This document shows positions 1 through 64,000 of a DNA stretch of 64,000 bases, one piece after another; positions within the stretch are counted from its first letter, which is position 1; each line of letters starts with the position of its first letter. The stretch lies in assembly GCA_025055035.1 (NCBI GenBank), contig JANWZB010000001.1, forward strand, positions 4,785-68,784. The letters are read 5' to 3'. The notes below the pieces were generated by a model that was not told the origin of the DNA, did no database searches, and worked only from the letters and a program-made list of their open reading frames with translations. Origin of the DNA: Candidatus Kapaibacterium sp. GTDB taxonomy: Bacteria > Bacteroidota > Ignavibacteria > Kapaibacteriales > UBA4661. The translations under genes and the position numbers were made by a program.

Positions 1-139
1 GCAGAATGGCAGATGCATGCTCCATATGCAGAAAGACAATACGTGATATGATGATGTTCTACCATGGATGATGCAATGAAAAGTCTTGAAACTCGTTTGT
101 TGTGTAAAGAACTGTCATATGTGATACTGGTTCTATCAT

Positions 140-571
140 ATGAGGCAGCTTGCAGGGTTGTGCGTATGGAGCGTAGCGCTTCTAGTGGAAACAAGTGCTC
201 AGGGATGTGCACAAACGTCTGGGACGATTGTTGTAGTGATGCATGGTATGAAGAGTGATGCAGGATACATGAGAGTTGCACTATTTTCTCCCCGCGATGT
301 GTTTCCTAGTGATAAGCCGTTTCGGGGACTATCTGTGCCGATTCGCAGTCGCGAAGCACAATGCGTATTTGAGAACGTACCATTTGGAGAGTATGCCGTT
401 TCTGCATTCCATGATGAAAATGCTAACCAAAAACTCGACATGAGCATTTTCGGACCGACAGAATCGTATGGTTTTTCCAACGGTGCACGTAGTTTCTTTC
501 CTCCACCATTTGAGCGAGCAAAGGTCTCATTTCATGAGAAAACACTAACTGTCGTGATCGAAGTACGATAG
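140..571 (+). CDS. DUF2141-family secreted protein
   Basis: N-terminal signal-peptide-like segment. Motif HDENANQKLD...FGPTESYGFSN matches the conserved core of DUF2141 proteins as I recall it. Confidence 0.55.
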   Translation: MRQLAGLCVWSVALLVETSAQGCAQTSGTIVVVMHGMKSDAGYMRVALFSPRDVFPSDKPFRGLSVPIRSREAQCVFENVPFGEYAVSAFHDENANQKLDMSIFGPTESYGFSNGARSFFPPPFERAKVSFHEKTLTVVIEVR

Positions 572-604
572 CCATAGTTATATTCGCTTCCCCGCTCTTA
601 CATC

Positions 605-1231
605 ATGAGTACCGCATTCCGATTTCATCATGCTGAGCAGCATATTGCATCGGTAGACCCCGTGATGCAAAGGTGGATACATCGCGTTGGACACTGCACG
701 CTCGAGCCAAAAGGTGATATATTCCTTGTGTTGTGCGATGCAATTATTTCACAACAAATCTCTGTGAAAGCAAGTGCTGCAATTCTTGAGCGCTTCTGTA
801 TGCTCTTTCCGAATAATGCACCTACACCCAATGCATTGCTGCGCATGGATAACGCATCGTTGTATACTGTGGGATTATCTCGAGCGAAGGTATCGTACCT
901 TTACGATGCAGCAGCGCGATGTATGGATGGAACGGTGGAGCTCAACACACTGCACATGCTCGATGATGAAACGCTGATGCAAACGCTTATGCGAATCAAG
1001 GGCGTCGGACGCTGGACAGCAGAAATGGTCATGATTTTTGCACTGAACCGTCTAGACGTCTTGTCTGTGGGGGATTTAGGATTACGCAAGGCAATGATGC
1101 AGTTGTATAGATTGACGGTATTGCCTACACCACTCGAAATGCTCAGCATTGCTGAACTGTGGAGACCGTATCGAACTATTGGATCGTGGTATCTCTGGAA
1201 GGTTGTTGATACAGAGCCAAATCGTTGGTAA
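605..1231 (+). CDS. alkA: DNA-3-methyladenine glycosylase II (HhH-GPD family, AlkA-like)
   Basis: HhH-GPD motif GVGRWTAEMV and catalytic-Asp region VGDLGLRKA. Length about 208 aa. Confidence 0.75.
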   Translation: MSTAFRFHHAEQHIASVDPVMQRWIHRVGHCTLEPKGDIFLVLCDAIISQQISVKASAAILERFCMLFPNNAPTPNALLRMDNASLYTVGLSRAKVSYLYDAAARCMDGTVELNTLHMLDDETLMQTLMRIKGVGRWTAEMVMIFALNRLDVLSVGDLGLRKAMMQLYRLTVLPTPLEMLSIAELWRPYRTIGSWYLWKVVDTEPNRW

Positions 1232-2794
1232 AGCCGTGATAGGTGATATCAATATTACGATGGCTTGCTCGTTCTGCAAATTCTGTAATTGCATCATAGA
1301 CATCTGCATCAATATGTCGTGCTTGCGTTGCGTCAATCACAACAGAAGCACCATGAGGTATTTTCTGAAGCTGTTGCTGTAGCTCTGGTTTGTGAATGAA
1401 GTTCATATCTTTAGTGAAGTGTAGCGTATACTGGTTCTCATAATGTGTGAGCATGACAGGATATTGATAGTTACGGCGAACAACGTAGAACATTTTCATG
1501 CATAGCCCAAGTGCTATGCCGGTCAGAAGCGTTGTAGAAATGCTGATAACAGTCGTAACAATAAACGGAACAAACTCTTCCGTTCCCGCTCTATACATAC
1601 GCAGGAAGAGCGTAACATGAGCAAGTTTATAGCCAATAAAGATGAGAACCATCGCTAGAGTTGCAAGAGGAATATGATTCAGCAAGGGTGCGGCAAAGAC
1701 AGTGAAGACAGTAAAGACAAGTAGTATCAGACCGTGTAGAGTTGTTGACAGGCGTGTACATGCTCCGGCATAAATATAGTATTTGCTGAGCTTCTCACAA
1801 CCACTGATGTTATGGGCAGGTCTCCAAGGATTCCAGACACAATGTTTCCGATACCTTGTGCTCGAAGCTCTTTATTTGCGTCGGAAGAGCGATGTAGTGG
1901 GTCGAGCTTATCTACTGCTTCAAGCGATAGTAGTGTCTCGATACTAGCAATTAGAGCTAACGTTGCTGCTGTCAAATAGACTGAAGCATCTGTTAATACA
2001 AGAACGTTGGGAACATGAAAGCTTGCCAAAAACTCTTGAGGATGGGCAAGAATGGGAAGCTGCACAAGATGTCCTTGCTCTGTACGAAGACACATACTTG
2101 GAAATATAAGCCCACACACTTCATTGCACACTGTTCCCAAAGTGACAGCAATGAGTGCTGCAGGAATAACGTTGAGCAAAGCACTGCGCTTTGTCCGCTG
2201 AATGTGTTCCCAGAGCAGTATCACCAATGCCGATATAGCACTAATACCTATTGCCGTGGGGTGTGCACTGACAAGAGAGCGTACAATCTCGCTTAGAGCA
2301 TTTAGCTGCCCGGTTGGTTCTATGATGTCAAACTCTCCTGCGGCATGTATATTGCCCCCTAGTACATAGGGGATTTGCCTGAGAATGATGAGAATTCCAA
2401 TTGCTGCAAGCATTCCTCGAACGATGCTACGCGGAACGAAATCTTTTAATATACCAGCTCGCAGATAACTCAGAGCTATCTGGAGAAAACCTGCCAACAC
2501 AACTGCAACAAGGAAATTAGTATATCCTCCAAGTGTTTGAATGGCCGCTACTACAACGGCGACTAACCCTGCTGCCGGACCGCTGACACTAAGCTCTGAG
2601 CCAGATAGCAGCCCAACAAGAACTCCACCTACAACGCCGGCAATGATCCCACTAAGCAACGGTGCTCCAGAGGCGAGAGCAATTTCCAAGCACAGCAGTA
2701 ATGCAACAAGAACAACAGCAATCGCAGAGGATATATCGCGTTGATAACTGTAGTATCTTGTCTTGTTGCTGTGAGGCAATGTATCTTGCTTCAT
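1176..2794 (-). pseudogene. SulP-family sulfate/anion permease with C-terminal STAS domain, apparently frameshifted
   Basis: ORF 1727..2794 encodes the N-terminal SulP membrane domain (LPITSVVVRSSAN region) and then runs into nonsense. ORF 1176..1685 continues the last membrane helices plus the STAS domain in another frame. Together 355+169 aa is close to a full-length SulP. Either a real frameshift or a sequencing error. Confidence 0.6.
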
Positions 2795-2817
2795 AATCGA
2801 GGCTTATGCCTTGTTCT

Positions 2818-5031
2818 CTAACAGGGATTTAGTGGGAAGGGTAGCTCGCGAACACGTTTTCTGATTAGTGCGAAGAGAGCATTACCAACAGCAGCTGCAA
2901 TCGGACCAATACCAACTTCACCCATACCATGAGGAGTTTCGGAGCCTTGAAGAATATCGATGTGAATGTTGGGAGCTTCGGGCAGGGTAAGAAGCGGATA
3001 AGTATCAAAATTTGATGACTCAGCAAGACCGTTACGAAATGTGATTGCCTCGTGAAAAACGCTACTCAAACCCATAATGATTGCTCCTTGTATTTGTGCC
3101 GCCGCGCCGTTAGGATTGATAACTGTTCCGGCGTCAACAACTGCCCAGACATTATGCACACGAAGACGTCCTTCTGCCACAGAAACTTCTGCAACTTCCA
3201 CAGCGATTGTGCGTGAGTGTACACACATTGCTATGCCTTTAGCTCTACCGGGAGCTAGTGGCTTCGACCACTCAGAGATAATGTGCATGCGTTCCAGTGC
3301 TGCTTTGTAACGCGCCCCAAGCTCAGTATTGGGGATATGCTCCAGGCGAAATATAAGCGGGTCTTTCCCGGCAGCATGAGCAAGCTCATCAATAAATGAT
3401 TCACGTGCAAAGGTGTTAGGAAGTAAGCCTAGTCCGCGCCACAATGCTGTAAAAAAAGGGAGTTTGATACGATGAAAGAAAACAGCATGGTGCGGAATGT
3501 CGTACTCGAAGAGCCCTCCTGTTGTTGCTCCGGGGTCGATAGCAAAAGTATCTGCGAATGCTTCTCCAAATGTACCTGCTAAGAGCGGTGCAATGCTCAA
3601 TAGGACATCACCACTTGCAATGTCGTGCTCCAAAGCAAGAATTCTACCGTTGTCGAGCTTCCCACGCAAGCGATGATGCGATGGTGGACGATAGTACCCA
3701 TACCGCATGTCTTCCTCACGTGTCCATGCAACATGAACAGGACGACCAACAGCACGAGAAAGCATGGCGGCTTCAAGCCCAACATCGTATCCGAGCTTTC
3801 GTCCAAATCCGCCACCAACATATGCCGGCTGAACACGGATAATGCTTTTATCCACACCAAGAGCACGGGCTATCATAATGCGCACTGCTTCAGGCATTTG
3901 TGTGGAGACTACGACGTCGATAGCATCGCTACGAACAAATGCTAACGCTGCTTGCGGCTCCAAATGAGCATGAGCTGCTGTAGCAGTGCGGTATTCCGAC
4001 GAAATGTCAGCAATACTGCAGTGCTCCTGAGGATTTCCACGCTCCTGAATAATGATAGCAGATGCTCTGTTATGAGGAACAGTGACTAAGCGGTCTATAG
4101 CATCTTGAGATTCTGACATTCCTCCTTCCCATACGCATTCTAATGATTTAGCGGCTTCGCGCGCGATAGAACGGCGCTCAGCAACAACGCCAGCAAATCC
4201 CTGCTCAATTACGATTTTAACGACTCCTTGCATCGAAGCTGCTTTTCCTGCTTGCGCACTTTTTAACACAGCACCGTAGCGCGGTGGCCGGGCAACTGCT
4301 CCATATAGCATATTAGGCATACGAGCATCGAAGCCATAGATAGCGCGTCCAGTCACCTTGTCGTATATATCAACACGTCCTACAGATTTACCAATCAGCG
4401 TAAAATCCCGTGCTGGTTTTAACGGGGCTTCGCGGGCAAGCTCCCATGTGCCCTGTTTTCCCGCAACAATATCGCCATAGCTTATGCTCTGCGATGAATC
4501 TGTACGTAGTGTAGCATATGATTCCTTCATCACAATATCAGCTGAACTAGCATGGAAGCGCTGTGCAGCTTCGATCCGCAACGTTTCGCGAATAGTTGCA
4601 GCAGCTTCGCGCAGGGGTAGGTATAAGGACGAAACAGACCAGCTACCGAATGTACTCAATGCTAGTCCGTGAAATCCACGTGTTGTATCAGCTTGCTTGA
4701 CAAAAAACTTTGACCAGTCTGCTTCTAGCTCATCAGCCGCTATCTGACCGAGTGCAGTGTGAATGCCCTGCCCAATTTCAATTTTTGGGACGTAGAGCTC
4801 GATCGTGTTATTGGCATGTATAGTAAACCACACAAACGGTTGGTCGGGGAGAATCTCAGGTGGTGCATATGCTTCGGTGAGCGCAGAGATGCTTCTTTGC
4901 AGATACTTCCATCCCAGTATGCTACCAATTCCTATTGTAAGTAATCCGCTGCTGCTAGCAATTAGGAAAGTGCGGCGTGAGAATGTCTTGCGCTCAGATT
5001 GTTCGCTAGAAGGAGATATGTGCGACGGCAT
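2818..5031 (-). CDS. molybdopterin-binding large subunit of an aldehyde oxidase / isoquinoline 1-oxidoreductase-type enzyme (IorB-like)
   Basis: Twin-arginine signal SRRTFLIASSSGLL at the trimmed start (the ORF track extends to 5229). Xanthine-dehydrogenase-family motif GGGFGRK...VHVAWTREEDMRYGYYRP. Confidence 0.8.
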   Translation of the reverse strand: MPSHISPSSEQSERKTFSRRTFLIASSSGLLTIGIGSILGWKYLQRSISALTEAYAPPEILPDQPFVWFTIHANNTIELYVPKIEIGQGIHTALGQIAADELEADWSKFFVKQADTTRGFHGLALSTFGSWSVSSLYLPLREAAATIRETLRIEAAQRFHASSADIVMKESYATLRTDSSQSISYGDIVAGKQGTWELAREAPLKPARDFTLIGKSVGRVDIYDKVTGRAIYGFDARMPNMLYGAVARPPRYGAVLKSAQAGKAASMQGVVKIVIEQGFAGVVAERRSIAREAAKSLECVWEGGMSESQDAIDRLVTVPHNRASAIIIQERGNPQEHCSIADISSEYRTATAAHAHLEPQAALAFVRSDAIDVVVSTQMPEAVRIMIARALGVDKSIIRVQPAYVGGGFGRKLGYDVGLEAAMLSRAVGRPVHVAWTREEDMRYGYYRPPSHHRLRGKLDNGRILALEHDIASGDVLLSIAPLLAGTFGEAFADTFAIDPGATTGGLFEYDIPHHAVFFHRIKLPFFTALWRGLGLLPNTFARESFIDELAHAAGKDPLIFRLEHIPNTELGARYKAALERMHIISEWSKPLAPGRAKGIAMCVHSRTIAVEVAEVSVAEGRLRVHNVWAVVDAGTVINPNGAAAQIQGAIIMGLSSVFHEAITFRNGLAESSNFDTYPLLTLPEAPNIHIDILQGSETPHGMGEVGIGPIAAAVGNALFALIRKRVRELPFPLNPC

Positions 5032-5161
5032 ACGATGTAGCGTGATAGTTCCTCTGGAGCTGCATAAGTTCATTTGAATGCGATATACATCAGAGTCTGA
5101 ATTCTGCTTTGATAGCTGCTGTGTGTAGTGCTGCTCTTCACGGAGAAAGGCTACGGTGAGA

Positions 5162-5641
5162 TTATACGTGTGCTCGCATGTACTCAGCAGCTCGTCGTAC
5201 AGCAGAGCGTATGCGCACGTAGCACCCACAGCGGCAATAGTTACTTGCTAGAGCATTATCAATCTCGTCGTCTGTTGGGCTAGGATTATCGCGGAGCAAA
5301 GCGGCAGCAGTCATGATTTGGCCGCTGATACACCACGCACACTGCGGAACTTGCTCATCAATAAATGCTTGCTGGACGGGATGTAAGATTTCTGTTCCGT
5401 CCTCACCGAGCTGCGCTAAGCCTTCTATGGTTGTGATTATTTGTCCAAGAGCAGCGCCAACTGGTGTTACGCACGAGCGTACTGGTACACCATTGATATG
5501 AATTGTGCATGAACCACATATTCCCGCCCCACAACCCATCTTTGTGCCTGTGAGTCCTAGATCGTCACGCAGTATCCATACGAGCATTTCACTCGAGTCG
5601 CAATGAACAGTGTATGTTCTGCCATTGATGTGCAAATCCAT
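5162..5641 (-). CDS. (2Fe-2S)-binding small subunit (IorA-like)
   Basis: Two Cys clusters CGAGICGSC and CAWC...CRCGCY. The in-frame upstream extension to 5773 is hydrophobic and could be a membrane anchor. The conservative start at MDLHINGRTY is used. Confidence 0.8.
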   Translation of the reverse strand: MDLHINGRTYTVHCDSSEMLVWILRDDLGLTGTKMGCGAGICGSCTIHINGVPVRSCVTPVGAALGQIITTIEGLAQLGEDGTEILHPVQQAFIDEQVPQCAWCISGQIMTAAALLRDNPSPTDDEIDNALASNYCRCGCYVRIRSAVRRAAEYMRAHV

Positions 5642-5808
5642 TGTGCAACTCCAAAACATTGCAAACAACAGCATTGCTAGAATAGCACTTGCGGCTGCAA
5701 CATACATTGGATTTTGGTAAGGAGCAAGGAAAATACAGGGCGTATTTACAAAAAAAATACCGCAAAGGCGCATAAAATCTTGATTTTCATATATGCGTAT
5801 CTGTATTC

Positions 5809-7866
5809 CTATTTTGGCAGTGCATACTCGACGACAAGACCCATAGCGTACATGCGGCCTTCTGGAGTTGCATCATCAAAAATGCGCTTCTGCGAGATTG
5901 TTGTGGAAGAGGATATGTCCTGAAAATTTATGAGCCTCTGTAATAAGCCATCGCGGTGAGTGTAGTATACATGTGGTCTGTCGATGTCCACATACTGCTG
6001 AGACTGCTGTATTATTAGTGCGATCTTGCGTAGTGTGTCGTTGGGTGTATTGTGCAAAAGGATAGAGCGTTCTTCGCGTATGTGCGGGGGCTCTTCGACG
6101 ACTTTCAATGTAACGAGCGGAGCTTCAAATCTATTGTTTGTAATATCATCAATCGTAAGCCTCATGCTGAGTTCATCGGCGCTTACAGGAGGATGAGTGC
6201 GGATATCCCATGTGTATGTTTGTGGAGCTGGTGCTTGCCCTTGAGCAGCGTGAATTGTCAATGCCTCGCGCTGAGTAAACTGAAAAATTTCTAAATCCCA
6301 TTGTTTTAAGCCTTGTCCAGCAACAATTTCTAGGTCGAGCTGCAGTCGCTCTGGAACAGTGAATCGGCGCTCAATATTGAGAATAACATCCTCTAAGAGC
6401 CCTTCTGAATTTGCTGATAGTTGAGCACTGCGTAACTCATCATGTCTTGTGATTGGGATATGATGAGGTGCTGAGAGAACTTTGTGGGAAATGATGATTT
6501 GCTCGCGGGGAATGCGCCAAACATTATACAGATAGCTTGCAACTGCTGTCGCACGTGCTTCAGCAAGGCGCTGCGGTTGCTGTTCGTAGTCAAGTGCTGT
6601 ACCAGTGATTGTGAGCATGCTTTTAGCAGCGTTGCGCAAGCGGTAGCCAATGATATTGATAATCTGATAATACACTGTAGCTATGAGCTTTTCAGAGCTC
6701 AAAGAACTTGCCGCAGAGCTTGTATTCAAAGCTTCTGGAGAAAACCTGCTGGCATCAGAGCTTGAGGTAAGCACTTTATAGCGCGAAGGTATAATACTAG
6801 AGTTCTCAGCAAAGAATATCATTGGTAGCAAAGCAATGCGCTGCGTTGTAGGTATTCTTTTCAGGCGAATGGCGAATGCAGCGGTCGGTCGAACATCTCT
6901 GTTCCCCGTAGCAGCAATAGTATACGAGATAGTATCGGAGGGTTGACTCTGACTATTGGCAATGGGTCGTATAGCAGTAATTCTTGCTTTTAGCTCTTTT
7001 TTGCGCGCTTCCTGTGCTTCCGCAAGTGCCTGCTGTGCAATTGCTTGTGCTTGCCGTAAACTGTCTTGGAAGCGTTGCTCAAGTTCTGCAGGGGTCAAAT
7101 CAGTTGTGCGGTAAGGAGAAAATTTAAGCGAGAAACCAAGACGGAGCGATGCGATTCTCCAATCAATATCGGGGATAACTGACCGCAGCGGAAGAGCATA
7201 GAATGCCTCGAGTGAGGGAAGTATTGTTCCTGCTTGATTGACTTGAAGCTCAAGTGCTGCTCCACCAACAAGCGCAATCTGAAGAGGCGATACTCCGGGT
7301 AGAATACCAGTGCTGCCGTTGAACGTTCGTTGGCCATTAGTGTAGGTGATATCGTCTGGTTCGATAATGCGCTCTCGATATTGATAGGCAGATTGCACAA
7401 ATGTGCCTACCTGTATGCCAAGCGATGCTGTTAAACGCCTAAGATATCGTGCTGTTACTGTTGGTTCAAACATAAAGGCAGATAACGATGTTTCAAGCTC
7501 ATGGCGGATTGTTGCCGTACCTCCTGCGATACGGACACGCTCAAGTGCTGTGAGATTCGCTCCCACGTTGTGGAAATATAATGCCCTGCCGGTAGCACTG
7601 ATAGTCAAGGCATTGTCGAGTTTTACAATAGGATATTCACCAAGAGCACCAATACTCCATCCCTGAGCAGAAGTGCCTCCATACTGTTGTTGACAGCAAG
7701 AAGGAATACCTGGTATGGTACTAAAGTTTGCGTAATGCTGGTGTATCATGTATGAGGCACTCAAACCAAAGCGTAGTGCTGTCGTGTCAGCGACTTGTGC
7801 ACAAAGAGCACAAAGAGAAAGAGATATTGCTACGTTTATTGTAGCTATAGTGAGAGCTGTGTTCAT
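5809..7866 (-). CDS. hypothetical secreted or outer-membrane protein with a possible OmpA-like segment and a coiled-coil stretch
   Basis: Signal-peptide-like N-terminus after trimming to MNTALTIATINVAISLSLCALCAQ. Alternating beta-strand-like region, a coiled coil (ELEQRFQDSLRQAQAIAQQALAEAQEARKKELKA), and a stretch RLAEARATAVASYL resembling OmpA C-terminal domains. Confidence 0.4.
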   Translation of the reverse strand: MNTALTIATINVAISLSLCALCAQVADTTALRFGLSASYMIHQHYANFSTIPGIPSCCQQQYGGTSAQGWSIGALGEYPIVKLDNALTISATGRALYFHNVGANLTALERVRIAGGTATIRHELETSLSAFMFEPTVTARYLRRLTASLGIQVGTFVQSAYQYRERIIEPDDITYTNGQRTFNGSTGILPGVSPLQIALVGGAALELQVNQAGTILPSLEAFYALPLRSVIPDIDWRIASLRLGFSLKFSPYRTTDLTPAELEQRFQDSLRQAQAIAQQALAEAQEARKKELKARITAIRPIANSQSQPSDTISYTIAATGNRDVRPTAAFAIRLKRIPTTQRIALLPMIFFAENSSIIPSRYKVLTSSSDASRFSPEALNTSSAASSLSSEKLIATVYYQIINIIGYRLRNAAKSMLTITGTALDYEQQPQRLAEARATAVASYLYNVWRIPREQIIISHKVLSAPHHIPITRHDELRSAQLSANSEGLLEDVILNIERRFTVPERLQLDLEIVAGQGLKQWDLEIFQFTQREALTIHAAQGQAPAPQTYTWDIRTHPPVSADELSMRLTIDDITNNRFEAPLVTLKVVEEPPHIREERSILLHNTPNDTLRKIALIIQQSQQYVDIDRPHVYYTHRDGLLQRLINFQDISSSTTISQKRIFDDATPEGRMYAMGLVVEYALPK

Positions 7867-7945
7867 ATTTCTGCCTTTTGGTGTTTGTGCATTTTGCAAT
7901 AACGGCATCATTGATCATCACCATCTGCACTCTTATCACAATAGC

Positions 7946-10132
7946 TTACGTATCTAGAGCCTTTCTTCCTATGAGGAAGTAGGTATTCATATATCCTTTA
8001 CTCTTTATTTCAATGCTACCACGTTCTTCAAAAGCAAATGTATCTCGGAGGGATCGATACACTGCCTCAGAGCAATGTATTCGCCTAGGTTCACCGTGAG
8101 ATTCCATACGACTTGCTGTGTTGACGGTATCACCCCACAAATCATACGTAAATCTATTTTGACCAATAACTCCTGCTGTTGCTTCGCCACAGTGAATACC
8201 AATGCGTAAGGATAAGTCCATATTAAGAAACTCAGCGCAGCGTTGGATTTCTTGCATCATTTCCAGAGCAAGGTCTGCCATAGCGACAAGATGGTCAGGA
8301 CGTGATGATGTAGAAAGCCCTCCGGCAACCATATATGCATCGCCAATAGTCTTAATTTTTTCTAGCCCGTAGTTTTGCGTGAGCGTGTCGAATGAAGAAA
8401 ACACGACATTCAGCATATCTACAAGCTCTCGTGGACTAATATGGGCAGATAGCTTAGTAAAACCAACAATATCAGCAAACATGACACCTACATTCGACAG
8501 ACCATCTGCAATACTCCCTTCCCCTTTCTTTAAGCGCTCGGCAATAGTTTCAGGTAAGATACTCTTCAGTAGATGATCGGATTTTTCACGCTCACGCTGA
8601 ATTTGAGCAATATACAGGTGTTGCTGACGGCGAATCTGATACAACTCGTGATGGAACTTCAAGCGCGCAAGGATTTCTGCTTTTTGGAATGGCTTAATGA
8701 TATAGTCGGAGCCACCAGCATCAAAGCCCTTTACAATTGCTTCGGTATCGTTTACACCACTCATGAAAATTATAGGAATATCACGTGTAGTAGCTGTATG
8801 CTTCAGCTGGTTACACACATGATATCCATCAATATCGGGCAAAACAACATCGAGAAGAACGATGTCTGGAGTGCGTGTTCTAACAGCCTGTAGGGCTTCT
8901 TGGCCACTTGTTACCAGCATAAGCTCAAACATTTCGTCGTGCAAAATATGCTTGAGCATCGAAAGATTAGTTATCGAATCATCAACTATCAGCAGAAGCG
9001 GCTTTGCCTGTGATTGCTCAAACTTTTCCTCGAAGGACTCACGTACAATCTGTGTCAGTACGGAGCGATGACTATCAGCGTGCGCTGTACTCACAGTAGC
9101 AGGAGCAGTGTTGTCGGAGTATTCATCATGGCTCTGGTCATGATTATATGTAAGAAGCTGCTGCTCAGTCTGTTCATTGCTGGTAATGCTTGCTTCCGCG
9201 CTATTGGTGATGTTTGTGTGTTCTGTCTGCTGGTGCATATCTGGCTGAAATGTGCGGATATCTGGATCTTGACTTTGAGGAAGATACTGCGCCACCCGCA
9301 ACGATTCCTGCACAATCTGGCGTATATCCTGCACATACTTTTTCATTGCGTGCTCTGCAAGGCGAGGAATATCCGTTACTTCTTGCATAAAGCTTTCGAC
9401 CGCGGCAAATCCTTGTACCATCTCGCGCACAGCAAAATGTAGTTCCGATTGACGATTCAGCACGTCAGCTTGTATTTTGCGTATTGCATCGAGATGCTCC
9501 TGTATTGCACTATATTGCTCATACAGTTCTGGCTCTTGCTCGCTCGCATCAGAAGACATCTGTAAAGTATTGGCAATATGCTCAAGAGTTGTTTCAACCT
9601 GCTTCTGTATGAGGTCAAGCTCTGTTCCAAAAATATTGGTGAAATCTTCTCGTAGTAAGTCTGGTAGCGCTAGTTGCAAGGATTCGAAGCTGTGTTGAAA
9701 CTGTTGCTCGAACTGTTGTCCTATGTGTTCCTGCACGACATAGTTAAGCTGCTGTATAAATTCATGTTCCAAGAACTCACGAATCTGCTGAAGCTGTGCT
9801 TGAGCCTGCATTTGCATCTCTCCACTCAACGAGGATTGGAGCACAACAAGCGTATCGTGTAACATTGCTGCAGATTGCTTTGTTTCACCTATCAATGCTT
9901 CGATAGTACCTTGTTCTTTGTGCGATGATTCAAGGATTGTAGTTGCTCGCTGTATATTGAGCATCATTTTCGAAAATGCGCCCTTTAATTCCCCTAGCAT
10001 ATGCGCTTGCTCCGTCAGCATCTGCGCTTGAGCACGTGATGATTGACGCGCTTGCCACACCAGCCACAGTAATACCGCGCTACATATTACAAGGATAGCA
10101 AGCGTACTAGACACTAGACTAAACTCAGACAT
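7946..10132 (-). CDS. membrane-anchored class III adenylate/guanylate cyclase with internal response-regulator receiver domain
   Basis: N-terminal TM helix and a long Q/E-rich coiled coil. Receiver domain LLLIVDDS...DIVLLDVVLPDIDG...DYIIKPF. Cyclase domain with FADIVGFT, KTIGDAYM and WGDTVNTASRMES. Start trimmed to MSEFSL. Confidence 0.8.
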   Translation of the reverse strand: MSEFSLVSSTLAILVICSAVLLWLVWQARQSSRAQAQMLTEQAHMLGELKGAFSKMMLNIQRATTILESSHKEQGTIEALIGETKQSAAMLHDTLVVLQSSLSGEMQMQAQAQLQQIREFLEHEFIQQLNYVVQEHIGQQFEQQFQHSFESLQLALPDLLREDFTNIFGTELDLIQKQVETTLEHIANTLQMSSDASEQEPELYEQYSAIQEHLDAIRKIQADVLNRQSELHFAVREMVQGFAAVESFMQEVTDIPRLAEHAMKKYVQDIRQIVQESLRVAQYLPQSQDPDIRTFQPDMHQQTEHTNITNSAEASITSNEQTEQQLLTYNHDQSHDEYSDNTAPATVSTAHADSHRSVLTQIVRESFEEKFEQSQAKPLLLIVDDSITNLSMLKHILHDEMFELMLVTSGQEALQAVRTRTPDIVLLDVVLPDIDGYHVCNQLKHTATTRDIPIIFMSGVNDTEAIVKGFDAGGSDYIIKPFQKAEILARLKFHHELYQIRRQQHLYIAQIQREREKSDHLLKSILPETIAERLKKGEGSIADGLSNVGVMFADIVGFTKLSAHISPRELVDMLNVVFSSFDTLTQNYGLEKIKTIGDAYMVAGGLSTSSRPDHLVAMADLALEMMQEIQRCAEFLNMDLSLRIGIHCGEATAGVIGQNRFTYDLWGDTVNTASRMESHGEPRRIHCSEAVYRSLRDTFAFEERGSIEIKSKGYMNTYFLIGRKALDT

Positions 10133-10336
10133 ACACCCTCGCACCGAGCAATGAGACAATACCACTGCATAGCAGAAATATACAAATTCATCTCTTCAAA
10201 ATTCTCTGAAAAGCGCCATGAGTACAGATTTTTGACGGAATGTCTACAGCAATAGCAATTTGCCAGATTATTCGATAAGGTGTATTTTTGTAGCCTACAG
10301 GTTGTGTCGTCTGCTATATGTTAAAGGGAGCAATCG

Positions 10337-10804
10337 TTGAAAGAACCAGTACGCCTACTCTTTACGCAGATATCCCGCCCTTTCGGACGCGAGTCTGTTA
10401 TCCTGCTTTTGCGTATGTGGCTAGGGCTCATGATGATTTATCATGGCTCGGACAAATTATTTCGTAGCCTTGAGCCGTTCACTCAGCATCTTACAACATT
10501 TGGTATTCCACTGTCCTCATTTGTATCAAGCTTTTTCACTATATCGCAATTTCTTGGTGGCGCGTTGCTATTTCTTGGCTTTCTTACCCGTCCGGCTCTT
10601 GTCTGCATAGCTATCACTGTATTTTCTGCTGTGATAGAAGCGCTATTTTTTGTGCATTATGATCCGTTTTCGCGTAAGGGCGAGCTTGCATTTACATACA
10701 CCATTCTCGCATTTGCACTATTAATCAGCGGTCCGGGTATGTACAGCATTGACTATGTTCTCGCGCGTGCTCGACAAACCGATGAGCATGATCACACTGT
10801 CTAA
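10337..10804 (+). CDS. DoxX-family membrane protein
   Basis: Four predicted TM segments and the DoxX-like motif MWLGLMMIYHGSDKLF. Confidence 0.65.
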   Translation: MKEPVRLLFTQISRPFGRESVILLLRMWLGLMMIYHGSDKLFRSLEPFTQHLTTFGIPLSSFVSSFFTISQFLGGALLFLGFLTRPALVCIAITVFSAVIEALFFVHYDPFSRKGELAFTYTILAFALLISGPGMYSIDYVLARARQTDEHDHTV

Positions 10805-10869
10805 ATGGTATAGTTTCAGCAGGATTCCGCCTGTGTGTTTTTGCTTCACCTCATTGTAGTTTCTGAGCT

Positions 10870-12186
10870 ATGATTCAACATCTGTACTTTCTTGTCGGCG
10901 CTGCTCTAGCAACAATGCTGAGCACTAGCCTTCTAGCACAGCGGCAACCACCAGCAGCAGGTTCTACAGCCGAAACCATTAAGATTGGAATAAGCATTGT
11001 TACATCGGATCCCACTGGCTCAACACAGCTTCAGGGCGCACGCATGGCTGTTGAGGAAATTAACGCAGCAGGCGGTGTTCTAGGCAGAAAACTTGAAATT
11101 ATACCCGTCTACAACGAAACTCGAAACTACACAAAAGCCCAAGCATTGATTAAAACTCTTATACAGGAAGGTGCACAGTACATTATCACTTCAGGTGGCT
11201 CAGGCATGACAATGAAAGCAGCAGAAATCACAATCCCAGCAAATGTCATGCTGATTACGGGCTCCTCATCATCACCGAAAATTAGCGAGCTTCAGGATAA
11301 TGACCTTGTCTGGAGAACTGTTCCATCCGATGCATTTCAGGGTCGCATTGCTGCAGTATATATGGATTCGCTCAAAGTACGGACTGTAGGCATTATTCAC
11401 CTAGACAACCCATATGGCAATGAACTTGCTCGTACTTTTCGTGAAGCATTCGAGCGTCGGCGTGGAAAGGTTGTTGCTACTGCCAAGATTCCTGATGTTA
11501 CAAACTACTCAAATGTCGATTTTAAGCCTATCGTTGACGCCGTATTTAGCGCAAAACCTCAACTTGTTTATATCATCGGATTTGGCGAAGAAAGTGCTAG
11601 AGTTGTCAACACAGCTAAACCGTACTTTACTAAGGAATACCGTCCGCAGCTCTTGGGGTGCGATGCCAATTACAATAACGACTTCCTGTACGGCGCAGAT
11701 CCCGAGCTTATTGAAGGCATGCAAGGCTTTGTGTACATTCACCCGCAAAACTCTGCAAACTATGAGAAATTCAACAAAGCATTTGAAGCTTTCCAGAGCA
11801 AATCAAGTCTTGATGTTGCTGGAATGACCGCTACTTCCCTTGCATCGCTGCTTGGTGCTGTATCCACTAATTCTTATGGAGCAACTGTTTATGATGCTGT
11901 GTACAGCATTGCATATGCTATGCTCAAGGCTCGCTCAGTGCATCCCACAGACGTTGCTAAGCAAATGCGTGAGATTGCTAACGACAACGAGGGCGCTGTT
12001 GTGATTAACGTTGGCGAGTTCTCCAAGGCAGCTTCTATTCTTGCTAAAGGAGGAAAAATCAACTACGAGGGTGCCAGCGGCACACTTGAGTTTAACGATA
12101 CAGGTGACGTTACCGCAGGAACATATATTATCTGGAAAATCAAAAACGGTCAATTTACTGAAGCAAGTACTATCTCGTTTCCATAA
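10870..12186 (+). CDS. periplasmic ligand-binding protein of the LivK / branched-chain amino acid SBP family (type I PBP)
   Basis: Signal peptide. IKIGISIVTSDPTGS...GARMAVEEINAAGGVLGRKLEI is characteristic of Leu/Ile/Val-binding proteins. Paralogous to 17586..18986. Confidence 0.75.
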   Translation: MIQHLYFLVGAALATMLSTSLLAQRQPPAAGSTAETIKIGISIVTSDPTGSTQLQGARMAVEEINAAGGVLGRKLEIIPVYNETRNYTKAQALIKTLIQEGAQYIITSGGSGMTMKAAEITIPANVMLITGSSSSPKISELQDNDLVWRTVPSDAFQGRIAAVYMDSLKVRTVGIIHLDNPYGNELARTFREAFERRRGKVVATAKIPDVTNYSNVDFKPIVDAVFSAKPQLVYIIGFGEESARVVNTAKPYFTKEYRPQLLGCDANYNNDFLYGADPELIEGMQGFVYIHPQNSANYEKFNKAFEAFQSKSSLDVAGMTATSLASLLGAVSTNSYGATVYDAVYSIAYAMLKARSVHPTDVAKQMREIANDNEGAVVINVGEFSKAASILAKGGKINYEGASGTLEFNDTGDVTAGTYIIWKIKNGQFTEASTISFP

Positions 12187-13324
12187 TCTCCGCTGTCAGC
12201 ACATAGCAGCCAGTGTGTTCTGTCAGTGCTAGCGTTCCAGAGTATAAGGGCGCTGCACTGTATAAACGCTTCAGTGGCTCATCAGGCTCCTCACTAGTTT
12301 GATAAAATGTTCCGAAGTGTATTGGTATAAAAACTTCTGCGTTCATCATCTCTGCCATAGCTAGCGCTTGCTCTGGGGTGCAATGCAACGACTCATAGCC
12401 TTGATATGCACCTATTGGCATCATTGCTACATCAACACCGTGCGAACGTAGTTCTACAAAACTTTCTGTCCACGCTGTGTCGCCGCCAAACACGATACGT
12501 TTTCCTGCTTTTTCGAGAAGATACGCGTTGTAGCTCCTTCCCGATACTGTATAGCCATTCGACCTGTCGCGCTCCCAAGGATATCGCCAGCCATTATGAG
12601 CAACTTCAAGTGCTCGTATCGTTATACTACCCTGATGTGCTGTATGTATCGAAATATCCTGTCCCCAATCTAGCTCGTATACAGCCTTCCATGGCAGATG
12701 CTCTATAACATCGGCAGTATTGCGTGCGCAGACCACATCTATTGCATATGGGTATGATGATGAGAACATTTGAAGCGTTGGTATATCTGTATGATCGAAA
12801 TGTGCATGCGATAGCACGATAAGATCAGGCTGTGGTATTTGCTGAAAAGTTAACGCCGGCGGCGTATATCGGTCTATTCCTATTATTCTTCCGAGCACGT
12901 TGATTCCTACGCGTTCTGAGAGAACAGGATCGGTCAGCACAGTTGTACCAAACATATTGATAAGCATGGATGCGTGACCAACTCTTGTAATGCATACCGT
13001 AGAGTACTTAGCTCTACATAATGCAGAGACAGAACATGTTAGAGAATGTTGTTCATCTTCAACCTCATGCCAACTCAATGATACTTCAGAGCATTTGTAT
13101 ACACTAGGTGAGATTTGACCGATATAGAGTGTAGTGGGAAGGAAACGCTGCGTAGAGGAGAAAGGAAGAGGGGAGACTGGAGGGGGTAATGATTGCTGTC
13201 GTCGTAATATTCGTCGTTTTGTTGGGAGGAGTGCGTCAGCAATTGCTGTTGCGGCAGTACGGACATGGTCGAGCGTTGTTGGCGGCTTTCGCTTTGTCGT
13301 AGCACACACGTTATTGTATACCAT
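12170..13324 (-). CDS. MBL-fold metallo-hydrolase with a proline-rich N-terminal extension
   Basis: GHAS...VLTDP and the HxHxDH-type motif LSHAHFDHTD. The true start is probably internal, roughly 13010-13100. Upstream ORF sequence is low-complexity (PPPVSPLPF). Confidence 0.6.
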   Translation of the reverse strand: MVYNNVCATTKRKPPTTLDHVRTAATAIADALLPTKRRILRRQQSLPPPVSPLPFSSTQRFLPTTLYIGQISPSVYKCSEVSLSWHEVEDEQHSLTCSVSALCRAKYSTVCITRVGHASMLINMFGTTVLTDPVLSERVGINVLGRIIGIDRYTPPALTFQQIPQPDLIVLSHAHFDHTDIPTLQMFSSSYPYAIDVVCARNTADVIEHLPWKAVYELDWGQDISIHTAHQGSITIRALEVAHNGWRYPWERDRSNGYTVSGRSYNAYLLEKAGKRIVFGGDTAWTESFVELRSHGVDVAMMPIGAYQGYESLHCTPEQALAMAEMMNAEVFIPIHFGTFYQTSEEPDEPLKRLYSAAPLYSGTLALTEHTGCYVLTAEIMETR

Positions 13325-13522
13325 GCTCTAAACCTGTGTGATATGGCACAATTTACACGTTCGCGCAAACATACTGCGTCTGTGCTAGAATTCTATGTTA
13401 TCAATTCACTATACCCGATGTGTTATGGAAGTTTTACATGCACTGTATGTCATCGAAACTTTTTAAGCAGCTACAGCATAAGTGTTAATGATACATCTTC
13501 GTGAATTTTTACAACATTTTTC

Positions 13523-13551
13523 TTGACTTTTTCCTTTCTTCTTTATATTTT
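13523..13551 (+). promoter_or_regulatory. sigma70-like promoter of groES (TTGACT, 15-17 nt spacer, TATATT/TATTTT)
   Basis: TTGACT at 13523-13528 and TATATT at 13544-13549, directly upstream of the CIRCE element. Confidence 0.4.
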
Positions 13552-13566
13552 TGCATCGCTTTTTTG

Positions 13567-13593
13567 TTAGCACTCTCAACAAGAGAGTGCTAA
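13567..13593 (+). promoter_or_regulatory. CIRCE operator (HrcA binding site), perfect consensus
   Basis: TTAGCACTC-tcaacaaga-GAGTGCTAA, an exact TTAGCACTC-N9-GAGTGCTAA inverted repeat 60 nt upstream of the groES start. Confidence 0.85.
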
Positions 13594-13653
13594 CAAAACA
13601 TATCACGCACATTCCATCTGTTTTTTAGATTTCACACTTAACGGAGGTTTACC

Positions 13654-13941
13654 ATGCCATTAACACCTTTGCATGACCGCGTCATTGTTCGCGCTGCACA
13701 GCCAGAAGAAGTTACCAAAGGCGGGATCATTCTTCCTGACACAGCAAAAGAGAAGCCACAGCAAGGCGAAGTTATTGCTGTAGGACCGGGTAAAATCGGC
13801 GACGATGGCAAAACTATCGCAATGCAAGTGAAAAAAGGCGACAAAGTTCTGTATGGCAAATATTCAGGTACTGAAGTAAACATTGATGGTGAAGATGTTC
13901 TGATTATGCGCGAAAGTGACATCTTTGCTATCATCAAGTAA
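13654..13941 (+). CDS. groS: co-chaperonin GroES
   Basis: 95 aa with typical GroES sequence (LHDRVIVRA...[24 protein letters not shown]). Confidence 0.95.
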
Positions 13942-13993
13942 AATGCTAGACTAGCTCTCATCCACTGCAGACTTTGTAGATAATCCATCTTAG

Positions 13994-15670
<1,677 letters not shown>

Positions 15671-15721
15671 ACCTCCGCAGCAGAAGGACAAGGAGAGAGC
15701 ATACTACGGGATGTTAGAGCA

Positions 15722-15761
15722 CATCCCACCGCACCCAAAGGTACGGTGGGATGTACTTTTT
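15722..15761 (+). terminator. Rho-independent terminator after groEL
   Basis: Stem CATCCCACCG / CGGTGGGATG with a 12-nt loop, followed by TACTTTTT. Confidence 0.6.
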
Positions 15762-15885
15762 AGAAATACACTGTAGCGGAAAAAAATTTATCCTAGAAAC
15801 GAAAAAAACGTAAATTCGCAGTATATGCGCTCGATAGCAGCTCGGAACAACGTACTTTAGTTTTCACTTTTTCGCACATACTCTT

Positions 15886-16254
15886 ATGGCAAAGGCCACT
15901 GTTCTGATTATAGAAGATGACAAAACTATCCGCACAGGGCTGACAAGGCTTATGGAAGCCGAAGGCTACACTCCACTTTTCGCAGAAAATGGGGTAGAAG
16001 GAGTGAAGCTTGCTTTAGAGCACAAGCCTGATTTAATTATCTGCGATATTGCAATGCCAGAGATGAATGGATATGAAGTCCTTGCAAAAATTAAGCAAAG
16101 CCCAAGTCTTGCAGCAAAACCATTTTTCTTCCTTTCAGCTAAAATCACAAAAGAAGACGAAGCAAAAGGCTTAGCTGCCGGAGCAACAGGATACCTTAAA
16201 AAGCCTATGTGGCCAGAAGATATTCTGAAAGTTGTTAAGCAGCATCTTCGATAG
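15886..16254 (+). CDS. single-domain response regulator (CheY-like receiver)
   Basis: VLIIEDD...DLIICDIAMPEMNG...LSAK...GATGYLKKP. Confidence 0.85.
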   Translation: MAKATVLIIEDDKTIRTGLTRLMEAEGYTPLFAENGVEGVKLALEHKPDLIICDIAMPEMNGYEVLAKIKQSPSLAAKPFFFLSAKITKEDEAKGLAAGATGYLKKPMWPEDILKVVKQHLR

Positions 16255-16304
16255 CCATTACGCTATATCCTATAAAACCCCTGACAATAGGTATATACGC
16301 ACTC

Positions 16305-17516
16305 ATGCAGCGCTGTAACACGGTACAAGGGCTATGCTGCTACGCGCACCTGTTAGCGCTACTTCGCTTTCACAATCACGCTCTTGCTTGTATTCTGAAT
16401 CTGAGTCTTACAATAGCTGTTAATGCCTGCCGCGCTCCTCATGACGAGTTTCCGGAGCTTGAATACACTCGTACGTATAGTAATTCTTCTGCTTTCCACA
16501 AGCAGTACCGCGATTCCATACGTGCACGTGCCGTACGAGCAATCCATGCAGCGATTCCTACGATACCATATCGTCGTATCGCTATCGATTCTCAATCACG
16601 CCTCGATTCCATTCGGCGAGCCTTTGCCAATAGGCCTATGACACGTGTAGGATACCGTGTTTTCACAACACTGAACCGCAAGGATATCCAGTTTTTTCGG
16701 CTTGGTGACACTGTCATTATACCAGCCGAGTTTCATGATGACCTTCGAATGTATTCGATATTCCCACACTATTATCCTGCTGCAGATACGATTGCGAAGC
16801 TGATTGTTCTTTCGAATGCTTATCAAGCATATGCATGCTACGATAGCGGGAAGCTTTCACGATTTGCCGCATGTAACACTGGCAGAGAAGATAAACCAAC
16901 ATTCCCCGGACGATATGCACTCAATTGGCGCGATAAAATTCGCCGTTCATCCCTTGATAGTAATTGGGTTCTCCCTTACACATGGAACTTCCATCTATAT
17001 GCAGGAAGTGCATTTCATCAGTTTGAGATGCCTGGCAGACCAGTCTCGCACTCATGTGTGCGCCAGTTCATGGCAGATGCAGAATGGCTATTCTACTGGG
17101 GAGTAGGTGCAAAAATTGACAGCTCGACAAAACGCTATATCCCAATGACTGGTACACCTGTTATTATTCTCGATGTTTTTGACTATCGCCGTGTGCATGG
17201 TGGACCATGGCTAGACCTAACAAGCAACAAGGATACCTTTCTTGTTCTTCCTCAACATCCCATGCATGTTGAAGAAGCACTTATACCTATGTCCCAAATA
17301 CCTCATGAAGTCCGATGGGAACTCCCAAATAAAGAACGCTATATATATGCAGAAGACACTCTACGCAAGCGTGGCTGGATTCGTTCCGAAGTAAAACTCG
17401 AAGAATCTATCAATTTCAACAAACTACGACGCTCGCGAGCAAAAATAATACACCGTCCGCACCAAACTTCTTCAGCAACTAAAGTGTCTTCTGCCGATAG
17501 CAATAGCGTTTACTAA
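16305..17516 (+). CDS. L,D-transpeptidase (YkuD) domain-containing protein
   Basis: YACYDSGKLSRFAACNTG...PGRY followed by H...G..SHSCVR, the YkuD catalytic His/Cys arrangement. N-terminal 150 aa unassigned, start uncertain. Confidence 0.5.
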   Translation: MQRCNTVQGLCCYAHLLALLRFHNHALACILNLSLTIAVNACRAPHDEFPELEYTRTYSNSSAFHKQYRDSIRARAVRAIHAAIPTIPYRRIAIDSQSRLDSIRRAFANRPMTRVGYRVFTTLNRKDIQFFRLGDTVIIPAEFHDDLRMYSIFPHYYPAADTIAKLIVLSNAYQAYACYDSGKLSRFAACNTGREDKPTFPGRYALNWRDKIRRSSLDSNWVLPYTWNFHLYAGSAFHQFEMPGRPVSHSCVRQFMADAEWLFYWGVGAKIDSSTKRYIPMTGTPVIILDVFDYRRVHGGPWLDLTSNKDTFLVLPQHPMHVEEALIPMSQIPHEVRWELPNKERYIYAEDTLRKRGWIRSEVKLEESINFNKLRRSRAKIIHRPHQTSSATKVSSADSNSVY

Positions 17517-17585
17517 TGGCGCGAGATTACACAACTTTCCGAAACATACATATTTTTTCTTCAGGACTGTTTTTCTTAACTGAAT

Positions 17586-18986
17586 ATGCGTACTTTCGCT
17601 GCTTACATACTACATACGTGCCTTGCTATTATCCTTAGCAGTAGCTCTGTCCTTCTCTGCCAGCAGAAAAAAGCAAAGCAACAGAAACAGAAACCTCAGC
17701 CATTACCATCAAAAACTTTGCCTGCTCAAGGCAGCATTAGCAATGCTATCATCATCAATAACACTCTTGAGACAATAAAGGTCGGTATGAACTTAGTTGA
17801 ATCCGACCCACTCGACTTGCCGCAGTGGAGAGCAGCACAACTTGCCATTGAAGAAATCAATGCTGCTGGTGGCGTTTTAGGAAAGCGCCTTGAGCTCGTT
17901 ACAGCTATTAGCCCAAATAGACAATACGACAGGGTCTATCCGAATGTTAAACGCTTACTAGACAGCGGCATCACATGTCTGATTGTTCCCGACGGTTCAG
18001 AGCTCACGCTGAAAATAGCCAAGCTTACCATAGTGCGCGATGCACTGATGATAGCAACATCATCAACTTCACCAGAAATTAGTAACTTACAGGATAATGA
18101 CCTTGTTTGGCGCACATCTCCTTCGGATGTCTTTCAAGGTCGTGTTGTTGCCGACATTCTCGATAGCATGGGTATGTCGGCAGCAGCAATAATTTATGTC
18201 GATAACAATTACGGTGCAGGATTGAGTACCTACTTTCAAGAGGCTTTTCAGAAAAAGGGTGGAACAATAACAGCTGTTGTCCACTACCCTTCTCTTCCTT
18301 CGTACAAAGACTATGATTTCAAAGAGCACCTAGAAACGCTCTACCGAGATAAGCCTAAAGCCGTGTACATTATCTCGGACATAGAAGATGGAATTAAAAT
18401 TGCCATGCAATCTCAGATATACGGCTTCTTCACAAAAGATTATAAACCTCAGCTTATCGGCTGTGATGCAAATTACGGTAACGACTTCTTGTTTGCTGTG
18501 AATCCAAGTGTTATTGAAGGTATGCTAAGCCTATCGTATGTACGACCGCATAATTACTCAAATCATGAGAAATTTATCGCTCGCCTCAAGCAGTTCTTAC
18601 GCGATAAACAGGACTCCAGTACATATGCCTTCAATGTCCTTGATGGTTTGGTCGATGCAGAAACGATAGATACCTACGCCTCCACAGCATATGATGCCGT
18701 GTATACTGTAGCGCTTGCCATAGCAAAATCACAATCTCTTGCTGCCCCTGATATTGCAAAAAACATTCGGCTTGTAACCAATGCAGCACCACAAGCCGAA
18801 ATCATCAATCCCAACGAATTTGGTAAAGCTCTCACTGCTCTTCAAAAAGGCAAACGCATCAACTACAATGGTGCTAGCGGTCCGATAGAGTTCGATGACA
18901 AAGGTGATGTTACAGGGGGCAGCTATACCCTCTGGCGTGTACATCAAGGACGATATACCGTTGTGCGAACAATCTCGTTTCCCTAA
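17586..18986 (+). CDS. LivK-family periplasmic ligand-binding protein, paralog 2
   Basis: Signal peptide plus a Q/K-rich linker. IKVGMNLVESDP...AQLAIEEINAAGGVLGKRLEL. C-terminus ...GSYTLWRVHQGRYTVVRTISFP parallels paralog 1 (...GTYIIWKIKNGQFTEASTISFP). Confidence 0.75.
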   Translation: MRTFAAYILHTCLAIILSSSSVLLCQQKKAKQQKQKPQPLPSKTLPAQGSISNAIIINNTLETIKVGMNLVESDPLDLPQWRAAQLAIEEINAAGGVLGKRLELVTAISPNRQYDRVYPNVKRLLDSGITCLIVPDGSELTLKIAKLTIVRDALMIATSSTSPEISNLQDNDLVWRTSPSDVFQGRVVADILDSMGMSAAAIIYVDNNYGAGLSTYFQEAFQKKGGTITAVVHYPSLPSYKDYDFKEHLETLYRDKPKAVYIISDIEDGIKIAMQSQIYGFFTKDYKPQLIGCDANYGNDFLFAVNPSVIEGMLSLSYVRPHNYSNHEKFIARLKQFLRDKQDSSTYAFNVLDGLVDAETIDTYASTAYDAVYTVALAIAKSQSLAAPDIAKNIRLVTNAAPQAEIINPNEFGKALTALQKGKRINYNGASGPIEFDDKGDVTGGSYTLWRVHQGRYTVVRTISFP

Positions 18987-18998
18987 CCCTAAGAACTC

Positions 18999-19793
18999 AT
19001 GTCTGCTCGGCTATATCTACGCTTCAAGCAGCTCTTACCACAACCCATAAAGAATACGCTGAGTGCTATAAATCAGCGGTTCTTTGCTCGCCGCACTATA
19101 CAGCGCCGTTATGGTTCATGGTTTGATATAGATTGGCGCAAGCATTTCCACTCCTTAACCGATGAACAGTGGATACACGCCTATGATACAGTGTGGAAGC
19201 ACTATCACAACGATTGCACCAGCGCAACAGACGTTCAGCTCATACTTCAAGCACTTTCTTCGCTGCAACAGCACATTCCTCACGCCTTGAGTATCATAGA
19301 AGTTGGCTGCGGATATGGTACGCTTGGCATCGCCATGAGCAAAGCAGGATACAACGTTACGTGCCTCGATGTTAGCAATGAAGCGCTTCGCAAGGCGCAA
19401 GCACATGCTGCTAGCGCAGATGTGGCAATATCATGGAAGCAAGGTTTTGCTGAACATCTCCCATTTGCTGATAACTCCTTCGATGTGCTCACATGCTGCC
19501 ATACTCTCGAACACGTCAAAGATCTGGCAACGGCAATCGCTGAAATGAAACGTGTTACTCGCCATGCTCTTATTATTCTTGTACCCAAGCAGCCGTTTCG
19601 CTTATACGCCGAAAACTACCACACACAATTTTTTCCAACACAACAAGTGCTCATCAATGCTATAGGACTACCGAAATACACCTGCCAAGAACTGAGCTGC
19701 CACAACCATACGGGAGAGTTTCATGATACTGCACTCTTCTACACTGGATACTTGGATGATTTACCATATTCATCAAGCCAAGCACAACAGTAA
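18999..19793 (+). CDS. class I SAM-dependent methyltransferase (Methyltransf_11-like)
   Basis: Motif I IIEVGCGYGTLG, acidic-loop LDVS, and motif LPFADNSFDVLTCCHTLEHV. Confidence 0.75.
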   Translation: MSARLYLRFKQLLPQPIKNTLSAINQRFFARRTIQRRYGSWFDIDWRKHFHSLTDEQWIHAYDTVWKHYHNDCTSATDVQLILQALSSLQQHIPHALSIIEVGCGYGTLGIAMSKAGYNVTCLDVSNEALRKAQAHAASADVAISWKQGFAEHLPFADNSFDVLTCCHTLEHVKDLATAIAEMKRVTRHALIILVPKQPFRLYAENYHTQFFPTQQVLINAIGLPKYTCQELSCHNHTGEFHDTALFYTGYLDDLPYSSSQAQQ

Positions 19794-19798
19794 GCAAC

Positions 19799-19830
19799 AA
19801 GCCCGAAGAACCTATTCTTCGGGCTTGCTT
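19799..19830. terminator. bidirectional Rho-independent terminator between the methyltransferase and susD
   Basis: AAGCCCGAAGAA-ccta-TTCTTCGGGCTT perfect 12-bp stem, T-rich on the plus side and A-rich upstream. Confidence 0.6.
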
Positions 19831-19858
19831 GTTCCTTCGCTTCTATTTCCGCATTGCA

Positions 19859-21253
19859 TTAATCAACATAGCCAGGGTTTTGACGCAAGTTTGGATTAGC
19901 AATAATCTCCCTATTCGGAACAGGAAATACCAGTCTGTCAGAGTTGAAAGGATATGTTGTACCACCCGAGACAATGCTGCTGCGTGTACGCTTCTTATCA
20001 TGTAGCCAGTGCCCCTCAAATGCTAGCTCATTTCGGCGTTCCCGCAGAATAGCGTCAATCGTTACAGCACTTGGAGCTAAATCTGCCAAACCAACACGGC
20101 GACGTATTCTATTAATATCGTCAGCTGGAGGAGCACCAACTGTTGTTCCCAAGCGGGCATTGCATTCAGCACGTGTCAAGAGCATTTCCGCAAAGCGAAT
20201 TGCTGGGATATCACCAAACTGATCAACCCACTTGCTCGTTAAGCGGCGACCAACAGTAAAGAAGAACGCACGGCGTGCATCGTTCATCTCATACTTTGTT
20301 AGGTGTCCAGCAAGAATCTCCATATCGCGGCGTCCGCCTGGCGTAGCAGAATAGAACACATTGAGCTGATTCACACCGTCTTGCTCCGACACTGGTACTC
20401 GAAAGATTGTTTCTGCAGCAAATCCAGGAAGGGATTCACGAAAAGCTTCTGTAAAGGTTGGTGCAAGAGAATAGCGATTTGTGCTAATAACGCGGTTCGC
20501 TGCATCGCGCGCTTCGGCATATCGTCCCTGCATCAAATATACACGCGAGAGGACAGCAGCAGCAGTAGCTTTGTTAGCACGTGTTGCCTCGCTGGTTGCA
20601 GGAAGTAGCGATTCAGCATCTGTCAAATCTTTAATAATTTGCTCATAGACTGCAGCAACACTTGCACGACTGGGTTTTTCACCCTCAGACAATACCCCTG
20701 TCTGGAAAATTTGCGATGGGGTCAGAACAAGTGGTACACCGGGATTCGAAGCGTTGTCGCCATCGCCCCATGTTTTGCCGTACAGACGAATCATTTCGAA
20801 ATAGCAAACAGCACGAATAAAGAGCGCTTGCCCTCGTACTGAGTTCCGCTCGGCAGCAGGTAGCGTATCGATCACTGCAAGGATACGATTGACGCGATTA
20901 ATAGTGCTATACCCTACAAGCCATACTTCCGCTGCACCGCTATTGAGTGTGTTGAGTGTACGACGCCAAATATCGCCCATATATTGAAATGTTCCGCGAA
21001 AACGAATATCGTTTTCTTCTCCCATAAGGTCAGCATAGCACCATACCTCGCCCCCCCAAATATAGCGATTGCTCAAGCCGTCATATGCGCCATTAAGGGC
21101 AACACGCACTGCTAGAGCGTCTTTAAGGTCAGTTGCGGCATCAATCTGTGTTACAGGCTTCACGTTCAGTAGGGGATCGCATGCGCTGAGCACTAGCGCG
21201 AATGTAACTCCTACGCTGAGGAGTGATGTACGAAGAAGTGTATTCATAGTCAT
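19859..21253 (-). CDS. RagB/SusD-family nutrient-binding outer-membrane lipoprotein
   Basis: Lipoprotein signal with lipobox LSAC. SusD-like TPR-rich sequence. Immediately downstream of the SusC gene. Confidence 0.85.
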   Translation of the reverse strand: MTMNTLLRTSLLSVGVTFALVLSACDPLLNVKPVTQIDAATDLKDALAVRVALNGAYDGLSNRYIWGGEVWCYADLMGEENDIRFRGTFQYMGDIWRRTLNTLNSGAAEVWLVGYSTINRVNRILAVIDTLPAAERNSVRGQALFIRAVCYFEMIRLYGKTWGDGDNASNPGVPLVLTPSQIFQTGVLSEGEKPSRASVAAVYEQIIKDLTDAESLLPATSEATRANKATAAAVLSRVYLMQGRYAEARDAANRVISTNRYSLAPTFTEAFRESLPGFAAETIFRVPVSEQDGVNQLNVFYSATPGGRRDMEILAGHLTKYEMNDARRAFFFTVGRRLTSKWVDQFGDIPAIRFAEMLLTRAECNARLGTTVGAPPADDINRIRRRVGLADLAPSAVTIDAILRERRNELAFEGHWLHDKKRTRSSIVSGGTTYPFNSDRLVFPVPNREIIANPNLRQNPGYVD

Positions 21254-21280
21254 GAGAAAACAGGGTTCAAGAAATCGTTG

Positions 21281-24200
21281 TTAGAATCCGACGCTCAGTC
21301 CAAACATAATAGTGCGAGGCTGAGGCGCTGTGTAGAAGTCTATACCTTGACCGATATTTCCTGTAAAGTCATCGGTATTAACTTCAGGGTCCCAACCGGC
21401 ATAATTGGTAAAGGTGAGCAGGTTAAAACCTGTTACGTACAAGCGTAGGCTATTGAGTGGTATTCCTGCATCAGCAAACATTTGGCGACTAAAGTTGTAG
21501 CCGAGCGTTGCTATACGCAGACGAACAAACGAACCATCGAGAAGGAAACGCGATGAGGCTTGTGAGCCATTTTCGATAAGATATCGTGTTTCAGGAAGTT
21601 TGGCAGTTTTGTTTGTTGGACTCCATGTGTTGAGCTGGTCAACTGTTACATTATCCTCAAACCGCGCACCTGCAAAGGAGTATTGCCCTACACCATAGAA
21701 GTTGATGCGGTTACCCATGACAGCATTGAACTGGAAGCTTAAATCAAAACCATAGATATTGAACGTATTGATCACACCTGCTGTCCATGCAGGCACAGGG
21801 CTTCCAGCGTGAATGCTCTGTGCATTCCCATACACATTTGTTCTAGTTTTATCCAGCGTTCCATCGGGCTTTTTCGTATTGACAAACCACTCAGCATCGC
21901 CCGTTTCGGGATTCACACCAGCATATTCGCGTGTGTAGAACACACCAAGCGGATGCCCTGCCTCAGCGCGGCTTGGAAGGTTTGCAATACCACCTGTCAG
22001 AACTTGACCCTGCAAATCAACAACCTGGTTTTGGTTAGAGGCAAAGTTAATTGTGGTTTTCCATGAAAAGTTGTCCGCATTGATGTTATCGCTATTGAAG
22101 ACAAACTCAATACCACGATTAAGCAACGTTCCCAAGTTCCGCACTTGTGTACGGAAGCCTGTCGTTCCCGGCACTTGTACCGTCAGCAGCAATCCTGTAG
22201 AAAGCTTATTATACACGTTAATTTCACCAGAAATACGATTGCTGAGCAAGCCGTAATCTATACCGATTTCTGCTTGTGCTGTGTTTTCCCATGTCAAATT
22301 CGGATTTGGAATTTGCAAAGGACGTGTTCCCGGCAAAAGACCGCTCAAGCTACCATAAATAGCATCACCCGCAACAAGTGCACGCGAACCGAAGTTGCCA
22401 ATTTCGGCATTCCCTGTTAAACCGTAACTTGCACGAAGTTTTAAGAAACTGAGAACTTCATTGTCTTTGAGAAAGTCTTCCTCTGAAATTACCCAGCCAG
22501 CCGATGCAGCAGGAAAGAAGCCATAGCGATTATTTGCACCAAATCGCGATGATCCATCGACACGAGCATTCAGCGTGAGAAGGTATTTCTCTGCAATTTT
22601 AACATTTGCACGGGCAAAGTAGCCTACGAACGAAAATGCCGTTTCACGCGCATCCACAGAGATAGGCTTTGCGGCTGCCGATGCTAGGCGGAAGCCATCG
22701 GATGGCAAGTCCTGAGCAGCCAATGACTGAGTTTTTGTCTGCGACTGCTGATACTCCAATCCCGCTGTTGCACCAAGCTCAACAACCTCAGCAAAGCGAC
22801 CGTTGTAATTAAGGAAAAGTGAGCTTGTAAAGTTCTCAACTGCCTCGTTGTAATTATACACACCTCCCAGTGGGAAACCACTATTGCGCACAGTTTTTGA
22901 GCCAAACCACTGTTCTTCTGACTGACTCGCAACATCGAAGCCAAATTGACCGCGCAGCGATAAACCTTCTGTAATGGTCAATTCGCCAAAAATGTTACCT
23001 AAATTGCGCAGCACAACGTAGCGACGGTATGAATGATTCACACCAATAATTGGATTGTAGTATACAGGTACATTGGGATTACCGGGCGGCGTACCAACAG
23101 GCAGATTTGTAGTGGGATCGAGAAATGGAACAAGAGGCGGTAATGCGACAGCCTGTAGTGGGCTTGAAAAAGCATTATCACCCGGTAAGCGATTATTATT
23201 TGTCCGTGCTATGCTTAGGTTAAATCCTGCTTTGAAAATATCGGAAACTTTGTGTTCAACATTCAAGCGTCCAGACAAGCGATTGAGACTATTTCCTATA
23301 ACAATTCCTTCCTGATCCATGTATTGTCCGGACAGGTGAAATAGGGTCTTGTCACTACCACCGCTAATACTCAGGTCGATCTGTGTCGAAGGCGCATCGC
23401 TACGCAGTACAGCACGACCCCAGTCGGTATCGGGCACACCGTTCAAGTTATCTGGATCAGAGGCTTTGAATAAACCAAGACTTTGCTCTTCGAAATATTC
23501 CAATAGTGCAGTTGTGTACGAATCAGGAGATTTAGGATCAATTCCCTCAATTCTGTCTGTTGCCCCAGCAGCACGGCGGAAGTACTCCAGCGCCTGACGG
23601 GTATTGGCAAACTGTAAGAACCGTGATGGTGCGCTGAATCCACGTTGCACGGAGAAGTTGATGTTTGTTTTGCCAGCTTTGCCCTTTTTCGTTGTGATGA
23701 GGACTACACCATTTGCTCCACGCGAGCCATAAATTGCGGCAGAGGCAGCATCCTTGAGAACATCGATAGATTCAATATCCTGAGGATTGATGTCTGCAAG
23801 CGGGTTTACCGAGCGTGCATTCGTAAATGCACCAGCGAAACCACCCAGTGATGTAGTAAGAGGCACTCCATCAAGGACATACAGCGGCTCTTGGCTTGCA
23901 GAAATCGAAGCAGCACCTCGAACTTGAACACGAATGCCTTGCCCAAGTTTACCCGAACCCTGAACAACATTCACCCCAGCAGCCTTTCCCTGAATAGCAA
24001 CATCGAATGAAGGAACAGGAACATCAGCAATTTCCGATGCTTTGACTTTGATCACACTCCCTGTGATATCTTTCTTAATTGCTGAACCATACCCCACAAC
24101 AACGACGTCTTCTAGGCGTTGAACATCAAGGCTCATAACAACATCAATTGTCGAACGACCATTGATATCAACTTCTTTCTTCGCATAGCCAATTAGCGTA

Positions 24201-24472
24201 AAAACTAGCGTTTTGTCTGTGCTCGTTGTTGCAATAGAGTATCTACCATCCTTATCAGAGACAGCACCTTTCGTTGTACCCTTGACCTTGACTGTTACAC
24301 CGCGTAACGGTAGTCCTGTATCATCTTTAATTGTACCCGAAACCTGCGCAAGCGCGTGTGTTCCAATGAGACTTATGCTCAGTATGGCAAGCACGACGCT
24401 GCATCGTATATAGCCAGAGCACGCATGTACCCACGATGCCAAACGATTAAATGGTGTATCAACAGTGTTCAT
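21281..24472 (-). CDS. SusC/RagA-family TonB-dependent outer-membrane receptor
   Basis: Signal peptide, CarboxypepD_reg-like domain (VSGTIKDDTGLPLRGVTVKVKGTTKGAVSDKDGRYSI), plug domain, C-terminal beta-barrel ending in F. Start trimmed to MNTVDT. Confidence 0.9.
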   Translation of the reverse strand: MNTVDTPFNRLASWVHACSGYIRCSVVLAILSISLIGTHALAQVSGTIKDDTGLPLRGVTVKVKGTTKGAVSDKDGRYSIATTSTDKTLVFTLIGYAKKEVDINGRSTIDVVMSLDVQRLEDVVVVGYGSAIKKDITGSVIKVKASEIADVPVPSFDVAIQGKAAGVNVVQGSGKLGQGIRVQVRGAASISASQEPLYVLDGVPLTTSLGGFAGAFTNARSVNPLADINPQDIESIDVLKDAASAAIYGSRGANGVVLITTKKGKAGKTNINFSVQRGFSAPSRFLQFANTRQALEYFRRAAGATDRIEGIDPKSPDSYTTALLEYFEEQSLGLFKASDPDNLNGVPDTDWGRAVLRSDAPSTQIDLSISGGSDKTLFHLSGQYMDQEGIVIGNSLNRLSGRLNVEHKVSDIFKAGFNLSIARTNNNRLPGDNAFSSPLQAVALPPLVPFLDPTTNLPVGTPPGNPNVPVYYNPIIGVNHSYRRYVVLRNLGNIFGELTITEGLSLRGQFGFDVASQSEEQWFGSKTVRNSGFPLGGVYNYNEAVENFTSSLFLNYNGRFAEVVELGATAGLEYQQSQTKTQSLAAQDLPSDGFRLASAAAKPISVDARETAFSFVGYFARANVKIAEKYLLTLNARVDGSSRFGANNRYGFFPAASAGWVISEEDFLKDNEVLSFLKLRASYGLTGNAEIGNFGSRALVAGDAIYGSLSGLLPGTRPLQIPNPNLTWENTAQAEIGIDYGLLSNRISGEINVYNKLSTGLLLTVQVPGTTGFRTQVRNLGTLLNRGIEFVFNSDNINADNFSWKTTINFASNQNQVVDLQGQVLTGGIANLPSRAEAGHPLGVFYTREYAGVNPETGDAEWFVNTKKPDGTLDKTRTNVYGNAQSIHAGSPVPAWTAGVINTFNIYGFDLSFQFNAVMGNRINFYGVGQYSFAGARFEDNVTVDQLNTWSPTNKTAKLPETRYLIENGSQASSRFLLDGSFVRLRIATLGYNFSRQMFADAGIPLNSLRLYVTGFNLLTFTNYAGWDPEVNTDDFTGNIGQGIDFYTAPQPRTIMFGLSVGF

Positions 24473-24907
24473 ACAAGAACTCCAAAATTGTGGTTTGTAA
24501 AATTGAAATGCAGCTCTGCTCTTTCCTGAGGAAGGAAGGGCATCACTCTCAATTACATTCATGCAAAAGTGTTATAAAGACAAGCAACCCACAGTGCTCC
24601 GCGTGACACGATTACGAAATGGTCTGATTTCTTAGCATATTTTCCACCCTGTACACTATGCTCATACTGTAGCTATATCGAGCGTTGACTATGTTGATTA
24701 TCGAGACTACCGTAATTTCCCTTCAACTGCTTACTTACGCTTTGGGGCTCTACAGCACACTAGCGAGGCGTAGTAATGCGTATGCTTCTACGCACACAGG
24801 CTTTATTATCTACGACAATATGGAGTTAAAACATTGTAAGTTACAAACTTTTTCTTTGCAGCACAAGTATTCTGTGCACCGGCACTATTTTGCGCATATA
24901 CTTAAAA

Positions 24908-25807
24908 TTATCGTAATCGTGGAATAGCAGCCCGTTGTAGTGTAGCAACTCCCGCAAACTCCCCTATACCGTTTCCCTGAACATTCCACTCAATGTTAGG
25001 ACCGCCAGGACTAAATATCCCTATTTGTCCGCTGCGATTGCGGGTTTGATAGTAGCGGTAGAACGCTCCGTCATATACCTGAATATTGACACGGCTTTGT
25101 ATACGGTTTGCTAGCACTGAGAATGCAACGGAAGGAGAACGCCACGTATTCGAGGTCACAACAATGCTCTCAGCACTGCGAGCGAGCACCGCTTCGCCAA
25201 ATCCACGGGCAGAGAGCAACCTTCCGCTTGCAGCATCATGGAGTGTTGTCCCAACGCGATACACTTCATGTGCTCGAGCGCGAATCCACGCAACAGACTC
25301 AAAGACTGTGTCTATGACGATTGTACCAAGCGTTGTACGCTGAGGAACAATTGATATGCGAACGTGTGCAGAGTCGACAAGAGGAGGCAAAGGAACGCGT
25401 GTCTCAGCAAATGCTATAAGATTCTTCCACTGTACATTAATTTTATACGTTTTTCCTGCTTCTACACGCACATGTGGAACATAATACAAGCTACGCTGTG
25501 GAACAGTAGCCACTGTCGAGCTCGAAGGCTGAAGCTGTAGAGCATACGAGATGCTGTCGACAACAGTAATCTGTGCTCGTGCATCACCAACAAACACTTT
25601 CTCATAGCTGAACTCTTCTAGAGGAGGAATAGTCTTAGAAATTTGAATATCCGACAGGGGCTGCCCAGCTTCGAGCAGTCCACGAATCACGAGCTTTTCT
25701 TCAAATGGCAATTCTGGCTGTGTTGTACAAGTGCTGAGCACTGCACCAAACAATACCACTGCCACAGTAACCATAAGATTTGTACGACGAAGTACGCCTT
25801 GACTCAT
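24908..25807 (-). CDS. DUF4249-family lipoprotein (family usually associated with TonB-dependent receptors)
   Basis: Lipobox LSTC and a C-terminal ...GGPNIEWNVQGNGIGEFAGVA motif that I recall as typical of DUF4249. Lies upstream of the SusC gene and divergent from a second TonB-dependent receptor gene. Confidence 0.5.
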   Translation of the reverse strand: MSQGVLRRTNLMVTVAVVLFGAVLSTCTTQPELPFEEKLVIRGLLEAGQPLSDIQISKTIPPLEEFSYEKVFVGDARAQITVVDSISYALQLQPSSSTVATVPQRSLYYVPHVRVEAGKTYKINVQWKNLIAFAETRVPLPPLVDSAHVRISIVPQRTTLGTIVIDTVFESVAWIRARAHEVYRVGTTLHDAASGRLLSARGFGEAVLARSAESIVVTSNTWRSPSVAFSVLANRIQSRVNIQVYDGAFYRYYQTRNRSGQIGIFSPGGPNIEWNVQGNGIGEFAGVATLQRAAIPRLR

Positions 25808-26187
25808 ACAACTTACACTTGATGTTCTAAATATCACAATATACGGGGACGCTGATGTCGTTGCTTACTTCTTTTTTTCTAGAAGTAGAGACTAGAAGAA
25901 GCACCGTGCGGGTCTACAGGACGTACTCATCGCACATGCGTACACGCTTTGCACAAACTACCTACAATGCACTACTTACAGACTATACGCGTTACTTTAA
26001 AGTATGCAAAAAATATCTAATAACAAAGTTTCGAAGACTGGGCGCCACCACTATCACTTTTCAGACCTCATAATCTGAAAATAATATTGTTTCCTCTGCC
26101 GTTTTTTTGTAGATTCGCGTACATACAATCAATGTATTTCCACATATTGTAACAACAGAAAACAATTAGTTCTCTTTTTTCTCGACC

Positions 26188-28449
26188 ATGACTATTGCAC
26201 ATTTGCACTATCTAGATGTGTTTTTACATCACCTTGAGCACGTAGCGCGCCTATCATGCTTAGCTCATCTTTTTATAGGATTCTTACTTTCTACTCTTAC
26301 CTCACCGTGCACCACTGTTTGCTCTCCCCACAACACTTATCAGGATTCCGCTGATAGCACCCCGCATCGTTTGAATAACCGTACACTAACACGCCATAAG
26401 ACCTATCATGCTGAGCGCATCGTTGTTACTGGGGCGCGCAACGAAGTTCTCTTGAAAAATTCGCCTACACGAGTTGAAGTTCTTGACCACACTGTTACCA
26501 AAACAACAGGTATGGTCAACGTTGGACATATGCTACAAGAGCAGACAGGAATCATCATTACAAGCAACGTTCGCAGCGGTATCCAAATGATGGGCTTAAA
26601 TCCTGACTATACACTTATTCTCATTGATGGTCAGCCGATGATAGGTCGCATTGCTGGTGTTATCGACATAACACGCATTTCTGTTGGGAACATAGAACGT
26701 GTTGAAATTGTCAAAGGTCCGATGTCGAGTTTGTACGGGAGCGAAGCTCTCGCCGGTGTTATTAATATTATCACACGCAAGCCAACACATGGGCTTAGCA
26801 TCCGTGCTTATACACAAGCTATCGAACGTGGTGCACTAGAAGTGCAGACAGAACTCACCTATGGCACTCAGACTATCGACTTTGCTTTGTTTGGCAACCT
26901 CAAATATGCCCAGCCTTTTCAGCGCACACAACTCGTCGCACACGAACTTGGAACGGACACCCTTACTGTACCATTTTCGGGGTTTCACGACCGCACTGCG
27001 CAAGCTCGGCTCAAGTGGTATATTGCACCACAACTTGTGCTGTCGGCTAATCTTCGATATTTTGGAACGTCGAGCAACGGTGTATTTATTGAATCGTTCT
27101 TTGGTCAGGTCGCTTCTAATGCTGGTGCCGTGGTACAGAATGATGTATCAGCAACCTTTGGCTTAGACTGGACTTTCGGGCAATCTCGGCTCAGCGCACA
27201 AACATATGTATCATTGTATGATGAAACCTACAACTTCGACGTATATCAAGGAAGATCTGGAAGAACCGACAATCTTGTGCGGAGAATTTCTCGCACTCTT
27301 GCACAGTACGACGTGATATGGAACGAGCGTAACAGATTCACGCTTGGTGCAGAATTTCAGTACGACGATGCTTATGGCTCTCGCTATCCTAGCCAACCGT
27401 ACTACCTTACAGGGGTATGCTTTACTCAGTGGGAGGGAAATCCTCTAGACTGGCTTTCCTACACAGTCAGCGCCCGATACGACGCGACAAGCGCTTTTGG
27501 ACATAGCTTTAACCCTCGCCTTTCGCTGCTCTATAAACCATCTGACGCCCTGCAAGTTCGCGCTTCTGCAGGCACAGGCTTCAAAGCCCCTGATTTCCGA
27601 CAACTCTTCGTAGAATTTTCTAATCGGCTTGCTGGGGCAGGCTACGACCTTATCGGAGCATACCGATTAGGGCAAACACTAGAGCCTGAACGCTCTCATG
27701 CGTTCGACATTGGAGCAGTATGGAATATTTCCAGCCTTGAGCATTTCGACCAATCACTTGGTTCATGGAATCTGGATGTACGCTTGTTTCATAATAGTCT
27801 CTATAATCTCATTGAGTTCTATCGCATTGGTCGAAGCGACAACCGCGATATCTACTCGTATCGCAATGTTGCACGTGCTTTTACGCAAGGAGTCGAAGCC
27901 ACTCTGCGCAACGTCGTGCAGTTGAGCGCTATCGAATCGCTTACAACTTCGTTAGGATATCAGTATCTCGAAGCCAAAGATATAGAAGTTCTCGAGGCTA
28001 TTCGGCAAGGCACTGCTGGAAGCATCAATCCTAGCACGGGAGAATTTTTGCCTCTCAGCTTCTCAAATTATCGAGGATTGTGGTTTCGCCCACCACATTC
28101 AGCAGCTATACGTATCCAGTATGATAATGAAGTGCTTGGAATATCTGCAAATATTCGCGCACAGTATGTTGGCGTTATGGGGGATGAAGGGCTTGACCGC
28201 AACGGCTATGTCATTGGCAATCCGCCACGCAGGGTTTGGGATAGCACTGTAGAATCTATTCCTGATTATTGGAACATCAACCTTGCTGCAAGCAAAACAC
28301 TGCGCTTCGACAATATTACTCGCCCACTTGGCATTTCTTTGCTTCGAATTACGTTGGGCGCTAATAACATTCTCGATGCTATCAACTTGCGCTCGTTACC
28401 TAGTATTGTCGGAAGACAACTCTTTGCAAATCTTTCTGTAGAATGGTAG
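26188..28449 (+). CDS. TonB-dependent receptor (plug plus 22-strand barrel)
   Basis: Plug motif IEVLD...IDGQPM...ERVEIVKGPMSSLYGSEALAGVINIITRK and a C-terminal aromatic residue (W). Start uncertain. Confidence 0.85.
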   Translation: MTIAHLHYLDVFLHHLEHVARLSCLAHLFIGFLLSTLTSPCTTVCSPHNTYQDSADSTPHRLNNRTLTRHKTYHAERIVVTGARNEVLLKNSPTRVEVLDHTVTKTTGMVNVGHMLQEQTGIIITSNVRSGIQMMGLNPDYTLILIDGQPMIGRIAGVIDITRISVGNIERVEIVKGPMSSLYGSEALAGVINIITRKPTHGLSIRAYTQAIERGALEVQTELTYGTQTIDFALFGNLKYAQPFQRTQLVAHELGTDTLTVPFSGFHDRTAQARLKWYIAPQLVLSANLRYFGTSSNGVFIESFFGQVASNAGAVVQNDVSATFGLDWTFGQSRLSAQTYVSLYDETYNFDVYQGRSGRTDNLVRRISRTLAQYDVIWNERNRFTLGAEFQYDDAYGSRYPSQPYYLTGVCFTQWEGNPLDWLSYTVSARYDATSAFGHSFNPRLSLLYKPSDALQVRASAGTGFKAPDFRQLFVEFSNRLAGAGYDLIGAYRLGQTLEPERSHAFDIGAVWNISSLEHFDQSLGSWNLDVRLFHNSLYNLIEFYRIGRSDNRDIYSYRNVARAFTQGVEATLRNVVQLSAIESLTTSLGYQYLEAKDIEVLEAIRQGTAGSINPSTGEFLPLSFSNYRGLWFRPPHSAAIRIQYDNEVLGISANIRAQYVGVMGDEGLDRNGYVIGNPPRRVWDSTVESIPDYWNINLAASKTLRFDNITRPLGISLLRITLGANNILDAINLRSLPSIVGRQLFANLSVEW

Positions 28450-28474
28450 ATATTCAAGCAAATGTACGTGCTGC

Positions 28475-28762
28475 TCAGCTTCGAACATCGCTCCACTCTA
28501 CTGCATGTGCATCGAAGAGTGCTGAAGCAAATGAGCACACGGGATGCACTTTTATATTGTGCTCCCGCGCATACTCAATAGCTGTTTCCACAAGTTTCTT
28601 TCCCACTCCCTTGCCGCGCAAGGAAACGTCGACCCAAACAGACTCAATAACAAGAATGGCGTCGGAAATGCTATACCGCAGTTCTGCCACTACTTTTCCT
28701 TGCTGTGCATCGAGGATAGACCACGCCCCCCCGCCAGACGAAAGATGATGATGAATATCCAT
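28475..28762 (-). CDS. small GNAT-family N-acetyltransferase
   Basis: About 95 aa. Acetyl-CoA-binding motif VWVDVSLRGKGVGKKLVE. Follows the sbcC stop codon after 30 nt. Confidence 0.65.
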   Translation of the reverse strand: MDIHHHLSSGGGAWSILDAQQGKVVAELRYSISDAILVIESVWVDVSLRGKGVGKKLVETAIEYAREHNIKVHPVCSFASALFDAHAVEWSDVRS

Positions 28763-28791
28763 ACGTTTCCAAGAATCGTTGTACATCCATA

Positions 28792-31700
28792 CTAGCTGCG
28801 GTGTAGTACACGACAGCCATCAATTGAATGCTCTTCTATAGATAACTCACTTACACCGCCGCCAAGCTTGCGAACATGTACTTGCAGTCTAATGCGCTCC
28901 TTCAATAGCTCTACATGGGAAATAATACCAATCATTTTCCCACGAATGCGTATTCTTTCTAACACCCTCACAACTTCCTCCAGCGTTGAAGCATCAAGCG
29001 TTCCAAACCCTTCATCGATAAAAAGTGAATCTATGCGGGTATTACGACTTGCTAGGTCAGCAAGACCAAGTGCAAGTGCTAAGCTCACAAGAAACATTTC
29101 TCCTCCAGACAAGCTTTCAATAGGTCGTTCGCTGTCTTGCTCTTTATCAAAAATGGACAAGCTCATGTCTTTTTCTGAGGACTTTCTCAGTTCGTAGCGC
29201 TCATGTAACTGAGCAAGGTGCACATTCGCAAGCTGAATAAGATGCAGCAATGTTACGCTCTGGGCAAATTTTCTAAATTTTCCACCATCTGCTGATCCAA
29301 TAAGCTCGTCGAGGCTCTTCCAGCGCTGTGTTATGGTCCTGTGTTGCTCATACTGTGTTGATAGCTCCTCATGCCTCGCACGTTGTCTGTCATCGTCTTC
29401 CAGTTGCTGTTGGTACATGCCCTCCTGCTTCTTCTGTTCGCCAATAGCTTCCTTGATATTCTCTATAGCACGCTCTATAGTTTGTTCCTCTGCGCCATGA
29501 ATAATATTGCTCTCACCGAAGACATCGTTAATTCCATATTTTGCATGTAAGCCTGCACCTTTATCATAGTGTTCCCGAAGTTTCGCACTAGTATCTGCTA
29601 TCTTCTCTTCTAGACAATTGATAGCCGTTTCTGTCTCACGTATTCGTCCTTCCAGTTGGTCTATTTTCTGACGTGCTTGATCACTCTGCTCACGAGCATC
29701 CCGCATTTTCTTCTCTTTATCTGTAATTAGCTTTTCCAAACGTTGACGCTCGTCGTCCACGTTATACGTATCAAACAATTCTTCTCGTTGTCGCTGTAAG
29801 CACTGCACTTTGTTCTGTATTTCTTGTAGCTGCATCTCCATTTCTGTTACTCTTTGTATCTGTACCTCTAAAAATTCTCGATCACGCTCGATATCAGCAC
29901 TGTAGCGATCTACAGCGTCGCAACATTCGTCTCGACGCCGCTGCGTATCTTGATATTCCTGATTTCTTTGCTCAAGAGTCCGAAGATGTTGTCTAGCAGC
30001 ATCAATATCGTTGATATCTACACTCTCACCTAATTGTTCGAGTTGCTTCATATAGGACACGCGGACGTTGTTGAGTTCGTCTTGACGTTTTGCACGCTTG
30101 CGCTCTGCACTCGACAAGATCTCACGTAAGCTTTCTACTTTCTGATTGAGACGCACCTGCTTACTTTGTACTTCCAAGATAGTGGGATTTATCTCATCGA
30201 GAGTTGCTCGACATTCCTCAATCCAGCTCTCAAGCTGCTCTATAGACGTTTGTATTTCTTCAAGCTTCTGGCACTCACGTTTATTTCTTTCTTGAAGTTC
30301 TTGTAGTATACTAGGAGAGTGTTCGAGTAGTTCCTCCATGCTGTAGAGGTGTGTATCATAATGCTTAGCTATATCACAATACTCGTGATACAGTTTTCGT
30401 AGCTGTTGTTGCATATCTTGAATACTTCCCTGCAGTCTTTGCCTCTCGCATTCCTCCGATCTTATTATGTCGCGTATATCGTAGTACTGCGCTGTGACGC
30501 GTTGTAATTGACTTTTGCATTGTTCTTGTTCGTCCCTATACGTATCTATCCAAAACTCCCTAGCTTTCGAGTAATTCTCAGCGAATGGATGATGCGTTGA
30601 GCCACACAACGGACAAGGCTCACCTGGGACAAGTTGCGCCCTATCCTCTTCATATTTTGCACGAAGGAGCGCTTGTTCCAGAGTGCGTTGCATATCCTCT
30701 TCGCTTTTCTCAAGCAGTACCTTCTGACGTTCACATTCGTCTTGCTTTTCGCGAAGCGTTTTTATGTTTTGTTCAATGTTAAGAAGACACTCCTCATCTT
30801 TGCATTTACGTGAGATACATTCATCTATAGATTTCAACGTATTGTCATACTTTCGCTGTGTCTCAAGACGCTGCTTCATTTCTTGCAAATCTCGCAAAGA
30901 CATATCGGATAGGATTGATTTCTTCTGTTCTTTGAGTTCGCCCAATCTTTTTTCGTAGCACTTGTGCAGTTGTTCATACTCACTCGCACAACTTTGCTGC
31001 TGTTCTTCTAACTGTTGTATCTCACTCTGATACCTTCGGAGCTCTACATCTGCTGCTTCAAAATCTTCCTGAGCTTTTTCCCACATACTGCACAGCACTT
31101 TTAGACCGGGGAGGATTGCATTTAAATCTTGCTCTGCTTGGTGCTGGCGAAGCCACGCTTCGCACTCTTCAAGAGTCTTGCGTTTCTCCTCAAGCTCACG
31201 CTCGCACTGATGAATTCCTGCCTCTAGTTCATTCTTCCTGATCTGTTCCTTGTCGCGTGAGCGCCCCTTTTCCTCTTCCTGATTTTTGGCTTCGCATATT
31301 TGAGTATCAAGCTTTTGAACTTTGTCAAACAGCTCCTGTCTGGTTCGATAATCCTGCAGAGCATCACTATGTTCTTTTTCGCAAAGAGAAAGCTTCTCGT
31401 GAGCACTTGTTGTTTGTTTTTCTGCTTCCCTGTACTCTTGGTGATAGTTTTCTAACCTTTGTTTTGATGCGTGTTTCTCCTCGTAGAGCTTTTTATACTC
31501 TTGCACTAGTTCTTTGGTTTGTTCAAGATATCTAAGCTCCTGCTCGTAGCACTGAATGATATGCTTACACTTGTCAAGAGCATTGTATCGGTCCTCACGT
31601 TCTTCAGCACTGAGCACTCTCACGGCTTCTAGGTGTGTTTTGATATGCTTTAGCTCTTCTTCATGCTCTTTTGCTTTAGTGTGTGCTCTACGAGAAATTT

Positions 31701-32241
31701 CAGCATATATTTCCGTTCCAGTAATCTTTTCAAGAAGTTCAGCACGGTCATTTTCTCTGCTTTTGAGAAATTCTGCAAACTTGCCCTGCGCAAGCATGAC
31801 TGAACGCAAAAATTGCTCACTTGTTAAGCCAGATATCTCTACGACCTTTTCAGAAACTTCTCGTTTTTTGTGCGTTAGAAGAGTTCCCTTTGTATGAGGA
31901 GCATCAAGTTCTGCAAGCTCCATCCTATCCTGAAGCTTCCCCTTTGAATTTTTACTCTGATACCACCCAGAACGATAGCGCTTTGCACCAGCTTCAAATT
32001 CTACTTCTGCATAGCATTCTTTTGTGTGTTCTGTCATAGTGCTGCTAGGGTTCTTATCATAGCGGGCAGCACAACCGTACAGCGCAAGCGTTATCGCATC
32101 AAGGATAGTTGTTTTCCCTGCACCGGTCTCACCTGTGATAAGAAACAAGCCATGATCGACGAAAACAGCTTCTTCGAAGTCTAGCTCCTTCTCACCTCGC
32201 AACGAGTTCAAATTAGCAAAGCGTACTGAGCAAATTTTCAT
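28792..32241 (-). CDS. sbcC: exonuclease SbcC (SMC-like ATPase with zinc hook)
   Basis: N-terminal Walker A GETGAGKTTILDAI. Very long coiled coil. Central zinc-hook CPLCGSTHHP. C-terminal signature LSGGE and D-loop FIDEGFGTLD. Confidence 0.9.
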   Translation of the reverse strand: MKICSVRFANLNSLRGEKELDFEEAVFVDHGLFLITGETGAGKTTILDAITLALYGCAARYDKNPSSTMTEHTKECYAEVEFEAGAKRYRSGWYQSKNSKGKLQDRMELAELDAPHTKGTLLTHKKREVSEKVVEISGLTSEQFLRSVMLAQGKFAEFLKSRENDRAELLEKITGTEIYAEISRRAHTKAKEHEEELKHIKTHLEAVRVLSAEEREDRYNALDKCKHIIQCYEQELRYLEQTKELVQEYKKLYEEKHASKQRLENYHQEYREAEKQTTSAHEKLSLCEKEHSDALQDYRTRQELFDKVQKLDTQICEAKNQEEEKGRSRDKEQIRKNELEAGIHQCERELEEKRKTLEECEAWLRQHQAEQDLNAILPGLKVLCSMWEKAQEDFEAADVELRRYQSEIQQLEEQQQSCASEYEQLHKCYEKRLGELKEQKKSILSDMSLRDLQEMKQRLETQRKYDNTLKSIDECISRKCKDEECLLNIEQNIKTLREKQDECERQKVLLEKSEEDMQRTLEQALLRAKYEEDRAQLVPGEPCPLCGSTHHPFAENYSKAREFWIDTYRDEQEQCKSQLQRVTAQYYDIRDIIRSEECERQRLQGSIQDMQQQLRKLYHEYCDIAKHYDTHLYSMEELLEHSPSILQELQERNKRECQKLEEIQTSIEQLESWIEECRATLDEINPTILEVQSKQVRLNQKVESLREILSSAERKRAKRQDELNNVRVSYMKQLEQLGESVDINDIDAARQHLRTLEQRNQEYQDTQRRRDECCDAVDRYSADIERDREFLEVQIQRVTEMEMQLQEIQNKVQCLQRQREELFDTYNVDDERQRLEKLITDKEKKMRDAREQSDQARQKIDQLEGRIRETETAINCLEEKIADTSAKLREHYDKGAGLHAKYGINDVFGESNIIHGAEEQTIERAIENIKEAIGEQKKQEGMYQQQLEDDDRQRARHEELSTQYEQHRTITQRWKSLDELIGSADGGKFRKFAQSVTLLHLIQLANVHLAQLHERYELRKSSEKDMSLSIFDKEQDSERPIESLSGGEMFLVSLALALGLADLASRNTRIDSLFIDEGFGTLDASTLEEVVRVLERIRIRGKMIGIISHVELLKERIRLQVHVRKLGGGVSELSIEEHSIDGCRVLHRS

Positions 32242-33503
32242 TGTATATCCTCGTACTGTTCATGCATGTCAGAAAGAAGTTCTACAAACGCTGCTCGTAT
32301 TTCTTGCATTGTTACATCGCTGAGAGACTCTCGATGCATAAGTCTTTCAAACACGGCCAATGGCTCAAGCTCCTGAAGATCGTGCGTAGTCATTGCATCT
32401 ATAGACACAGACGAGTCAGTTTTCCAGTCTATAGCAGTATGCACAACGTTAACTGCTCCACGGTGAACGTCTTTCGCTATTTCGCACATGCGCTCGTGTA
32501 TATCTATTATGCTCTTCCTGCCTCTACTTTCTGGCGAACAGCGCACCTCTACGAGCGTTTGCAACCTATAGGCTTTTGCATCATATGTACGCAGTGCGTG
32601 CTCAATTTCTTCGATTGTTCCCGATAAGCGTAGCAGACGGCGATGCGTTGTCAATGGGATAGAGGTAATCGTGGGTGATAGCCCATCATTCCATTCTGCA
32701 ATTATCACTTCCTTCGTATCATTGCGCTCGCTAAAATCTAGGGGCAGTGGTGAACCAGAGTATCGGATAGTATCGCGTCCAGCAACCTTTTGCGCTCGAT
32801 GCAAATGTCCAAGTGCAACGTAGGAAAAAGTGCTAGGAAAAGTATCTGCACCGACTCTACCAAGATTTCCAATATGAATCTGCTCCTTTTCTTCATTATC
32901 GCTCGCTATTCCCCCTTGCGCAAACAGATGACCTGTAGTACACAATGGAACATGCTGATTCCCATCGGCATGCATGCGGTGCTGTGCAGCGTCGGCACAG
33001 CGTTCATAATGCTGGCGAATACCCTCGATAATACGTCGAGAGCGCTCTTCTTCTGTTTCTCCGGGTAAAGAAAAGCGCAAATCTCTGTCACGCAGAAATG
33101 GTACAGCACAGCAGTATCCTACAATATTTCCCTGCGCAGAACGAATAGCGACAACCTCATGTTCGATAGCAGGCAGGGCACTGCCGATCACATACACGTT
33201 CATCCTTTCAAGAAGACACCTTGGCGCATTCAGTACAGCAGGAGAATCATGATTTCCCCCTGTGATGATAATTGTTGGGCATCCAGCATCAACAGCACGA
33301 CTAAGAAACGAGTAGTACTGACGCTGAGCATAGTGCGGTGGATTTGCTGAATCAAACACATCACCAGCATGAATCAGTGCATCAACTCTATGCGTGCTGA
33401 TGATAGCAATAATCTCGTCGAGCATGGCATCGTGGTCATCAGAAAGCTCATACCCGTATAAGCGACGCCCTAAATGCCAATCAGCAGTATGGAGAATTTT
33501 CAT
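32238..33503 (-). CDS. sbcD: exonuclease SbcD (Mre11-like calcineurin phosphoesterase)
   Basis: MKILHTADWHLG...GDVFD...GNHD motifs. The stop codon overlaps the sbcC start by 4 nt. Confidence 0.9.
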   Translation of the reverse strand: MKILHTADWHLGRRLYGYELSDDHDAMLDEIIAIISTHRVDALIHAGDVFDSANPPHYAQRQYYSFLSRAVDAGCPTIIITGGNHDSPAVLNAPRCLLERMNVYVIGSALPAIEHEVVAIRSAQGNIVGYCCAVPFLRDRDLRFSLPGETEEERSRRIIEGIRQHYERCADAAQHRMHADGNQHVPLCTTGHLFAQGGIASDNEEKEQIHIGNLGRVGADTFPSTFSYVALGHLHRAQKVAGRDTIRYSGSPLPLDFSERNDTKEVIIAEWNDGLSPTITSIPLTTHRRLLRLSGTIEEIEHALRTYDAKAYRLQTLVEVRCSPESRGRKSIIDIHERMCEIAKDVHRGAVNVVHTAIDWKTDSSVSIDAMTTHDLQELEPLAVFERLMHRESLSDVTMQEIRAAFVELLSDMHEQYEDIQ

Positions 33504-33550
33504 GGGTGTGAAGGGTACAATGCACAATGTCTATGATGCAGAGAATGTGC

Positions 33551-34804
33551 CTAGTTCGTTCGTATCTGCCCATTTCCACGAACAAGCCATTTGTAGCTTG
33601 TGATTTCGTGCAGCGCCATTGGTCCGCGTGCATGGAGCTTTTGTGTAGAAATACCAATTTCTGCACCCATACCAAACTGAGCGCCATCGGTAAATCCAGT
33701 CGAAGCATTAGCGTACACAACTGCTGCATCAACGCACTGCAAAAACTTCTCACAGGTGCTTTTATCTTCGGCAATAATTGCCTCGCTATGCCGAGAGCTA
33801 TAATGACGAATGTGTTCTAGCGCGCTGTCGAGTGAATCAACGGTTTTAATGCTCATTTTGTAATCTAGGAATTCTGTGCCATAGTGCTGTGGCTCTGCAC
33901 GGAATAAAAGATGTTCAGGGTATCTCCCAACGAGATAGGCATGTGCCTCTTCATCAGCATAAATCTCTACATTCTTTGTAGCAAGCATCTCTACGAGAAC
34001 CGCAAGATTCGGTAAGCACGCCCGATGAATGAGTACTGTGTCGAGAGCATTACACACACTCACACGACGAGTTTTTGCATTGAAGATAATCTGTTTTCCC
34101 TTTTCAACATCGCCGCTGATATCAAAGTACGTATGGACAATACCCGCTCCTGTTTCTATGACAGGAACACGGGCATGTGCTCGGACAAAATCAATCAGCC
34201 CTTGCGACCCACGAGGAATCAGCACATCAACAAGCCCGACAGCTGAGAGCAATTCAGCAGTTGCTTCCCTATCGGGCGGCATCAAATACACTGCTTCTTC
34301 TGGTATTGCATGTGCTTGCAGTACTGTGTGAATAACCTGAACAATTGCTTCATTAGAAGTTTGTGCATCACTTCCTCCCTTCAGGACACAGGCATTTCCT
34401 GCTTTGAAGCAGAGCGCAAACGCGTCGAGTGTTACATTCGGACGAGCTTCATAAATAATACCGATTACTCCAAGAGGAACAGAAACTTTTTGTAGGAACA
34501 ACCCATTTGCTAAGGTTCTTTCTTCGAGAACATATCCTAGGGGCGAAGGCAAGCTCGCTACTTGCCTCATATCGCGTGCTATTTGGGCAATACGCTTTTC
34601 TGTTAGCAATAAACGGTCATATTTTGGATCATCAGGATTCATGCGGCTAAGGTCATGCTTGTTTGCTGCCAAAATAACATCCTGTGAGCGCTCCAAAGCA
34701 TCAGCACTCTCTCGGAGAACCGCAGAACGCTGTTCATCGGAAAGAGCATTGAGAATACGCAAGGTATCCTGTGTTCGGCGAAGGGCATTGTGAATGCTTG
34801 TCAT
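33551..34804 (-). CDS. proA: glutamate-5-semialdehyde dehydrogenase (gamma-glutamyl phosphate reductase)
   Basis: 417 aa, ProA-like throughout (e.g. [36 protein letters not shown]). Confidence 0.9.
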
Positions 34805-34869
34805 ACGCAGTAAGGTTAACGGATAGTGTATAGCGAAAATCGCAGAGCAGTATACTCCAACAATGCACG

Positions 34870-35967
34870 CTATACCGCAATAAACAAATAGTCGTAGTGA
34901 ATCAGAGGCTTTTGGTGAGCTTTTCCAATAAGTTCCCGCGCACGAGCAGAGTTGTACTGTACCATACCGTACCCAAGAACGTGTTCATGCCCAGCATGCG
35001 CCGTGTCAGCACAAAGGCGAACGATATCACCTTTCTCAAATTCGCCTTCAATTCGTGTAATTCCCACAGGAAGAACACTTGCTGCTGTGTTTGATGCCGT
35101 CAGTACACGCACTGCACCTTCATTCACATATACTGTTCCCTTCTCATATCCTTCAGCATGGGCTACCCAGCGTTTAATACTCGAGGCATTCTTGCGTGGC
35201 AAGAACGTTGTACCAACAGGCTTTCCAGCAACTATATCGCGGAGAATATGTGGTTTTTTCCCATGCGCGATGCGTACTGTGATACCAACAAGTGTAAGCT
35301 TTCGGGCAATCGCTGCTTTCGTCAGCATACCACCACGACCAAACGATGACTTTTCAGGCGAAATAATCTTCTCAAGATCAACCTTCTTGGTATCGATGAC
35401 CGACAATAGCCTGGATGAAGGATCGCGGGGATTACCATCGAAAATTCCATCAACGTTCGTTAGGATAACAAGCGCTTCCGCCTGAATCATCGAAGATAGC
35501 AATCCAGACAGTTCGTCATTATCAGTAAACATCAATTCCGTTACAGATACGACATCATTCTCATTCACAATTGGTATGATACCATGAGCTAGCAATCCTT
35601 CTAAGCAGTTCTGCATATTTAGGTAGTGCCGCCTATCGCGGAAGTCCTCTTTAGTAACGAGAACTTGTGCACACTGAAGAGCATGTTTATCAAACAGCTG
35701 GGCATAGGTATTCATAAGCCGCACCTGCCCAACAGCGGCAAGAACCTGTCGGGCAGTTACTGCTGAAATCTTTTCATGCACATGGAGCACTGCTCGACCC
35801 GAACCCACAGCCCCTGAGGAAACAACTACTATCTGAACTCCTTGTTGGTACAGCGCAGCAATATCCGCAACAATGCACTCCATTACATGAATATCCAATA
35901 ATCCATTGTCTTGGGAAAGAACATTTGTACCAATTTTGACAACAAGCTTATGATACAAGGGCTTCAT
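34870..35967 (-). CDS. proB: glutamate 5-kinase with C-terminal PUA domain
   Basis: [10 protein letters not shown]...VVSSGAV...[11 protein letters not shown] plus a PUA-like C-terminus. The ORF track extends to 36057 and an earlier start is possible. Confidence 0.88.
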
Positions 35968-36108
35968 ACGGAGAGCTCGTACTGGGAGGACAACGTTCAC
36001 AAACTTACTACTCTTGGCAATTCCTCGCAAGATAGTGCAAGCAAACATCGGCTTCATTTTTCAGCTATCGAGTAGCGAAAAAATCGTAAATTACGTAAGC
36101 AGTATCCG

Positions 36109-36780
36109 ATGATTAGTACACCAATTTGCGTATCTTCTATGCAATCGATTTTCACTTCTGGTTGTACTGCATTTCTTCTATCCTTCGTCTACAACATGGC
36201 GGCATTGCTGCTACACGCTCAAGATATTCCTTCTTACAGCTATCCTACATTGCGTCCATTCTCCGATGAAGGAGCGTTGTATGAGATTCCTCAAACAAGC
36301 ACTAGTGAACTGGGCTTGCGGTATCTCAAGCTAGGAAATTCGTATAGGGAAGTAGGGAACATGGATATGGCGCAGTATTTTGTTCGGCGTGGCTTAGACC
36401 TCATACGCGGACGTGGCAGCCGCTACTGGGAAGCTGTTGGAAACGAGTATCTGGGCTTAATATATCGCGATATAGGCGACCGTATCATGGCATTAGAGTA
36501 TCTATACCGAGCAGAACGTCTCTACAAGAGCGTTCTTGGGCGTCCAAGTGTTCCCAATAGTATCGATGCTGTACAGCAGATTGTAAGAGACACAGAGTAT
36601 GGCTATCGCTCGTCTACGACTCGTTCCCCACTCGTTTCAGCAACATCAGGATATAGCATGGTTCTCTCAGAGCGTGAGCGCCTTGAGCGTACACAAACTG
36701 CTCTCCAGAGAAAGATTGTGGAGCTGGAAGATCGCATTCGACAGCTTGAAGCCAATCAAAATGTATCGTCAGGAAGATAA
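36109..36780 (+). CDS. hypothetical protein with TPR-like repeats and C-terminal coiled coil
   Basis: YLKLGNSYREVGNMDMAQYF and GLIYRDIGDRIMALEYLYRAERLY helix-turn-helix repeat pattern. C-terminal ELEDRIRQLE heptads. Confidence 0.4.
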   Translation: MISTPICVSSMQSIFTSGCTAFLLSFVYNMAALLLHAQDIPSYSYPTLRPFSDEGALYEIPQTSTSELGLRYLKLGNSYREVGNMDMAQYFVRRGLDLIRGRGSRYWEAVGNEYLGLIYRDIGDRIMALEYLYRAERLYKSVLGRPSVPNSIDAVQQIVRDTEYGYRSSTTRSPLVSATSGYSMVLSERERLERTQTALQRKIVELEDRIRQLEANQNVSSGR

Positions 36781-36832
36781 TTGCCCGATTATTCTCACCG
36801 TATCCCCATTTCACCACATTGTTCGTACAGCT

Positions 36833-37300
36833 ATGGACATAAACATTGGCATTCCCAACGACCAGCGCAAACGCATCGCTGATGGGCTATCACGCTTACT
36901 TGCTGATACTTACTCGCTTTTTCTTAAAACCCATAATTTCCACTGGAATGTCACCGGACCGTTATTCAATACCCTGCATACAATGTTTGAAACACAGTAC
37001 ACAGAACTGTTTGCAGCTGTTGATGAAATTGCAGAACGGATTCGTGCACTAGGTGAATTTGCTCCTGGGTCATTCGCATCGTTCGCATCGCTATCGTCGA
37101 TTACTGATGCAAAGGGCATTCCCTCAGCAACAGACATGATACGAACTCTTGTACAAGACAATGAAACTGTTGTGCGCACTGCACGCGAAGTGTTGCCAAT
37201 TGCAGAGGAAGCCAACGACGGACCATCAGTCGATTTACTCAACGAGCGCATGCAAATCCATGAAAAGACAGCATGGATGCTACGCTCTATGCTGGACTAG
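36833..37300 (+). CDS. dps: Dps-family DNA-binding ferritin-like protein
   Basis: LADTYSLFLKTHNFHWNVTGPLFNTLHTMFE...DEIAERIRALG, the ferroxidase-centre signature of Dps. An internal ATG at 36833 was chosen. Confidence 0.85.
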   Translation: MDINIGIPNDQRKRIADGLSRLLADTYSLFLKTHNFHWNVTGPLFNTLHTMFETQYTELFAAVDEIAERIRALGEFAPGSFASFASLSSITDAKGIPSATDMIRTLVQDNETVVRTAREVLPIAEEANDGPSVDLLNERMQIHEKTAWMLRSMLD

Positions 37301-37323
37301 TCTATGAGAGCAAGTCCTGTAGC

Positions 37324-38316
37324 TTATACCCTCCTTGCGGCACTTTTGTTCACCGTGAGAAGCATTTTCCACTGTATAGCAAGCAACATCATCGCAAGAA
37401 CAAGATGAATGGGCTGTGCAGTGCGAGGAATTGCACAGTAGTTCATTACTACGCCAGCTATAATTTCCGCAAATATTATCATTCCTATTGCTATCCCGTA
37501 CACGTGATATGTCGAGGCTTCCCGCTCTTGGCGTAAAGCATGCAATCGCAGCATAAGCCAAATAGCAGTGCCATTTGCTGCAAGAATAATCCACGACATA
37601 GAGCGGTGTACTAGAAATATTGCTCCTACGCCATCAATCCACTGCTCGCGCCAACGCCCCTCAAGCCTTTTATCTATAAGGTCTACCTGTTCTCGCACTT
37701 GTGTACCTAACAGTATTTGCGTTACTGTCAATATAACGCAGACTACAATAACAATACGAAGACGCCGCATGTACTTATCTCTTTTCTCTGCACACTCGCC
37801 CACTGTGTGATTGGGCATGGGCATCTTCAGTGCACGATGACGAATACTAACAGCAAGCGCTACAATAACAGCCGAACTGAGCATATGTATTGTAACTTTT
37901 GCAGGTTCTAGATCGCTTGCCACAACAACTGATCCTAGCCAGCCGACAAATCCTGTAACGATACATATCGCTAGTGATAGCAACGGCAGCCAGACGTCTT
38001 GCTTCCTAAAGCGCAGCGAATATACCAGCATGACAAGAATGACAAGACCCAAAAGTGCTCCAAGAAGACGATTAATGTATTCGACCCATGTCTTGAAAGC
38101 ATCAAAGTCTGCTATTTCTTTGCCCTGCACCTGAAAAATAGCCTTATAGTTTGGAGGAAGCTGGCGTACATCTGTTGGTGGAATATACTGCCCAAAGCAT
38201 GTAGGCCAGTCTGGACAGCCCATACCAGAACCAGTCGTACGGACGATACCTCCAGCAAGAATCACGGTAAACGTCAGTAAGAGAACTGCTAGTGAAACTC
38301 TAGAAAACATAATCAT
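37324..38316 (-). CDS. ctaA: heme A synthase (COX15/CtaA family)
   Basis: Eight predicted TM helices, motif GSGMGCPDWPTC, and conserved His residues in helix pairs. Confidence 0.8.
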   Translation of the reverse strand: MIMFSRVSLAVLLLTFTVILAGGIVRTTGSGMGCPDWPTCFGQYIPPTDVRQLPPNYKAIFQVQGKEIADFDAFKTWVEYINRLLGALLGLVILVMLVYSLRFRKQDVWLPLLSLAICIVTGFVGWLGSVVVASDLEPAKVTIHMLSSAVIVALAVSIRHRALKMPMPNHTVGECAEKRDKYMRRLRIVIVVCVILTVTQILLGTQVREQVDLIDKRLEGRWREQWIDGVGAIFLVHRSMSWIILAANGTAIWLMLRLHALRQEREASTYHVYGIAIGMIIFAEIIAGVVMNYCAIPRTAQPIHLVLAMMLLAIQWKMLLTVNKSAARRV

Positions 38317-38370
38317 ACATAATCATACGTTGGCAACTAAGTAATACTTCACGCTGTATTACAAGGTTTG

Positions 38371-39609
38371 TTAATGCATATTCTGCCCCTGCGTATCTGC
38401 GTACCCTGTCATTTCTACATATCCATATCCGCTCAGTACACGCCCATGTTCCCAGCCATGCACTCGCACAGCACCTTCCCAGTATCGAACAGTAGCATCA
38501 AGTTCTTGGTTAGCAACAAGAGGAGTTGTTGTTATCTGTATATCACTCTGCAATAGTACAAGCTTCCATTCCTTTGGATACAGTGCTCCTGTTACGGGGC
38601 TACGCCATTTACCATGAGGTATTAGTTGGGCATCTGCGTACCTAATCTGCTTTTGTGTTCCATCAGGATATACTATGACCCCACTGCTCATAGTATCTGG
38701 CTGGATAGTACCATCAGGGTAGCGCGCACGCAGTTGGTAGAACATAATGTCTCGTCCATCATCCAGATGCAAGGCAAACCAATCCCACCCTACTTGGTGG
38801 CGCTCTAAAGCGCTCGTGCTCCATTCTCTATCCATCCAACTAAGACCATGCACTTCGCAGCTCTCATTGCGTATAGTTAGAATGCCATGGGTTACCATGC
38901 GTGATTGAGAATAGTAGTACGAAGCGTTGCCTGGTGTTGCACTTTTTTGGCTAAGCCCAGAGTTTCCTTGTAATACTGTCGGCTTCACACTATCGAGAGT
39001 AAAGCTAAGCCGAACACTATCACCAATACTTGCTTCTAACCGAAGAGGGAAAATGCTTCCGCGACGAGCTGAGGAGTCTGTTTCGCCGTACCAGTTTTCT
39101 ACCCATACTCGAAACTTAGTCTTTCCTGCACGCTCTACTACCAAGCATCCAGCAAGCCCCTTCTGACTTCGTGAAAAGCGCTCGGCACAGTAGAATGCAT
39201 TGTTTTGCACATCAGTTACTGTGCAATGTGCCATATATATCTGACTTGATGTCCAGCTCTCGTAATAGCGAGCATGAACAGTATCATATATATTGCGAGG
39301 TTTTAGAGCACTCCGAAAGAACGTTAGTTGGTAGCCAAAGCGCCGACCGCTCTGCGTTACAAGATTGCCAGTAAAATACCACCACTCTGTCTTAAACTCT
39401 TCATGGCTAGCGTGATCATCAGGGAACACAAATTCTCGCACTTGTGTAGCACGAGCAAAGCCCTCTGTGGCATGCGCATCGTTTGCTAGTACTTTGTTTA
39501 CGCTAATGTACCCTTGAATGTGCGGTGCGCTCTGGCGTTCAATACTCATAAGCACAGCCACAATACATGTGGTTAGCAGAGTACCAACGATGACAGTGAT
39601 GCGAAGCAT
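38371..39609 (-). CDS. CrtC/AttH-like lipocalin-fold protein (carotenoid 1,2-hydratase-like or secreted hydrolase family)
   Basis: N-terminal TM or signal segment. Family motif FVFPDDHASHEEFKTEWWYFTGNL. Confidence 0.55.
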   Translation of the reverse strand: MLRITVIVGTLLTTCIVAVLMSIERQSAPHIQGYISVNKVLANDAHATEGFARATQVREFVFPDDHASHEEFKTEWWYFTGNLVTQSGRRFGYQLTFFRSALKPRNIYDTVHARYYESWTSSQIYMAHCTVTDVQNNAFYCAERFSRSQKGLAGCLVVERAGKTKFRVWVENWYGETDSSARRGSIFPLRLEASIGDSVRLSFTLDSVKPTVLQGNSGLSQKSATPGNASYYYSQSRMVTHGILTIRNESCEVHGLSWMDREWSTSALERHQVGWDWFALHLDDGRDIMFYQLRARYPDGTIQPDTMSSGVIVYPDGTQKQIRYADAQLIPHGKWRSPVTGALYPKEWKLVLLQSDIQITTTPLVANQELDATVRYWEGAVRVHGWEHGRVLSGYGYVEMTGYADTQGQNMH

Positions 39610-39672
39610 GCGTGTTGAGATAGTAGTACAGCAGGAGATTGCACAGAGAATGCCTCTAGTAGGGCTGGCATC

Positions 39673-40557
39673 TTAGGCTTGTTGTGTCAGAAGCCGTTCA
39701 ATCATCGTCTTTAGTCCTTCAACTTTCCTCAGAATAGGGCGCAATGTTTGAGGGTTTTGATGCTTGAGCATCGTTTGAAGCTCACTAATATATCGGTTTG
39801 CTTTTTCTATCACAGCAGTGTCTTTCTTTTTCGCTATTTGTATAGCGTTTTTTGAGGAAACATTTTTTAGTGCTGTTTTGTTCCCAAATCCCTCTTCCTG
39901 CTGCAGCTTTTGCTGTAGTTCTTTGCGATATTTTGCCAACTGCTTTTGCACTGCCGAGACGTTTTGTCCTGTGTCCTGAGCGATTTTTTGAGCAGTAAGG
40001 CGTTGCACAGAAGTGCTTTCAGAAAGTAAAACGGAAGATTCCGTTTTACTTAAACTGCTTGTATCGTGCGCTGATTTTTTCGACCATTTCAATCCTCCAC
40101 CACGCGTTTCTTGGCGAATCAAGACGTCGAAATCTGGGTAGAGTTTCTTGTACAAACTGATCCACTCTGCTGTAGAAAATTGTCGGCGGTATAGATTATC
40201 CTTGATGATAAATTCGCGTTCTGCTGCTTCTGTGAGCGTATCGAGGACATACTGCACAGGCACAGACTGCAATCCTAGCTCCAATGCAACCTGCAAGCGG
40301 TTGTGCCCAGCAAGCAACACATCATCTTTCTTTGCCAGCAATGGAACAATAATCCCACGCTCTCGTATATCGTCCCGCAGCTTACTAAAATAATCTTCGC
40401 TTTCCTCTCTGAAAAAATGCCTATTCAGAGGATTTATCTTCAGCTGCTGAGGAGCAATATACTGCACGTCCGACAGCCGCACACCTTGAAGGTCAGCTCG
40501 TTTTGCTTGCACCCACGCAAGAGGGTTATTGTGCAGCTTAGGCTTCTTGGGATTCAT
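39673..40557 (-). CDS. parB: ParB-like partition protein (ParB/Srx nuclease-fold N-domain, HTH, K/Q-rich C-terminus)
   Basis: ParB N-domain IIVPLLAKKDDVLLAGHNRLQVALELGL, with GHNRLQ in place of the canonical GERRxRA CTP-binding motif. Putative HTH LTAQKIAQDTGQNVSAVQ. Directly downstream of parA. Confidence 0.7.
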   Translation of the reverse strand: MNPKKPKLHNNPLAWVQAKRADLQGVRLSDVQYIAPQQLKINPLNRHFFREESEDYFSKLRDDIRERGIIVPLLAKKDDVLLAGHNRLQVALELGLQSVPVQYVLDTLTEAAEREFIIKDNLYRRQFSTAEWISLYKKLYPDFDVLIRQETRGGGLKWSKKSAHDTSSLSKTESSVLLSESTSVQRLTAQKIAQDTGQNVSAVQKQLAKYRKELQQKLQQEEGFGNKTALKNVSSKNAIQIAKKKDTAVIEKANRYISELQTMLKHQNPQTLRPILRKVEGLKTMIERLLTQQA

Positions 40558-40592
40558 AAGTATTGAAGAGCAATCTCTCGGAAAGAATTACG

Positions 40593-41348
40593 CTAGAGTA
40601 TCCGTTGGACAATTGTTTGTGCAATCTCGCTATATTGTTCAGCTGCTTTGCTTGTAGGCTTATACTCAAAAATGCTTCTTCCTGCAGAAGCAGCTTCGGC
40701 GAGAGCAATAACTTCGGAAATATGCGTCGGAAATAACTCATGAGGGAACTGAGTTTCGAGTGCTTGCAGCGCTTCGCAGTGCATACCCTTCCTACGGTCG
40801 AACATTGTAGCAATCACTCCAGAAACGGCAAGCTTTGGATTTGTGCGTTTTTGCACAATACCAATGATTTCATACAGCTTTGCGAGACCTTGTAATGCAA
40901 AAAACTCCGTTTGCACAACAATACACACATCGGTCGAAGCAGTAAATGCATTAACTGTTAATAAGCCTAGGCTTGGTGGTGTATCTATAAGAATAGCATC
41001 ATACCCTGATACATGCTCGAGCGCCTCTCTCAGGAGAAATTCTCTTCCTGTGACGCTTTGCAACTCTGCTTCACTATTTGTTACATCGAGCGACGACGGC
41101 ACCAAATGCAGCATTGGGGAAAGCTGTGTCGTGGCCTCAGCTATTGATGCCGTAGCCCGAAGCACTTCGTATATCGTATTTTCTGGTCGTTCATATACAC
41201 CAAAATGCGCAGTAAGATTCGTCTGTGGATCGGTGTCAACGAGCAGGGTGCGCTTATTATAATGATGAGCAAGAGCATATCCAACATTTGCGACAGTCGT
41301 TGTCTTGCCAACTCCTCCTTTGTGATTTGCAAAGGTGATAATTTTCAT
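40593..41348 (-). CDS. parA: ParA/Soj-family partition ATPase
   Basis: Deviant Walker A KGGVGKTTT and DTDPQ. Confidence 0.88.
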   Translation of the reverse strand: MKIITFANHKGGVGKTTTVANVGYALAHHYNKRTLLVDTDPQTNLTAHFGVYERPENTIYEVLRATASIAEATTQLSPMLHLVPSSLDVTNSEAELQSVTGREFLLREALEHVSGYDAILIDTPPSLGLLTVNAFTASTDVCIVVQTEFFALQGLAKLYEIIGIVQKRTNPKLAVSGVIATMFDRRKGMHCEALQALETQFPHELFPTHISEVIALAEAASAGRSIFEYKPTSKAAEQYSEIAQTIVQRIL

Positions 41349-41482
41349 GCACAAAACACTTTATGAAACAATTTTATGTAGTGCGCAAATTACAAAAAAT
41401 CTTGCGAAGCATTGGCATATCTTAGCTTCGCCATCATAGAAAATTTTGTTTGAACTAGTTTTTCCTCCTATCTTCGCTGTGC

Positions 41483-41502
41483 TTGTACTGTATTGTACTG
41501 TA
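41483..41502. repeat. tandem 10-bp direct repeat (TTGTACTGTA x2) in the parA / aminotransferase divergent promoter region
   Basis: Exact tandem duplication seen in the sequence. Candidate ParB/ParA operator or centromere-like half-sites. Confidence 0.3.
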
Positions 41503-41524
41503 GATATCCTTCACACATCTATAC

Positions 41525-42724
41525 TTGGTTACAAGTATGTTATCATGCCAGCGGCACTTATTTAGCTTACCCGACAGTGTTCACTATCTCAACTGTGCAT
41601 TTATGTCTCCTCTTTTGAAACGTGTTGAAGAGGCTGGATATCATGGAATTTCGAAGAAACGCCTACCCCATTGCATTAAACAAGAAGATTTTTTTGGACT
41701 CCCTGCTACAGCACGAGCACTCTTTGCTAAGCTTATCCACGCATCAAGTGCTGATACTGTTACACTGCTTCCGTCTGTCTCTTACGGCATGGCTATTGTT
41801 GCAAAGAATCTTCCGGTGCACAAAGGTCAGAATATTGTTGCCGTTGCGGAAGAATTTCCAAGCAACATTTACGCATGGCGTCATCATTGTGCACAAGGCA
41901 TGGAACTGCGTCTTATTACTCCGCCATCCATACAGGATTGTTATTCCAGCGCACATACACGCGCTGAGCTATGGAACACAAGAATACTCAACGCAATAGA
42001 CACTAGCACGGCTCTTGTTGTTGTGTGTCCGTTGCATTGGGCAGATGGCACGCTCTTCGACCTTGTGCGCATTGGTAGTGCAGCACGAAGCGCCGGAGCA
42101 CTGTTTGTTGTGGATGGCACTCAAGCACTTGGAGCAATGCCATTTGATGTTCAACAGGTTCAGCCCGACGCTCTCATTGCAGCGTCGTACAAGTGTATGA
42201 TGGGTGCGTATTCCATAGGCTGTGCATATTGGGGAGAGCGACTTGCACACGCAACTCCCCTTGAAGAAACATGGGTAGGTCGTCTGGGAAGTGAAGATTT
42301 TCGCAATCTTACTGCTTATGAGGAAGAGTATCAGCCAGGTATGAATAGGTTGAACATGGGAGAACAGAGTAACTTTGTTCTCATTCCTATGCTTATTGCT
42401 GCTCTTGAGCAAGTTCTTGAATGGACGCCTACGTCTGTTCAAGAGTACTGCTCAGTGCTCACTGAACCTCTTGTGGACTTTTGTACAGAGTACAAGCTAT
42501 GGATAGAACATCACAGCTGGCGGGCACATCATCTATTTGGTATTCGCTTACCTGAGCATATAGATATTGCTACTGTTCAATCATCTCTTGCCCGGCATAA
42601 CGTTTATATCTCATTGCGAGGTGATTCTTTGCGCATATCCCCCCACGTGTATAATACACCGGAAGATATTCAAGCGCTCATACAAGCATTATACGAAGCA
42701 CTGTCATCACACTCATACAAGTAA
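41525..42724 (+). CDS. class V aminotransferase-fold PLP-dependent enzyme (cysteine desulfurase / isopenicillin-N-epimerase-like)
   Basis: YLNCAFMSP N-terminal motif and a candidate PLP-lysine SYKCMMG. Confidence 0.7.
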   Translation: MVTSMLSCQRHLFSLPDSVHYLNCAFMSPLLKRVEEAGYHGISKKRLPHCIKQEDFFGLPATARALFAKLIHASSADTVTLLPSVSYGMAIVAKNLPVHKGQNIVAVAEEFPSNIYAWRHHCAQGMELRLITPPSIQDCYSSAHTRAELWNTRILNAIDTSTALVVVCPLHWADGTLFDLVRIGSAARSAGALFVVDGTQALGAMPFDVQQVQPDALIAASYKCMMGAYSIGCAYWGERLAHATPLEETWVGRLGSEDFRNLTAYEEEYQPGMNRLNMGEQSNFVLIPMLIAALEQVLEWTPTSVQEYCSVLTEPLVDFCTEYKLWIEHHSWRAHHLFGIRLPEHIDIATVQSSLARHNVYISLRGDSLRISPHVYNTPEDIQALIQALYEALSSHSYK

Positions 42725-42799
42725 AAAGGAACGTTCCGTTTTACTTGCCTTGATAGCACAAATTCGTGATTAGAACACTTCTTCTTGAACTTTTGTACT

Positions 42800-43594
42800 A
42801 TGATTGCTCTCGACTGCACAGGAAAAAGAGCCCTGGTGTGCGGTAGTACACAGGGAATTGGTAAAGCCATTGCTCTACGCTTAGCCGAAGCTGGGAGCTC
42901 CGTTACGCTTGCTGCTCGCAACGAGCATGCACTTCAAGAAGTCGCCGTTAGCCTTCCTATTTTTGACCGGACGCAACAGCATGACTATATCGTTGCAGAC
43001 TTTTCTGATGCCGCTGCTCTTAGAATGGCTGTAGCTCGATACCTTGAGCATCACTCACCATTTCACATTCTTATCAACAATACCGGCGGACCTCCTCCAG
43101 GTGCAATTAGTCAAGCAGATTCTTCTGCATTTCTTGCTGCGCTCTCTCAGCATTTATTGTGCAATCATCATCTTGTTCAGCTTCTTCTTCCTGGTATGAA
43201 AGAAGCGCAGTATGGCCGCATCATCAATATTATTTCCACCTCTGTAAAGCAGCCCATTCCCAATCTAGGTGTTTCAAATACTACACGTGGTGCTGTAGCA
43301 AGCTGGGCAAAAACTCTTTCATTCGAACTTGCAGAATTCGGCATTACAGTGAACAATATTTTACCTGGATATATCACCACAGCACGCCTCGATGCTGTAA
43401 TTCACAGCATGGCACAGGCTCAGTCCTTGTCAGCAGAGGAAGCTGCTCGACGTATGAAAGAAAGCATCCCTGCAGGACGATTCGGTACACCCGAAGAAGT
43501 TGCAAATCTTGCGGTATTTTTGGCATCACCACTTGCTTCGTACATCAACGGAACAAGCATTCCTGTCGACGGAGGCAGAACAACAGCGTTCTAG
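42800..43594 (+). CDS. SDR-family oxidoreductase
   Basis: Rossmann motif VCGSTQGIGKAIA, catalytic motif (S...YxxxK region), NNAG-like INNTGG. Confidence 0.8.
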   Translation: MIALDCTGKRALVCGSTQGIGKAIALRLAEAGSSVTLAARNEHALQEVAVSLPIFDRTQQHDYIVADFSDAAALRMAVARYLEHHSPFHILINNTGGPPPGAISQADSSAFLAALSQHLLCNHHLVQLLLPGMKEAQYGRIINIISTSVKQPIPNLGVSNTTRGAVASWAKTLSFELAEFGITVNNILPGYITTARLDAVIHSMAQAQSLSAEEAARRMKESIPAGRFGTPEEVANLAVFLASPLASYINGTSIPVDGGRTTAF

Positions 43595-43649
43595 CACACC
43601 CATAACATTCTGTACTGCTTTACCGTCTGCGCATCTTGGATCACTAGGT

Positions 43650-45515
43650 CTACCGCACAATGAGTACAGGGATATTCAGCTCGTAGCGTACGGGCGAAAT
43701 CGTCTTCCCCATGAGCATTCCCAGAAGTCCACGATGTCCATGACCACCCATGACTAGTAGTTCTATCTGGTGCTGCTGTGCAAGGCGAACAATTGCCTTC
43801 GGCACGTTGCCAAATCCAAGTTCACAATAGACTTCGATACCTTCTTTAGATAAAGCATCCGCAACACGCCGCAAATATATATCATCTTCTCGTGCCTCTG
43901 CATCAAATGTTGCCCCCCCATACACGACCCCACCAGCACCCTCTACAACATGAAAAAGATATAACTCAGCATGATGCTGCTTTGCAAGCATCACTGCTTC
44001 ACTGAGCACTTTTTTATCTTTGTCGGAGAATGCAATTGTAACACCAATTTTCTTGTATGATCGTGCTTCAAGCTCTAGACGAGCACCTTCTTCGGGAGTT
44101 GTAAAGACTTTAGGACGCTGTCTGCCACGTGCTGTTCTATCCAGAAAAGGTTTGATAGTAATGTATGCAAGAAGCCCTATCAACACGCTACTCCCAAGCA
44201 GGATAGTTGTTTTTACTAGCCACGATGACGACACTGTAAGCACTGCAGACACCTGCTCCACAACAAGCTGAATATTTAGCGTAATAATTATTGAAGCCAC
44301 AATCCACGCTAGCACTGCAACACACGACCTATTGACAAACTCCCCCATGAGCCGACGGTCTGAGGTAAAATGAATAAGTGGAACAATTGCAAAAGGTAGC
44401 TGCAAACTCAAAATAACTTGGCTAAGAATTAACAACTGGTATGTCCCTGATTCTCCAGCAGTGAGTAATACCCATACCGCTGGCACAATAGCAACCATGC
44501 GCGTTATAAGCCTGCGTAAAAACGGACGTATTCTAAAGTGCAAAAACCCTTCCATCACAATTTGCCCAGCTAGTGTTCCTGTGAGCGTTGAAGATTGACC
44601 CGCAGCCAACAATGCAATGGCAAACAACGTCCCCGCAAGCGTTGTTCCCAGCAAAGGAGAAATAAGCTCATGTGCTTGCTGCAGTTCAGTAACAACAATG
44701 TTGTTCTTGTGAAACGTTGCCGCTGCTAGCACAAGAATTGCAGCATTAACAAAAAATGCCGCGTTCAGCGCAACTACCGAGTCGATTAGGTTATACTTGG
44801 CTGCTGTACGCTTTCCCTGTACAGTAGGCTCAAAGGCTCTTGTTTGAACGAGCGCAGAATGCAGATACAGATTGTGTGGCATGACGGTTGCACCAATGAT
44901 GCCTATTGCTACAAATAATGCTCCTTCAGGCATGTTTGGAAGAAATCCTCGCATCACCTCGTGCGGTTGAGGCTTCGATAGTACAAGCTCTATCACAAAG
45001 CATCCCCCAATCATAGCAACAATAGCAACAATAAATGCCTCAAACTTCCGCACACCAAGGTTCTGAATGAGCAAGAGTAACAACGTATCAACCCCCGCAA
45101 TAATGACTCCCCAAAGTACCGGAATACCAAACAGCAAATTGATGCCTATGGCTGTTCCGAGAACCTCTGCTAGGTCGCAGGCAGCTATAGCTACTTCCGC
45201 TAGAACCCACAGCATATAGGCAATAGGGGTTGGGTAATTATCACGGCAAGCTTGTGCCAGATCACGTCCTGTAACAATCCCTAACCGAGCAGACAGCGTC
45301 TGAAGCAACACCGCCATCATATTCGACATCAATAGCACCCAGACAAGTGCATAACCGAAGCGTGCTCCACCTTCAATATCTGTTGCCCAGTTGCCGGGAT
45401 CCATGTACCCAACACTAACAAGATATGCCGGACCAAAAAATGCAAATATACGTTTCCATCCGCGCTGAGGAAGAGCTACCGTATGTGCTGGTTGTGGTAG
45501 TGATGATGCTTTCAT
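43650..45515 (-). CDS. mntH: NRAMP-family divalent metal (Mn2+/Fe2+) transporter fused to a C-terminal universal stress protein (UspA) domain
   Basis: NRAMP signature GPAYLVSVGYMDPGNWATDIEGG and 11-12 TM helices. C-terminal 150 aa with UspA motifs (LVMGGHGHRGL...NIPVLIVR). Confidence 0.85.
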   Translation of the reverse strand: MKASSLPQPAHTVALPQRGWKRIFAFFGPAYLVSVGYMDPGNWATDIEGGARFGYALVWVLLMSNMMAVLLQTLSARLGIVTGRDLAQACRDNYPTPIAYMLWVLAEVAIAACDLAEVLGTAIGINLLFGIPVLWGVIIAGVDTLLLLLIQNLGVRKFEAFIVAIVAMIGGCFVIELVLSKPQPHEVMRGFLPNMPEGALFVAIGIIGATVMPHNLYLHSALVQTRAFEPTVQGKRTAAKYNLIDSVVALNAAFFVNAAILVLAAATFHKNNIVVTELQQAHELISPLLGTTLAGTLFAIALLAAGQSSTLTGTLAGQIVMEGFLHFRIRPFLRRLITRMVAIVPAVWVLLTAGESGTYQLLILSQVILSLQLPFAIVPLIHFTSDRRLMGEFVNRSCVAVLAWIVASIIITLNIQLVVEQVSAVLTVSSSWLVKTTILLGSSVLIGLLAYITIKPFLDRTARGRQRPKVFTTPEEGARLELEARSYKKIGVTIAFSDKDKKVLSEAVMLAKQHHAELYLFHVVEGAGGVVYGGATFDAEAREDDIYLRRVADALSKEGIEVYCELGFGNVPKAIVRLAQQHQIELLVMGGHGHRGLLGMLMGKTISPVRYELNIPVLIVR

Positions 45516-45530
45516 GCGTACAGTATAAAT

Positions 45531-45544
45531 TTAGCTCAAGCTAA
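45531..45544. promoter_or_regulatory. 6-2-6 palindrome TTAGCTcaAGCTAA 16 nt upstream of the mntH start codon (candidate metalloregulator operator)
   Basis: Perfect dyad seen in sequence. Position relative to the start codon suggests an operator. No family assignment possible. Confidence 0.25.
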
Positions 45545-45799
45545 AAAAAATCCCTATGCTTGTCAAGCAAAAAGAATGAAGAACATAGCGTAGAAGATGG
45601 GGTATTATAGTAACAAAGCCGAAAGGTGAATAATTGAGCACCACAACAACAAATTTTTCTACAGAAATCCCCAAAAAGCGCATAAATTTACGAATCATTG
45701 CGTTTTCACTAGTTTTTAGACAGCTTATCCATCTCTCACGGTATTGTAGCTCTGTTACTAACTCAATGCTATAACCGTACTTATCGCTACGCCTAATCA

Positions 45800-46810
45800 A
45801 TGAGCTTTTGCGCATCTTCAAGAGTACACCTCTTTCAGCTTTTTATAACACACTGGTTATCCATATTGTTCGCATTCTCTGTGTACGCCTACAGAGTGCA
45901 TGCACAGCAGTTTATATCTTCAACAGAGTCCGATATTGTCTATGCTCATGTAAATGGCAAAGATATGCTACTAGACATCTACGTACCCGACAATCCTCAA
46001 AAGTCATCATTTCCTGTGATTGTATGGCTGCATGGCGGCACATGGTTTTCTGGGAGCAAGCGGGGCTTTGGGGTTAACTATGCAGCTTCGATGGTGAAGC
46101 ATGGATTTGTCGTTGTATGTGCAAATTATGTTACAAACGAGCGCTTTCCAGCACAGCTTCACAACTGCAAAGCCGTTATCCGATGGGTACGCGCAAATGC
46201 AGGAAAATTTAGAATGGACACAACAAAGATTGGCGTTTGGGGTGAAGGAGCAGGAGGGCACCTAGCAGCAATGCTTGGCTGCACAGGAGATGTAAAAGTT
46301 GCTACTGTTGGAACAACCACAATGGATATTGAAGGGAACGTCGGACCCCACCTCAACTTCTCAAGCCGCGTTCATGCCGTTGTCGCTTTATATGCACCAA
46401 CTGACTTTCTCAAGATGGACGAGCATGCCGTCGAAGACTGTGCATCACCTGTTATTCACAATCAGCCAACATCACCTGAAGCACTTCTACTGGGAGCAGC
46501 AATCACCACCATACCCGACAAAGTGCAGCTTGCTAATCCAATATTCTACGTTACACCTGACGACCCACCATTTCTTCTTCAGCATGGCACAGCAGACTGC
46601 AATGTACCACCAAATCAAAGCGAGCTTCTCGATGAAGCACTCACAAAAGCTGGTGTACCCTCAACTCTCGACCTGTACGATGGCTATAGGCACTGGGACA
46701 CAGGATTTTACTCATTTGGCAATTTACGGCGTATTCGCACATTCTTCGAGCAGGTTTTCGCACCAAAACCAGCTGCTTCGACTTCCCCCAGCGAAGAGCA
46801 GCCACGTTAA
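45800..46810 (+). CDS. alpha/beta-hydrolase fold esterase/lipase (abhydrolase_3 / BD-FAE-like)
   Basis: HGG oxyanion motif VIVWLHGGTW, nucleophile elbow GEGAGGH, distal HGTAD. Confidence 0.7.
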   Translation: MSFCASSRVHLFQLFITHWLSILFAFSVYAYRVHAQQFISSTESDIVYAHVNGKDMLLDIYVPDNPQKSSFPVIVWLHGGTWFSGSKRGFGVNYAASMVKHGFVVVCANYVTNERFPAQLHNCKAVIRWVRANAGKFRMDTTKIGVWGEGAGGHLAAMLGCTGDVKVATVGTTTMDIEGNVGPHLNFSSRVHAVVALYAPTDFLKMDEHAVEDCASPVIHNQPTSPEALLLGAAITTIPDKVQLANPIFYVTPDDPPFLLQHGTADCNVPPNQSELLDEALTKAGVPSTLDLYDGYRHWDTGFYSFGNLRRIRTFFEQVFAPKPAASTSPSEEQPR

Positions 46811-46838
46811 CCCCAAATTTATATTGCCTGTATACAGT

Positions 46839-47288
46839 ATGCTCACTATCCTTGCTCGGCGTGTAGCCCCAGAGTTTGATGATATTCCGCTGCCAGAATA
46901 TGCTACAAACGGTTCTGCCGGAGCAGATATTCGTGCAGCACTTTCTCACGACGTTCTCATTCCTCCATCTTCCATAGCAACAATACCGACAGGGATTGCT
47001 CTTGAAATACCACCGGGCTATGAGATACAAGTCCGCTCACGCAGTGGCTTGGCAGCACGATACGGAATTTTTTGTTTGAATTCTCCCGGAACAATAGACA
47101 GCGACTTCCGTGGGGAAGTACAGGTCATTCTTGCCAATTTTGGCAAAGAGCCATTTATAGTACGACGAGGCGACCGCATTGCTCAGCTTGTTGTTGCGCG
47201 TTATGAGCACGTACAGTGGCAGGAATCTTCGCATTTAAGCTGTACTGAACGAGGACAGAGCGGATTTGGTAGCACAGGAATACAGTAA
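46839..47288 (+). CDS. dut: dUTP diphosphatase
   Basis: 149 aa with dUTPase motifs AGADIRA, RSGLA, IDSDFRGE, GDRIAQLV and a C-terminal GFGSTG. Confidence 0.9.
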   Translation: MLTILARRVAPEFDDIPLPEYATNGSAGADIRAALSHDVLIPPSSIATIPTGIALEIPPGYEIQVRSRSGLAARYGIFCLNSPGTIDSDFRGEVQVILANFGKEPFIVRRGDRIAQLVVARYEHVQWQESSHLSCTERGQSGFGSTGIQ

Positions 47289-47305
47289 CGACAACACAAA
47301 ATCCT

Positions 47306-47803
47306 ATGAAAGCCCGAAGAGGCACAGCAATTGTTGAAACAGAGCAAGGCATTTTACTCAATGCTATTGCAGGAAATGTATTTCTGCTTCCGGGAGGACG
47401 CGCCACACTTGGCGAGAGCTACATGTGTGCTGCTATCCGTGAATTGCATGAGGAAACAGGGCTACAAGCATACTACGCAATGTACTTATTTTCTTTCCAA
47501 TCCAGAAAAAACAACCATCACGTCTTTTTGATGCAAGCAATTGGGCTTGCTCGCCCTATGAGCGAAATTGAGCGCATCGGATACTATCGTGATGGTCGTA
47601 TCACTAATATCTTCGACAGAAAGGGAATACAGTACCGCGACCTCGACCTTACCCATGTTTCGGATAGTACACGCGATATCCTACGCCTTTATGCACAGTA
47701 TAAACATAACCACGCAGAGTTTTTTCACTTCCTTGCTGATTACACCCATGCTGCTGAGCAGCAATATATGACGCAACCATTTCTTTTGGGCGAACACCTT
47801 TGA
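47306..47803 (+). CDS. Nudix hydrolase
   Basis: Nudix box GGRATLGESYMCAAIRELHEETGL (GX5EX7REUXEEXGU). Confidence 0.8.
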   Translation: MKARRGTAIVETEQGILLNAIAGNVFLLPGGRATLGESYMCAAIRELHEETGLQAYYAMYLFSFQSRKNNHHVFLMQAIGLARPMSEIERIGYYRDGRITNIFDRKGIQYRDLDLTHVSDSTRDILRLYAQYKHNHAEFFHFLADYTHAAEQQYMTQPFLLGEHL

Positions 47804-47823
47804 TACAATCCTCGAGGCTAGTA

Positions 47824-48114
47824 TTAGCATATCCGCATTATTGCGAGAACATAGCCCACAAATCCTACAAATGCACACGAAGGGTGCTTCCACGTCCACG
47901 GTCGACTACGGGGCATATACACCAGCGAGGCAGCTACAATGAGCAAAGAGCAACGAAACGATACAAAGATTGTGATAATGCACGACATGAACACAACAAA
48001 GTAGAGCATATGATGGGCTGAACCAAAATGCCAGAGCCTTGCTTGTGCGATAAGACCAACAAGCATGTTCACACAATACAATCCAAACGCTCCGTACAGA
48101 AGAATATCATTCAT
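47824..48114 (-). CDS. small hypothetical membrane protein (2-3 TM), last gene of the PKS cluster
   Basis: Hydrophobic segments LLYGAFGLYCVNMLVGLIA and YFVVFMSCIITIFVSF. The longer ORF-track version (to 48450) overlaps the methyltransferase gene out of frame and is Cys-rich junk. Confidence 0.3.
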   Translation of the reverse strand: MNDILLYGAFGLYCVNMLVGLIAQARLWHFGSAHHMLYFVVFMSCIITIFVSFRCSLLIVAASLVYMPRSRPWTWKHPSCAFVGFVGYVLAIMRIC

Positions 48115-48146
48115 GAGGATTGTTAGCTTTTCGCGCGCTACATACT

Positions 48147-48695
48147 CTATTTTAGTTCCTGCAACGCCCTTTCCTCGATAGGAATTCGTATAGCAAGCAA
48201 GAGCACAGCATTGACAAGACTCGCAACGATAGCTGTTTTCCATGCAAACACTATCATCGGTACAGCAGCAATCTCTATAGCAACTGCTAGGTAGTTTGGA
48301 TGTTTCCAATATCTGTATGGACCGGCACACACACGCTCTTCCCCCGGCACAACAATAACACGGGTATTCCATGCGTATCCTAGAGATACGATCGCCCAGT
48401 AGCGTAGTACTTGTGCAGCAAGAAAGAGCAGACCGCATATATACGAGCATATGGATTCTAGAGTGTAGCTATGCTTCCACAGCTCAGAGTCATGTACACT
48501 ATACCACCCTTCCACACACCACGCCACTATCCACGCACTATGTAGCAGTACGAATGCTCGATAGTGTTCTCTTCCAAACTCCTTGCCGCCACGTGATAGG
48601 GCATGTGCCCGGTTGCGTTCCGCTAGGTACAGCTCGGAAAGGCGCTGTATGACAATGACACTAGCAAGGCACAACAGTATAGTCAGCATTGTCAT
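48147..48695 (-). CDS. ICMT/PEMT-family membrane methyltransferase (BpsB-like)
   Basis: C-terminal motifs GPYRYWKHPNYL and RIPIEERAL typical of the isoprenylcysteine carboxyl methyltransferase family. Start trimmed to MTMLTIL so it begins 10 nt after the PKS stop. Confidence 0.75.
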   Translation of the reverse strand: MTMLTILLCLASVIVIQRLSELYLAERNRAHALSRGGKEFGREHYRAFVLLHSAWIVAWCVEGWYSVHDSELWKHSYTLESICSYICGLLFLAAQVLRYWAIVSLGYAWNTRVIVVPGEERVCAGPYRYWKHPNYLAVAIEIAAVPMIVFAWKTAIVASLVNAVLLLAIRIPIEERALQELK

Positions 48696-48705
48696 GATAT
48701 CAATA

Positions 48706-49767
48706 CTAGGTGCAAAAGAGCAGAAGTTCTGCACTAAAGCCCGGACCGAGAGCTATCATCATACCAAGCTCGTGAGGTGCAGGGGCAGACCGCATCAATT
48801 CCTGTAACGCAAAAAGCACAGAAACGCTCGACATATTGCCATAGTTCTGCAACACGTGGTATGCTGTGCAGAGATCTTGTTTAGTAAGTTTCAAGCTGTC
48901 TTGGTACGCTTGTAGTACTTTTGCCCCTCCAGCATGAAGAACAAAATGGCGGATTTCTTCTGTACAGATACCCCACGCTGCACAAGCTTCTGCAACTATA
49001 CCGGGAAGATGCTCCGTAATGAGTGTAGGAATATCACGCGCAAAGCGCACCTTGAGACCTGTCTCAATAATGTCCCAGCCCATGATATCCTCAGAGTCAT
49101 CAAATATGTAGCTGTACGATGCAAGGATACGCATTCCTAGTTCCTTGTCTTCTTGTGGCTTCTTTAACACAAGAGCAGCTGCACCGTCAGCAAACAAACT
49201 CGACGCAATAATGTTGGATTTCGAAATATCGTTGCGCTGAAACGTTAGGCTGCATAATTCAACAGCAGTACATAAGCCGTATGAGCCATCCGGCATTGCC
49301 GATAGAAGCTCTGCAGCTCTAGCTAATCCAGCTACTCCACCAGCACAGCCTAGACCCCACACCGGTACTCGCTTGACTGTTCGAGGCAAGCATAGTGCTT
49401 GTATCAGCTTAGCATCCAGACTCGGTGTGGCAATGCCTGTTGTTGATACTGCCACAACCATGCTAATATCCTCGCGTTGTATACCAGCATTCTGTATTGC
49501 GCTATTCGAAGCGTTAACAAGGAGCTTTATGGCAGTTTCCACAAAAAGATTGCTAGATTCTACAAAGCTTCGCTGCTGTTCAAACCAAGACAGCGGCTGC
49601 GAAAAGTACCGGCTTGTAATCTGTGTATTCTCAAATACAGGCATAAGCCGCTGCAAGCCTTGATACTCGCCTGAAAAGAGCCTGTATACAAGCTCCCTAA
49701 CATCGTGCTGCGAGACTTTATACGGAGGAAGAGCAGTGGCGATACTCTGTACAAGAATAGGAATCAT
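48706..49767 (-). CDS. type III polyketide synthase (chalcone/stilbene synthase superfamily, BpsA/RppA-like)
   Basis: Catalytic Cys in GLGCAGGVAGL, His in HAGGAKVL, Asn in GNMSSVSV, and a C-terminal GPGFS motif. Confidence 0.88.
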   Translation of the reverse strand: MIPILVQSIATALPPYKVSQHDVRELVYRLFSGEYQGLQRLMPVFENTQITSRYFSQPLSWFEQQRSFVESSNLFVETAIKLLVNASNSAIQNAGIQREDISMVVAVSTTGIATPSLDAKLIQALCLPRTVKRVPVWGLGCAGGVAGLARAAELLSAMPDGSYGLCTAVELCSLTFQRNDISKSNIIASSLFADGAAALVLKKPQEDKELGMRILASYSYIFDDSEDIMGWDIIETGLKVRFARDIPTLITEHLPGIVAEACAAWGICTEEIRHFVLHAGGAKVLQAYQDSLKLTKQDLCTAYHVLQNYGNMSSVSVLFALQELMRSAPAPHELGMMIALGPGFSAELLLFCT

Positions 49768-49799
49768 ATGCGCACGCTCACAACAGCCCTACGATAGCA

Positions 49800-50600
49800 C
49801 TATACATCATTTTCTGGAATTTGGCAAGTGTTACGAAAGGCAAGCTGCGAGACTGTTTTGCGTTGATTGCTCGTCCAATCAATGCGCGGGCGTTCGCGCT
49901 GCTCTGGGAGATAACCAAGACGATATATCGCCATAAGCTCTAAATCATCTGGAACGCAAAGCAACATTTTCAGTTCCTCCCATGCCTCAGGAATTTCCAT
50001 CGGTGTAGAAATAAATTGCATGCCCATACCCAGCTCACAGGTTGTTAGCCAGATATTTTCTATCGCCATTCCCAACGATAAAATACAGTACAACGCAGAG
50101 AGCTCTCCGGGGATGTATTCGTCCTTCTTCAGCAGTGCAGCCAACAGCAGAGGGCTAGCAGCTACAAGCTTTGTATTATCTGCCCCTAGTATCTTCGGTA
50201 CTCCCACACTCCGCATAATGCTCAATGCTGTGTCAGTAAACATATGCTTTATGAATGGACGCAGAGCAGGAGGAAGTTGGTCTATGAAAATGCCATCGCG
50301 CCGTTCTTCCATTTCTTGATGAGTAAATCGGAAGTACTTCTTGTAGCGAGCAAAGAACTTCCCTTCGTCGATAAGCTGTGTCATTGTGCGACCAGCAATA
50401 TCGGAGATACGGAAGCGAACTGCCTCGTCGTCAATCAGCACAAAACGCCACGGCTGAGAGTTAAAGTGACTTGGAGCACGGCTTGCTGCTTCAATAAGCA
50501 AGTGCTGATGCTCACGTGACACAGGGTCGGGCTTGAAGTACCCGTTTGTTGTGCGGCGTGTGCGAATAGCATCGAGAAGCTCCATACCATCCATTGGCAA
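49800..50600 (-). CDS. nitroreductase-superfamily flavoprotein
   Basis: [18 protein letters not shown] signature. 266 aa, larger than classical NfsB. First gene of the PKS cluster. Confidence 0.75.
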
Positions 50601-50716
50601 GGATTATCGTACAAATACTGGCTTTGTAATGGCTAAATATACGCAAATTTCGTAGAATCGCTGTGCAAGCTTGATACTGCCTTTCAAGGTATCACCGGAA
50701 TTTCCCACGAGCGCCC

Positions 50717-53272
50717 TTATGAGTACTGTGCTGCAACAACGGACTGCTTTGCTTTGCGTGCATCCGTAAACCGATTTGTTGTGTTAATAAGGCGCATTGC
50801 CAGAGTAAAGATGAGTTTTTTGGCAATGGTAGGATTATTGTGCACCAGTTCGTCGATAGTGCAGTCGTAGTGTGTAATAACAGAATCAGTTTTCGCGATA
50901 ATTGTCGCTGTGCGAGCTTCATTGGTAATTTCGCTCATTTCGCCGAAGATTGTCTCAGGGACACTAAATTCAGTAATTTTGACACCCTCCTTAAATACTT
51001 CCACAACGCCTGAATGCATGATAAAGAATCCCCGTCCCTTTTCTCCTTCCTTCATAATGATATCACCTTTCTTCGCATGGATGCGTTCTTCGCGGTACTG
51101 CCGTGCTGCCGAGGTAAGCAGCTCTGTCTTCTGCATCGAAGACGCTTGGCCTGAAAGCGTAGCTATACTCTTGTATTCATCGGGTACACGAGCAACATCT
51201 TCCAAAGCTGCAGAACGGTCTAACCGAAACCGTGCAACGAGCTTATTGAGTTGTTCTGTGATAGAAGCAAGGTGATTGATAGTTTGTGCAACGCGCTCAG
51301 TCTCTTGGGCAGATTGCGAGGCAGTCGAGGCAATATTTTCTACGCTTGTCAAGATATGAAGACTTGTCGCAGATTGCTCTTCTGTTGCCGAAGCGATTTG
51401 GCTAATGCGGTCAAGTACAGACTGCGAACTTTCGATAATCTCTCGGAGCGCTACCCCTGCCGAATCAGCAAGAGCAATGCCTTCTCTCACACGGTTGCTA
51501 CTAGCATACATTAGTGATGTCGCACTTTCAATATCCTTAAGGATTTGGTCAAGCATTGCGCTAATTTGCTTTGTTGCTGTTGATGTTTGCTCGGCAAGGC
51601 GTGCAATTTCATCAGCAACAACAGCAAACCCGCGCCCTTGTTCGCCAGCTCGTGCAGCTTCGATAGCAGCATTCAGTGCTAGAAGGTTCGTGCGTTTCGC
51701 AATAGCCTCGATAGTTTGAATAATCTTGCCTATATCTTTGCTCGATGTCCCAAGATTTTCGATGTTGATAGCAGAGCTTTTGACTACATCAGCGAGCGAG
51801 CGAATGTTTTCAACGGCTTGTGCCACTACAAAACCGCCTTCAGCAGCCACTTTGCTATTGTCAGCAGCAAATTTGGTTGTCTCGCTAGCATTGCGTGCAC
51901 TGTGTGTAATTGCCTTGTTCATTTCTTCGAGTGCAGTGTTCACCTCATCAGATTGTACCCATTGCTTCTGTGCCCAGAATACTAATGCTTCTTTCGACTC
52001 ATTAATTTGCTTTGCAACGCGGCGGGTAAGCTCCACTGCCTCGATAACTTCTATCATCATTCTGCGGATATTGCCCACAACTTCATTAAATCCAGCATAT
52101 AAGCGCCCAATGTCATCAGAGCTAGAAACCTGCAGTTGTACGGTCAAGTCGCCCTGAGCAAGAGCTTGCATCTCATGCAAAATCGTCGATACACTCGTAT
52201 TCAAATATGCGCTCTGCGATTCAAGCTGATGCAACGTCTTATTGAGTTCTTCCTGTTGACGAAGCAAATTATTCTGCTGCGCAATGATCTTGGTATTGGA
52301 TTCGCGCAGCGTTGTTGCCATGCTATTGAATGCATGGGCAAGTGCCCCAATTTCGTCGTTGGAGCGTACGTGAACAATCTGTGTTTGTCCGCTTGCTAGC
52401 GCTTCTGTAGCATGTTTCAGCTCGAGCACAGGCCGCACAAGACTTCGCGCAAGGAAAAATGCTATGGGTAGCCCTGTCAGAAAGGCAAGAGCAATAACGC
52501 TGTACATCAGGCGTTCTGATGTTGCTGCCACGACACTTTTTTCCTCAATCATGTGTTTGCTTGTGCCGAGAGCATCCGACTCAATAGTGTAAAGCCTCAG
52601 TGATAGGGTATCAAGCCTTTTGAACACTGCTGAGAGTTTTTTGAATGTTGTGCGGTAATGGTCTATGAGCGATGCGGCACTTGCTTTTGTTGCAATAGGC
52701 AAAGATGATGTAGCCACACCTGCTTCGAGCACTGCTATGTCTTCATCAAATTCTTTAATATGCTTTTCCAGCTTGCGCATAATAAAGTTTTTCTCATCAC
52801 GGCGCACCTGAAGCAGCATAAGATTCAACTCGGTAAGTCGAATCTCTTCAAACAAATCCTCCAAATCGTGTGCACTTTTGCGGAATGCTCCTTCAATACC
52901 ACTATTTTCCGTTAAGCCACGCTCTTGCATTGTTTCAGCAAACATGTGCCATAGCTTTTGATACTGTTCAAGCACAGATTGCAGTGCTATTCGCTCGTGT
53001 TCTACAATCATCTCGGACAGCACAGCATTTCCTTGCTGCAAAAGAGTGTTATTCTGGTGTATGTAGCTTTCTTTACGTGTCGTCGTAAAATCAACGCGAT
53101 TGGAGCGTAGGTTCAGAATAGTATTCGCTAGTGTTTGAATCCTATTCAGTTCGTCCATAAGCCGCGCCTGCCTATATGCAAAGAATGCTACAATCGCCGT
53201 GAATGCACCCATTATACCGGCAAGACCAAAAATCTTCACAAATAGCGACACAGAGCGTATCTTGTCCAGCAT
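50717..53272 (-). CDS. methyl-accepting chemotaxis protein with two HAMP-like segments and a C-terminal cyclic-nucleotide-binding (CAP effector) domain
   Basis: Two TM helices flanking a helical sensor region. HAMP ([14 protein letters not shown]). MCP signalling hairpin ([34 protein letters not shown]). C-terminal cNMP-binding domain ([24 protein letters not shown]...FGEMS...RTATIIA). Confidence 0.85.
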
Positions 53273-53393
53273 AGCACACGTATTTGATACTGTGAATATA
53301 ATCTCCGCATTGCAACACAGGTGCGTTATTGTGCTGCATTACGTGCAACGTACAAGGTAAGATACAAAACCTTTGTTTTTCTTTTTGCATTTT

Positions 53394-54107
53394 TTAGCGT
53401 TTGTGCTGCTCGATAACATCACCTTGATGAATACGCACAATGCGTTGTAGCATCTGTGCAGTGTCGCTGCTATGTGTTGCCATGATTAGCGTTACTCCCC
53501 GCTCTTTGGCAAGCTGTACAAGAAGGTGCAGCACCGTTGTTCCAGTCTCTTCATCAAGATTACCTGTTGGCTCATCAGCAAGCACTATCATAGGGCGATG
53601 TACTAATGCGCGAACAATCGCAATGCGCTGTTGCTCTCCACCGGATAAGCGGTCAGGGAACGATGTGCGCCGTTCATACAGACCAACATACTGCAACAGT
53701 TCAAGAGCCTCTTGCGTGTGCGCTGCATCGACGAGACCATTCAGCTCCAAAGGAAGGAAGATATTCTCCTCTACTGTAAGCGTCGGAATGAGATGAAAAA
53801 ACTGAAAGACAAATCCAATATTCCGACGACGAAACATTGTGCGATCGTGCTCAGAAAGGCGATAGATGCTAGTGTTGTTGAGTACAACCGTTCCCGTATC
53901 GGGTGTATCTATACCCGACAGCATATTCAAAAGTGTTGATTTCCCCGAACCACTTTTCCCTACTAGAGCAACCGTCTCACCCTTCTGCACCTGCAGCGAA
54001 ATATTGCGCAGAACCTCCCGCTGAGAGTCTCCTTCCCGATACGATTTGCTAAGATTCTCAACGAGAAGAAAAGGGCATGGAATTGTTTCATGTATGTTAT
54101 GCAGCAT
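53394..54107 (-). CDS. ABC transporter ATP-binding protein (LolD/MacB/FtsE-like), no adjacent permease gene
   Basis: Walker A GKSGSGKST, signature LSGGEQQR, Walker B MIVLADEPTGNLD, H-loop. Confidence 0.85.
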   Translation of the reverse strand: MLHNIHETIPCPFLLVENLSKSYREGDSQREVLRNISLQVQKGETVALVGKSGSGKSTLLNMLSGIDTPDTGTVVLNNTSIYRLSEHDRTMFRRRNIGFVFQFFHLIPTLTVEENIFLPLELNGLVDAAHTQEALELLQYVGLYERRTSFPDRLSGGEQQRIAIVRALVHRPMIVLADEPTGNLDEETGTTVLHLLVQLAKERGVTLIMATHSSDTAQMLQRIVRIHQGDVIEQHKR

Positions 54108-54220
54108 ACTAGAAGAGTTTTGGAAGATTACGGAAACGTGCTAACTTGTTACTAGTTGTATCAGATAAAAAATTCAACGTAGCTGGGCACAGTTGTGCAC
54201 TACTACTTGATGGATGACGT

Positions 54221-54562
54221 ATGTACAAGCTTGAAATTTCAACGCACGAACATGCCGGTATTGGGATTGTCAGCCTAGTTGGAGAGATTGACGCTGCGAC
54301 AGCACCAATTCTTGAGATGGAGCTTATCCCTCTGGCACAACAGTACAACCGTCTTATTCTCGACCTATCTGCAGTACGGTCTATTTCGAGTATTGGATTG
54401 CGCAAGATTCTTATGCTGTATCGCACAATTAAAATCCACAATGGGCAAATCCTTCTTGCTGGTATGTCTGAATCTCTGCGAAATATTATGTGGGCATCGG
54501 GCTTTCTAAATTATTTCATCGTTGCAGAATCACTTGAGATGGGCATTGCTGCTTTTGAATAA
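54221..54562 (+). CDS. STAS-domain anti-sigma-factor antagonist (SpoIIAA-like)
   Basis: 113 aa with the STAS pattern of RsbV/SpoIIAA proteins: ...GEIDAATAP...LILDLSAVRSISSIGLR. Confidence 0.8.
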   Translation: MYKLEISTHEHAGIGIVSLVGEIDAATAPILEMELIPLAQQYNRLILDLSAVRSISSIGLRKILMLYRTIKIHNGQILLAGMSESLRNIMWASGFLNYFIVAESLEMGIAAFE

Positions 54563-54568
54563 ACGTGA

Positions 54569-55807
54569 TTGCGTGTCATGTCTTCATTGCATATATACCC
54601 TGCCGAGCGCGTACCACGCATTCTTGTTGTAGACGATATGCTCGAGAACCTTCAAGTACTGCGCGGACGGCTGCGCGTCAAAGGATATGAGCTTTACGAA
54701 GCTTCAAGTGGAAACGCAGCACTAGAATTACTTTATCACGCAAAGCACGACAATTCAACGCTACCAGACGTCATTCTCCTTGATGTTCAGATGCCTGACA
54801 TAGACGGCTTTGAGGTATGCCGACGCATCAAAGCAGATACTGAGCTCCGAGACATTCCTATCATTTTTCTAACAGCACGCGGGGATATGGACGATATCAT
54901 ACAAGGATTCGAGCTTGGTGCTGTTGATTATATTGTGAAACCTTTCCATGCAGCAGAACTACTCACACGCATCAAAACGCACATAGATCTTAAATTTTCA
55001 CAAGATGCCCTACGCCAGAGCAATGCACTTCTTACGCACCTCAACCACGAAAAAAGCGAGCTTATGAGCATTGTAGCACACGACCTCAAAAACCCTCTAG
55101 CAACAGTGCGCTGGCTTGTGGATATACTAAAAACCTCCTCGCTTTCTTCCGAGCAATACAGACAAACACTCGAAGCTATTTCGGCATCTGTAGAGGGCAT
55201 GGCACAGCTTGTTAGCAACTTGCTTGATGCGAACGCACTGGATGAACCATATCATTTCTCCAACACTCTCGAGTATGGCTATAGACACATATCCCCAGAA
55301 AAAGTTAATCTTGTGTTTATCGCAGCTGAGGTGCTCGGACGCTATGAGCACCATGCTCGCAAAAAGCAGATTACAACAACATTCCATAATACAGCAACTT
55401 CGGCAACAGTCTTTGTTAACTCCGAGATTTTGAAGCAAATCTTGGATAATCTGATTTCCAACGCCATCAAGTACACACCTTACGGTGGCACAGTGTCTAT
55501 TCTTGTTTATAATCCTTCGGAAAATCCTTCAGCTGTGCAAGTGTCAGTGCAGGATAGTGGTATCGGCATTCCATCCCACGAACAACACAGACTCTTTACA
55601 AAATTTGGTGTAACTTCCTCGAAACCTACAGGAGGAGAGCATTCAACGGGGCTAGGGCTTTATATTGTTAAAAAACTGAGCGAGGCAGCAAAGGGACGCG
55701 TTTCCTATAAACCTGCCATGCCACAAGGCTCGATATTTTCTGTTGAGTTTCCCGTGTTTGCGCCACAATCGCAGTATTCTTCCGACAATGACGATGATAC
55801 CACATGA
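54569..55807 (+). CDS. receiver-domain plus histidine-kinase hybrid protein (cytoplasmic)
   Basis: Receiver ILVVDDM...DVILLDVQMPDIDG...DYIVKPF. HisKA H-box SIVAHDLKNPL. HATPase N and G boxes (NAIKYTP, GLGLYIVKK). Confidence 0.85.
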   Translation: MRVMSSLHIYPAERVPRILVVDDMLENLQVLRGRLRVKGYELYEASSGNAALELLYHAKHDNSTLPDVILLDVQMPDIDGFEVCRRIKADTELRDIPIIFLTARGDMDDIIQGFELGAVDYIVKPFHAAELLTRIKTHIDLKFSQDALRQSNALLTHLNHEKSELMSIVAHDLKNPLATVRWLVDILKTSSLSSEQYRQTLEAISASVEGMAQLVSNLLDANALDEPYHFSNTLEYGYRHISPEKVNLVFIAAEVLGRYEHHARKKQITTTFHNTATSATVFVNSEILKQILDNLISNAIKYTPYGGTVSILVYNPSENPSAVQVSVQDSGIGIPSHEQHRLFTKFGVTSSKPTGGEHSTGLGLYIVKKLSEAAKGRVSYKPAMPQGSIFSVEFPVFAPQSQYSSDNDDDTT

Positions 55808-58113
55808 AGCATCTTGAGTGTTCTTCGAAAGAGCAGGAAAGACCAAAACGTCGCTTTACAATAAAGATGACGGCAGCAATACTTCTTGCTGCTGTGGCGC
55901 CGTCTTCGGTCGTTGGATATATTTGCCTTCAAGCCGCTCTTGCTGCTCACAAGCATGCAGCACGTGAATACTACGTTGCGGTTGCAGAACGCGTACAAGA
56001 CCATCTAGATCATCGGATTGACAATGCCTCAGCACTTCTTGCACGAACACGCGATATATTTAGCAACACCAGCATTACAGAAAGTTCTGCTGTAGAAATT
56101 GTCCGCGCATTGCTTGCCGAAAGTGACGAGGTTTCCGCTCTAGGCATATACGATGCAGCAGGACAGAATATCGACATACTCAGCAAGGGTGCGTCCCACA
56201 CACTGCCTGAACAGCTTTCCGAGCAGTATCTTCGCCAGCTTCAGTCTTATGCTAACTCTCAGCGCGTTATTGTCAGACCACCGCAAGCCTTGCGTGAAGG
56301 CTCTTCTGTTGGCATACCGCTGTGTGCTATATGGAGAGCTACGGACTCACATCAAGGGAAACAGCATGCCGGTACTCAAATTGTTAGTTATTTGATTGCA
56401 GTCCTCGACTATGAATATTTGTCGCAAGTAGTAGAACACATCTCTTCGCAAATGTTTTATGGCGCACGCAACCGCATTTGGCTTTGCGACTCTACACTGC
56501 ATGTATTCGCATCATCCGAGCGCGACCATGCTCGTACAAACATAAATATGCAGTCCTACGGACTGTTCCAACACACAGACATATCGAGTAGTGCGAGCTA
56601 CTGTGCTAGTACTATTCGCGAATACATCGGCAGCAATGATGTTCCTATGCTTGGCATTGCTCTTTTTGTCCCCACACTTCAGAGTATCATTGTAGTTGAG
56701 GAGCCACAAGCAACCATATATCGCTCGCTCGATGCGCTGCGTTCTACAGCATTGTTGTGGATAGCATGTGCTACGCTTCTATCAGGTGTTGCTTGTATCA
56801 TACTGGCGCAGCAATTTTCCAAGCCTATCCGTGTTCTTAGCAATGCTGCACATATGATTGCTCACCACAATTTTACTGTCGTTCTTCCTCGCTCTCGCAA
56901 CGATGAGTTCGGCTTGTTATACACGACTTTTAATACGATGGCAGCCGAACTCCGTACATATCATGCGCTCAATATTGCCCGTGTCATTGCCGAACGCAAT
57001 AAGCTTGAGGCAGTCGTTCGCGAAGCATACGATGGTATCATACTCCTCGACCCTTCCGGTACCGTTACTCTCATCAATCGCACCATACGCACATGGCTAG
57101 CACTACCCGATACAAGCTCTGAAGCAATTCACATCGACACTCTTGCAGAATCATCTCCTATTCTTATGCAGATTGCCGAAGCTTTCCACCGTCTTACCAT
57201 AAGCCCTAATGTAGTAGAGCACTGCGAATTATCGTTCACACCAACTAATGAGCTCCGAGAGCGCACATTGCGCGGTACTTTACTGAAGGTTATTCCGCAT
57301 GTTTCAGCTTCTGCGCTAATATCACATGAGCTATATCGTTCAGAACCTCCTGCAGAATACTCTCAGCCGCCACTTGAACCAATTGCCTACGTCCTTGTTC
57401 TCCGCGATGTCTCGCGCGACGTCGAAGCCGACAAGCTCAAGACCGAACTTGTAGCAGTAGTTGCGCACGAGCTACGCTCACCGCTTAATAGCATTATTGG
57501 TCTTGCTGAACTCATAGCAGACGGTATAGCAACCGAGCAAGAAATGATAGAATATGGACGTACTATTACCTCTCAAGGACGCAAGCTTGCAGGCATTATC
57601 AACAGAGTGCTTGATATTAGCCGTTTAGAGCTTGGGAAAACTGACATTCGTCGTGTTCCAGTGAACCTGTGCAATGTTATCCGTGCAGCTCTTACAACCA
57701 ACGCTCCTCTTGCCGCTCAAAAGTCTATACGCATAGAATGGAACTGCCCTGAGCCAGATGTAGCCACTGTACACGGCGACCCCGATTTACTTGGACAAGT
57801 CATGGTTAATCTTCTGAGCAATGCTATAAAATACTCGCCGCACGGCACATCGGTGCACGTCCATGTGCATCGCGAAGGCTCATCCATACGTGTTTCCGTT
57901 CGCGATGAAGGCTATGGTATCTCAGATTCATCGCAGCAAAAGCTGTTCACTAAGTTCTTCCGAGCAACTGACGACCAACGCATCAAGCGTGAATCTGGAA
58001 CAGGTCTCGGGTTAGCTTTTGTTAAACAGGTTGTTGAGCAGCACGGTGGCGAAGTAGGTGTTGACAGTCGTTTGAATGAGGGTTCGACGTTTTGGTTTCG
58101 GTTGCCTGTTTAG
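55804..58113 (+). CDS. membrane sensor histidine kinase (2 TM, HAMP, PAS-like, HisKA, HATPase)
   Basis: Start overlaps the previous stop (ATGA). TM helices at both ends of a periplasmic sensor region. H-box VAHELRSPL. HATPase motifs NAIKYSP and GTGLGLAFVK. Confidence 0.85.
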   Translation: MKHLECSSKEQERPKRRFTIKMTAAILLAAVAPSSVVGYICLQAALAAHKHAAREYYVAVAERVQDHLDHRIDNASALLARTRDIFSNTSITESSAVEIVRALLAESDEVSALGIYDAAGQNIDILSKGASHTLPEQLSEQYLRQLQSYANSQRVIVRPPQALREGSSVGIPLCAIWRATDSHQGKQHAGTQIVSYLIAVLDYEYLSQVVEHISSQMFYGARNRIWLCDSTLHVFASSERDHARTNINMQSYGLFQHTDISSSASYCASTIREYIGSNDVPMLGIALFVPTLQSIIVVEEPQATIYRSLDALRSTALLWIACATLLSGVACIILAQQFSKPIRVLSNAAHMIAHHNFTVVLPRSRNDEFGLLYTTFNTMAAELRTYHALNIARVIAERNKLEAVVREAYDGIILLDPSGTVTLINRTIRTWLALPDTSSEAIHIDTLAESSPILMQIAEAFHRLTISPNVVEHCELSFTPTNELRERTLRGTLLKVIPHVSASALISHELYRSEPPAEYSQPPLEPIAYVLVLRDVSRDVEADKLKTELVAVVAHELRSPLNSIIGLAELIADGIATEQEMIEYGRTITSQGRKLAGIINRVLDISRLELGKTDIRRVPVNLCNVIRAALTTNAPLAAQKSIRIEWNCPEPDVATVHGDPDLLGQVMVNLLSNAIKYSPHGTSVHVHVHREGSSIRVSVRDEGYGISDSSQQKLFTKFFRATDDQRIKRESGTGLGLAFVKQVVEQHGGEVGVDSRLNEGSTFWFRLPV

Positions 58114-58157
58114 GATGCGCGTATCTCATTGTTTCCTTCGTGCATATTCTTGCGCTT

Positions 58158-59669
58158 ATGATGAATAAGGAATACTGCTATTCTCGCATATATTACCACT
58201 TGTTGTCGATGCTTGCTGCACTTATCACAAGTATGCACCTGTCACTTTGGGCACAAGAAGAGTACAGCCTCGCACCCGGCAAGAAAATCATCATTACAGA
58301 CGCGACTTTTAAGAAGGGAAGCGCTGTTATAGAAGAGTCTCAGCGTCCTGCTTTTGCACGACTAGCGGAGTATCTTAAACAACGCGATCATTTAAATATC
58401 GAAATAGGAGGACACGCTGATAACACAGGCACAGAAGAACAAAACGTCAAGTTATCGCTCGAACGGGCTGAAGCTGTGCGAGAATATCTCATCCATAGCG
58501 GTATTGCCGCAAGCCGCATTCGTACTCGTGGTTATGGATCAACGTATCCTATCGCCGACAATGCTACTGAGGAAGGACGCACACGCAATAGAAGAGTTGA
58601 GATTATTGGTCTAACAGCATTCTCAGGAAAGCTCCTTGCTGGAGTTGACGGCACGGCGCTTGCTCCTGATGCACGTATTACTATGCTGAAGCCTGTGGTT
58701 CGTGTTATGCCTGCATGGGAGAACACATGGCACGAAGCTACCATCAATCAACCGCTCTACGAAGCTTTCAAAATCTCGACCGATGAAGGAGCAAGAGCAG
58801 ATATCACGTTTCGCAACAACAGCGTCCTGCACATACGCGATAATACTCTGGTTATGATATATGGCTTTTCCCCTCAGCAGCGCGGCTTGGTAAGTGATGA
58901 TATTGCCACAGTCCACGGACAAGGAACAAACGTTGAACTTACAAAAGGCGTCCTTACATTCAAACTTCGGGACATGCGCCAGTCCGACACATTCTCTGTA
59001 AAAACCCGTGTTTCCCAAATCGGCTTTAATACACATTCTAGTGACGCAGCAGCGAAAATCTACGTTGATAACCGCCAGCGCTCAATTATTTCCGTGCTCG
59101 AGGGTCAAGCATACGTCAAAGTTACAAACAACGACCCCAGAATAGGTCAAGTGTTACGTGTCTCCGAAGACTTTGGAATTATTGTTGGCGATAGCTTGTA
59201 CGCTCAAGAGAATGCATATCGGCTTCCTCCTATGCCCGTATTGCACGAGCCAATCGACCGCGTCGAGCTTACAGAAGGCTCTCAAAGTATTCGATTTGCA
59301 TGGGAGAGTAATGGGTATCCTGCTCGTCTCGAGGTAGCTACGAATGCTGACTTTAGCGAGATAGTGTACAATCAGGTTCGCCGCTCCCCGCAAGCGCATG
59401 TTATTCTTCCTGCAGGCAAGTACTTTGTGCGGCTTACCAGCATAGACAGCATTGGATTCGAGAGCAAGAGCCTGATTCGCGCTCTAGTTGTTGAGTATCC
59501 TCAGAGTGCTCGCATCACATCTCACCGCTTTCGATACCTCGAGCTCGGACTGTTTATTATCGGCACAGCAGCAGTGTGGGCTGGGATACTTATCAGTAAG
59601 ATAGTCCTTGTACGCATCGGCGTAGGGATGATACTTGCAGCTATCTTAATGCTTGCTTTTGCGTCGTAA
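58158..59669 (+). CDS. OmpA-domain plus FecR-like domain protein with C-terminal TM anchor
   Basis: Signal peptide. OmpA C-like domain (NIEIGGHADNTGTEEQNVKLSLERAEAVREYL...RNRRVEI). FecR-like segment (ITFRNNSVLHIRDNTLVMI...GVLTFKL). Two C-terminal hydrophobic helices. The ORF track starts at 58092, overlapping the kinase gene. Confidence 0.6.
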   Translation: MMNKEYCYSRIYYHLLSMLAALITSMHLSLWAQEEYSLAPGKKIIITDATFKKGSAVIEESQRPAFARLAEYLKQRDHLNIEIGGHADNTGTEEQNVKLSLERAEAVREYLIHSGIAASRIRTRGYGSTYPIADNATEEGRTRNRRVEIIGLTAFSGKLLAGVDGTALAPDARITMLKPVVRVMPAWENTWHEATINQPLYEAFKISTDEGARADITFRNNSVLHIRDNTLVMIYGFSPQQRGLVSDDIATVHGQGTNVELTKGVLTFKLRDMRQSDTFSVKTRVSQIGFNTHSSDAAAKIYVDNRQRSIISVLEGQAYVKVTNNDPRIGQVLRVSEDFGIIVGDSLYAQENAYRLPPMPVLHEPIDRVELTEGSQSIRFAWESNGYPARLEVATNADFSEIVYNQVRRSPQAHVILPAGKYFVRLTSIDSIGFESKSLIRALVVEYPQSARITSHRFRYLELGLFIIGTAAVWAGILISKIVLVRIGVGMILAAILMLAFAS

Positions 59670-59759
59670 GTGTAGCACTCCTGCACCTAATATCCTACAA
59701 GACTGCGTTTGCAAAAGGCTGCACACACCATTCGGACTACTCGCAAGCAGCAAGATGTG

Positions 59760-60749
59760 TCAGCTTAAAGGCGCTACATGTCGTGCTTGCGGCTTCATAA
59801 GAGCAGCACGTACCCATTTGCCCTTCTCATGTGCCATATTTCGCACCGCAAGGCGTTCTTTGTTGCAAGGACCGTCGCCATTAATAACTCGCATGAACTC
59901 TGCCCAGTCAGGCTCAGTATACTCCCAAGTATTTGTTTCGGGGTTCTTCCGTAAGGCTGGGTCAGGAATTGTTAGACCAAGCTCCCAGATCTTTGGCACG
60001 TACATGTTGAGAAACTGCTGGCGCATTTCATCATTGCTTGCAAGTTTAATTTTCCATTTCATCAGCTTCTCTGTGTGCACGGATATTTTGTCTGGGGGTC
60101 CGAAGAAATGCATCACAGGTGTCCACCAGCGATTCAGAGCATCTTGGAGCATTTGGCGCTGTTTTTTTGTACCTGTGGCAAGCGTTACGGCATTTTCGTA
60201 TCCATACTTCAGGTGAAATGATTCTTCTTGGCAAATTCGCTCGAGTGCTCGACAATACGGACCATAGCTGCCCTTCGAGTTTGTTACTTGGTTGATAATC
60301 GCACCAGCATCAATCAGCCATGCAATAACGGCAGAGTCTGCCCACGTAGGAGCAGGGTAGTTGAATACGTTTGAGTATTTGGATTTTCCAGAAATAAGAT
60401 CGTTCAGCATTGCTTCGCGTGATTTACCAAGCGTTTCAGCGGCATTGTACAGAAGTTGAGCATGTCCGACTTCGTCCTGAACCTTCGCGAGCAATGCAAG
60501 CTTGCGTTTGAATCCTGGAGCACGCGTAATCCACGTTCCTTCAGGTAGAGCTCCAATGATTTCTGAGTGTGCGTGTTGCTCTATCATCCGAATGAGCTGG
60601 CGTCGGTACTCACGTGGCATCCAGTCGTGGGGTTCTATCTTTTCGCCACGCTCAATCTTTGCCTCAAACTCAGCAAGCTTTTCAGGATCTTCACACATTA
60701 CTTCTGGCACTGCATTGGGCATGTCGCCTACATAAGCATTTCCGTACAT
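59760..60749 (-). CDS. paaA: ring-1,2-phenylacetyl-CoA epoxidase subunit A (PaaA-like ferritin-fold di-iron oxygenase)
   Basis: Strong similarity to PaaA throughout ([59 protein letters not shown]). No paaBCDE genes in the window. Confidence 0.75.
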
Positions 60750-60870
60750 ATTCGTGTTTGGATTGTTGTGGTGAACAATACGCTATTGCAAGAACACACG
60801 TGCTTGATGGCATATATGCATACTATTGTAATACAAAATTAACAAAAAAAAGTTCACCTGCCAGTAGTGC

Positions 60871-60896
60871 TTTTCGCCATGAGCGAAAATTTTTGT
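60871..60896. terminator. terminator-like hairpin TTTTCGC-catga-GCGAAAA followed by TTTTTG (plus-strand sense) between two minus-strand genes
   Basis: Perfect 7-bp stem with a 5-nt loop and a U-tract on the plus strand. An A8 run 22 nt upstream could serve the minus strand. Confidence 0.35.
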
Positions 60897-60934
60897 GGTA
60901 CTATAATTCATGTAGCAAATGTTCAACAACAGCT

Positions 60935-61552
60935 CTATTTCAGTCTTCGCGTTGGGCTTTTTACATAGCGCAAGCGGTAGTATCCTAGCGGTGTAAACAT
61001 TGTTGGGTTCGCAACGGCGTCTTTATAAAGATTGACAAATTGCACCTTGACGTAATTTCCAGAGCGTGTCCTTAGAACAAGTGTTTTCTGCGGATTTGGG
61101 AGAATTGTGCGCTGCGAAGAGTTGTAGGTAAACATTCCTCGCCCTGATAAGTCTGTCGAAACAACGCGTCGCGTTACTGCTGTATCATCAGTTCGCAGTT
61201 GATCATCAGGTGGGGCGGTTGTTACAAGGTCAAACGTAGAATCAACAACAAGTCCAATAGTCTTACCACGAGGATTCACTGTGCCTGAGTTCAGCAAAAT
61301 ATCAACAGAACGTGAGCTTGCACTCAGAAACGGCAGTGAAATGTCCCATTCATCGGTACTAGCACGACTGACAGCCACAACCGTATCACGGTCGAAAGAA
61401 AAATATAAGACGGATAGACTATCTGGACGAAGATTTGACACGATACGAGACGTTAGTGTATCCGCAGCGCGGGGCGACGTGGTATCTGAATTGCAGGATG
61501 ACATACTCAGCATCACACAACATAACAACACGGCAATACTGTAGGTATTCAT
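60935..61552 (-). CDS. hypothetical lipoprotein
   Basis: Lipoprotein signal MNTYSIAVLLCCVMLSMSSC. Beta-rich mature part. No family assignable. Confidence 0.4.
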   Translation of the reverse strand: MNTYSIAVLLCCVMLSMSSCNSDTTSPRAADTLTSRIVSNLRPDSLSVLYFSFDRDTVVAVSRASTDEWDISLPFLSASSRSVDILLNSGTVNPRGKTIGLVVDSTFDLVTTAPPDDQLRTDDTAVTRRVVSTDLSGRGMFTYNSSQRTILPNPQKTLVLRTRSGNYVKVQFVNLYKDAVANPTMFTPLGYYRLRYVKSPTRRLK

Positions 61553-61707
61553 AAACGGCACCGAATGAGTACGACAACATTTACTTACTTGTAAAAACAC
61601 ACAAAATTACAAAGGCTTTATCTAATACGCAATCCTTTTTTACGGTATAATGCAGAATACGTGGAGTAGCAAAGTGCAGCTTTTTATAACAGAGTGACGA
61701 ACAGAAT

Positions 61708-62178
61708 TTATAGAGCGTGCAGGCGAAATTCCCTGCCGAAGCTTTTCAGTACAAATGTTGTATCGGTAATGCACTCGAAAAATTCTGCTAGAGCGAGATA
61801 TGATGCCAGCGTAAATCGTGCTTCAAAGGCGTGTCCTCCGCGCTCAAAAACCTTGACGTAAAGAATATTATTTTCACTCTGCCGAAGAGGATGCTCATTA
61901 TCAAGAGGAAGAAGAGTTCCATCATTGAGTGTCAAGGTGATGTTGGTATTCTCATCAGAATGAACAGCAATAACAGCAAAAGGAGCATCATCAACAACAA
62001 TGGGTACAGACTCAGCAGGTGTAATAAGAGCATATCCCTCATCGCACTTTTGTAGCGCGGTATAAAATAAGCGTACTAAGCCTGCACGTTGAATCGGCGT
62101 ATCGCCGTAGTACCATATTCCCTCAGTATCAATCCGCAAGACAGGATTATTGATATCTGATACCATGAGTATGTTCAA
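61708..62178 (-). CDS. DUF1285-family protein
   Basis: IWYYGDTPIQRAGLVRLFYTALQ...GYALITPAESVPIVVDDAPF resembles the conserved DUF1285 core as I recall it. Confidence 0.5.
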   Translation of the reverse strand: MNILMVSDINNPVLRIDTEGIWYYGDTPIQRAGLVRLFYTALQKCDEGYALITPAESVPIVVDDAPFAVIAVHSDENTNITLTLNDGTLLPLDNEHPLRQSENNILYVKVFERGGHAFEARFTLASYLALAEFFECITDTTFVLKSFGREFRLHAL

Positions 62179-62235
62179 TAGTCATAGCATAGTATGCGCA
62201 TATTTGTATTTATTTAGTGCGGTCATCTAATCTTG

Positions 62236-63231
62236 CTAAGGTTTATTTGCTTGAATAAGCTTATCAAGCAGAATATTACGGTTCTGACACAGGAGCATGT
62301 AAATTGTATTATTGTATTCTCCTGCTTGCTCATACGTGTTGTGCTGACGAATAAAGTCTGGCAGCATATCGTAAGCTTCTTTCATAATTGCCTGCTGCTG
62401 CTCTAGCCCTAACTGTGAGAAGACAGTGTCGTAATCTTCAGGTGTGGTGGGTGTTGTACTCAAGTCTATTGGCTCCACTGCATTTCTAAACGGAAGAGAA
62501 AGTTCCGTTTTTCGGTAAATACAAAACTTTATTCCATCGATCTTGCGTTGCACACGATGATAGCGCACTGCTACAAATAAGTCGGAGAGCTCGTTAATTT
62601 CATTCACTGCTTTTTTGATAACTTTTTCGTTGAAGCGAGAGAAGACAAGGTACTCATCCTCATCAACACCCATAAGCTCGCGAAATTCGCTAATGGAGAT
62701 TTGTGGGGTCTCGCCGTAGGAGCGCTCAAAATCAAAATAGTCAAGACATAGCTCGTACAGAGCAAGGGCGTGCTTCGACTGGAACTTGTTTTGTAGCGAC
62801 AGACTAATCCGAGCATACATGCGAGGGTTGCGCAAGCGCTCGCGCAGAAAGGGACTAAAAGCATATGTTAAAATGCCTTGCTTAATTACAGCACCTGCAA
62901 GTAATGGGAAAACACCCCACTCACTTTTGTCTTTCCGCAAAATATTCCACCGTACAGCTGTAGTAGAAAGCTTTTCCAGCGCTTCCTTGAGATACGCATC
63001 ATCGTTGCTTTGGTAGTCAAGCATTTCAACGAGATCGCGAACACGAATTTGGAAGCGGTCAGTATGAGCAAGGTCATCATACGCACGAGCAAGCAGAATA
63101 TTCCACGCTCGGCGCTGAAGTAAGGAGATGGTATTTGTAATCTGTACAGCAGAACTATGCTTAATGACTTCTTTCTTACGTTTAGAAAGCCGAATTGGTG
63201 CACTAGATAAGATCGGTGTTACCGCTTCCAT
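62236..63231 (-). CDS. plasmid-type replication initiator, Rep_3 (RepA/RepB) family
   Basis: Winged-helix pattern typical of iteron-binding Rep_3 proteins (NTISLLQRRAWNILLARAYD...MYARISLSLQNKFQSKHALALYELCLDYF...ISISEFRELMGVDEDEY...NEKVIKKAVNEINELSDL). Start trimmed to MEAVTP; the ORF track extends to 63378. The iteron array lies immediately 5' of the gene. Confidence 0.75.
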   Translation of the reverse strand: MEAVTPILSSAPIRLSKRKKEVIKHSSAVQITNTISLLQRRAWNILLARAYDDLAHTDRFQIRVRDLVEMLDYQSNDDAYLKEALEKLSTTAVRWNILRKDKSEWGVFPLLAGAVIKQGILTYAFSPFLRERLRNPRMYARISLSLQNKFQSKHALALYELCLDYFDFERSYGETPQISISEFRELMGVDEDEYLVFSRFNEKVIKKAVNEINELSDLFVAVRYHRVQRKIDGIKFCIYRKTELSLPFRNAVEPIDLSTTPTTPEDYDTVFSQLGLEQQQAIMKEAYDMLPDFIRQHNTYEQAGEYNNTIYMLLCQNRNILLDKLIQANKP

Positions 63232-63350
63232 AATACCATTAGCTTCTGAAAGATTACAACACACCACACAACTTGATCTACTGATAGCGTTGAAATCTAC
63301 ACAATCCCTTTGCGAGAGCAAAGCAAAATGATACAACACTTTCATAAAGT

Positions 63351-63535
63351 TTCCTGTAAACGGGGAGCTTACCAGCATGCTGGATGATGTCTGATGTTAT
63401 TTCGGAGACTGTTCACGCATCCTGTAAATGGGGATGCTCATCCAGAAAATATCCTGTAAATGGGGAGGTTTCAAACACTTCTTCTCGGCTATCCTGTAAA
63501 TGGGGAGGTTTCTATCCTGTAAATGGGGAGAGTTG
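63351..63535. repeat. iteron cluster A: one degenerate plus four spaced copies of the 22-bp iteron ATCCTGTAAATGGGGAG(A/G)(G/T)TTC
   Basis: Copies at 63351-63370 (degenerate, TTCCTGTAAACGGGGAGCTT), 63419-63440, 63451-63472, 63491-63512 and 63514-63535. Confidence 0.85.
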
Positions 63536-63541
63536 CAAAAG

Positions 63542-63566
63542 TTTTCCACAAATAGAGTGTGGATTA
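63542..63566. promoter_or_regulatory. two inverted DnaA-box-like sequences (TTTTCCACA and TGTGGATTA) followed by an AT-rich stretch
   Basis: Each matches the TTATNCACA consensus at 8 of 9 positions. They sit between the two iteron clusters, as in many iteron-plasmid origins. Confidence 0.45.
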
Positions 63567-63618
63567 TATCATACTGAGACGCTATGTGGGAGTATATATA
63601 CAAAATTTTCGCACAGTA

Positions 63619-63760
63619 CTCCTATAAATGGGGAGGTTTCTATCCTGTAAATGGGGAGAGTTCATCCTGTAAATGGGGAGAGTTCATCCTGTAAATGGGG
63701 AGAGTTCATCCTGTAAATGGGGAGAGTTCATCCTGTAAATGGGGAGAGTTCATCCTGTAA
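63619..63760. repeat. iteron cluster B: one variant copy plus five perfect head-to-tail 22-bp iterons (ATCCTGTAAATGGGGAGAGTTC) and a truncated sixth
   Basis: Copies at 63619-63640, 63642-63663, 63664-63685, 63686-63707, 63708-63729, 63730-63751, and a partial one at 63752-63760. Exact 22-bp periodicity (two helical turns). Confidence 0.9.
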
Positions 63761-63791
63761 TCTCAATATTTTCAATAACTTACAGGAATAT

Positions 63792-63827
63792 AAAACTCTT
63801 AAAACTTCTAAAACTTTTAAAACTCTT
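63792..63827. repeat. four tandem AT-rich 9-mers (AAAACTYYT), candidate DNA-unwinding element
   Basis: aaaactctt, aaaacttct, aaaactttt, aaaactctt, directly flanking the iteron array. Confidence 0.55.
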
Positions 63828-63830
63828 AAA

Positions 63831-63862
63831 ATAGAGCTAGTAATAAATAGAGCTAGTAATAA
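63831..63862. repeat. 2 x 16-bp direct repeat ATAGAGCTAGTAATAA
   Basis: Exact tandem duplication seen in the sequence. Confidence 0.6.
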
Positions 63863-63869
63863 ATTAAGA

Positions 63870-63899
63870 GAGCACAGTAATCTTTTAACTACTGTGCTC
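63870..63899. promoter_or_regulatory. perfect 10-bp inverted repeat GAGCACAGTA-(10 nt)-TACTGTGCTC, hairpin or dimeric-protein binding site at the origin edge
   Basis: Exact dyad symmetry. No U-tract follows, so a classic intrinsic terminator is unlikely. Confidence 0.5.
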
Positions 63900-64000
63900 C
63901 ATTTCTCGCACCCTCTGCCAGGTACACTCATTCTAACAAACAATCATCGCATAACGTATACACGGCGAGCGCAAGTCAGAGAAGGGGTACACAGTAACAA

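Follow-up and report, generated by a model that had tools for sequence, protein, structure and literature searches.

Adenylate cyclases regulated by receiver domains are already known, among them CyaC and ACR. CyaC of Spirulina platensis and Anabaena sp. is the experimental precedent for a cyclase activated by phosphorylation, and its phosphorylated receiver lies just upstream of a class III catalytic domain (PMC3009899; Kasahara & Ohmori 1999 on CyaC, as cited in PMC1183210). It has been assigned to class IIIb, and its chain also includes a histidine kinase, GAF domains, and a further receiver. ACR of Dictyostelium is a membrane protein with receivers upstream of a class III cyclase; it has 7 transmembrane (TM) helices and includes a degenerate kinase. 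The receivers of this enzyme lack the switch residues and are barely regulatory (PMC3009899). Rv1625c/Cya and M. intracellulare Cya (structures 4p2f, 7yz9, and 5o5k) have a homodimeric class IIIa domain that follows a helical transducer; they lack a receiver, and their membrane domain is built of six helices. The mammalian enzymes AC9, AC8, and AC5 are pseudo-heterodimers with 12 TM helices and are regulated by G proteins.

Here, we analyzed a window of 64,000 nucleotides from a contig of an uncultured Candidatus Kapaibacterium sp., for which an earlier note had proposed a membrane-anchored class III cyclase with an embedded regulatory receiver. Our analysis, which covered domain architecture, the presence and invariance of key residues, class IIIa affinity, family distribution, and synteny, supports that proposal at the level of sequence, with catalytic and phospho-acceptor residues intact. 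The product is most likely a membrane-tethered enzyme that makes cAMP under a phosphorylation switch.

In the placement of its receiver, the protein resembles CyaC, but it has the Lys/Asp pair of class IIIa, is membrane anchored, and has an orphan N-terminal domain; because Pfam finds no HisKA, HATPase, or GAF domain in it, we regard it as a protein that would work like CyaC and not as a member of the CyaC type. With the mycobacterial cyclases, it shares the catalytic residue set at nearly the same spacing, but it has a single TM helix and places a receiver before the transducer helix. The mammalian enzymes are its best solved matches, and their pre-catalytic helix aligns with its own. Like them, it holds both C1-type and C2-type residues in one chain, but its single catalytic domain must homodimerize, and its predicted regulator is a two-component receiver. 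Outside the family, the closest catalytic relatives (47-54% identity) are cyanobacterial REC-PAS-cyclases (P0010-P0019, e.g., Laspinema and Phormidium), which share the receiver, the cyclase-transducer-element (CTE) motif, and the class IIIa residues but have PAS domains between receiver and transducer helix and neither a TM anchor nor a counterpart of the N-terminal domain. Direct receiver-cyclase fusions (P0021, P0037, P0039, P0057 from Thiomargarita, and P0072) also have a class III cyclase right after the receiver. They differ in catalytic subclass (IGDAIM / VGxNVNLASRI motifs), in an "FGRYxS" linker without a CTE, in the extreme N-terminal position of the receiver, and in having no membrane anchor.

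Gene and reading frame

The cyclase gene is a complete open reading frame of 728 codons on the minus strand (7946..10132), running from ATG 10132 to a TAA stop at 7946-7948 and encoding, in order, a TM anchor, an orphan helical domain, a receiver, a helical linker with a CTE, and a class IIIa cyclase domain. An identical protein is present in NCBI under a metagenome-assembled genome entry named "Bacteroidota bacterium," and the automatic annotation there already names the receiver and cyclase domains. An alternative GTG at 10165 would add 11 codons. We favor the ATG because the alignment of orthologs starts there ("MSE/MSSE"), because "TATGTC" around it is invariant in seven loci, and because a conserved promoter-like block lies only ~11 nucleotides upstream of the GTG. 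That block (TTTGTATATTT, 10176..10186, minus strand) resembles a Bacteroidota-type -7 element ("TAnnTTTG"-like), is invariant in the same number of loci, and may act as the promoter of the gene.

Between positions 5600 and 10900, scans for sigma-70 promoters (13 versus 9.6 expected) and for intrinsic terminators (7 versus 4.8 expected) gave background levels only, and the latter found no terminator between the cyclase gene and a downstream gene of 700 amino acids. A functional operon of these two genes was considered and rejected, as the 700-amino-acid gene is not conserved as a neighbor; the genes downstream of the cyclase differ in all six loci.

Catalytic domain

The class III cyclase domain occupies residues 546-721 (7970..8497, minus strand) and matches PF00211 with 210 bits (cutoff, 21.9; E value, 2.8e-62) over profile positions 7-182 of 183. 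All three motifs quoted in the earlier note are present in the protein: FADIVGFT at 552-559, GDAYM at 597-601 (within IGDAYM), and WGDTVNTASRMES at 666-678. The predicted catalytic set comprises metal-binding D554 and D598, substrate-binding K594 and D664, R643, the transition-state residues N671 and R675 (within TVNTASRM), and K712. Overall identity across the nine orthologs is only 51-58%, and the metal, substrate, and transition-state pairs and R643 are invariant in all nine family members.

Among class III cyclases, a Glu/Cys substrate pair denotes GTP, Lys/Thr is found in class IIIb, and Lys/Asp is the adenylate-cyclase signature. The earlier note had named the protein an adenylate or guanylate cyclase; Lys594/Asp664 points to ATP. 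The best solved relatives are the C2 domains of AC9, AC8, and AC5 (E values, 3.6e-67 to 7.9e-63), followed by other class IIIa enzymes, namely, M. intracellulare Cya (5o5k; 1.1e-57) and Rv1625c (4p2f and 7yz9). D554 and D598 align with the metal aspartates of mammalian C1 domains, and K594, D664, N671, and R675 align with C2 residues. The spacing of D554-K594-D598-D664-N671-R675 (40/4/66/7/4) is nearly that of Rv1625c D256-K296-D300-D365-N372-R376 (40/4/65/7/4), for which the roles of the six residues have been given (PMC4174876). Because Lys594 and Asp664 are spaced like K296 and D365 of Rv1625c, we infer specificity for ATP.

Receiver and linker

The receiver spans residues 381-491 (8660..8992, minus strand) and matches PF00072 with 91.9 bits (cutoff, 30.2; E value, 3.9e-26), so that both domains of the proposed architecture are recognized by Pfam. 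It also gives strong partial matches to the receivers of PleD, MtrA, and PhoB. D384/D385, D428, S458, Y477, and K480 are invariant in the nine orthologs; among these, D428 (codon 8849-8851) occupies the phospho-acceptor position whose conservation had been claimed before, and S458 and Y477 form the switch pair. Invariance of this whole set across the family is what a working phospho-switch would be expected to show.

Between the receiver's alpha5 helix and the cyclase domain lies a helical linker (residues 492-545; 8498..8659, minus strand). It gives a weak match, below threshold, to the C-terminal end of PF07701 (HNOBA) and contains a CTE-like motif, SDHLLKSILPETIAERLKKGEG (residues 518-539; 8516..8581, minus strand), that aligns with the AC9 helix before C2; the pattern LLxxILPxxIAxRLK within the linker aligns with the AC9 transducer helix. 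There are no insertions or deletions between receiver and cyclase among the nine orthologs. These alignments suggest that a transducer helix stands directly N-terminal to the catalytic domain. The joining of a receiver straight to such a helix is new, and the literature that we could search held no paper on a cyclase fusion of this kind. AlphaFold2 predicts, at low confidence, a single helix over residues 484-535; with a pLDDT of 51 in both runs, helix continuity and dimer geometry are conjectural.

Membrane anchor and N-terminal domain

The chain has a single hydrophobic segment, FSLVSSTLAILVICSAVLLWLVW (residues 4-26; 10055..10123, minus strand), with a Kyte-Doolittle 19-mer maximum of 2.47, which bears out the N-terminal TM helix of the earlier note; a six-helix (or 2 x 6) membrane domain is absent. 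The segment is hydrophobic in all orthologs, and L22, W23, and Q27 are invariant. Since Arg29 and Arg33 flank the helix on its C-terminal side, the positive-inside rule suggests that the remainder of the protein is cytoplasmic. With ~3 extracytoplasmic residues, the protein is not a receptor-type cyclase with a fused ANF_receptor domain; the ANF_receptor/Peripla_BP_6 domain of this locus belongs to a separate, divergent gene (10870-12186) and is not part of the cyclase chain.

Residues 27-375 (9008..10054, minus strand) had been described as a Q/E-rich coiled coil of 330 amino acids. The region is indeed rich in Q (14%) and E (11%) and is predicted to be all helical up to about residue 282. 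However, heptad patterns exceed the 99th percentile of shuffled sequences only around residues 190-260 and 71-98, residues 282-350 are nonhelical and rich in indels, and two invariant, non-coiled motifs lie within the region: LPDLLREDFTNIFGTELDLIQ (LPxLLREDFTNIFGTELDLIQ; residues 156-176; 9605..9667, minus strand) and QEVTDIPR (residues 250-257; 9362..9385, minus strand). Searches of Pfam (six N-terminal sequences at an E value of ≤1) and a profile search of the PDB returned only scattered, chance-level matches, and a profile of the domain searched against 1.84 billion cluster representatives retrieved only its own family. Motif 156-176, used as a search pattern, was found in only 5 GTDB species. 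AlphaFold2 runs on the full protein and on the N-terminal domain alone predicted helices, with pLDDT of about 51 and pTM of 0.21-0.28; because fold matches at such confidence would be meaningless, only secondary structure was read from these models.

Conserved in the nine family members, the N-terminal ~370 residues form a new, lineage-restricted domain and not simply a coiled coil; the cyclase family as a whole is restricted to the Kapaibacteria lineage. The domain probably provides constitutive dimerization and membrane localization, and it possibly takes a second input.

Proposed mechanism

We consider it probable that the protein is a response regulator that acts by making cAMP, that is, a membrane-tethered, receiver-controlled, homodimeric adenylate cyclase of class IIIa. 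The single N-terminal helix would tie the enzyme to the inner membrane and leave all else in the cytoplasm. Two chains would pair head to tail in the catalytic dimer and so build two symmetric active sites; each would contribute Asp554/Asp598 to one site and Lys594/Asp664 together with Asn671/Arg675 to the other. The receiver stands directly ahead of a helix of ~50 residues that would end in the CTE. Once a histidine kinase had phosphorylated Asp428, the alpha4-beta5-alpha5 face of the receiver would rearrange, and the change, transmitted through the helix, would shift the arrangement of the two catalytic domains and, with it, cAMP output. Both phospho-control and its direction are predictions; by likeness to CyaC, phosphorylation probably activates the enzyme.

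The earlier note had also pointed to several orphan kinases and receivers in the window as partners. There are two adjacent histidine kinases, a REC-HisKA-HATPase hybrid (54569..55807, plus strand) and a HAMP histidine kinase (55804..58113, plus strand), and one stand-alone receiver of 122 amino acids (15886..16251, plus strand), and no more than these. Both kinases are candidate unlinked phospho-donors. No cognate kinase for the cyclase receiver was identified, and none is conserved beside the gene in six loci; kinases occur near the cyclase only in loci L002/L007 and L004. Pairing the cyclase with the kinases of the window is therefore conjecture.

Possible reading of cAMP by a chemoreceptor

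The same note had suggested a cAMP circuit between the cyclase and a cyclic nucleotide (cNMP)-sensing methyl-accepting chemotaxis protein (MCP) at 50.7-53.3 kb. The MCP is there (50717..53272, minus strand): Pfam identifies two HAMP domains, an MCP signaling domain, and a C-terminal cNMP-binding domain (~50768-51079; PF00027; E value, 2.9e-14), which makes it a candidate cAMP receiver. Its phosphate-binding cassette (FGE...ARTAT; residues 776-790; 50903-50947) is intact, and F776, G777, E778, R787, A789, and T790 are invariant in 12 orthologs.

It is possible, if doubtful, that this domain reads cAMP from the cyclase directly, in which case two-component input would tune chemoreceptor signaling. 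Apart from the invariant cassette, several observations are consistent with such a circuit. Proteins with the MCP architecture (about 19 clusters) and the cyclase family come from one and the same Kapaibacteria lineage, both genes lie on one 92-kb contig here and probably on one contig in a second genome (P0128 and P0009, both on a 99,369-bp JGI contig), the window encodes no other cyclase and no other cNMP-binding domain, and a Kapabacteria genome has been reported with flagellar and chemotaxis genes (PMC7509429). Against this, 40 kb separates the two genes, which are neighbors in no locus: we found no ortholog of the MCP around the cyclase loci (with flanks incomplete in L008, L009, and L011) and no cyclase within 10 kb on either side of the MCP loci. 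There is no CheA or CheW gene near the MCP. The lineage has other cNMP-binding proteins, e.g., one with a HATPase domain (L004, 433-1881), and as the window is part of a genome, other cyclases and CRP-type receptors may exist; co-occurrence of two clade-specific genes is, moreover, weak evidence. The link is plausible, and the MCP itself is confirmed. A homolog search with the cNMP-binding tail alone gave only 36 candidates and one fragment and was uninformative on the spread of the architecture; the limited library of literature searched held nothing relevant on MCPs fused to cNMP-binding domains, which is not proof of novelty.

A possible structural role for the receiver

The receiver might instead be mainly a structural dimerization module, as in Dictyostelium ACR, with the orphan N-terminal domain or its partners in control of activity. 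In ACR, mutating the phospho-acceptor aspartates had only a modest effect on activity, and dimerization required the upstream domains (PMC3009899); here, cyclase loci have no linked cognate kinase, and a conserved domain of no assigned role precedes the receiver. ACR receivers have, however, lost their switch residues, whereas the receiver of the cyclase family keeps all of them, and we judge a chiefly structural role unlikely.

Conserved neighbors

The sole conserved neighbors of the cyclase are a divergent pair of genes that accompany it in every locus and that had not been noted before: a DoxX-family membrane protein (PF07681; 10337..10804, plus strand) and, beyond it, an orphan periplasmic binding protein with a signal peptide (Peripla_BP_6/ANF_receptor by domain match; 10870..12186, plus strand). 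DoxX adjoins the cyclase in every locus examined (75-80% identity), and the binding protein (77-84% identity in all loci) is always DoxX-proximal, with no ABC permease genes near it in the examined loci. This layout (binding protein <- DoxX <- | -> cyclase) is the same in the window and at each homologous locus for which there is sequence, and both outer flanks vary. The intergenic region between cyclase and DoxX holds conserved blocks, in which no CRP-like TGTGA-N6-TCACA site was found. A metallo-beta-lactamase (MBL)-fold gene at 12170-13324, considered as a cAMP phosphodiesterase partner, is missing from all other loci and has only generic Lactamase_B matches; it was set aside.

The three conserved genes could form one sensory module in which a periplasmic ligand is relayed through DoxX to the TM helix or N-terminal domain of the cyclase, so that the enzyme would gain a second, extracellular input. 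The arrangement is kept while the flanks differ, conserved blocks lie between the divergent genes, the binding protein bears a signal peptide and lacks adjacent permease genes, and the N-terminal domain is membrane-proximal and family-specific. Yet the ~3 residues that the cyclase exposes outside the membrane make direct contact with the binding protein unlikely, the genomes are close enough, with neighbors 75-84% identical, for synteny to be inherited rather than selected, and a divergent layout does not imply interaction. We know of no precedent for such a module and regard it as improbable.

Further still from what we would expect is a "split" receptor cyclase of binding protein, DoxX, and receiver-cyclase, in which a ligand or a quinone/redox cue (through DoxX) would reach the N-terminal domain and be integrated with receiver phosphorylation, and in which the chemoreceptor's cNMP-binding domain would read the cAMP; this lineage-specific pathway from nutrient sensing to taxis in Kapaibacteria seems to us very unlikely. 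We find it extremely unlikely that the protein acts as a guanylate cyclase or that it is a pseudo-cyclase without activity, for although PF00211 spans adenylate and guanylate cyclases alike, the substrate pair is the adenylate signature and not Glu/Cys, and the metal aspartates, Asn671, Arg675, and Arg643 are all present and invariant.

Significance

Since receiver-regulated adenylate cyclases are an established kind, the basic finding is an ordinary one. The family could be of use as a minimal natural system in which a canonical receiver is joined directly to the transducer helix of a mammalian-type (class IIIa) catalytic domain, and such a fusion would be a handy model for the control of cyclase dimers by helical transducers. 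Interest could also lie in its membrane-proximal orphan domain and in the DoxX and binding-protein genes beside it. In the same lineage, a chemoreceptor with an intact cNMP-binding domain hints at cAMP input to chemotaxis.

Domain architecture and predicted activity of the cyclase

The cyclase is encoded on the minus strand (7946-10132), with a TAA stop codon at 7946-7948 and a product of 728 amino acids. Its frame could open as early as a GTG at 10165, followed by the ATG at 10132 that the earlier note had used; we take the ATG as the start because ortholog N termini begin at the equivalent "MSE/MSSE," the surrounding "TATGTC" is unchanged across 7 aligned loci, and a promoter-like conserved block, TTTGTATATTT (10176-10186), lies just ~11 nt upstream of the GTG. 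Pfam matches to Response_reg (residues 381-491; E 3.9e-26; 91.9 bits against a cutoff of 30.2) and Guanylate_cyc (residues 546-721; E 2.8e-62; 210 bits against a cutoff of 21.9) are far beyond chance and bear out the proposed combination of a receiver with a class III cyclase. The motifs quoted in that proposal, FADIVGFT (552-559), GDAYM (597-601), and WGDTVNTASRMES (666-678), are all present. NCBI already holds an identical protein, from a MAG labeled Bacteroidota, and the automatic names there are "adenylate/guanylate cyclase domain-containing protein" or "response regulator."

Among solved structures, the cyclase domain is closest to mammalian AC9, AC8, and AC5, in each case to the C2 half (E 3.6e-67 to 7.9e-63), followed by mycobacterial class IIIa enzymes, 5o5k (1.1e-57), 4p2f and 7yz9 (Rv1625c). 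In the structure-match alignments, D554 and D598 pair with the metal-binding aspartates of AC9 C1, and K594, D664, N671, and R675 pair with the Lys, Asp, Asn, and Arg of AC9 C2, so that a single chain, matching both halves, has the whole residue set that a two-site homodimer requires. The corresponding residues of Rv1625c are Asp256/Asp300 (metal), Lys296/Asp365 (substrate specifying), and Asn372/Arg376 (transition state) (PMC4174876), and the catalytic residue spacing is 40/4/65/7/4 in that enzyme versus 40/4/66/7/4 in the cyclase. All six cyclase residues, together with R643 and K712, are invariant in 9 family members (overall identity, 51 to 58%), and we saw none of the degeneration that would mark a pseudo-cyclase. 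The Lys594/Asp664 pair, inspected for substrate specificity, predicts ATP.

In the receiver, the acidic pair D384/D385, S458 (the equivalent of CheY Thr87), Y477, and K480 are all invariant in the family, as is D428, the phospho-acceptor on which the proposed regulation depends. The receiver has, in these residues, the full set expected of a working phospho-switch. In this it differs from the receivers of Dictyostelium ACR, which lack switch residues and in which aspartate mutations barely change activity (PMC3009899).

The 54-residue linker that connects the receiver to the catalytic domain has no indels in the family and falls largely within one helix predicted at 484-535 (AlphaFold, low confidence); the lack of indels fits a rigid helical connection. 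It includes SDHLLKSILPETIAERLKKGEG, which aligns with the AC9 helix preceding C2 and which we read as a putative cyclase-transducer element; the linker shows weak similarity to HNOBA as well, at the C-terminal end of that model. By analogy, phosphorylation of Asp428 would alter the alpha4-beta5-alpha5 face of the receiver, and this alteration would be relayed along the linker helix to shift the geometry of the catalytic dimer. Experimental precedent comes from CyaC of Spirulina and Anabaena, which phosphorylation of its receiver activates (PMC3009899; Kasahara & Ohmori 1999).

The sole hydrophobic segment of the protein spans residues 4-26 (hydropathy, 2.47). Given that Arg29 and Arg33 come after it, most of the protein is predicted to lie in the cytoplasm, where a receiver and an enzyme that consumes ATP would also have to be. 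The region that follows (residues ~30-360) had been described as a Q/E-rich coiled coil; the composition holds (Q, 14%; E, 11%), but the plain coiled-coil label is too simple. Helices are predicted up to approximately residue 282 in both AlphaFold runs (pLDDT about 51), only the stretches around residues 190-260 and 71-98 rise above the 99th percentile of shuffled sequences in a crude heptad scoring, and residues 282-350 are nonhelical, low-complexity, and indel rich. Furthermore, there are invariant non-coiled motifs, LPxLLREDFTNIFGTELDLIQ (156-176) and QEvTDIPR (250-257). No relatives of the region were found in Pfam or PDB, a profile searched against 1.84 billion cluster representatives retrieved solely its own family and two fragments, and the motif patterns occur in only 5 GTDB species representatives, all of them Kapaibacterium or "Ignavibacteria" MAGs. 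The region is a lineage-restricted orphan domain, and a faster-evolving one (30 to 51% identity versus 72 to 76% for the receiver-cyclase part).

Genomic neighborhood of the cyclase

Divergent from the cyclase lie genes for a DoxX-family membrane protein (10337-10804, +) and an orphan Peripla_BP_6/ANF_receptor-type periplasmic binding protein (10870-12186, +), with no ABC permease genes beside the latter. The arrangement recurs at all readable homologous loci. It is complete at L001-L004 and L007-L010 and on the contig of database protein P0004; the L011 sequence ends within DoxX and is readable only that far. The flanks vary: genes past the binding protein differ by locus, and the six loci with listed genes each have different ones downstream of the cyclase. 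The neighbors are 75 to 84% identical across loci (the binding protein, at 77 to 84%, is more conserved than the cyclase), so these genomes are not very distant, and the synteny is possibly simply inherited. A functional triad of cyclase, DoxX, and binding protein has a low probability; any relay to the cyclase, which is almost unexposed to the periplasm, would pass through the membrane. A further orphan ANF_receptor/Peripla_BP_6 binding protein (17586-18986, +), 42% identical to the cyclase-side one, has a YkuD L,D-transpeptidase and a methyltransferase as its neighbors, and ABC permeases are absent there too.

Three blocks within the intergenic region (10133-10336) are conserved in 7 loci, and two of them resemble the Bacteroidota -7 element TAnnTTTG: one at ~10283-10290 facing DoxX and one at 10176-10186 facing the cyclase. 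The middle block is TTCTGCAATGAAT-like. In L008, the region carries an insertion of ~250 bp with ATTCGTG-type repeats.

Directly downstream of the cyclase, separated from it by 34 bp that contain no terminator-like site, is a gene for a 700-aa protein (5809-7911, -) with a signal-like N terminus and just a subthreshold OmpA match. We rejected it as a conserved neighbor since its homologs (23 to 47% identity) are located elsewhere and, in L003, L005, and L006, adjoin BNR/Por_Secre_tail proteins of very large size; the protein therefore probably partners T9SS cargo at the outer membrane and is not a component of the cyclase system.

Candidate cAMP targets

The earlier note had proposed that cAMP from the cyclase is sensed by a chemoreceptor (MCP) in the window. 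The MCP (50717-53272, -) is real, with two HAMP domains, a signaling domain, and a C-terminal cNMP-binding domain whose phosphate-binding cassette has the canonical Gly-Glu and Arg-Thr-Ala and is invariant in 12 orthologs. The architecture occurs in about 19 clusters, every taxon-labeled one Kapaibacteria; the cyclase and MCP share this 92-kb contig, and a 99,369-bp JGI contig is given for both of their respective orthologs P0009 and P0128; and a complete Kapabacteria genome is reported to encode flagella and chemotaxis (PMC7509429). Together these make the MCP a credible cAMP receiver. However, the circuit itself is speculative: the two genes are never adjacent, the MCP flanks hold no Che genes (neither CheA nor CheW was found nearby), and the lineage has another cNMP-binding signaling protein. 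The latter, of 482 aa with cNMP_binding and HATPase_c domains (L004, 433-1881), lies 6 kb from a cyclase ortholog and is a candidate further cAMP target. No paper on an MCP/cNMP-binding-domain fusion was found in the literature searched. In L005 and L006, the MCP abuts a TPR protein (adjacent stop and start codons) that is missing from the window.

The signaling inventory of the window comprises 1 cyclase, 1 cNMP-binding domain, 1 MCP, 2 adjacent histidine kinases (54569-58113), and 1 stand-alone receiver. The several orphan kinases and receivers noted earlier come down to these two kinases and one receiver, and in other genomes neither kinase shows linkage to the cyclase. The REC-HisKA-HATPase hybrid kinase and the HAMP histidine kinase (4-bp overlap) form an apparent operon with an overlapping gene for an OmpA/FecR-domain protein (54569-59669, +). 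The 122-aa receiver (15886-16251, +; PF00072, E 1.8e-26) is directly downstream of groEL.

Other features of the window

GC falls at 41 to 44% beyond 60 kb, and a Rep_3-family replication initiator (62236-63378, -) is near this low-GC end. Together with a ParA/ParB-like pair (39673-41354, -), it occurs amid clearly chromosomal genes (GroES/EL, ProA/ProB, SbcCD, and CtaA) and may be what remains of an integrated plasmid, or else a feature of a chromid. An Nramp metal transporter with a fused C-terminal universal-stress-protein domain (43650-45515, -) is found again in L002 (1-1621), close to the cyclase ortholog. A CrtC-like carotenoid hydratase is encoded at 38371-39609 (-). A type III polyketide synthase gene (48706-49767, -) adjoins genes for a nitroreductase and an ICMT-family methyltransferase, in a cluster also kept near the MCP in L005 and L006.

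Relatives and classification

Receiver-controlled class III cyclases are, as a general kind, already well known. The closest catalytic relatives outside the family, cyanobacterial REC-PAS-cyclase proteins (47 to 54% identity), have the transducer motif in common with the cyclase but place PAS domains between it and the receiver, whereas other direct REC-cyclase fusions have a different catalytic subclass, a linker without the motif, and a receiver at the extreme N terminus. A receiver joined directly to a class IIIa domain that bears a transducer is therefore specific to this family within the reach of our searches, as is the membrane anchor with the orphan domain. The protein resembles CyaC in its predicted mode of action, yet it is not a CyaC-type protein, its catalytic module being of the Rv1625c/mammalian class IIIa type. 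Among receiver-regulated class III adenylate cyclases, it is best classed as a variant with a new architecture; the earlier interpretation is sound as regards the enzyme and speculative as regards the cAMP circuit. The interest of the finding is modest, and would be greater if functional coupling to the cyclase were shown for its orphan domain, for the DoxX/binding-protein pair, or for the chemoreceptor with the cNMP-binding domain.

Follow-up and report, generated by a model that had tools for sequence, protein, structure and literature searches.

ParABS systems are normally located close to the origin of replication, and the spo0J gene of B. subtilis contains an internal parS site. Chromids, a term reportedly defined by Harrison and colleagues in 2010, are said to include Vibrio Chr2, the second chromosome of Prevotella, and replicons of Deinococcus and Leptospira (CII). 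For the Kapabacteria and Ignavibacteria, a literature search found no description of a plasmid or chromid. The cultured relative Melioribacter roseus has a single chromosome with a dnaA-dnaN oriC (PMC3534657), which implies that a Rep/iteron origin is not the normal chromosomal origin of this group. A closed single-contig Kapaibacteriales MAG of 2.98 Mb exists from another lineage, with a GC content of 39% (PMC12509668).

The window analysed here is a stretch of 64,000 nucleotides from a MAG contig of Candidatus Kapabacteria, for which a near-identical NCBI contig of 68.5 kb is available, the longest contig on record having 92 kb. It contains a plasmid-type maintenance core, consisting of a Rep/iteron origin and a parAB operon (Table 1), and our verdict is that this core is real, functional, intact and under selection. 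The locus is best explained as a complete core, passed on vertically and embedded in DNA of chromosome-like character from a member of Candidatus Kapabacteria. A preliminary description of the sequence had proposed that housekeeping genes are carried here on a chromid. With a probability of roughly 0.5, the window is the origin-proximal part of such a secondary replicon, carrying the lineage-orthologous core genes groESL, dut and proBA; this is the leading reading, and it is unproven.

Table 1. Features identified in the window and their coordinates
Feature	Position	Strand	Evidence
Sign change of the GC3 skew (distance to the iterons 55.6 kb)	7912..7945	.	
groES-groEL	13654..15670	+	Pfam Cpn10 and Cpn60; NCBIfam GroEL equivalog, 889 bits (cut-off 582)
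sbcC, sbcD, proA, proB	28792..36057	-	NCBIfam
ctaA, heme A synthase family	37324..38316	-	Pfam COX15-CtaA, 172 bits
parB-like: ParB/Srx N-domain (GHNR variant), HTH, disordered linker, C-terminal helices	39673..40557	-	
Candidate parS-1, 28-bp perfect palindrome AAGTAAAACGGAA-GA-TTCCGTTTTACTT inside parB, encoding SKTESSVLL	40024..40051	.	
parA, Soj-like deviant Walker-A partition ATPase	40593..41348/41354	-	Pfam AAA_31, E=1e-51
Tandem duplication of the 10-mer TTGTACTGTA, divergent parA/aminotransferase promoter region, ~135 bp upstream of parA	41483..41502	.	
Candidate parS-2, second palindrome copy (1 mismatch), overlapping the aminotransferase gene stop codon	42719..42746	.	
dut, dUTP diphosphatase	46839..47288	+	NCBIfam equivalog, 184 bits (cut-off 103)
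rep, Rep_3-family replication initiator, 331 aa	62236..63231	-	Pfam Rep3_N and Rep3_C
Five spaced iterons (TCCTGTAAA[T/C]GGGGA), rep promoter region	63352..63529	.	Repeat analysis; identical motif and layout 5' of rep in 10 related loci
Two DnaA-box-like 9-mers in inverted orientation (TTTTCCACA / TGTGGATTA), located between the spaced and the tandem iterons	63542..63566	.	
Six tandem iterons, period 22-23 bp	63620..63745	.	
AT-rich repeats: TAAAACTYTT four times with 9-bp spacing, followed by two copies of 16 bp; putative DNA-unwinding element	63791..63860	.	
Perfect hairpin with 10-bp stem (GAGCACAGTA ... TACTGTGCTC), outer edge of the origin	63870..63899	.	

The Rep/iteron origin and its conservation

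For the window Rep, the true start MEAVTPIL is common to its relatives, and both winged-helix domains were identified well above the Pfam cut-offs, with 73.3 bits for WH1 (Rep3_N, PF01051; cut-off 22.4) and 59.1 bits for WH2 (Rep3_C, PF21205; cut-off 21.1). In the plasmid collection, annotated initiators of Pseudomonas and Dinoroseobacter plasmids share 44% identity with the protein. The rep gene is unbroken in six relatives, with pN values of 0.13-0.25 at a saturated pS of 0.78-0.83. Judged by this conservation, Rep is functional, under purifying selection and no relic.

The direct repeats in the window lie far beyond chance and include 11 iterons (TCCTGTAAATGGGGA) at 63352-63745, six of which form a 22-bp tandem array. 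Both DnaA-box-like 9-mers between the iteron blocks match TTATCCACA at 8/9 positions; perfect DnaA boxes are present at the matching position in the related locus L011, and L123, L014 and L015 also contain perfect boxes. All relatives have AAGAGTTTT-type 9-mers distal to the iterons, and in 10 related loci the iteron motif, the DnaA-box pair and the AT-rich 9-mers are all located 5' of rep. An origin of like architecture was identified in at least 10 related MAG lineages, on contigs of up to 240 kb (97.9, 121.6, 140.6, 227.7 and 239.9 kb for rep-bearing Ignavibacteria and Kapabacteria MAG contigs), all of these loci coming from draft assemblies. A scan of genomes for exact matches to the DNA gave no hit. 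Among the best 120 Rep clusters, no longest contig above 227,715 bp was found. The local gene order Rep-DUF1285-HmuY-PaaA is also kept in relatives.

The Rep_3 winged-helix initiator would bind the 11 iterons, and the six tandem copies may nucleate opening at the adjoining AT-rich block, the putative DNA-unwinding element. The spaced iterons over the rep promoter are predicted to mediate autorepression and a handcuffing-type copy control, and host DnaA is probably recruited via the inverted pair of boxes. The origin, if it fires, may replicate unidirectionally. The GC content across the window is uniform (0.42-0.49), and the GC3 skew is uniform for 52 kb. In eight relatives, no skew flip was identified at the iterons, the sign being identical on both sides, so that the signature of a bidirectional origin is absent. 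Unidirectional replication, which is reported for the chromids of some Pseudoalteromonas species (PMC12053903), would fit the missing flip. On either flank of the sign change listed in Table 1, the skew does not depend on gene orientation, and the flipped state holds for 12.7 kb up to the end of the NCBI contig; a search for a dif-like site found none.

The partition genes and a candidate parS palindrome

The parA-parB operon had been placed within 25 kb of the Rep/iteron origin, and the spacing was determined to be ~22 kb. In the relatives, the 227.7-kb contig has the operon ~19 kb away, with the iterons flanked on their other side, and L123 has it at 2-3 kb, with parAB transcription running away from the origin at all three measured loci. 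In seven lineages, Rep and ParB are encoded on common contigs at distances of 2-22 kb, where in each pairing the longest contigs of both protein clusters are equal in size, including contigs of 12 and 21 kb.

In the PDB, ParA is matched best by Soj-type ParAs (E=1e-45 to 1e-42), and the deviant Walker A motif is present as HKGGVGKTT (pattern KGGxGK[ST]). Plasmid ParAs, including those of Bacteroidota plasmids, share 42-47% identity with the protein, which is no closer to them than to chromosomal Sojs, a point against the chromid reading. The parB-like product remained below the threshold of Pfam ParB_N (21.3 bits; cut-off 26.3), and a search against PDB sequences gave Spo0J 1vz0 with E=1.5e-7. 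In the AlphaFold model, the pLDDT is ~90 over residues 30-120 and 190-220, and Foldseek matched the model over 180-213 columns to the pNOB8 ParB N-domain (best), Caulobacter ParB, Noc and KorB. The sequence and fold matches confirm a ParB N-domain followed by an HTH DNA-binding domain.

The preliminary description had also noted GHNRLQ in place of the GERRxRA motif and a K/Q-rich C-terminus in ParB. Both were borne out: residues 83-92 (AGHNRLQVAL) align with AGERRYRAAL and AGERRFRAAK of Spo0J, and the K/Q-rich composition extends over the C-terminal third. In addition, the box I Gln of the CTP pocket is replaced by N45. Of 237 family members, 182 have GHNRL and none has GERR, and by this family-wide signature ParB is classified as a distinct subfamily with GHNR in place of the canonical GERR. 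The family comprises at least 101 clusters at 90% identity and 148 at 50%, and is wider than the close Rep family with ~25 clusters. Mapped on the mutagenesis of Caulobacter ParB (PMC8367383), it has N in place of Q58, H in place of E102 and N in place of R103, and keeps G101, R104, N136 and R139. In Caulobacter ParB, the R103A exchange abolishes CTP binding (PMC8367383). From the motif we can only infer that the window ParB might be CTP-independent.

A search for parS-like palindromes, as had been suggested, identified two copies of a palindrome in the window at 0.01 expected, one of them inside parB. A palindrome of 24-28 bp is kept inside parB of four relatives (L040, L122, L123 and L124); in L122, its outermost positions have changed symmetrically. 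In the arms, 6 of 6 codons are identical across four genes, in comparison to 10 of 111 amino-acid-invariant codons elsewhere; since this codon invariance is confined to the arms, the palindrome is under selection at the DNA level. The parB-internal palindrome is a strong candidate for parS, while the canonical parS (TGTTNCACGTGAAACA) is absent from the window. In segregation, the Soj-like ParA would partner the GERR-less ParB, which may nucleate through its HTH on the palindrome in its own gene and on the second copy 2.7 kb away. The tandem repeat described earlier for the parA promoter is present as a duplication, but it is weak evidence by itself: the window has 10 near-matches to TTGTACTGTA at 4.5 expected, and the repeat is not conserved in relatives, which contain other short direct repeats of unrelated sequence there. 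It is weakly suggested to be an operator, and the palindrome inside parB is a much better centromere candidate.

Gene content and the nature of the replicon

Gene content was scanned over 68.8 kb with Pfam and NCBIfam models and precomputed Pfam tables, leaving a few short ORFs without match. The genes groESL, proBA, sbcDC, dut and ctaA, on which the chromid proposal was based, were all identified, but SbcC falls below its NCBIfam cut-off and SbcD exceeds the cut-off of the subfamily model TIGR00619 alone (191 bits; cut-off 77.65), the equivalog score of 297 being below the cut-off of 450. ProB (327 bits; cut-off 186) and ProA (533 bits; cut-off 289) exceed their NCBIfam cut-offs, and the nearest homologues of GroEL are Kapabacteria GroELs with 90-94% identity. 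By these scores, GroESL, dut and proBA are considered genuine equivalog-level orthologues, with GroEL being the lineage's own. Many of the other window genes code for sensors, transporters and functions of accessory metabolism. The genes identified in the 68.8 kb include no integrase, transposase, relaxase or other mobile-element gene, and there was no att-like feature and no tRNA or Rfam match; conjugation and mobilisation genes were not found around the origin, and ribosomal proteins, dnaA/dnaN and tRNAs were not found near the Rep/iteron locus.

The chromid proposal stands as far as the plasmid-type core is intact, selected and non-decayed, but is weakened by the missing skew flip at the iterons and by one relative in which the ParAB-parS module (ParA 74% and ParB 61% identical, perfect palindrome) is found in 12 contigs, of which two exceed 1 Mb (the longest 1,579,175 bp), with no Rep within 10 kb. 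The same observations, together with the uniform skew and GC content of the window, its lineage-orthologous GroESL, dut and proBA and a ParB family commoner than Rep, speak for a main-chromosome locus, in which an ancestral Rep_3 plasmid or chromid was co-integrated with or beside ParABS and is replicated passively from oriC, its own origin being silent, auxiliary or conditional. We regard this as the main rival explanation, less likely than not. An unused origin is hard to reconcile with a Rep, 11-18 iterons, DnaA boxes and an AT-rich block that are intact across lineages with saturated synonymous sites. Neither an integrase, an att site nor a transposase was found in the scanned 68.8 kb, the nearness of Rep and ParB survives extensive local rearrangement, ParB is not of the canonical chromosomal GERR type, and a skew that changes sign at 55.6 kb from the iterons would be unexpected in mid-replichore.

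A more far-reaching possibility is that the plasmid-type initiator replaced or took over from oriC, so that the main chromosome of this Kapabacteria clade would be replicated principally from the Rep/iteron region. It would account for a ParABS that stays ~20 kb from the Rep/iteron locus, on one side or the other, for DnaA boxes within the origin and for Rep-bearing contigs of up to 240 kb that are chromosomal in look, but it is improbable in view of the nested or sister relative with ParABS on Mb-size contigs and no family Rep, the iterons without skew flip, the dnaA-dnaN oriC of cultured Ignavibacteria (PMC3534657) and the lack of informational core genes near the locus. Only a slight probability is likewise given to the reading that, in a clade of Kapabacteria, a Rep_3/iteron origin aided by DnaA boxes is at work on a chromosome-grade replicon of Mb scale, which might even be the main chromosome and would be segregated by the GERR-less ParB, nucleating on its own-gene palindrome and acting without canonical CTP hydrolysis. 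That a plasmid fragment was chimerically joined to chromosomal DNA during assembly or binning is very unlikely: the source is a MAG, and breaks at the iteron array are common in assemblies (~63740 is where the NCBI contig begins, and a Logan contig ends at 63534), but from Rep across the two-component genes to parAB and onward, the window is matched colinearly and with 100% identity by the NCBI contig and by independent Logan contigs of run SRR15826902, and the Rep-DUF1285-HmuY-PaaA-OmpA/FecR-kinase junction is present in at least five other species-level assemblies. Least credible is the decayed integrated element, which the preliminary description had held against its own proposal and which only the position in chromosome-like DNA would favour. 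It is contradicted by a rep of full length under purifying selection in all lineages and by intact iteron arrays, which argue that the core is not a decayed insert, and no integrase or att-like repeats were found in the sequence scanned.

Comparison with known systems

Like the Rep_3 (PF01051) iteron theta replicons, such as pPS10 with RepA and the Acinetobacter and Pseudomonas plasmids, and like the Rep/iteron chromids of Pseudoalteromonas, the window has a WH1+WH2 initiator, tandem 22-bp iterons with extra iterons over the rep promoter, and DnaA-box-like sites (8/9 matches) with an adjoining AT-rich repeat block as candidate unwinding region. It differs in that Rep is only 44% identical to any initiator in the plasmid collection, and in that the origin is surrounded by chromosome-like genes over at least 69-240 kb, without conjugation or mobilisation genes.

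With chromosomal ParABS (Soj/Spo0J-parS), the locus shares a Soj-like ParA, a ParB with N-domain, HTH and C-terminal region, and a palindromic candidate parS within the parB gene. In contrast, the window ParB has an invariant GHNR for GERR and Asn for the box I Gln, matches Pfam ParB_N only below threshold, and would act on a 24-28 bp palindrome with a AAAACGGAA arm, unrelated to the canonical site. The Leptospira plasmid ParBs, for which we know of no biochemical characterisation, are its nearest relatives in the plasmid collection; one of them (NZ_CP092114) is 31% identical over 271 columns, contains the motifs GENR and DNLFRR and is likewise encoded in a parA-parB operon. The best structural match is the N-domain of pNOB8 ParB (PDB 5K5A/5K5D). 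To both plasmid ParBs the identity is low, the window motif has His for Glu, and the comparison covers the proteins. In comparison to chromids, the relative that has its partition module, but no Rep, on a contig of Mb scale is a difference, but the combination of plasmid-type replication and partition genes with putative core genes, at a composition that is uniform within the window, is the same.

Rep/iteron origin and its relatives

The Rep/iteron origin of the preliminary description is present in the window, as are the other features named there. The initiator encoded by rep is of the Rep_3 type and has both the WH1 and the WH2 domain. The true start of rep lies at 63231, with the N-terminus MEAVTPI that is common to the relatives. 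The elements of the origin and of the partition region are listed in the table.

Origin and partition features of the window
Feature	Coordinates	Strand	Remark
rep	62236-63231	-	Rep_3 initiator
Spaced iterons, five	63352-63529		upstream of rep
DnaA-box-like 9-mers, inverted pair	63542-63566		upstream of rep
Tandem iterons, six, 22-bp spacing	63620-63745		upstream of rep
AT-rich block, 9-mer and 16-mer repeats	63791-63860		upstream of rep
Hairpin, perfect 10-bp stem, GAGCACAGTA / TACTGTGCTC	63870-63899		outer edge of AT-rich origin block
parA	40593-41348	-	Soj-like
parB-like gene	39673-40557	-	downstream of parA; below Pfam ParB_N threshold
Palindrome, 28 bp, perfect, AAGTAAAACGGAA-GA-TTCCGTTTTACTT	40024-40051		within parB
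Second palindrome copy, one mismatch	42719-42746		overlaps stop codon of divergent aminotransferase gene

The same architecture was identified upstream of rep in ten related loci, consisting of distal 9-mers of the AAGAGTTTT type, tandem iterons, DnaA boxes (perfect in several of the ten) and spaced iterons reaching up to rep, with little or no change in the core motif CCTGTAAATGGGGA. Among the rep genes compared, pS is saturated (0.78-0.83), pN is low (0.13-0.25) and all copies are full length; the Rep/iteron origin is thus kept up by selection.

Homologues of Rep with 61-81% identity were found in "Ignavibacteria"/Kapabacteria MAGs, where the host contigs always look chromosomal. The Rep-bearing contigs have lengths of 97.9 and 121.6 kb (P0004 lineage), 140.6 kb, 227.7 kb and 239.9 kb, the last two with Rep at ~98 kb and ~190 kb, respectively; a metagenome scan with the Rep profile returned mostly short contigs. 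The gene order Rep-DUF1285-HmuY-PaaA-OmpA/FecR-kinase is kept in the five closest lineages, and across the iterons from it lie paaB, paaC and paaD.

Several neighboring genes were noted in addition. In close relatives, paaA-like and paaB/C/D-like oxygenase genes are divergent and flank the Rep/iteron origin (window 59760-60749; related locus L008, 4412-8176). In L040, a relative without Rep, these genes (477-1475, 19028-20801) enclose the parAB segment and are oriented in the same way, which points to an inversion that had one of its ends at the origin. The DUF1285 gene (window 61708-62166; related locus L122, 15648-16145) directly follows rep in the window and also in five relatives, while on the 227.7-kb contig it is located instead 5 kb from parB; no link of DUF1285 to replication is known. 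The AT-rich end of oriV is adjoined in L008 (8202-8966) and in the 12-kb contig L123 (7050-7829) by a gene for a lipoprotein of ~255 amino acids (lipobox CKKEQE) without a Pfam match. The two proteins are 35% identical, and the gene at the equivalent position in the related locus L011 is unrelated. The lipoprotein, which carries no replication-related domain, was discarded as a lead.

Partition genes and candidate centromere

As had been described, parAB lies within 25 kb of the origin: parA begins on the rep side of the iterons, at a distance of 22 kb. In the 227.7-kb contig it begins ~19 kb from the iterons on the opposite side, which looks like a symmetric inversion, a single case without backing from skew. 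On the 12-kb contig, rep, the iterons, the lipoprotein gene, an aminotransferase gene, parA and parB are contained in 6 kb. Transcription of parAB is directed away from the iterons in all three loci measured (the window, the 227.7-kb and the 12-kb contig). The Rep and ParB protein clusters agree in the length of their longest contig in seven cases (121618, 227715, 48375, 33256, 21045, 20736 and 11993 bp). The closeness of Rep and ParB persists despite heavy gene shuffling between lineages, matching the expectation that a centromere would have to remain near the origin it serves. ParA is ~42-47% identical to plasmid ParAs, including those of Bacteroidota plasmids, and equally to chromosomal Sojs, so that its similarity does not discriminate between a plasmid and a chromosomal origin.

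The 20-bp core of the parB palindrome was identified twice in the window, compared to an expectation of 0.01; canonical parS was not found in the window. The palindrome codes for SKTESSVLL, part of a linker whose remainder is disordered (pLDDT below 50) and rich in indels. Four relatives, with ParB proteins of only 54-61% identity, have it at the same position of parB, and in L122 the outermost positions are altered symmetrically (G>A, C>T), leaving the dyad intact. Across four parB genes, the six codons of the palindrome arms are all identical, versus 10 of 111 amino-acid-invariant codons elsewhere. This codon pattern shows that the palindrome is under selection at the DNA level.

The 2x10-bp repeat reported at the parA promoter, a duplication of TTGTACTGTA, is present at 41483-41502. 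It was discarded as the main centromere candidate, having two copies only and not being conserved, with unrelated short direct repeats at this position in the relatives; it may be an operator. Upstream of parA, L040 contains a 31-bp exact tandem duplication (TTCTTATAGCCAATCCTGTAACCTTATAATA x2) at 8960-9030, and the corresponding position of the related locus L121 is occupied by TGTGCTAC x2. Short direct repeats recur upstream of parA, with a different sequence each time.

Chromid or chromosome

The NCBI contig JAVQWN010000003.1 (68,524 bp, MAG GCA_033578975.1) is 100% identical to and colinear with the window; its start falls within the iteron array, near window position 63740, and it extends 4.8 kb past window position 1. 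Several Logan contigs from run SRR15826902 are also identical to the window. The GroEL and the ParB of the window bear the label Candidatus Kapabacteria / Bacteroidota bacterium, with a longest recorded contig of 92,069 bp in both cases. The GTDB species genomes gave no exact DNA match to the window, and the accessions and run identifier did not turn up in the literature searched. The single-copy-type genes named in the preliminary description were recovered: groES/EL, proB, proA and dut scored above curated NCBIfam cut-offs and ctaA was identified by Pfam, while for SbcD only a subfamily model passed and SbcC remained under the NCBIfam cut-off. A comparison of the GroEL clusters with the Rep and ParB clusters was uninformative, revealing no common longest contig except the organism's own 92-kb one.

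GC3 skew has one sign for the genes of both strands from ~59.7 kb down to 7.9 kb of the window. It changes sharply at 7912-7945, again in genes of both strands, and does not revert over the last 12.7 kb of the NCBI contig. In eight relatives the sign is the same on either side of the iterons. Whole-sequence GC skew, examined in relatives over 10 kb to each side of rep, is weak and does not resemble that of an origin. Bidirectional firing from the iterons is at odds with the GC3 pattern; this pattern is compatible with unidirectional firing or, equally, with passive replication, and was not taken as support for origin firing. Unidirectional replication is reported for some Pseudoalteromonas chromids (PMC12053903). 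A terminus, an inversion breakpoint or acquired DNA could account for the flip at 7.9 kb; a search for dif-like sites found none. A replicon size of ~110 kb derived from this change was not relied on, as an inversion breakpoint is equally possible.

The chromid hypothesis of the preliminary description is given a probability of about 0.5. For a separate replicon speak the complete plasmid-type origin, which is under selection, and the non-canonical partition system that stays near this origin. Sensors, TonB/SusCD transporters and accessory metabolism dominate the gene content, and no tRNA, Rfam match, ribosomal-protein or replication gene was identified in the 64 kb; the related loci likewise have no tRNA. 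The genes identified in 68.8 kb include no integrase, transposase, relaxase or toxin-antitoxin gene. In Melioribacter roseus, a cultured relative, the single chromosome has a dnaA-dnaN oriC (PMC3534657). Against a separate replicon, however, the ParB P0158 of one relative, with a ParA 74% identical and a perfect palindrome, occurs identically on 12 contigs, two of them longer than 1 Mb, and no rep lies within 10 kb of this ParAB module. The ParB family is also broader than the Rep family, and for the best 120 Rep clusters the longest contig never exceeds 227,715 bp. GC3 skew, too, gives no support to a bidirectional origin at the iterons. A chromosomal location, in which the origin would be co-integrated and may still function, is a real but less probable reading, at some one chance in three. 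A Rep/iteron region serving as the main chromosomal origin is considered very unlikely. Of a decayed element with a truncated rep and att sites, the full-length rep under selection gives no sign, and artefact or decay, taken jointly, is highly improbable.

The assignment of the parts (Rep_3/iteron oriV; ParA, GHNR ParB and a palindromic candidate parS) is much more secure than that of the replicon. No earlier chromid-type secondary replicon was found for the FCB-group branch that comprises Kapabacteria and Ignavibacteria; if autonomous, the replicon would be the first, kept across many species and bearing groESL.

Some other gene groups of the window were recorded. A type III polyketide synthase of the chalcone/stilbene synthase family adjoins an ICMT-type methyltransferase and a nitroreductase (48147-50600), which may form an alkylresorcinol- or pyrone-type lipid cluster. 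At 43650-45515, an Nramp metal transporter is fused with a C-terminal universal stress protein (Usp) domain. An 851-amino-acid methyl-accepting chemotaxis-type protein (HAMP and MCPsignal; 50717-53272) has a cyclic-nucleotide-binding domain at its C-terminus, and next come STAS and ABC-ATPase genes and two hybrid kinases. A sulfate-transporter-family gene adjoins those of a molybdopterin subunit of the xanthine dehydrogenase family and of a [2Fe-2S] subunit (2818-5773).

The GHNR ParB family and known ParB proteins

Whatever the replicon proves to be, the results on the GHNR ParB (~150 clusters at 50% identity) and on the intragenic palindrome stand. Alignment with Spo0J confirmed the loss of the GERR motif, AGHNRLQVAL standing opposite AGERRFRAAK. 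In the AlphaFold model, the N-domain and DNA-binding domain match pNOB8 ParB-N, Caulobacter ParB-parS, Noc and KorB. Invariant in 23 homologues are L-A-G-H-N-R-L, P-V-Q-Y, D-N-L-x-R-R and the HTH (LTAxKIAxDTGQxxSAVQKQLxKYR). An exhaustive profile search identified 148 clusters (50% identity, E<=1e-30); GHNRL is present in 182 of 237 family sequences, GH.R in nearly all others and GERR in none.

For Caulobacter ParB, the Q58A and E102A variants were shown to bind CTP without hydrolysis, and R103A does not bind CTP (PMC8367383). In the GHNR family, these three residues of model ParBs are replaced by N45, H85 and N86, respectively, whereas the rest of the pocket (G101, R104, N136 and R139) is kept. 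With this combination the nucleotide pocket probably persists, while canonical CTP hydrolysis, and perhaps also CTP binding, appears doubtful; a CTP-independent GHNR ParB is a hypothesis. The subfamily is a natural case on which to test whether a ParB clamp can work without the canonical CTP switch, and the conserved palindrome is a ready centromere candidate for EMSA or ChIP. In the plasmid collection, the full-length proteins closest to the GHNR ParB are ParBs of Leptospira plasmids (31% identity; motifs GENR and DNLFRR). In B. subtilis, spo0J contains a parS within the gene; by analogy, the different palindrome within the parB of the window would be the nucleation site of the GHNR ParB and is a candidate parS.

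Follow-up and report, generated by a model that had tools for sequence, protein, structure and literature searches.

[quoted passage not shown] One described source is the BpsAB/DquAB module, a type III PKS and an ICMT-family methyltransferase that together give alkylpyrone and alkylresorcinol methyl ethers (PMC9827899). The DquA-type enzymes of this module are self-sufficient in vitro and, despite their "resorcinol" tryptophan, gave only pyrones in E. coli. In operons from Streptomyces and mycobacteria, the PKS product is taken on to alkylbenzoquinones (polyketide quinones) by a methyltransferase together with an oxidoreductase or hydroxylase. Picocyanobacterial HidABC and a planctomycetal operon encode what is described only as a putative methyltransferase, and an oxidoreductase whose role is unresolved.

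Here we compare with these systems a locus found in a 64,000-nt stretch of Candidatus Kapaibacterium sp. DNA (hereafter the window). Four co-oriented minus-strand ORFs, lying where an initial sequence-only reading had placed them, encode a nitroreductase-fold flavoprotein (NTR), a type III PKS, an ICMT-family methyltransferase and a small membrane protein (Table 1). The PKS–ICMT pair is the known part of this locus, corresponding to the BpsAB/DquAB module, and the flavoprotein is its new part. Our main reading, to which we assign a probability of about 0.5, is that the four genes form one operon, whose product is a tailored phenolic lipid of the membrane, with NTR as the redox tailoring enzyme of the PKS product.

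Table 1. The cassette genes and the spacer upstream of them (window positions)
Feature	Position	Strand	Description
Nitroreductase-fold flavoprotein (NTR)	49800..50585	-	261 aa from ATG 50585; first cassette gene
Type III PKS	48706..49767	-	353 aa; probably of the long-chain alkylpyrone/alkylresorcinol synthase clade (Pks11/BpsA/DquA-like)
ICMT/PEMT-family integral-membrane methyltransferase	48147..48695	-	182 aa from ATG 48695; BpsB/DquB equivalent
Small four-helix-bundle membrane protein	47824..48114	-	96 aa from ATG 48114; family without annotation
Intergenic region, MCP stop to flavoprotein start	50586..50716	-	131 nt

Layout and components of the cassette

The cassette is flanked by an MCP gene and a NUDIX hydrolase gene, and its internal gaps are as short as the sequence-only reading had described: 32 nt between NTR and PKS, 10 nt between PKS and ICMT, and 32 nt between ICMT and the small protein. 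A 208-aa ORF at 47824-48450, out of frame over the ICMT gene, was discarded as an ORF-calling artefact. The spacer between the MCP and NTR genes would be the place for a cassette promoter, unless transcription of the MCP gene reads through. The sigma-70-like match within it (50630-50603) is weak, at 9/12, and is not evidence of function. A terminator scan found no terminator after the MCP gene and, across positions 47000-54000, returned 7 terminator-like sites versus 6.9 ± 2.2 in shuffles, i.e. no excess. Strong terminators inside the cluster would have spoken against a shared transcript; the sites found there are weak stems of 5-6 bp. Because the promoter and terminator scan was not better than shuffles, the argument for co-transcription draws solely on spacing and synteny. 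Scanning the whole window with Rfam gave no match to an RNA family. The four co-oriented genes make up a genuine cassette, which would build a membrane phenolic lipid.

The PKS carries both domains of its family (PF00195 Chal_sti_synt_N, 66.5 bits; PF02797 Chal_sti_synt_C, 69 bits; cutoff 27 each) and an intact Cys141/His278/Asn311 triad. None of these three residues varies among 21 homologs, and W231 is likewise invariant. The closest solved structure is Pks11 of M. tuberculosis (PDB 4jao), matched over residues 7-350 at E=3.5e-58. The triad aligns with Cys138 and the corresponding His and Asn of Pks11, and it is precisely at the cysteine column that 4jat, the entry for the C138S mutant, departs from the alignment; the active-site cysteine, a residue that might have proved missing on alignment, is thus in place against both Pks11 and the 21 homologs. 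Judged by its two domains and its triad, the protein is a type III (chalcone synthase-like) PKS, which bears out the earlier assignment; likewise, all families then named for a profile search (PF00195/PF02797, PF04140 and PF00881) are matched above their gathering cutoffs. The PKS is 53% identical to a DquA-type ortholog from Sporomusa acidovorans (P0045), and its homologs carry the JGI label "alkylresorcinol/alkylpyrone synthase". Its putative placement in the BpsA/DquA clade was judged through the Sporomusa protein and Negativicutes sequences.

The methyltransferase scores 96.8 bits against PF04140 (cutoff 24) and 31.2 bits against PF04191. Against the protein-prenylcysteine methyltransferase equivalog it scores 28, where the cutoff is 160, which fits a small-molecule substrate. 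No relative among solved structures was found at E<=0.01. As had been noted from the sequence, its ATG (48695) follows the end of the PKS stop codon (48706) by 10 nt, in the BpsA-BpsB arrangement. The same pairing recurs elsewhere: an ICMT gene lies directly downstream of the PKS gene in 66 of 69 PKS-seeded loci and in 59 of the 65 NTR-seeded loci having room for it. The Sporomusa locus consists of PKS and ICMT only.

The flavoprotein matches PF00881 at 82.3 bits (cutoff 23.5), over its full length and with FMN-binding motifs, and its assignment to the nitroreductase superfamily stands. The length first given for it, 266 aa, probably does not: that figure takes TTG 50600 as the start and describes the longest possible form of an ORF that can also be extended to ATG 50594, and the start is most likely the one in Table 1, which agrees with the deposited protein P0121 and with homolog N-termini. 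NTR represents a distinct and highly conserved family with a BluB-like C-terminal extension and an insert of ~75 residues (roughly 68-145) that matches no solved structure. By profile and by structure, its closest characterized relatives are BluB and IYD (iodotyrosine deiodinase). Orthology to BluB was nonetheless rejected, with 58.6 bits against the BluB model TIGR02476 falling below the equivalog cutoff of 150, and with the catalytic Asp32 of BluB replaced by Thr15 at what is an ordinary phosphate-binding position. At the position of BluB Ser167, the NTR family has an invariant Ser inside the motif QFVSTPME. The Acg/Rv3131 family (NF047509; a two-lobed monomer of ~320 aa) was also considered and was rejected when judged by its subfamily score cutoff and this architecture. 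The AF2 model of NTR is moderate (pLDDT 73) and covers a single chain, whereas the protein is an obligate dimer; given this and the insert's lack of a solved counterpart, the active site is not readable from the model.

The fourth protein is identical to a deposited hypothetical protein (P0241). It had been read as a small 2-TM protein, but its AF2 model gives a four-helix bundle (pLDDT 94.9). Loop 1 has 2.4 K+R and loop 3 has 1.9, and each of the other three regions has <=0.24. Four positions are invariant (G20, H34, H77 and G84) and a fifth, H35, almost so; the histidines sit where helices 2 and 4 end on the cytoplasmic side. Exhaustive HMMER searching of 1.84 billion proteins recovered 46 representative clusters of this family, whose members are nearly all 65-138 aa long and none of which is fused to a recognizable partner; a word-index protein search had returned three relatives only. 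The protein has no Pfam match, and the ORF is supported because it is conserved across loci and clusters.

Linkage of the flavoprotein to the synthase across genomes

At least 417 species-level genomes encode a member of the NTR family, with hosts among the Kapabacteria/Ignavibacteria, Anaerolineae, Meiothermus/Calidithermus and Nannocystaceae; Meiothermus, Calidithermus, Plesiocystis and Enhygromyxa are among those in culture. A PKS gene, of the clade of the window PKS, lies downstream of NTR in 77 of the best 80 NTR-seeded loci, directly in 72 and past one inserted ORF in 5, so that the idea of close homologs never co-occurring fails decisively. Seen from the synthase, NTR is present in 14 of the 56 PKS-seeded loci with enough upstream sequence. 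This asymmetry (77/80 versus 14/56) indicates that NTR depends on the PKS and not vice versa, as fits a dedicated tailoring enzyme. PKS loci lacking NTR show nothing conserved beyond the PKS and ICMT genes. In a neighbor-joining tree without support values, the PKSs of NTR-less Negativicutes loci fall within the NTR-linked PKS radiation.

Pairwise identities of NTR and PKS are correlated across loci (r=0.91), the two proteins diverging in step. NTR is the most constrained of the three enzymes, with a mean identity of 69% compared with 49% for PKS and 49% for ICMT. In four loci (L006, L007, L021 and L030) the NTR-PKS pair is kept without ICMT, a pattern that points to the PKS product itself as the target of NTR. 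The HMM of the small protein matches in 41 of 84 loci (4 PKS-seeded, 80 NTR-seeded); among the 80 NTR-seeded cassettes the protein is found in 37, of which 33 have it upstream of NTR and 4 have it downstream, and it was not found in any NTR-less locus. Being missing from about half of the cassettes, it is therefore not essential. Together, the NTR and small-protein families travel with such lipid synthases in several bacterial phyla.

Other neighbors do not belong to the unit. The sequence-only reading had set the cluster directly downstream of a cNMP-binding MCP, an adjacency that is not conserved in relatives: MCP homologs lie 1.7-6 kb off in three loci (L006, L008 and L010) and are absent elsewhere, and the MCP gene of the window is an incidental neighbor. 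An acyl-CoA ligase gene, present upstream of NTR in 30 loci, was rejected as a fifth component, its synteny running on into housekeeping genes and the window having no such gene there. The nearest relatives also have an extra 150-aa membrane ORF, which is missing from the window. What survives of the sequence-only reading is the phenolic-lipid-type PKS cluster with its BpsAB/DquAB pairing; the 2-TM protein is given up.

A candidate pathway and its alternatives

From family membership, the PKS would take a long-chain fatty acyl thioester, extend it with two or three malonyl units and cyclize the chain to an alkylpyrone or alkylresorcinol. The ICMT-family enzyme would then O-methylate a ring hydroxyl at the membrane, for which BpsB provides the precedent. 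NTR, a predicted FMN enzyme whose linkage to the PKS is observed across genomes, would redox-modify the head group of the PKS product. The most likely form of this step would be an O2-dependent hydroxylation or oxidation of the electron-rich ring to an alkyl hydroquinone or quinone, in which NTR would take the role of the unrelated FAD hydroxylases SrsC and PkqC of actinobacterial operons. The small protein may serve as an optional partner of NTR, its conserved histidine cluster facing the cytoplasm; its role might be to dock NTR to the membrane, to offer it the head group of the lipid, or to bind metal or haem.

Oxidation of the ring to a quinone by NTR is plausible by analogy with those operons. 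Enzymes of the nitroreductase fold are familiar chiefly as catalysts of reductions driven by NAD(P)H, with BluB as the only member known to put O2 to productive use. BluB (5,6-dimethylbenzimidazole synthase) activates O2 on reduced flavin, IYD performs one-electron chemistry on a phenol ring, and the fold kinship of NTR with both makes O2-dependent or one-electron chemistry plausible for NTR as well. Against a quinone product stands that a pyrone is a poorer substrate, and that pyrones were all that DquA-type enzymes gave in E. coli, "resorcinol" Trp notwithstanding. We also considered, as a decidedly speculative extension, that menaquinone-type bacteria use the NTR-PKS(-ICMT) cassette to produce a redox-active quinone lipid of polyketide origin, its ring hydroxylated by a new O2-activating branch of BluB/IYD-related nitroreductases and the small protein acting as a membrane metal- or haem-binding electron or substrate partner. 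The phyla concerned number at least four (Deinococcota, Chloroflexota, Ignavibacteriota/Kapabacteria and Myxococcota).

Alternatively, NTR may be an NAD(P)H reductase, which either reduces a C=C bond or enone of the pyrone or polyketide head group or holds a spontaneously oxidized alkylquinone as the hydroquinone; in the latter case it would be a dedicated quinone reductase with a protective or respiratory function. Most nitroreductase-fold enzymes are reductases, and one of them, CLA-ER, carries out such a C=C or enone reduction on oxo-fatty acids. Neither BluB nor IYD uses NAD(P)H directly, however, and these are the closest relatives of NTR by profile and structure. Nor would one expect 65-80% conservation across phyla, a big family-specific insert or 96% linkage to a PKS in a reductase with a generic protective function. 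We therefore regard a reductase role as possible but doubtful.

It is unlikely that NTR acts earlier, before or during polyketide assembly, on the fatty acyl starter (e.g. by desaturation) or on the enzyme-bound poly-beta-keto intermediate so as to alter the ring type. Precedents for such chemistry exist, in that substrate dehydrogenation is carried out by the nitroreductase-fold enzymes cyclodipeptide oxidase and azoline oxidase, and chalcone reductase acts with chalcone synthase on the bound poly-beta-keto intermediate. Yet those oxidase-type members of the fold are more distant from NTR than are BluB and IYD, the majority of PKS-ICMT loci in this clade do without an NTR-like partner, and the DquA-type enzymes need none in vitro. 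The acyl-CoA ligase neighborhood, too, belongs to a longer lineage-specific synteny. Finally, although PKS-ICMT alone is the commonest arrangement among PKS-seeded loci, an ordinary BpsAB-like two-gene locus with NTR and the small ORF as unrelated neighbors is very improbable, given that the NTR-PKS adjacency (77/80) spans at least four phyla with differing flanking genes, that the pair diverges in step, that the small protein is confined to NTR-bearing cassettes, and that identities of 35-80% exclude recent copies of a single mobile element.

Redox tailoring of the PKS product by NTR is thus the reading we carry forward. The literature searched contains no link between type III PKSs of this kind and a nitroreductase, in agreement with the earlier suggestion that a nitroreductase-fold enzyme in a ring-oxidizing role would be new, and we found no description there of either the NTR or the small-protein family. 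The cassette would accordingly represent a widespread form of pathway, in at least 417 species-level genomes, for which we found no description, and would connect this fold to such chemistry. Should NTR hydroxylate the ring, it would provide a second productive O2-using activity in the nitroreductase superfamily, after BluB, and polyketide quinones would extend well beyond actinobacteria; reduction of the ring would instead be expected to give a new lipid head group. For genome mining, a ten-residue NTR motif (letters not shown) and QF[VI]STPME beside a type III PKS can serve as a marker, and the cassette itself is a tractable four-gene set for expression.

Comparison with known systems

At the level of single proteins, Pks11 shares aligned catalytic residues with the window PKS and makes long-chain alkylpyrones, but the identity between the two is moderate only and the mycobacterial genomic context differs. 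NTR differs from BluB and IYD in its additional, highly conserved ~75-residue insert, and its context is a PKS where that of BluB is cobalamin synthesis.

At the level of operons, HidABC of picocyanobacteria (hierridins) and the planctomycetal operon resemble the cassette as conserved three-gene phenolic-lipid operons across phyla. Their order is methyltransferase-oxidoreductase-PKS with an FAD-dependent oxidoreductase, whereas the window has the order NTR, PKS, ICMT, small protein and no FAD oxidoreductase. SrsABC of Streptomyces griseus and PkqABC of Mycobacterium smegmatis and Streptomyces sp. MNU77 likewise place a flavin oxidoreductase gene in an operon with those for a PKS and a methyltransferase. 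There, a membrane phenolic lipid is oxidized to a quinone, a step that is proposed for the window cassette. The gene order also differs, and where the source describes an oxidoreductase or hydroxylase, the window flavoprotein is a PF00881 protein placed first in the operon. The oxidoreductase of the SrsABC and PkqABC operons is FAD-dependent; a hydroxylase of the SrsC/PkqC type is absent from the window cassette, in which the PF00881 nitroreductase is the sole flavoprotein.

The window also resembles BpsA/BpsB of Bacillus subtilis and DquA/DquB of Dendrosporobacter and other Sporomusaceae, in which, too, the PKS gene is followed immediately by the ICMT gene and the PKS has the Cys/His/Asn triad as well as the conserved MGW-motif Trp. 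These systems comprise two genes only and belong to spore-forming Firmicutes. The window cassette, hosted by Kapabacteria/Ignavibacteria-type relatives of Bacteroidota, adds NTR before the PKS and a four-helix protein after the ICMT.

The cassette and its surroundings

Between positions 47824 and 50600, inspection of open reading frames (ORFs) in the window reveals four genes, all on the minus strand and in the same orientation, separated in gene order by gaps of 32, 10, and 32 nt. They encode a nitroreductase-fold flavoprotein (NTR), a type III polyketide synthase (PKS), a methyltransferase (ICMT), and a small membrane protein. These ORFs, their short gaps, and matches to PF00881, PF00195, PF02797, and PF04140 bear out the cluster proposed in the sequence-only reading, including the spacing and family of its methyltransferase. 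Coordinates were refined by examining start codons and by comparing the products with deposited proteins. The nitroreductase-superfamily assignment of the flavoprotein stood. Its length is most likely 261 aa and not the proposed 266 aa; the longer ORF, starting at TTG 50600, is a mechanical maximum only.

Features of the window, with coordinates and supporting matches
Feature	Position	Strand	Remarks
Adenylate/guanylate cyclase fused to response regulator	7946-10165	-	
SbcC/Rad50-like ORF, 1149 aa	28792-32241	-	Contains the strongly negative AT skew of 30-32 kb
Nramp metal transporter with C-terminal universal stress protein domain	43650-45515	-	621-aa fusion
BD-FAE esterase, dUTPase, NUDIX hydrolase block	45800-47803	+	Convergent on cassette; syntenic in close relative L001
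Small hydrophobic protein, 96 aa	47824-48114	-	No Pfam family
ICMT/PEMT-family membrane methyltransferase	48147-48695	-	PF04140, 96.8 bits; 10 nt past PKS stop
Type III PKS	48706-49767	-	PF00195 and PF02797 both present
Flavoprotein, nitroreductase superfamily	49800-50585	-	PF00881, 82.3 bits; 261 aa
Chemoreceptor (MCP), 851 aa	50717-53272	-	Two HAMP, MCP signalling domain, C-terminal cyclic-nucleotide-binding domain

Only weak terminator-like hairpins lie inside the cluster, and such hairpins show no excess (7 vs 6.9 in shuffled sequence). An Rfam scan found no RNA family in the window, whose proteins have their nearest relatives in Kapabacteria and Ignavibacteria. The convergent esterase/dUTPase/NUDIX block represents lineage synteny outside the cassette. 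The adjacency of the chemoreceptor, noted in the sequence-only reading, is incidental, as its homologues in relatives (62-73% identical) lie near the cassette without adjoining it. Together with the response-regulator-fused cyclase, this chemoreceptor suggests cNMP-modulated chemotaxis.

Linkage of the flavoprotein family to the PKS

By sequence comparison, the flavoprotein family is sharply defined. At 65-80% identity to the window protein it takes in more than 120 database clusters, with hosts in Kapabacteria, Ignavibacteria, Anaerolineae/Chloroflexota, Myxococcales, and others, and an alignment of 20 sequences has a mean column identity of 73% and long invariant motifs. A scan seeded with this alignment, in which each species was represented by a single genome, recovered relatives in 417 genomes, from which the best 80 loci (NTR-seeded) were used for synteny counts. 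The PKS is directly downstream on the same strand in 72 of these 80 (median gap 30 nt) and follows one inserted 150-aa membrane ORF in another 5, while 3 have no nearby PKS. The coherence of the cluster thus extends to related genomes (77/80). The ICMT gene comes directly after the PKS in 59 of 65 loci with room for it, and the NTR-PKS pair is retained without it in L006, L007, L021, and L030. Cultured hosts of the cassette include Meiothermus, Calidithermus, Plesiocystis pacifica, and Enhygromyxa salina, and the flanking genes vary from phylum to phylum. These synteny data exclude fortuitous adjacency, a reading to which we give almost no weight.

For the converse, scanning metagenomes with the PKS as seed yielded 80 loci (39-59% identity to the PKS), and the flavoprotein is present in only 14 of the 56 with enough upstream sequence. 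The dependence is therefore one-way, of the flavoprotein family on the PKS, which is the pattern of a dedicated tailoring enzyme. Pairwise identities of the two proteins are correlated (r=0.91), and the flavoprotein is the most constrained cassette gene (mean identity 69%, against 49% for both PKS and ICMT). In a simple NJ tree without support values, PKSs of Negativicutes lacking the flavoprotein nest inside the NTR-linked radiation, suggesting that this partner was gained or lost more than once.

Several loci differ in gene content. In L029, L039, and L083, the flavoprotein is 64-69% identical and the sequence examined contains no type III PKS, which may lie elsewhere in the genome; alternatively, the enzyme may serve a different purpose in these genomes. 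In the cassettes most closely related to that of the window (L001, at 5518-5970, L005, L008, L009, L010, and L012), flavoprotein and PKS are separated by an additional multi-TM ORF of 150 aa; it is absent from the window and has weak DUF3995/CAAD matches only. In 30 NTR-seeded loci of Ignavibacteria/Kapabacteria type (e.g. L013:8190-10000), the gene immediately preceding the flavoprotein, in the same orientation, encodes an AMP-binding acyl-CoA ligase of ~600 aa; the genes beyond it are also syntenic, so lineage and function are inseparable.

Enzymes, small protein, and proposed chemistry

The PKS active site is intact as judged by alignment: C141, H278, and N311 are invariant among 21 homologues, and in the alignment with M. 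tuberculosis Pks11, the closest solved structure (E=3.5e-58), they fall on the catalytic residues, in agreement with the Cys-His-Asn triad recognized earlier.

FMN-type motifs of the fold (R13, T15, and APSHF.SQPWRF) are invariant across the 20 aligned flavoproteins, and the window protein falls under the curated cutoff of every NCBIfam model: it reaches 58.6 for BluB (cutoff 150) and 68.5 bits for the mycobacterial dormancy-regulon family Acg/Rv3131 (cutoff 199). The latter match spans residues 56-239 (insert and C-terminal half), and a distant tie between the flavoprotein family and Acg/Rv3131, both uncharacterised, is possible. By family profile, the best solved relative is BluB (E=3e-15), with a match taking in the N-terminal half and C-terminal extension. 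The flavoprotein is nonetheless not a BluB, because the position of the catalytic Asp32 is Thr; that of Ser167 is an invariant Ser inside QFVSTPME. A highly conserved insert of ~75 residues (~68-145), matched by no solved structure, separates the two halves of the fold and is taken to be a substrate lid.

BluB is the sole fold member known to use O2 productively, and iodotyrosine deiodinase (IYD) performs one-electron flavin chemistry on a phenol ring. By analogy with these precedents, redox chemistry at an electron-rich head group, whether resorcinol or pyrone, is plausible. We favor, with a probability of roughly 0.5, a pathway in which the PKS would make a long-chain alkylpyrone or alkylresorcinol, the ICMT would O-methylate it, and the flavoenzyme would carry out redox tailoring of the head group; the likeliest reactions are a hydroxylation or an oxidation leading to a hydroquinone or quinone. 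The small protein would assist at the membrane. The quinone-forming role put forward in the sequence-only reading is accordingly a putative one. Most members of the fold are reductases, which lends some credit to reduction of an enone or quinone, though we think this rather unlikely. Action on the starter or an enzyme-bound intermediate seems more doubtful still.

The small protein, to which the head-group tailoring pathway would assign an assisting role, had been described as having two transmembrane segments. Its AF2 model (25 family members, pLDDT 94.9) instead predicts four helices (2-24, 31-51, 55-69, and 76-92). An exhaustive HMMER search of 1.84 billion proteins found only 46 representative clusters, nearly all members being 65-138 aa, with no recognisable fusion partner among these clusters. 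G20, H34, H77, and G84 are invariant and H35 nearly so. Across the family, Lys+Arg average 2.4 in loop 1 and 1.9 in loop 3 (≤0.24 in the other three regions), which by the positive-inside rule would place the histidines at the cytoplasmic ends of helices 2 and 4, the working side of flavoprotein and PKS. Of the 80 NTR-seeded loci, 33 (Meiothermus, Calidithermus, Nannocystaceae, some Anaerolineae) have this gene just ahead of the flavoprotein, 4 have it downstream, the same side as in the window, and 42 lack it; in the window's clade it follows the ICMT. In the PKS-seeded set it occurs only where the flavoprotein is present or the contig is cut.

Relation to known phenolic-lipid systems

The order of a type III PKS and then an ICMT-type methyltransferase is that of BpsA/BpsB in Bacillus and DquA/DquB in Sporomusaceae; the products of DquA are long-chain tri- and tetraketide alkylpyrones, and BpsB is an O-methyltransferase of the phenolic lipids (PMC9827899). 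The orthologue in Sporomusa acidovorans is 53% identical to the window PKS, and its locus holds PKS and ICMT with no further related gene. ICMT follows the PKS in 66 of 69 PKS-seeded loci with room, upholding the proposed likeness to bpsA-bpsB, and the 61 such loci without the flavoprotein have no other conserved neighbour. The pair is therefore a broad two-gene module, already described.

The combination of PKS, methyltransferase, and flavin oxidoreductase is common to the window cassette, SrsABC/PkqABC (Streptomyces, mycobacteria), and HidABC and its relatives (cyanobacteria, planctomycetes). The oxidoreductase is FAD-type in SrsABC/PkqABC, as it is in HidABC and its planctomycetal relatives. 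Because this defining FAD enzyme is absent, the window cassette is not an operon of either kind. A full-text literature search, covering only a minority of subscription-journal papers and hence no proof of absence, returned no link of such a type III PKS with a nitroreductase-fold enzyme, and none is mentioned in a survey of the alkylpyrone clusters conserved among myxobacteria. The window cassette belongs to the type III PKS and ICMT families and contains the BpsAB/DquAB module: its known part is the PKS-ICMT pair, and its new part is the flavoprotein.

What the first reader, a model, noticed from the sequence alone, without database searches (positions are those of the whole stretch)
50717..53272. 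Chemoreceptor with a C-terminal cyclic-nucleotide-binding (CAP) domain
The 851-aa MCP has the normal TM-sensor-TM-HAMP-signalling-hairpin layout. It then continues into a roughly 130-aa cNMP-binding domain ([24 protein letters not shown]...FGEMS...RTATIIA) in place of the usual methylation-pentapeptide end. MCPs with C-terminal PilZ (c-di-GMP) domains are known. A CAP-type cAMP/cGMP-binding MCP is, to my knowledge, not characterised. It would couple second-messenger levels directly to the chemotaxis array.
Basis: partly seen in the sequence, partly recalled or inferred. Interest (0 to 1): 0.65.

Follow-up and report, generated by a model that had tools for sequence, protein, structure and literature searches.

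The report
Chemoreceptor with tethered cyclic-nucleotide sensor
An uncultured Kapaibacteria (Bacteroidota) bacterium encodes an intact, conserved chemotaxis receptor with a cAMP/cGMP-type binding domain on a flexible tether at its C-terminus, which probably lets an internal second messenger tune the receptor, an arrangement I found in no searched paper.

Summary
Window 50717-53272 (-) is one intact 851-aa ORF: TM1, an HBM-fold periplasmic sensor, TM2, two HAMPs, a 40H-class MCP signalling hairpin, a ~40-residue disordered linker and a canonical cyclic-nucleotide-binding (CNB) domain (Pfam 53.3 bits, cutoff 27.5).

The phosphate-binding cassette [12 protein letters not shown](T/S)AT is invariant in 15 orthologs. 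The AF2 model has pLDDT above 90 in the CNB core, and its best PDB matches are cAMP/cGMP-bound CNB domains.

The fusion is a single ORF in 13 independent loci from Kapaibacteria-type MAGs. One further MAG has it split by a frameshift. The CNB domain is as conserved as the signalling core (86% mean pairwise identity; sensor 48%, linker 21%).

Among the 150 best representatives of 1.84 billion proteins, only this cluster combines MCP and CNB. Five literature searches found no description.

The window also encodes a receiver-linked adenylate cyclase, so cAMP is the likely ligand.

Not shown: ligand binding, the effect on signalling, and a CheA/CheW core in this genome. There are none in the window; two papers report them in Kapabacteria MAGs.

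Closest precedent: PilZ-bearing chemoreceptors (Tlp1, Cbp1). Verdict: new variant of a known kind, moderate interest.

The parts
50717..53272 (-). Complete MCP-CNB gene (851 codons plus stop at 50717-50719)
   Evidence: ORF list; Pfam HAMP + MCPsignal + cNMP_binding; identical protein P0001 in NCBI MAG GCA_033578975.1
53174..53245 (-). TM1 (about residues 10-33)
   Evidence: Hydropathy windows with mean Kyte-Doolittle above 1.6 starting at residues 7-15
52514..53173 (-). Periplasmic sensor domain (residues 34-253), helical bimodular (HBM) fold, ligand unknown
   Evidence: AF2 pLDDT 92.3, seven helices; Foldseek best match McpS ligand-binding domain 2yfa/2yfb, TM 0.74, then the TorS sensor; no significant Pfam hit; least conserved folded part, 48% mean pairwise identity
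52436..52513 (-). TM2 (about residues 254-279)
   Evidence: Hydropathy windows starting at residues 254-261
52301..52456 (-). HAMP 1 (residues 273-324)
   Evidence: Pfam PF00672 best stretch 273-324; P-V..L at 281 and DEIG at 306
52055..52207 (-). HAMP 2 (about residues 356-406; boundaries approximate)
   Evidence: Pfam reports two HAMP stretches; DDIG motif at 386
51218..51985 (-). MCP signalling hairpin (residues 430-685), 40H-type; tip [11 protein letters not shown] at 543
   Evidence: PF00015, 142 bits; gap-free 315-residue match to the CtpM model and 28 residues longer than the matched span of the PRK15041 MCP model; 138 residues from the tip to RFR; 86-94% identity among orthologs
51365..51394 (-). 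Methylation-site consensus [10 protein letters not shown] (residues 627-636)
   Evidence: Regex match to [ASTG][ASTG]xx[EQ][EQ]xx[ASTG][ASTG]; E/Q alternation at the first position in orthologs P0005 and P0009
51098..51217 (-). Disordered, hypervariable linker (residues 686-725)
   Evidence: pLDDT below 50 for model residues 31-60; 38-55 residues long and 21% mean identity in orthologs
50753..51097 (-). Cyclic-nucleotide-binding (CNB) domain (residues 726-840): beta-barrel, PBC helix, alphaB and a long alphaC
   Evidence: PF00027, 53.3 bits; PDB sequence hits to PKG/PKA-R CNBs; AF2 pLDDT above 90; Foldseek hits to cAMP/cGMP-bound CNBs; 86% mean identity among orthologs
50903..50947 (-). Phosphate-binding cassette [15 protein letters not shown] (residues 776-790; E778, R787)
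   Evidence: Invariant columns F776 G777 E778 ... R787 A789 T790 in 15 orthologs; aligned to the FGE...R[ST]A of PKG CNBs
54221..54562 (+). Divergently transcribed STAS-domain gene; a conserved neighbour with only a positional link
   Evidence: PF01740; found beside the MCP-CNB gene in 9 loci
7946..10165 (-). Receiver-domain class III adenylate cyclase, a likely in-genome source of cAMP (context only, 40 kb away)
   Evidence: PF00072 + PF00211, 210 bits; adenine-specifying Lys (EKIKTIGD) and Asp (YDLWGD) aligned to the AC9 C2 domain

Best explanation
This is a genuine transmembrane chemoreceptor of a Kapaibacteria-lineage bacterium. It reads two inputs. The first is an unknown periplasmic ligand, sensed through an HBM-fold sensor and passed through two HAMP domains. 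The second is the cytoplasmic level of a 3',5'-cyclic nucleotide, most likely cAMP, bound by a C-terminal CNB domain.

The CNB domain hangs from the membrane-proximal end of the 40H signalling bundle on a ~40-residue flexible tether. Nucleotide binding at the phosphate-binding cassette would reposition the alphaB/alphaC lid helices, as in other CNB domains. That would change how the tethered domain contacts the adaptation (methylation-helix) region of its own or a neighbouring receptor dimer. The result would be a bias in kinase control or in receptor sensitivity, which is the kind of methylation-like adaptation proposed for c-di-GMP at the PilZ domain of Tlp1.

Shown: the architecture, its intactness, its conservation, the CNB fold, an intact binding cassette, a disordered tether, and an adenylate cyclase in the same contig.

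Inferred: ligand identity, the contact site, the direction of the effect, and the link to flagellar chemotaxis.
For: Architecture and scores. Nineteen full-length orthologs at 61-73% identity share the three-domain architecture. The gene is a single ORF in 13 loci, and six GTDB species representatives carry it. PBC residues E778 and R787 and the whole cassette are invariant. The best PDB sequence matches are PKG/PKA-R CNB domains, with the FGE...R[ST]A motif aligned. The AF2 model has pLDDT above 90 for residues 730-830, an 8-stranded barrel, a PBC helix and a long C-helix. Foldseek's top hits are cAMP/cGMP-bound CNBs, including the bacterial CRP, GlxR and Bd1971. The CNB domain is 86% identical across orthologs, against 48% for the sensor and 21% for the linker, so it is under purifying selection. 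The hairpin tip is canonical, and one perfect methylation consensus shows E/Q alternation. A receiver-linked cyclase with the adenine-specifying Lys and Asp lies in the same window. Kapabacteria MAGs are reported to carry flagellar and CheABWRYZ genes (PMC7509429, PMC6338057). Functional precedent: Tlp1 binds c-di-GMP through a C-terminal PilZ domain and changes reversal frequency (PMC3604760).
Against: No cheA/W/Y/R/B or flagellar gene lies in the 64-kb window or within about 10 kb of any ortholog, and the rest of this genome could not be searched. Ligand binding is untested, and the R-T-A-T cassette does not discriminate cAMP from cGMP (general knowledge of CNB domains). The tether is disordered, so there is no rigid helical path for allostery and the contact surface is unknown. 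The cyclase is 40 kb away and was not found within the ~10-kb flanks fetched for the ortholog loci, so its link to the receptor is circumstantial. Only one strict methylation consensus was found.
Confidence: 0.6

Rival explanations
1. The receptor belongs to a chemosensory pathway with a non-motility output (alternative cellular function). One example would be a pathway that controls the receiver-linked adenylate cyclase, so that cAMP is a product feeding back on the receptor rather than an independent metabolic input to flagellar chemotaxis.
For: No motility or che genes lie near any copy. A REC-adenylate cyclase is in the same window. The locus is surrounded by two-component and STAS partner-switching genes. 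From general knowledge, the Pil-Chp system of P. aeruginosa controls cAMP synthesis.
Against: MCP genes are commonly scattered away from che operons. Kapabacteria MAGs are reported to be flagellated with a CheABWRYZ set. The cyclase is 40 kb away and was not seen in the ortholog flanks. The signalling domain is an ordinary 40H type.
Confidence: 0.15
2. The CNB domain is not an allosteric input. Instead it is a nucleotide-dependent assembly or recruitment module. It could pair with the CNB of the partner subunit or a neighbouring dimer (CRP-like C-helix pairing), or dock a partner protein such as the adjacent STAS protein or an adaptation enzyme. It would then take the place of a tethered pentapeptide docking site.
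For: The tether length (38-55 residues, disordered) resembles pentapeptide tethers (general knowledge). The long invariant C-helix [22 protein letters not shown] is predicted as a 36-residue helix. The STAS neighbour is conserved in 9 loci.
Against: No interaction data exist. The closest relatives are 122-125-aa standalone CNB proteins with no obvious partner genes.
Confidence: 0.15
3. The CNB fold here binds something other than cAMP/cGMP, or nothing, as in CRP/FNR-superfamily members that sense heme, 2-oxoglutarate or c-di-GMP. The domain would then be a different kind of cytoplasmic sensor.
For: CNB-fold domains have diverse ligands (general knowledge). No binding experiment exists. This mini-CNB subfamily (P0122-P0125) is uncharacterised.
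Against: The full PBC, with the ribose-phosphate-contacting Glu and Arg at PKA-like spacing, is invariant. From general knowledge, the non-cNMP members typically lack these residues. The best sequence and structure matches are nucleotide-bound CNBs.
Confidence: 0.08
4. The fusion is an artefact: a mis-assembly, or a read-through of two adjacent genes created by a sequencing error.
For: In one MAG (GCA_044227435.1) the gene is split into a 593-aa ORF and an overlapping 262-aa ORF.
Against: The same continuous ORF occurs in 13 loci from NCBI, ENA, JGI and Logan assemblies and in 19 protein clusters. The split copy breaks inside the MCP signalling domain, not at the domain junction, so it is the frameshifted one.
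Confidence: 0.01

Closest known systems
PilZ-domain chemoreceptors: Azospirillum brasilense Tlp1 (PMC3604760), Azorhizobium caulinodans Cbp1 (PMC6454048) and the A. brasilense PilZ-containing aerotaxis receptor (PMC6406031)
   Same: A transmembrane MCP with a nucleotide second-messenger-binding domain attached after the signalling domain at the extreme C-terminus. The proposed role is to integrate an intracellular messenger into receptor sensitivity or adaptation.
   Different: The appended domain is a CNB (cAMP/cGMP-type beta-barrel with a PBC), not a PilZ, and no PilZ hit appears at E<=1. The ligand class is a cyclic mononucleotide rather than c-di-GMP. The host lineage is Kapaibacteria (Bacteroidota) rather than Proteobacteria. 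No experiment exists for the present protein.
Standalone 'mini-CNB' proteins and CNB-receiver fusions (P0122-P0128, uncharacterised metagenomic proteins)
   Same: About 50% identical to the receptor's CNB domain, with the same PBC (TIFGEMSDIL.EPR) and the same C-helix motif ([16 protein letters not shown]). These are the likely evolutionary source of the module.
   Different: They are 122-125-aa single-domain proteins, sometimes in tandem pairs, or are fused to a receiver domain. They are not attached to an MCP, and no che genes are nearby.
Bacterial CNB-regulated proteins with solved structures: CRP/GlxR/Mtb-CRP, the Bd1971 cNMP-regulated EAL phosphodiesterase, and the SthK CNBD
   Same: The same fold and the same phosphate-binding cassette. 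Bd1971 shows a CNB domain gating another bacterial second-messenger or motility-related module.
   Different: In those proteins the CNB domain is joined to its effector by structured helices (C-helix to HTH, C-linker to pore, or linker to EAL). Here it is C-terminal and separated from the effector by a disordered 40-residue linker. There is no HTH, channel or enzymatic output.
McpS of Pseudomonas putida (HBM-sensor chemoreceptor) and 40H-class MCPs such as P. aeruginosa CtpM
   Same: The periplasmic domain has the McpS-type helical bimodular fold (TM 0.74). The cytoplasmic domain matches the CtpM model over 315 residues without gaps.
   Different: Only 11% sequence identity to the McpS LBD, and below the Pfam HBM threshold. 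McpS and CtpM have no C-terminal CNB domain.

Membership tests
Methyl-accepting chemotaxis protein (PF00015 MCPsignal) | Signalling domain scoring above the Pfam gathering cutoff | tested here: met
   142.1 bits against 34.6, residues 468-649
Methyl-accepting chemotaxis protein (PF00015 MCPsignal) | Conserved hairpin tip (kinase/CheW-contact region) | tested here: met
   [27 protein letters not shown] is invariant in 15 orthologs apart from one R/K exchange at R547. The resemblance to the E. coli Tsr tip is from memory.
Methyl-accepting chemotaxis protein (PF00015 MCPsignal) | Methyl-accepting Glu/Gln sites in the consensus context | tested here: met
   [10 protein letters not shown] at 627-636 fits the consensus, with E/Q alternation in orthologs. 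Actual methylation is not testable here.
Methyl-accepting chemotaxis protein (PF00015 MCPsignal) | CheA/CheW (and CheR/CheB) encoded in the same genome | not testable with these tools
   None in the window or the ortholog flanks. Clade-level reports are positive (PMC7509429, PMC6338057).
Cyclic nucleotide-binding domain (PF00027 / CAP_ED) | Profile score above the gathering cutoff | tested here: met
   53.3 bits against 27.5, E 2.9e-14, residues 732-800
Cyclic nucleotide-binding domain (PF00027 / CAP_ED) | Eight-stranded beta-barrel with a PBC helix and alphaB/alphaC helices | tested here: met
   AF2 model: eight strands, helix 118-123 (the PBC), helices 146-152 and 154-189, pLDDT above 90. 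Foldseek probability 1.00 to many CNB structures.
Cyclic nucleotide-binding domain (PF00027 / CAP_ED) | Phosphate-binding-cassette Glu and Arg (FGE...R[ST]A) | tested here: met
   E778 and R787, nine residues apart as in PKA/PKG, invariant in 15 orthologs
Cyclic nucleotide-binding domain (PF00027 / CAP_ED) | Binds cAMP or cGMP | not testable with these tools
   Needs ITC or DRaCALA on the purified domain
PilZ-type c-di-GMP-binding chemoreceptors (Tlp1/Cbp1) | C-terminal PilZ domain (PF07238) | tested here: not met
   No PilZ hit at E<=1; the C-terminal domain is a CNB. It may work like these receptors but is not a member.
PilZ-type c-di-GMP-binding chemoreceptors (Tlp1/Cbp1) | Second-messenger-binding domain placed after the MCP signalling domain | tested here: met
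   The CNB domain follows the end of the signalling bundle (RFR at 681) after a 40-residue linker
CRP/FNR transcription factors | C-terminal helix-turn-helix DNA-binding domain after the CNB C-helix | tested here: not met
   The protein ends about 11 residues after the C-helix, with no HTH domain in Pfam. The NCBIfam CRP model scores 19.7 bits against a cutoff of 266.
HBM (helical bimodular) sensor domain, PF16591 | Profile match | tested here: not met
   Only 2 of 11 orthologs hit HBM, best E 0.011
HBM (helical bimodular) sensor domain, PF16591 | Two stacked four-helix modules as in the McpS LBD | tested here: met
   Foldseek to 2yfa/2yfb: TM 0.74/0.72 over 235 columns, rmsd 3.3, from a model with pLDDT 92
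Pentapeptide-bearing MCPs | Conserved C-terminal xWxxF pentapeptide | tested here: not met
   The C-terminal tails are variable ([20 protein letters not shown] ...) with no conserved aromatic motif

The most novel reading that the evidence does not exclude
The receptor closes a second-messenger feedback loop inside a chemosensory pathway. In this reading, CheA-type phosphorylation controls the receiver-linked adenylate cyclase encoded on the same contig. The cAMP produced binds the tethered CNB domain, which resets receptor sensitivity. That would be a cAMP-based, methylation-independent adaptation mechanism in a Bacteroidota-lineage chemotaxis system.
Probability: 0.07. Interest if true: 0.8.

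Novelty: new variant of a known kind. Interest (0 to 1): 0.5.

Why it matters
Chemoreceptor arrays are the best-understood bacterial signal processors. The only characterised case I found of a nucleotide second messenger acting directly on a receptor is c-di-GMP at a C-terminal PilZ domain.

A conserved, selectively maintained CNB domain on a chemoreceptor would extend that principle to cAMP or cGMP, the messengers of carbon and energy status. It would do so in a poorly studied flagellated branch of the Bacteroidota.

The hypothesis is directly testable: does cAMP bias kinase control or adaptation? The design is also compact, a 115-residue sensor on a flexible tether, which could be reused to make chemoreceptors respond to an intracellular signal.

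If the function turns out to be ordinary, the finding is still a clean, clade-specific marker architecture for Kapaibacteria.

Tried and rejected
- **Assembly or frameshift artefact:** rejected. The ORF is intact in 13 loci. The only CNB-less relative, P0020, is a frameshift-split copy whose second ORF carries the CNB domain.
- **Same fusion outside the clade:** the exhaustive representative search with residues 600-851 gave 6713 hits, but only the best 150 are visible. Among those, only the query's own cluster has both domains. More distant independent fusions cannot be excluded.
- **Single-sequence search with the C-terminus:** it found only 46 candidates.
- **Profile search with A2:** it was swamped by a 260-aa CNB-FHA family because the alignment contained the full-length P0130. 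It was uninformative.
- **AFDB50 fold search:** the library was unavailable.
- **CRP-like adenine contacts (Thr/Ser in the C-helix):** Claim dropped.
- **Che genes near the gene:** none in the window. None in any ortholog's flank either.
- **Promoter and terminator scan around the gene:** counts equal the shuffled background, and Bacteroidota promoters are not covered.
- **Sensor domain by Pfam:** no significant hit. It was resolved only by structure prediction.
- **Context of the standalone mini-CNB genes:** no link to chemotaxis.
- **Literature:** five searches for any MCP with a cNMP-binding domain found none, and a sixth on C-terminal domains of chemoreceptors also found none. The library lacks most subscription-journal papers, so absence is not proof.
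Full report
**1. Observation**

The minus strand of window 50717-53272 holds one uninterrupted 851-codon ORF starting with ATG. Pfam finds three families above their curated cutoffs:
- HAMP: two stretches, best at residues 273-324.
- MCPsignal: residues 468-649, 142.1 bits against a cutoff of 34.6.
- cNMP_binding: residues 732-800, 53.3 bits against a cutoff of 27.5, E 2.9e-14.

Two hydrophobic segments (about residues 7-33 and 254-279) bracket a 220-residue domain.

The identical protein is deposited as 'MAG: methyl-accepting chemotaxis protein [Bacteroidota bacterium]' from assembly GCA_033578975.1, contig JAVQWN010000003.1.

**2. The fusion is not an artefact and is conserved**

Nineteen protein clusters at 61-73% identity cover the full length and carry the same three Pfam domains. 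Some are named Candidatus Kapaibacteriota or Kapaibacterium.

A scan of GTDB species representatives with a fusion-specific C-terminal alignment found six genomes, labelled Ca. Kapaibacterium sp. or 'Ignavibacteria bacterium' MAGs. That scan used only two exact peptide patterns, so it reaches close relatives only.

In all 13 loci fetched from NCBI, ENA, JGI and Logan assemblies, the MCP and CNB parts lie in one continuous reading frame. The single close relative recorded without a CNB domain (P0020) is a frameshift-split copy. A 262-aa ORF with the end of the MCP domain plus the CNB domain overlaps its end.

**3. Anatomy**

- *Sensor.* It has no significant Pfam match. It is predicted with pLDDT 92 as seven helices. 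Its best structural match is the helical bimodular ligand-binding domain of McpS (2yfa/2yfb, TM 0.74), followed by the TorS sensor. The ligand is unknown.
- *Signalling domain.* It matches the P. aeruginosa CtpM model over 315 residues without a length difference. It is 28 residues longer than the matched span of the PRK15041 MCP model. There are 138 residues from the tip Glu to the RFR motif that ends the bundle. That is about 20 heptads per arm, the 40H class.
- *Tip and methylation site.* The tip sequence [25 protein letters not shown] is canonical and conserved across the orthologs, with only an R/K exchange at one position. One strict methylation consensus ([10 protein letters not shown], 627-636) is present. 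Two orthologs read STQEQS there, the E/Q alternation typical of methyl-accepting sites.
- *C-terminus.* No conserved pentapeptide ends the protein.

**4. The C-terminal module**

After RFR comes a stretch of 38-55 residues that differs in length and sequence among orthologs (21% mean pairwise identity). AlphaFold2 predicts it as disordered (pLDDT below 50).

The folded domain follows, at about residues 726-840. It has eight beta strands, a short helix at the phosphate-binding cassette, alphaB and a long alphaC, with pLDDT above 90.

By sequence its best solved relatives are the CNB domains of Plasmodium and human PKG and of PKA regulatory subunits, and [15 protein letters not shown] aligns to their FGE...R[ST]AT cassette. 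By fold the top matches are nucleotide-bound CNB domains: PfPKA-R, T. thermophilus CAP, HCN2/4, PfPKG, GlxR, Mtb CRP and Bd1971.

The cassette is invariant in 15 orthologs, including E778 and R787. From established CNB biochemistry, these two residues hold the ribose 2'-OH and the cyclic phosphate.

The domain is 86% identical on average across orthologs. That equals the signalling C-arm (86%) and far exceeds the sensor (48%), so it is under strong purifying selection.

Its closest relatives elsewhere are uncharacterised 122-125-aa standalone CNB proteins (~50% identity) and CNB-receiver fusions. They share the same cassette and the same C-helix motif. These occur as tandem pairs or next to receiver domains, not near che genes.

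**5. Context**

No che or flagellar gene is in the window. None lies within about 10 kb of any ortholog either. MCP genes are often scattered, so this is not evidence against a role in chemotaxis. Two papers report flagellar genes and CheABWRYZ in Kapabacteria MAGs (PMC7509429, PMC6338057).

A divergently transcribed STAS gene is the one neighbour conserved in nine loci.

Forty kilobases away, the window encodes a receiver-domain class III cyclase. Its substrate-specifying Lys and Asp align with those of the mammalian AC C2 domain. It is therefore predicted to be an adenylate cyclase, which makes cAMP the more likely ligand. The R-T-A-T cassette itself does not discriminate cAMP from cGMP (general knowledge).

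**6. Mechanism**

*Best explanation (confidence 0.6).* This is a bona fide chemoreceptor that combines a periplasmic signal with cytoplasmic cAMP (or cGMP).

The CNB domain is anchored at the membrane-proximal end of a bundle about 210 Å long, by a tether of at most about 140 Å. By this geometric estimate it can reach the adaptation region but not the kinase-binding tip. I therefore infer that nucleotide binding changes a contact with the methylation helices of the same or a neighbouring dimer. That would shift kinase bias or sensitivity, in line with the methylation-like adaptation role proposed for c-di-GMP at the Tlp1 PilZ domain (PMC3604760).

*Rivals:*
- A non-motility chemosensory pathway, possibly with cAMP as a feedback product (0.15).
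- A nucleotide-dependent pairing or recruitment module (0.15).
- A non-cNMP ligand (0.08).
- An artefact (0.01, refuted).

**7. Comparison and novelty**

It works like the PilZ-bearing chemoreceptors but is not one of them, since no PilZ domain is present. It is not a CRP-type regulator, since it has no HTH and ends just after the C-helix.

The Tlp1 paper's survey of C-terminal MCP domains lists PilZ, Cache_1, SBP_bac, Phosphonate_bd and PAS9, but no cNMP-binding domain. Five full-text searches found no paper describing an MCP with a CNB domain, and a sixth search on C-terminal domains of chemoreceptors also found none.

In a library of 1.84 billion cluster representatives, the 150 best matches to residues 600-851 include only one cluster with both domains, the query's own. 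Weaker independent fusions below rank 150 cannot be excluded, and public domain-architecture databases could not be queried.

I rate it a new variant of a known kind: a chemoreceptor with a C-terminal second-messenger sensor that uses a different messenger class and a different fold. It is confined, so far as seen, to one uncultured clade.

**8. Verdict**

Its functional part remains inference.

Interest is 0.5. The architecture is clean, conserved and previously undescribed in the searched literature, and it makes a specific question testable. Set against that, MCPs are notoriously modular, the principle has a precedent, the host is uncultured, and neither the ligand nor the pathway is established.

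Noticed in passing
window 7946-10165 (-): A 739-aa protein with a receiver domain and a class III nucleotidyl cyclase domain. It has the adenine-specifying Lys (EKIKTIGD) and Asp (YDLWGD), so it is predicted to be a phosphorylation-controlled adenylate cyclase. Its N-terminal ~390 residues have no Pfam hit.
   Followed up: partly
window 5809-7911 (-): A 700-aa ORF directly downstream of the cyclase with no Pfam match. Weak relatives (79-123 bits) appear at the edges of ortholog loci L003 and L004.
   Followed up: no
window 62236-63378 (-), 40593-41354 (-), 39673-40557 (-): A Rep_3-type plasmid replication initiator (Rep3_N + Rep3_C), a ParA ATPase and an adjacent ORF with no Pfam hit. Rep3 plus a DUF1285 gene recur near the MCP-CNB gene in a 64%-identity ortholog's contig. 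This replicon may be a conserved large plasmid or chromid, or Rep3 may be chromosomal in this clade.
   Followed up: partly
window 54221-59669 (+): A run of signalling genes transcribed divergently from the MCP gene: STAS, REC-HisKA-HATPase, HAMP-HisKA-HATPase and OmpA-FecR. Only the STAS gene keeps its position next to the MCP-CNB gene in other genomes (9 loci).
   Followed up: partly
window 47824-50600 (-): A nitroreductase and a type III polyketide synthase lie directly downstream of the MCP gene; the source assembly also calls an ICMT-family methyltransferase next (L001 14578-15126). In the source assembly and the closer relatives (L001, L003, L004) all three are annotated together; the nitroreductase and PKS also recur in L009, L010 and L012. 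Probably an alkylresorcinol or pyrone-type lipid cluster.
   Followed up: no
   Followed up: no
window 43650-45515 (-): An Nramp metal transporter fused to a C-terminal universal stress protein (Usp) domain.
   Followed up: no
window 19859-24562 (-) and 26188-28449 (+): A SusC/SusD-like pair and a further TonB-dependent receptor, consistent with the Bacteroidota assignment. Two ANF_receptor/Peripla_BP_6 binding proteins lie at 10870-12186 and 17586-18986.
   Followed up: no
L016 6001-8546 (GCA_044227435.1): The orthologous MCP-CNB gene is split by a frameshift inside the signalling domain into 593-aa and 262-aa overlapping ORFs. This is either a sequencing error or a pseudogene in that MAG.
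   Followed up: partly
L017 7570-8375; L020 8001-9196: The closest standalone relatives of the CNB module occur as a tandem pair of 122- and 124-aa genes. In a genome with PSCyt1/PSD1/DUF1501 genes nearby (which suggests Planctomycetota to me), one sits next to, or is fused with, a receiver domain. A separate 260-aa CNB-FHA family (named hits Thermoanaerobaculia/Acidobacteriota MAGs) dominated.
   Followed up: partly
MCP-CNB orthologs (alignment A1): The N-terminal arm of the signalling hairpin is 94% identical among orthologs whose sensors are only 48% identical. The nearest non-family MCP among 5.8 billion proteins is only ~32% identical. This is an unusually isolated and constrained signalling domain.
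   Followed up: no
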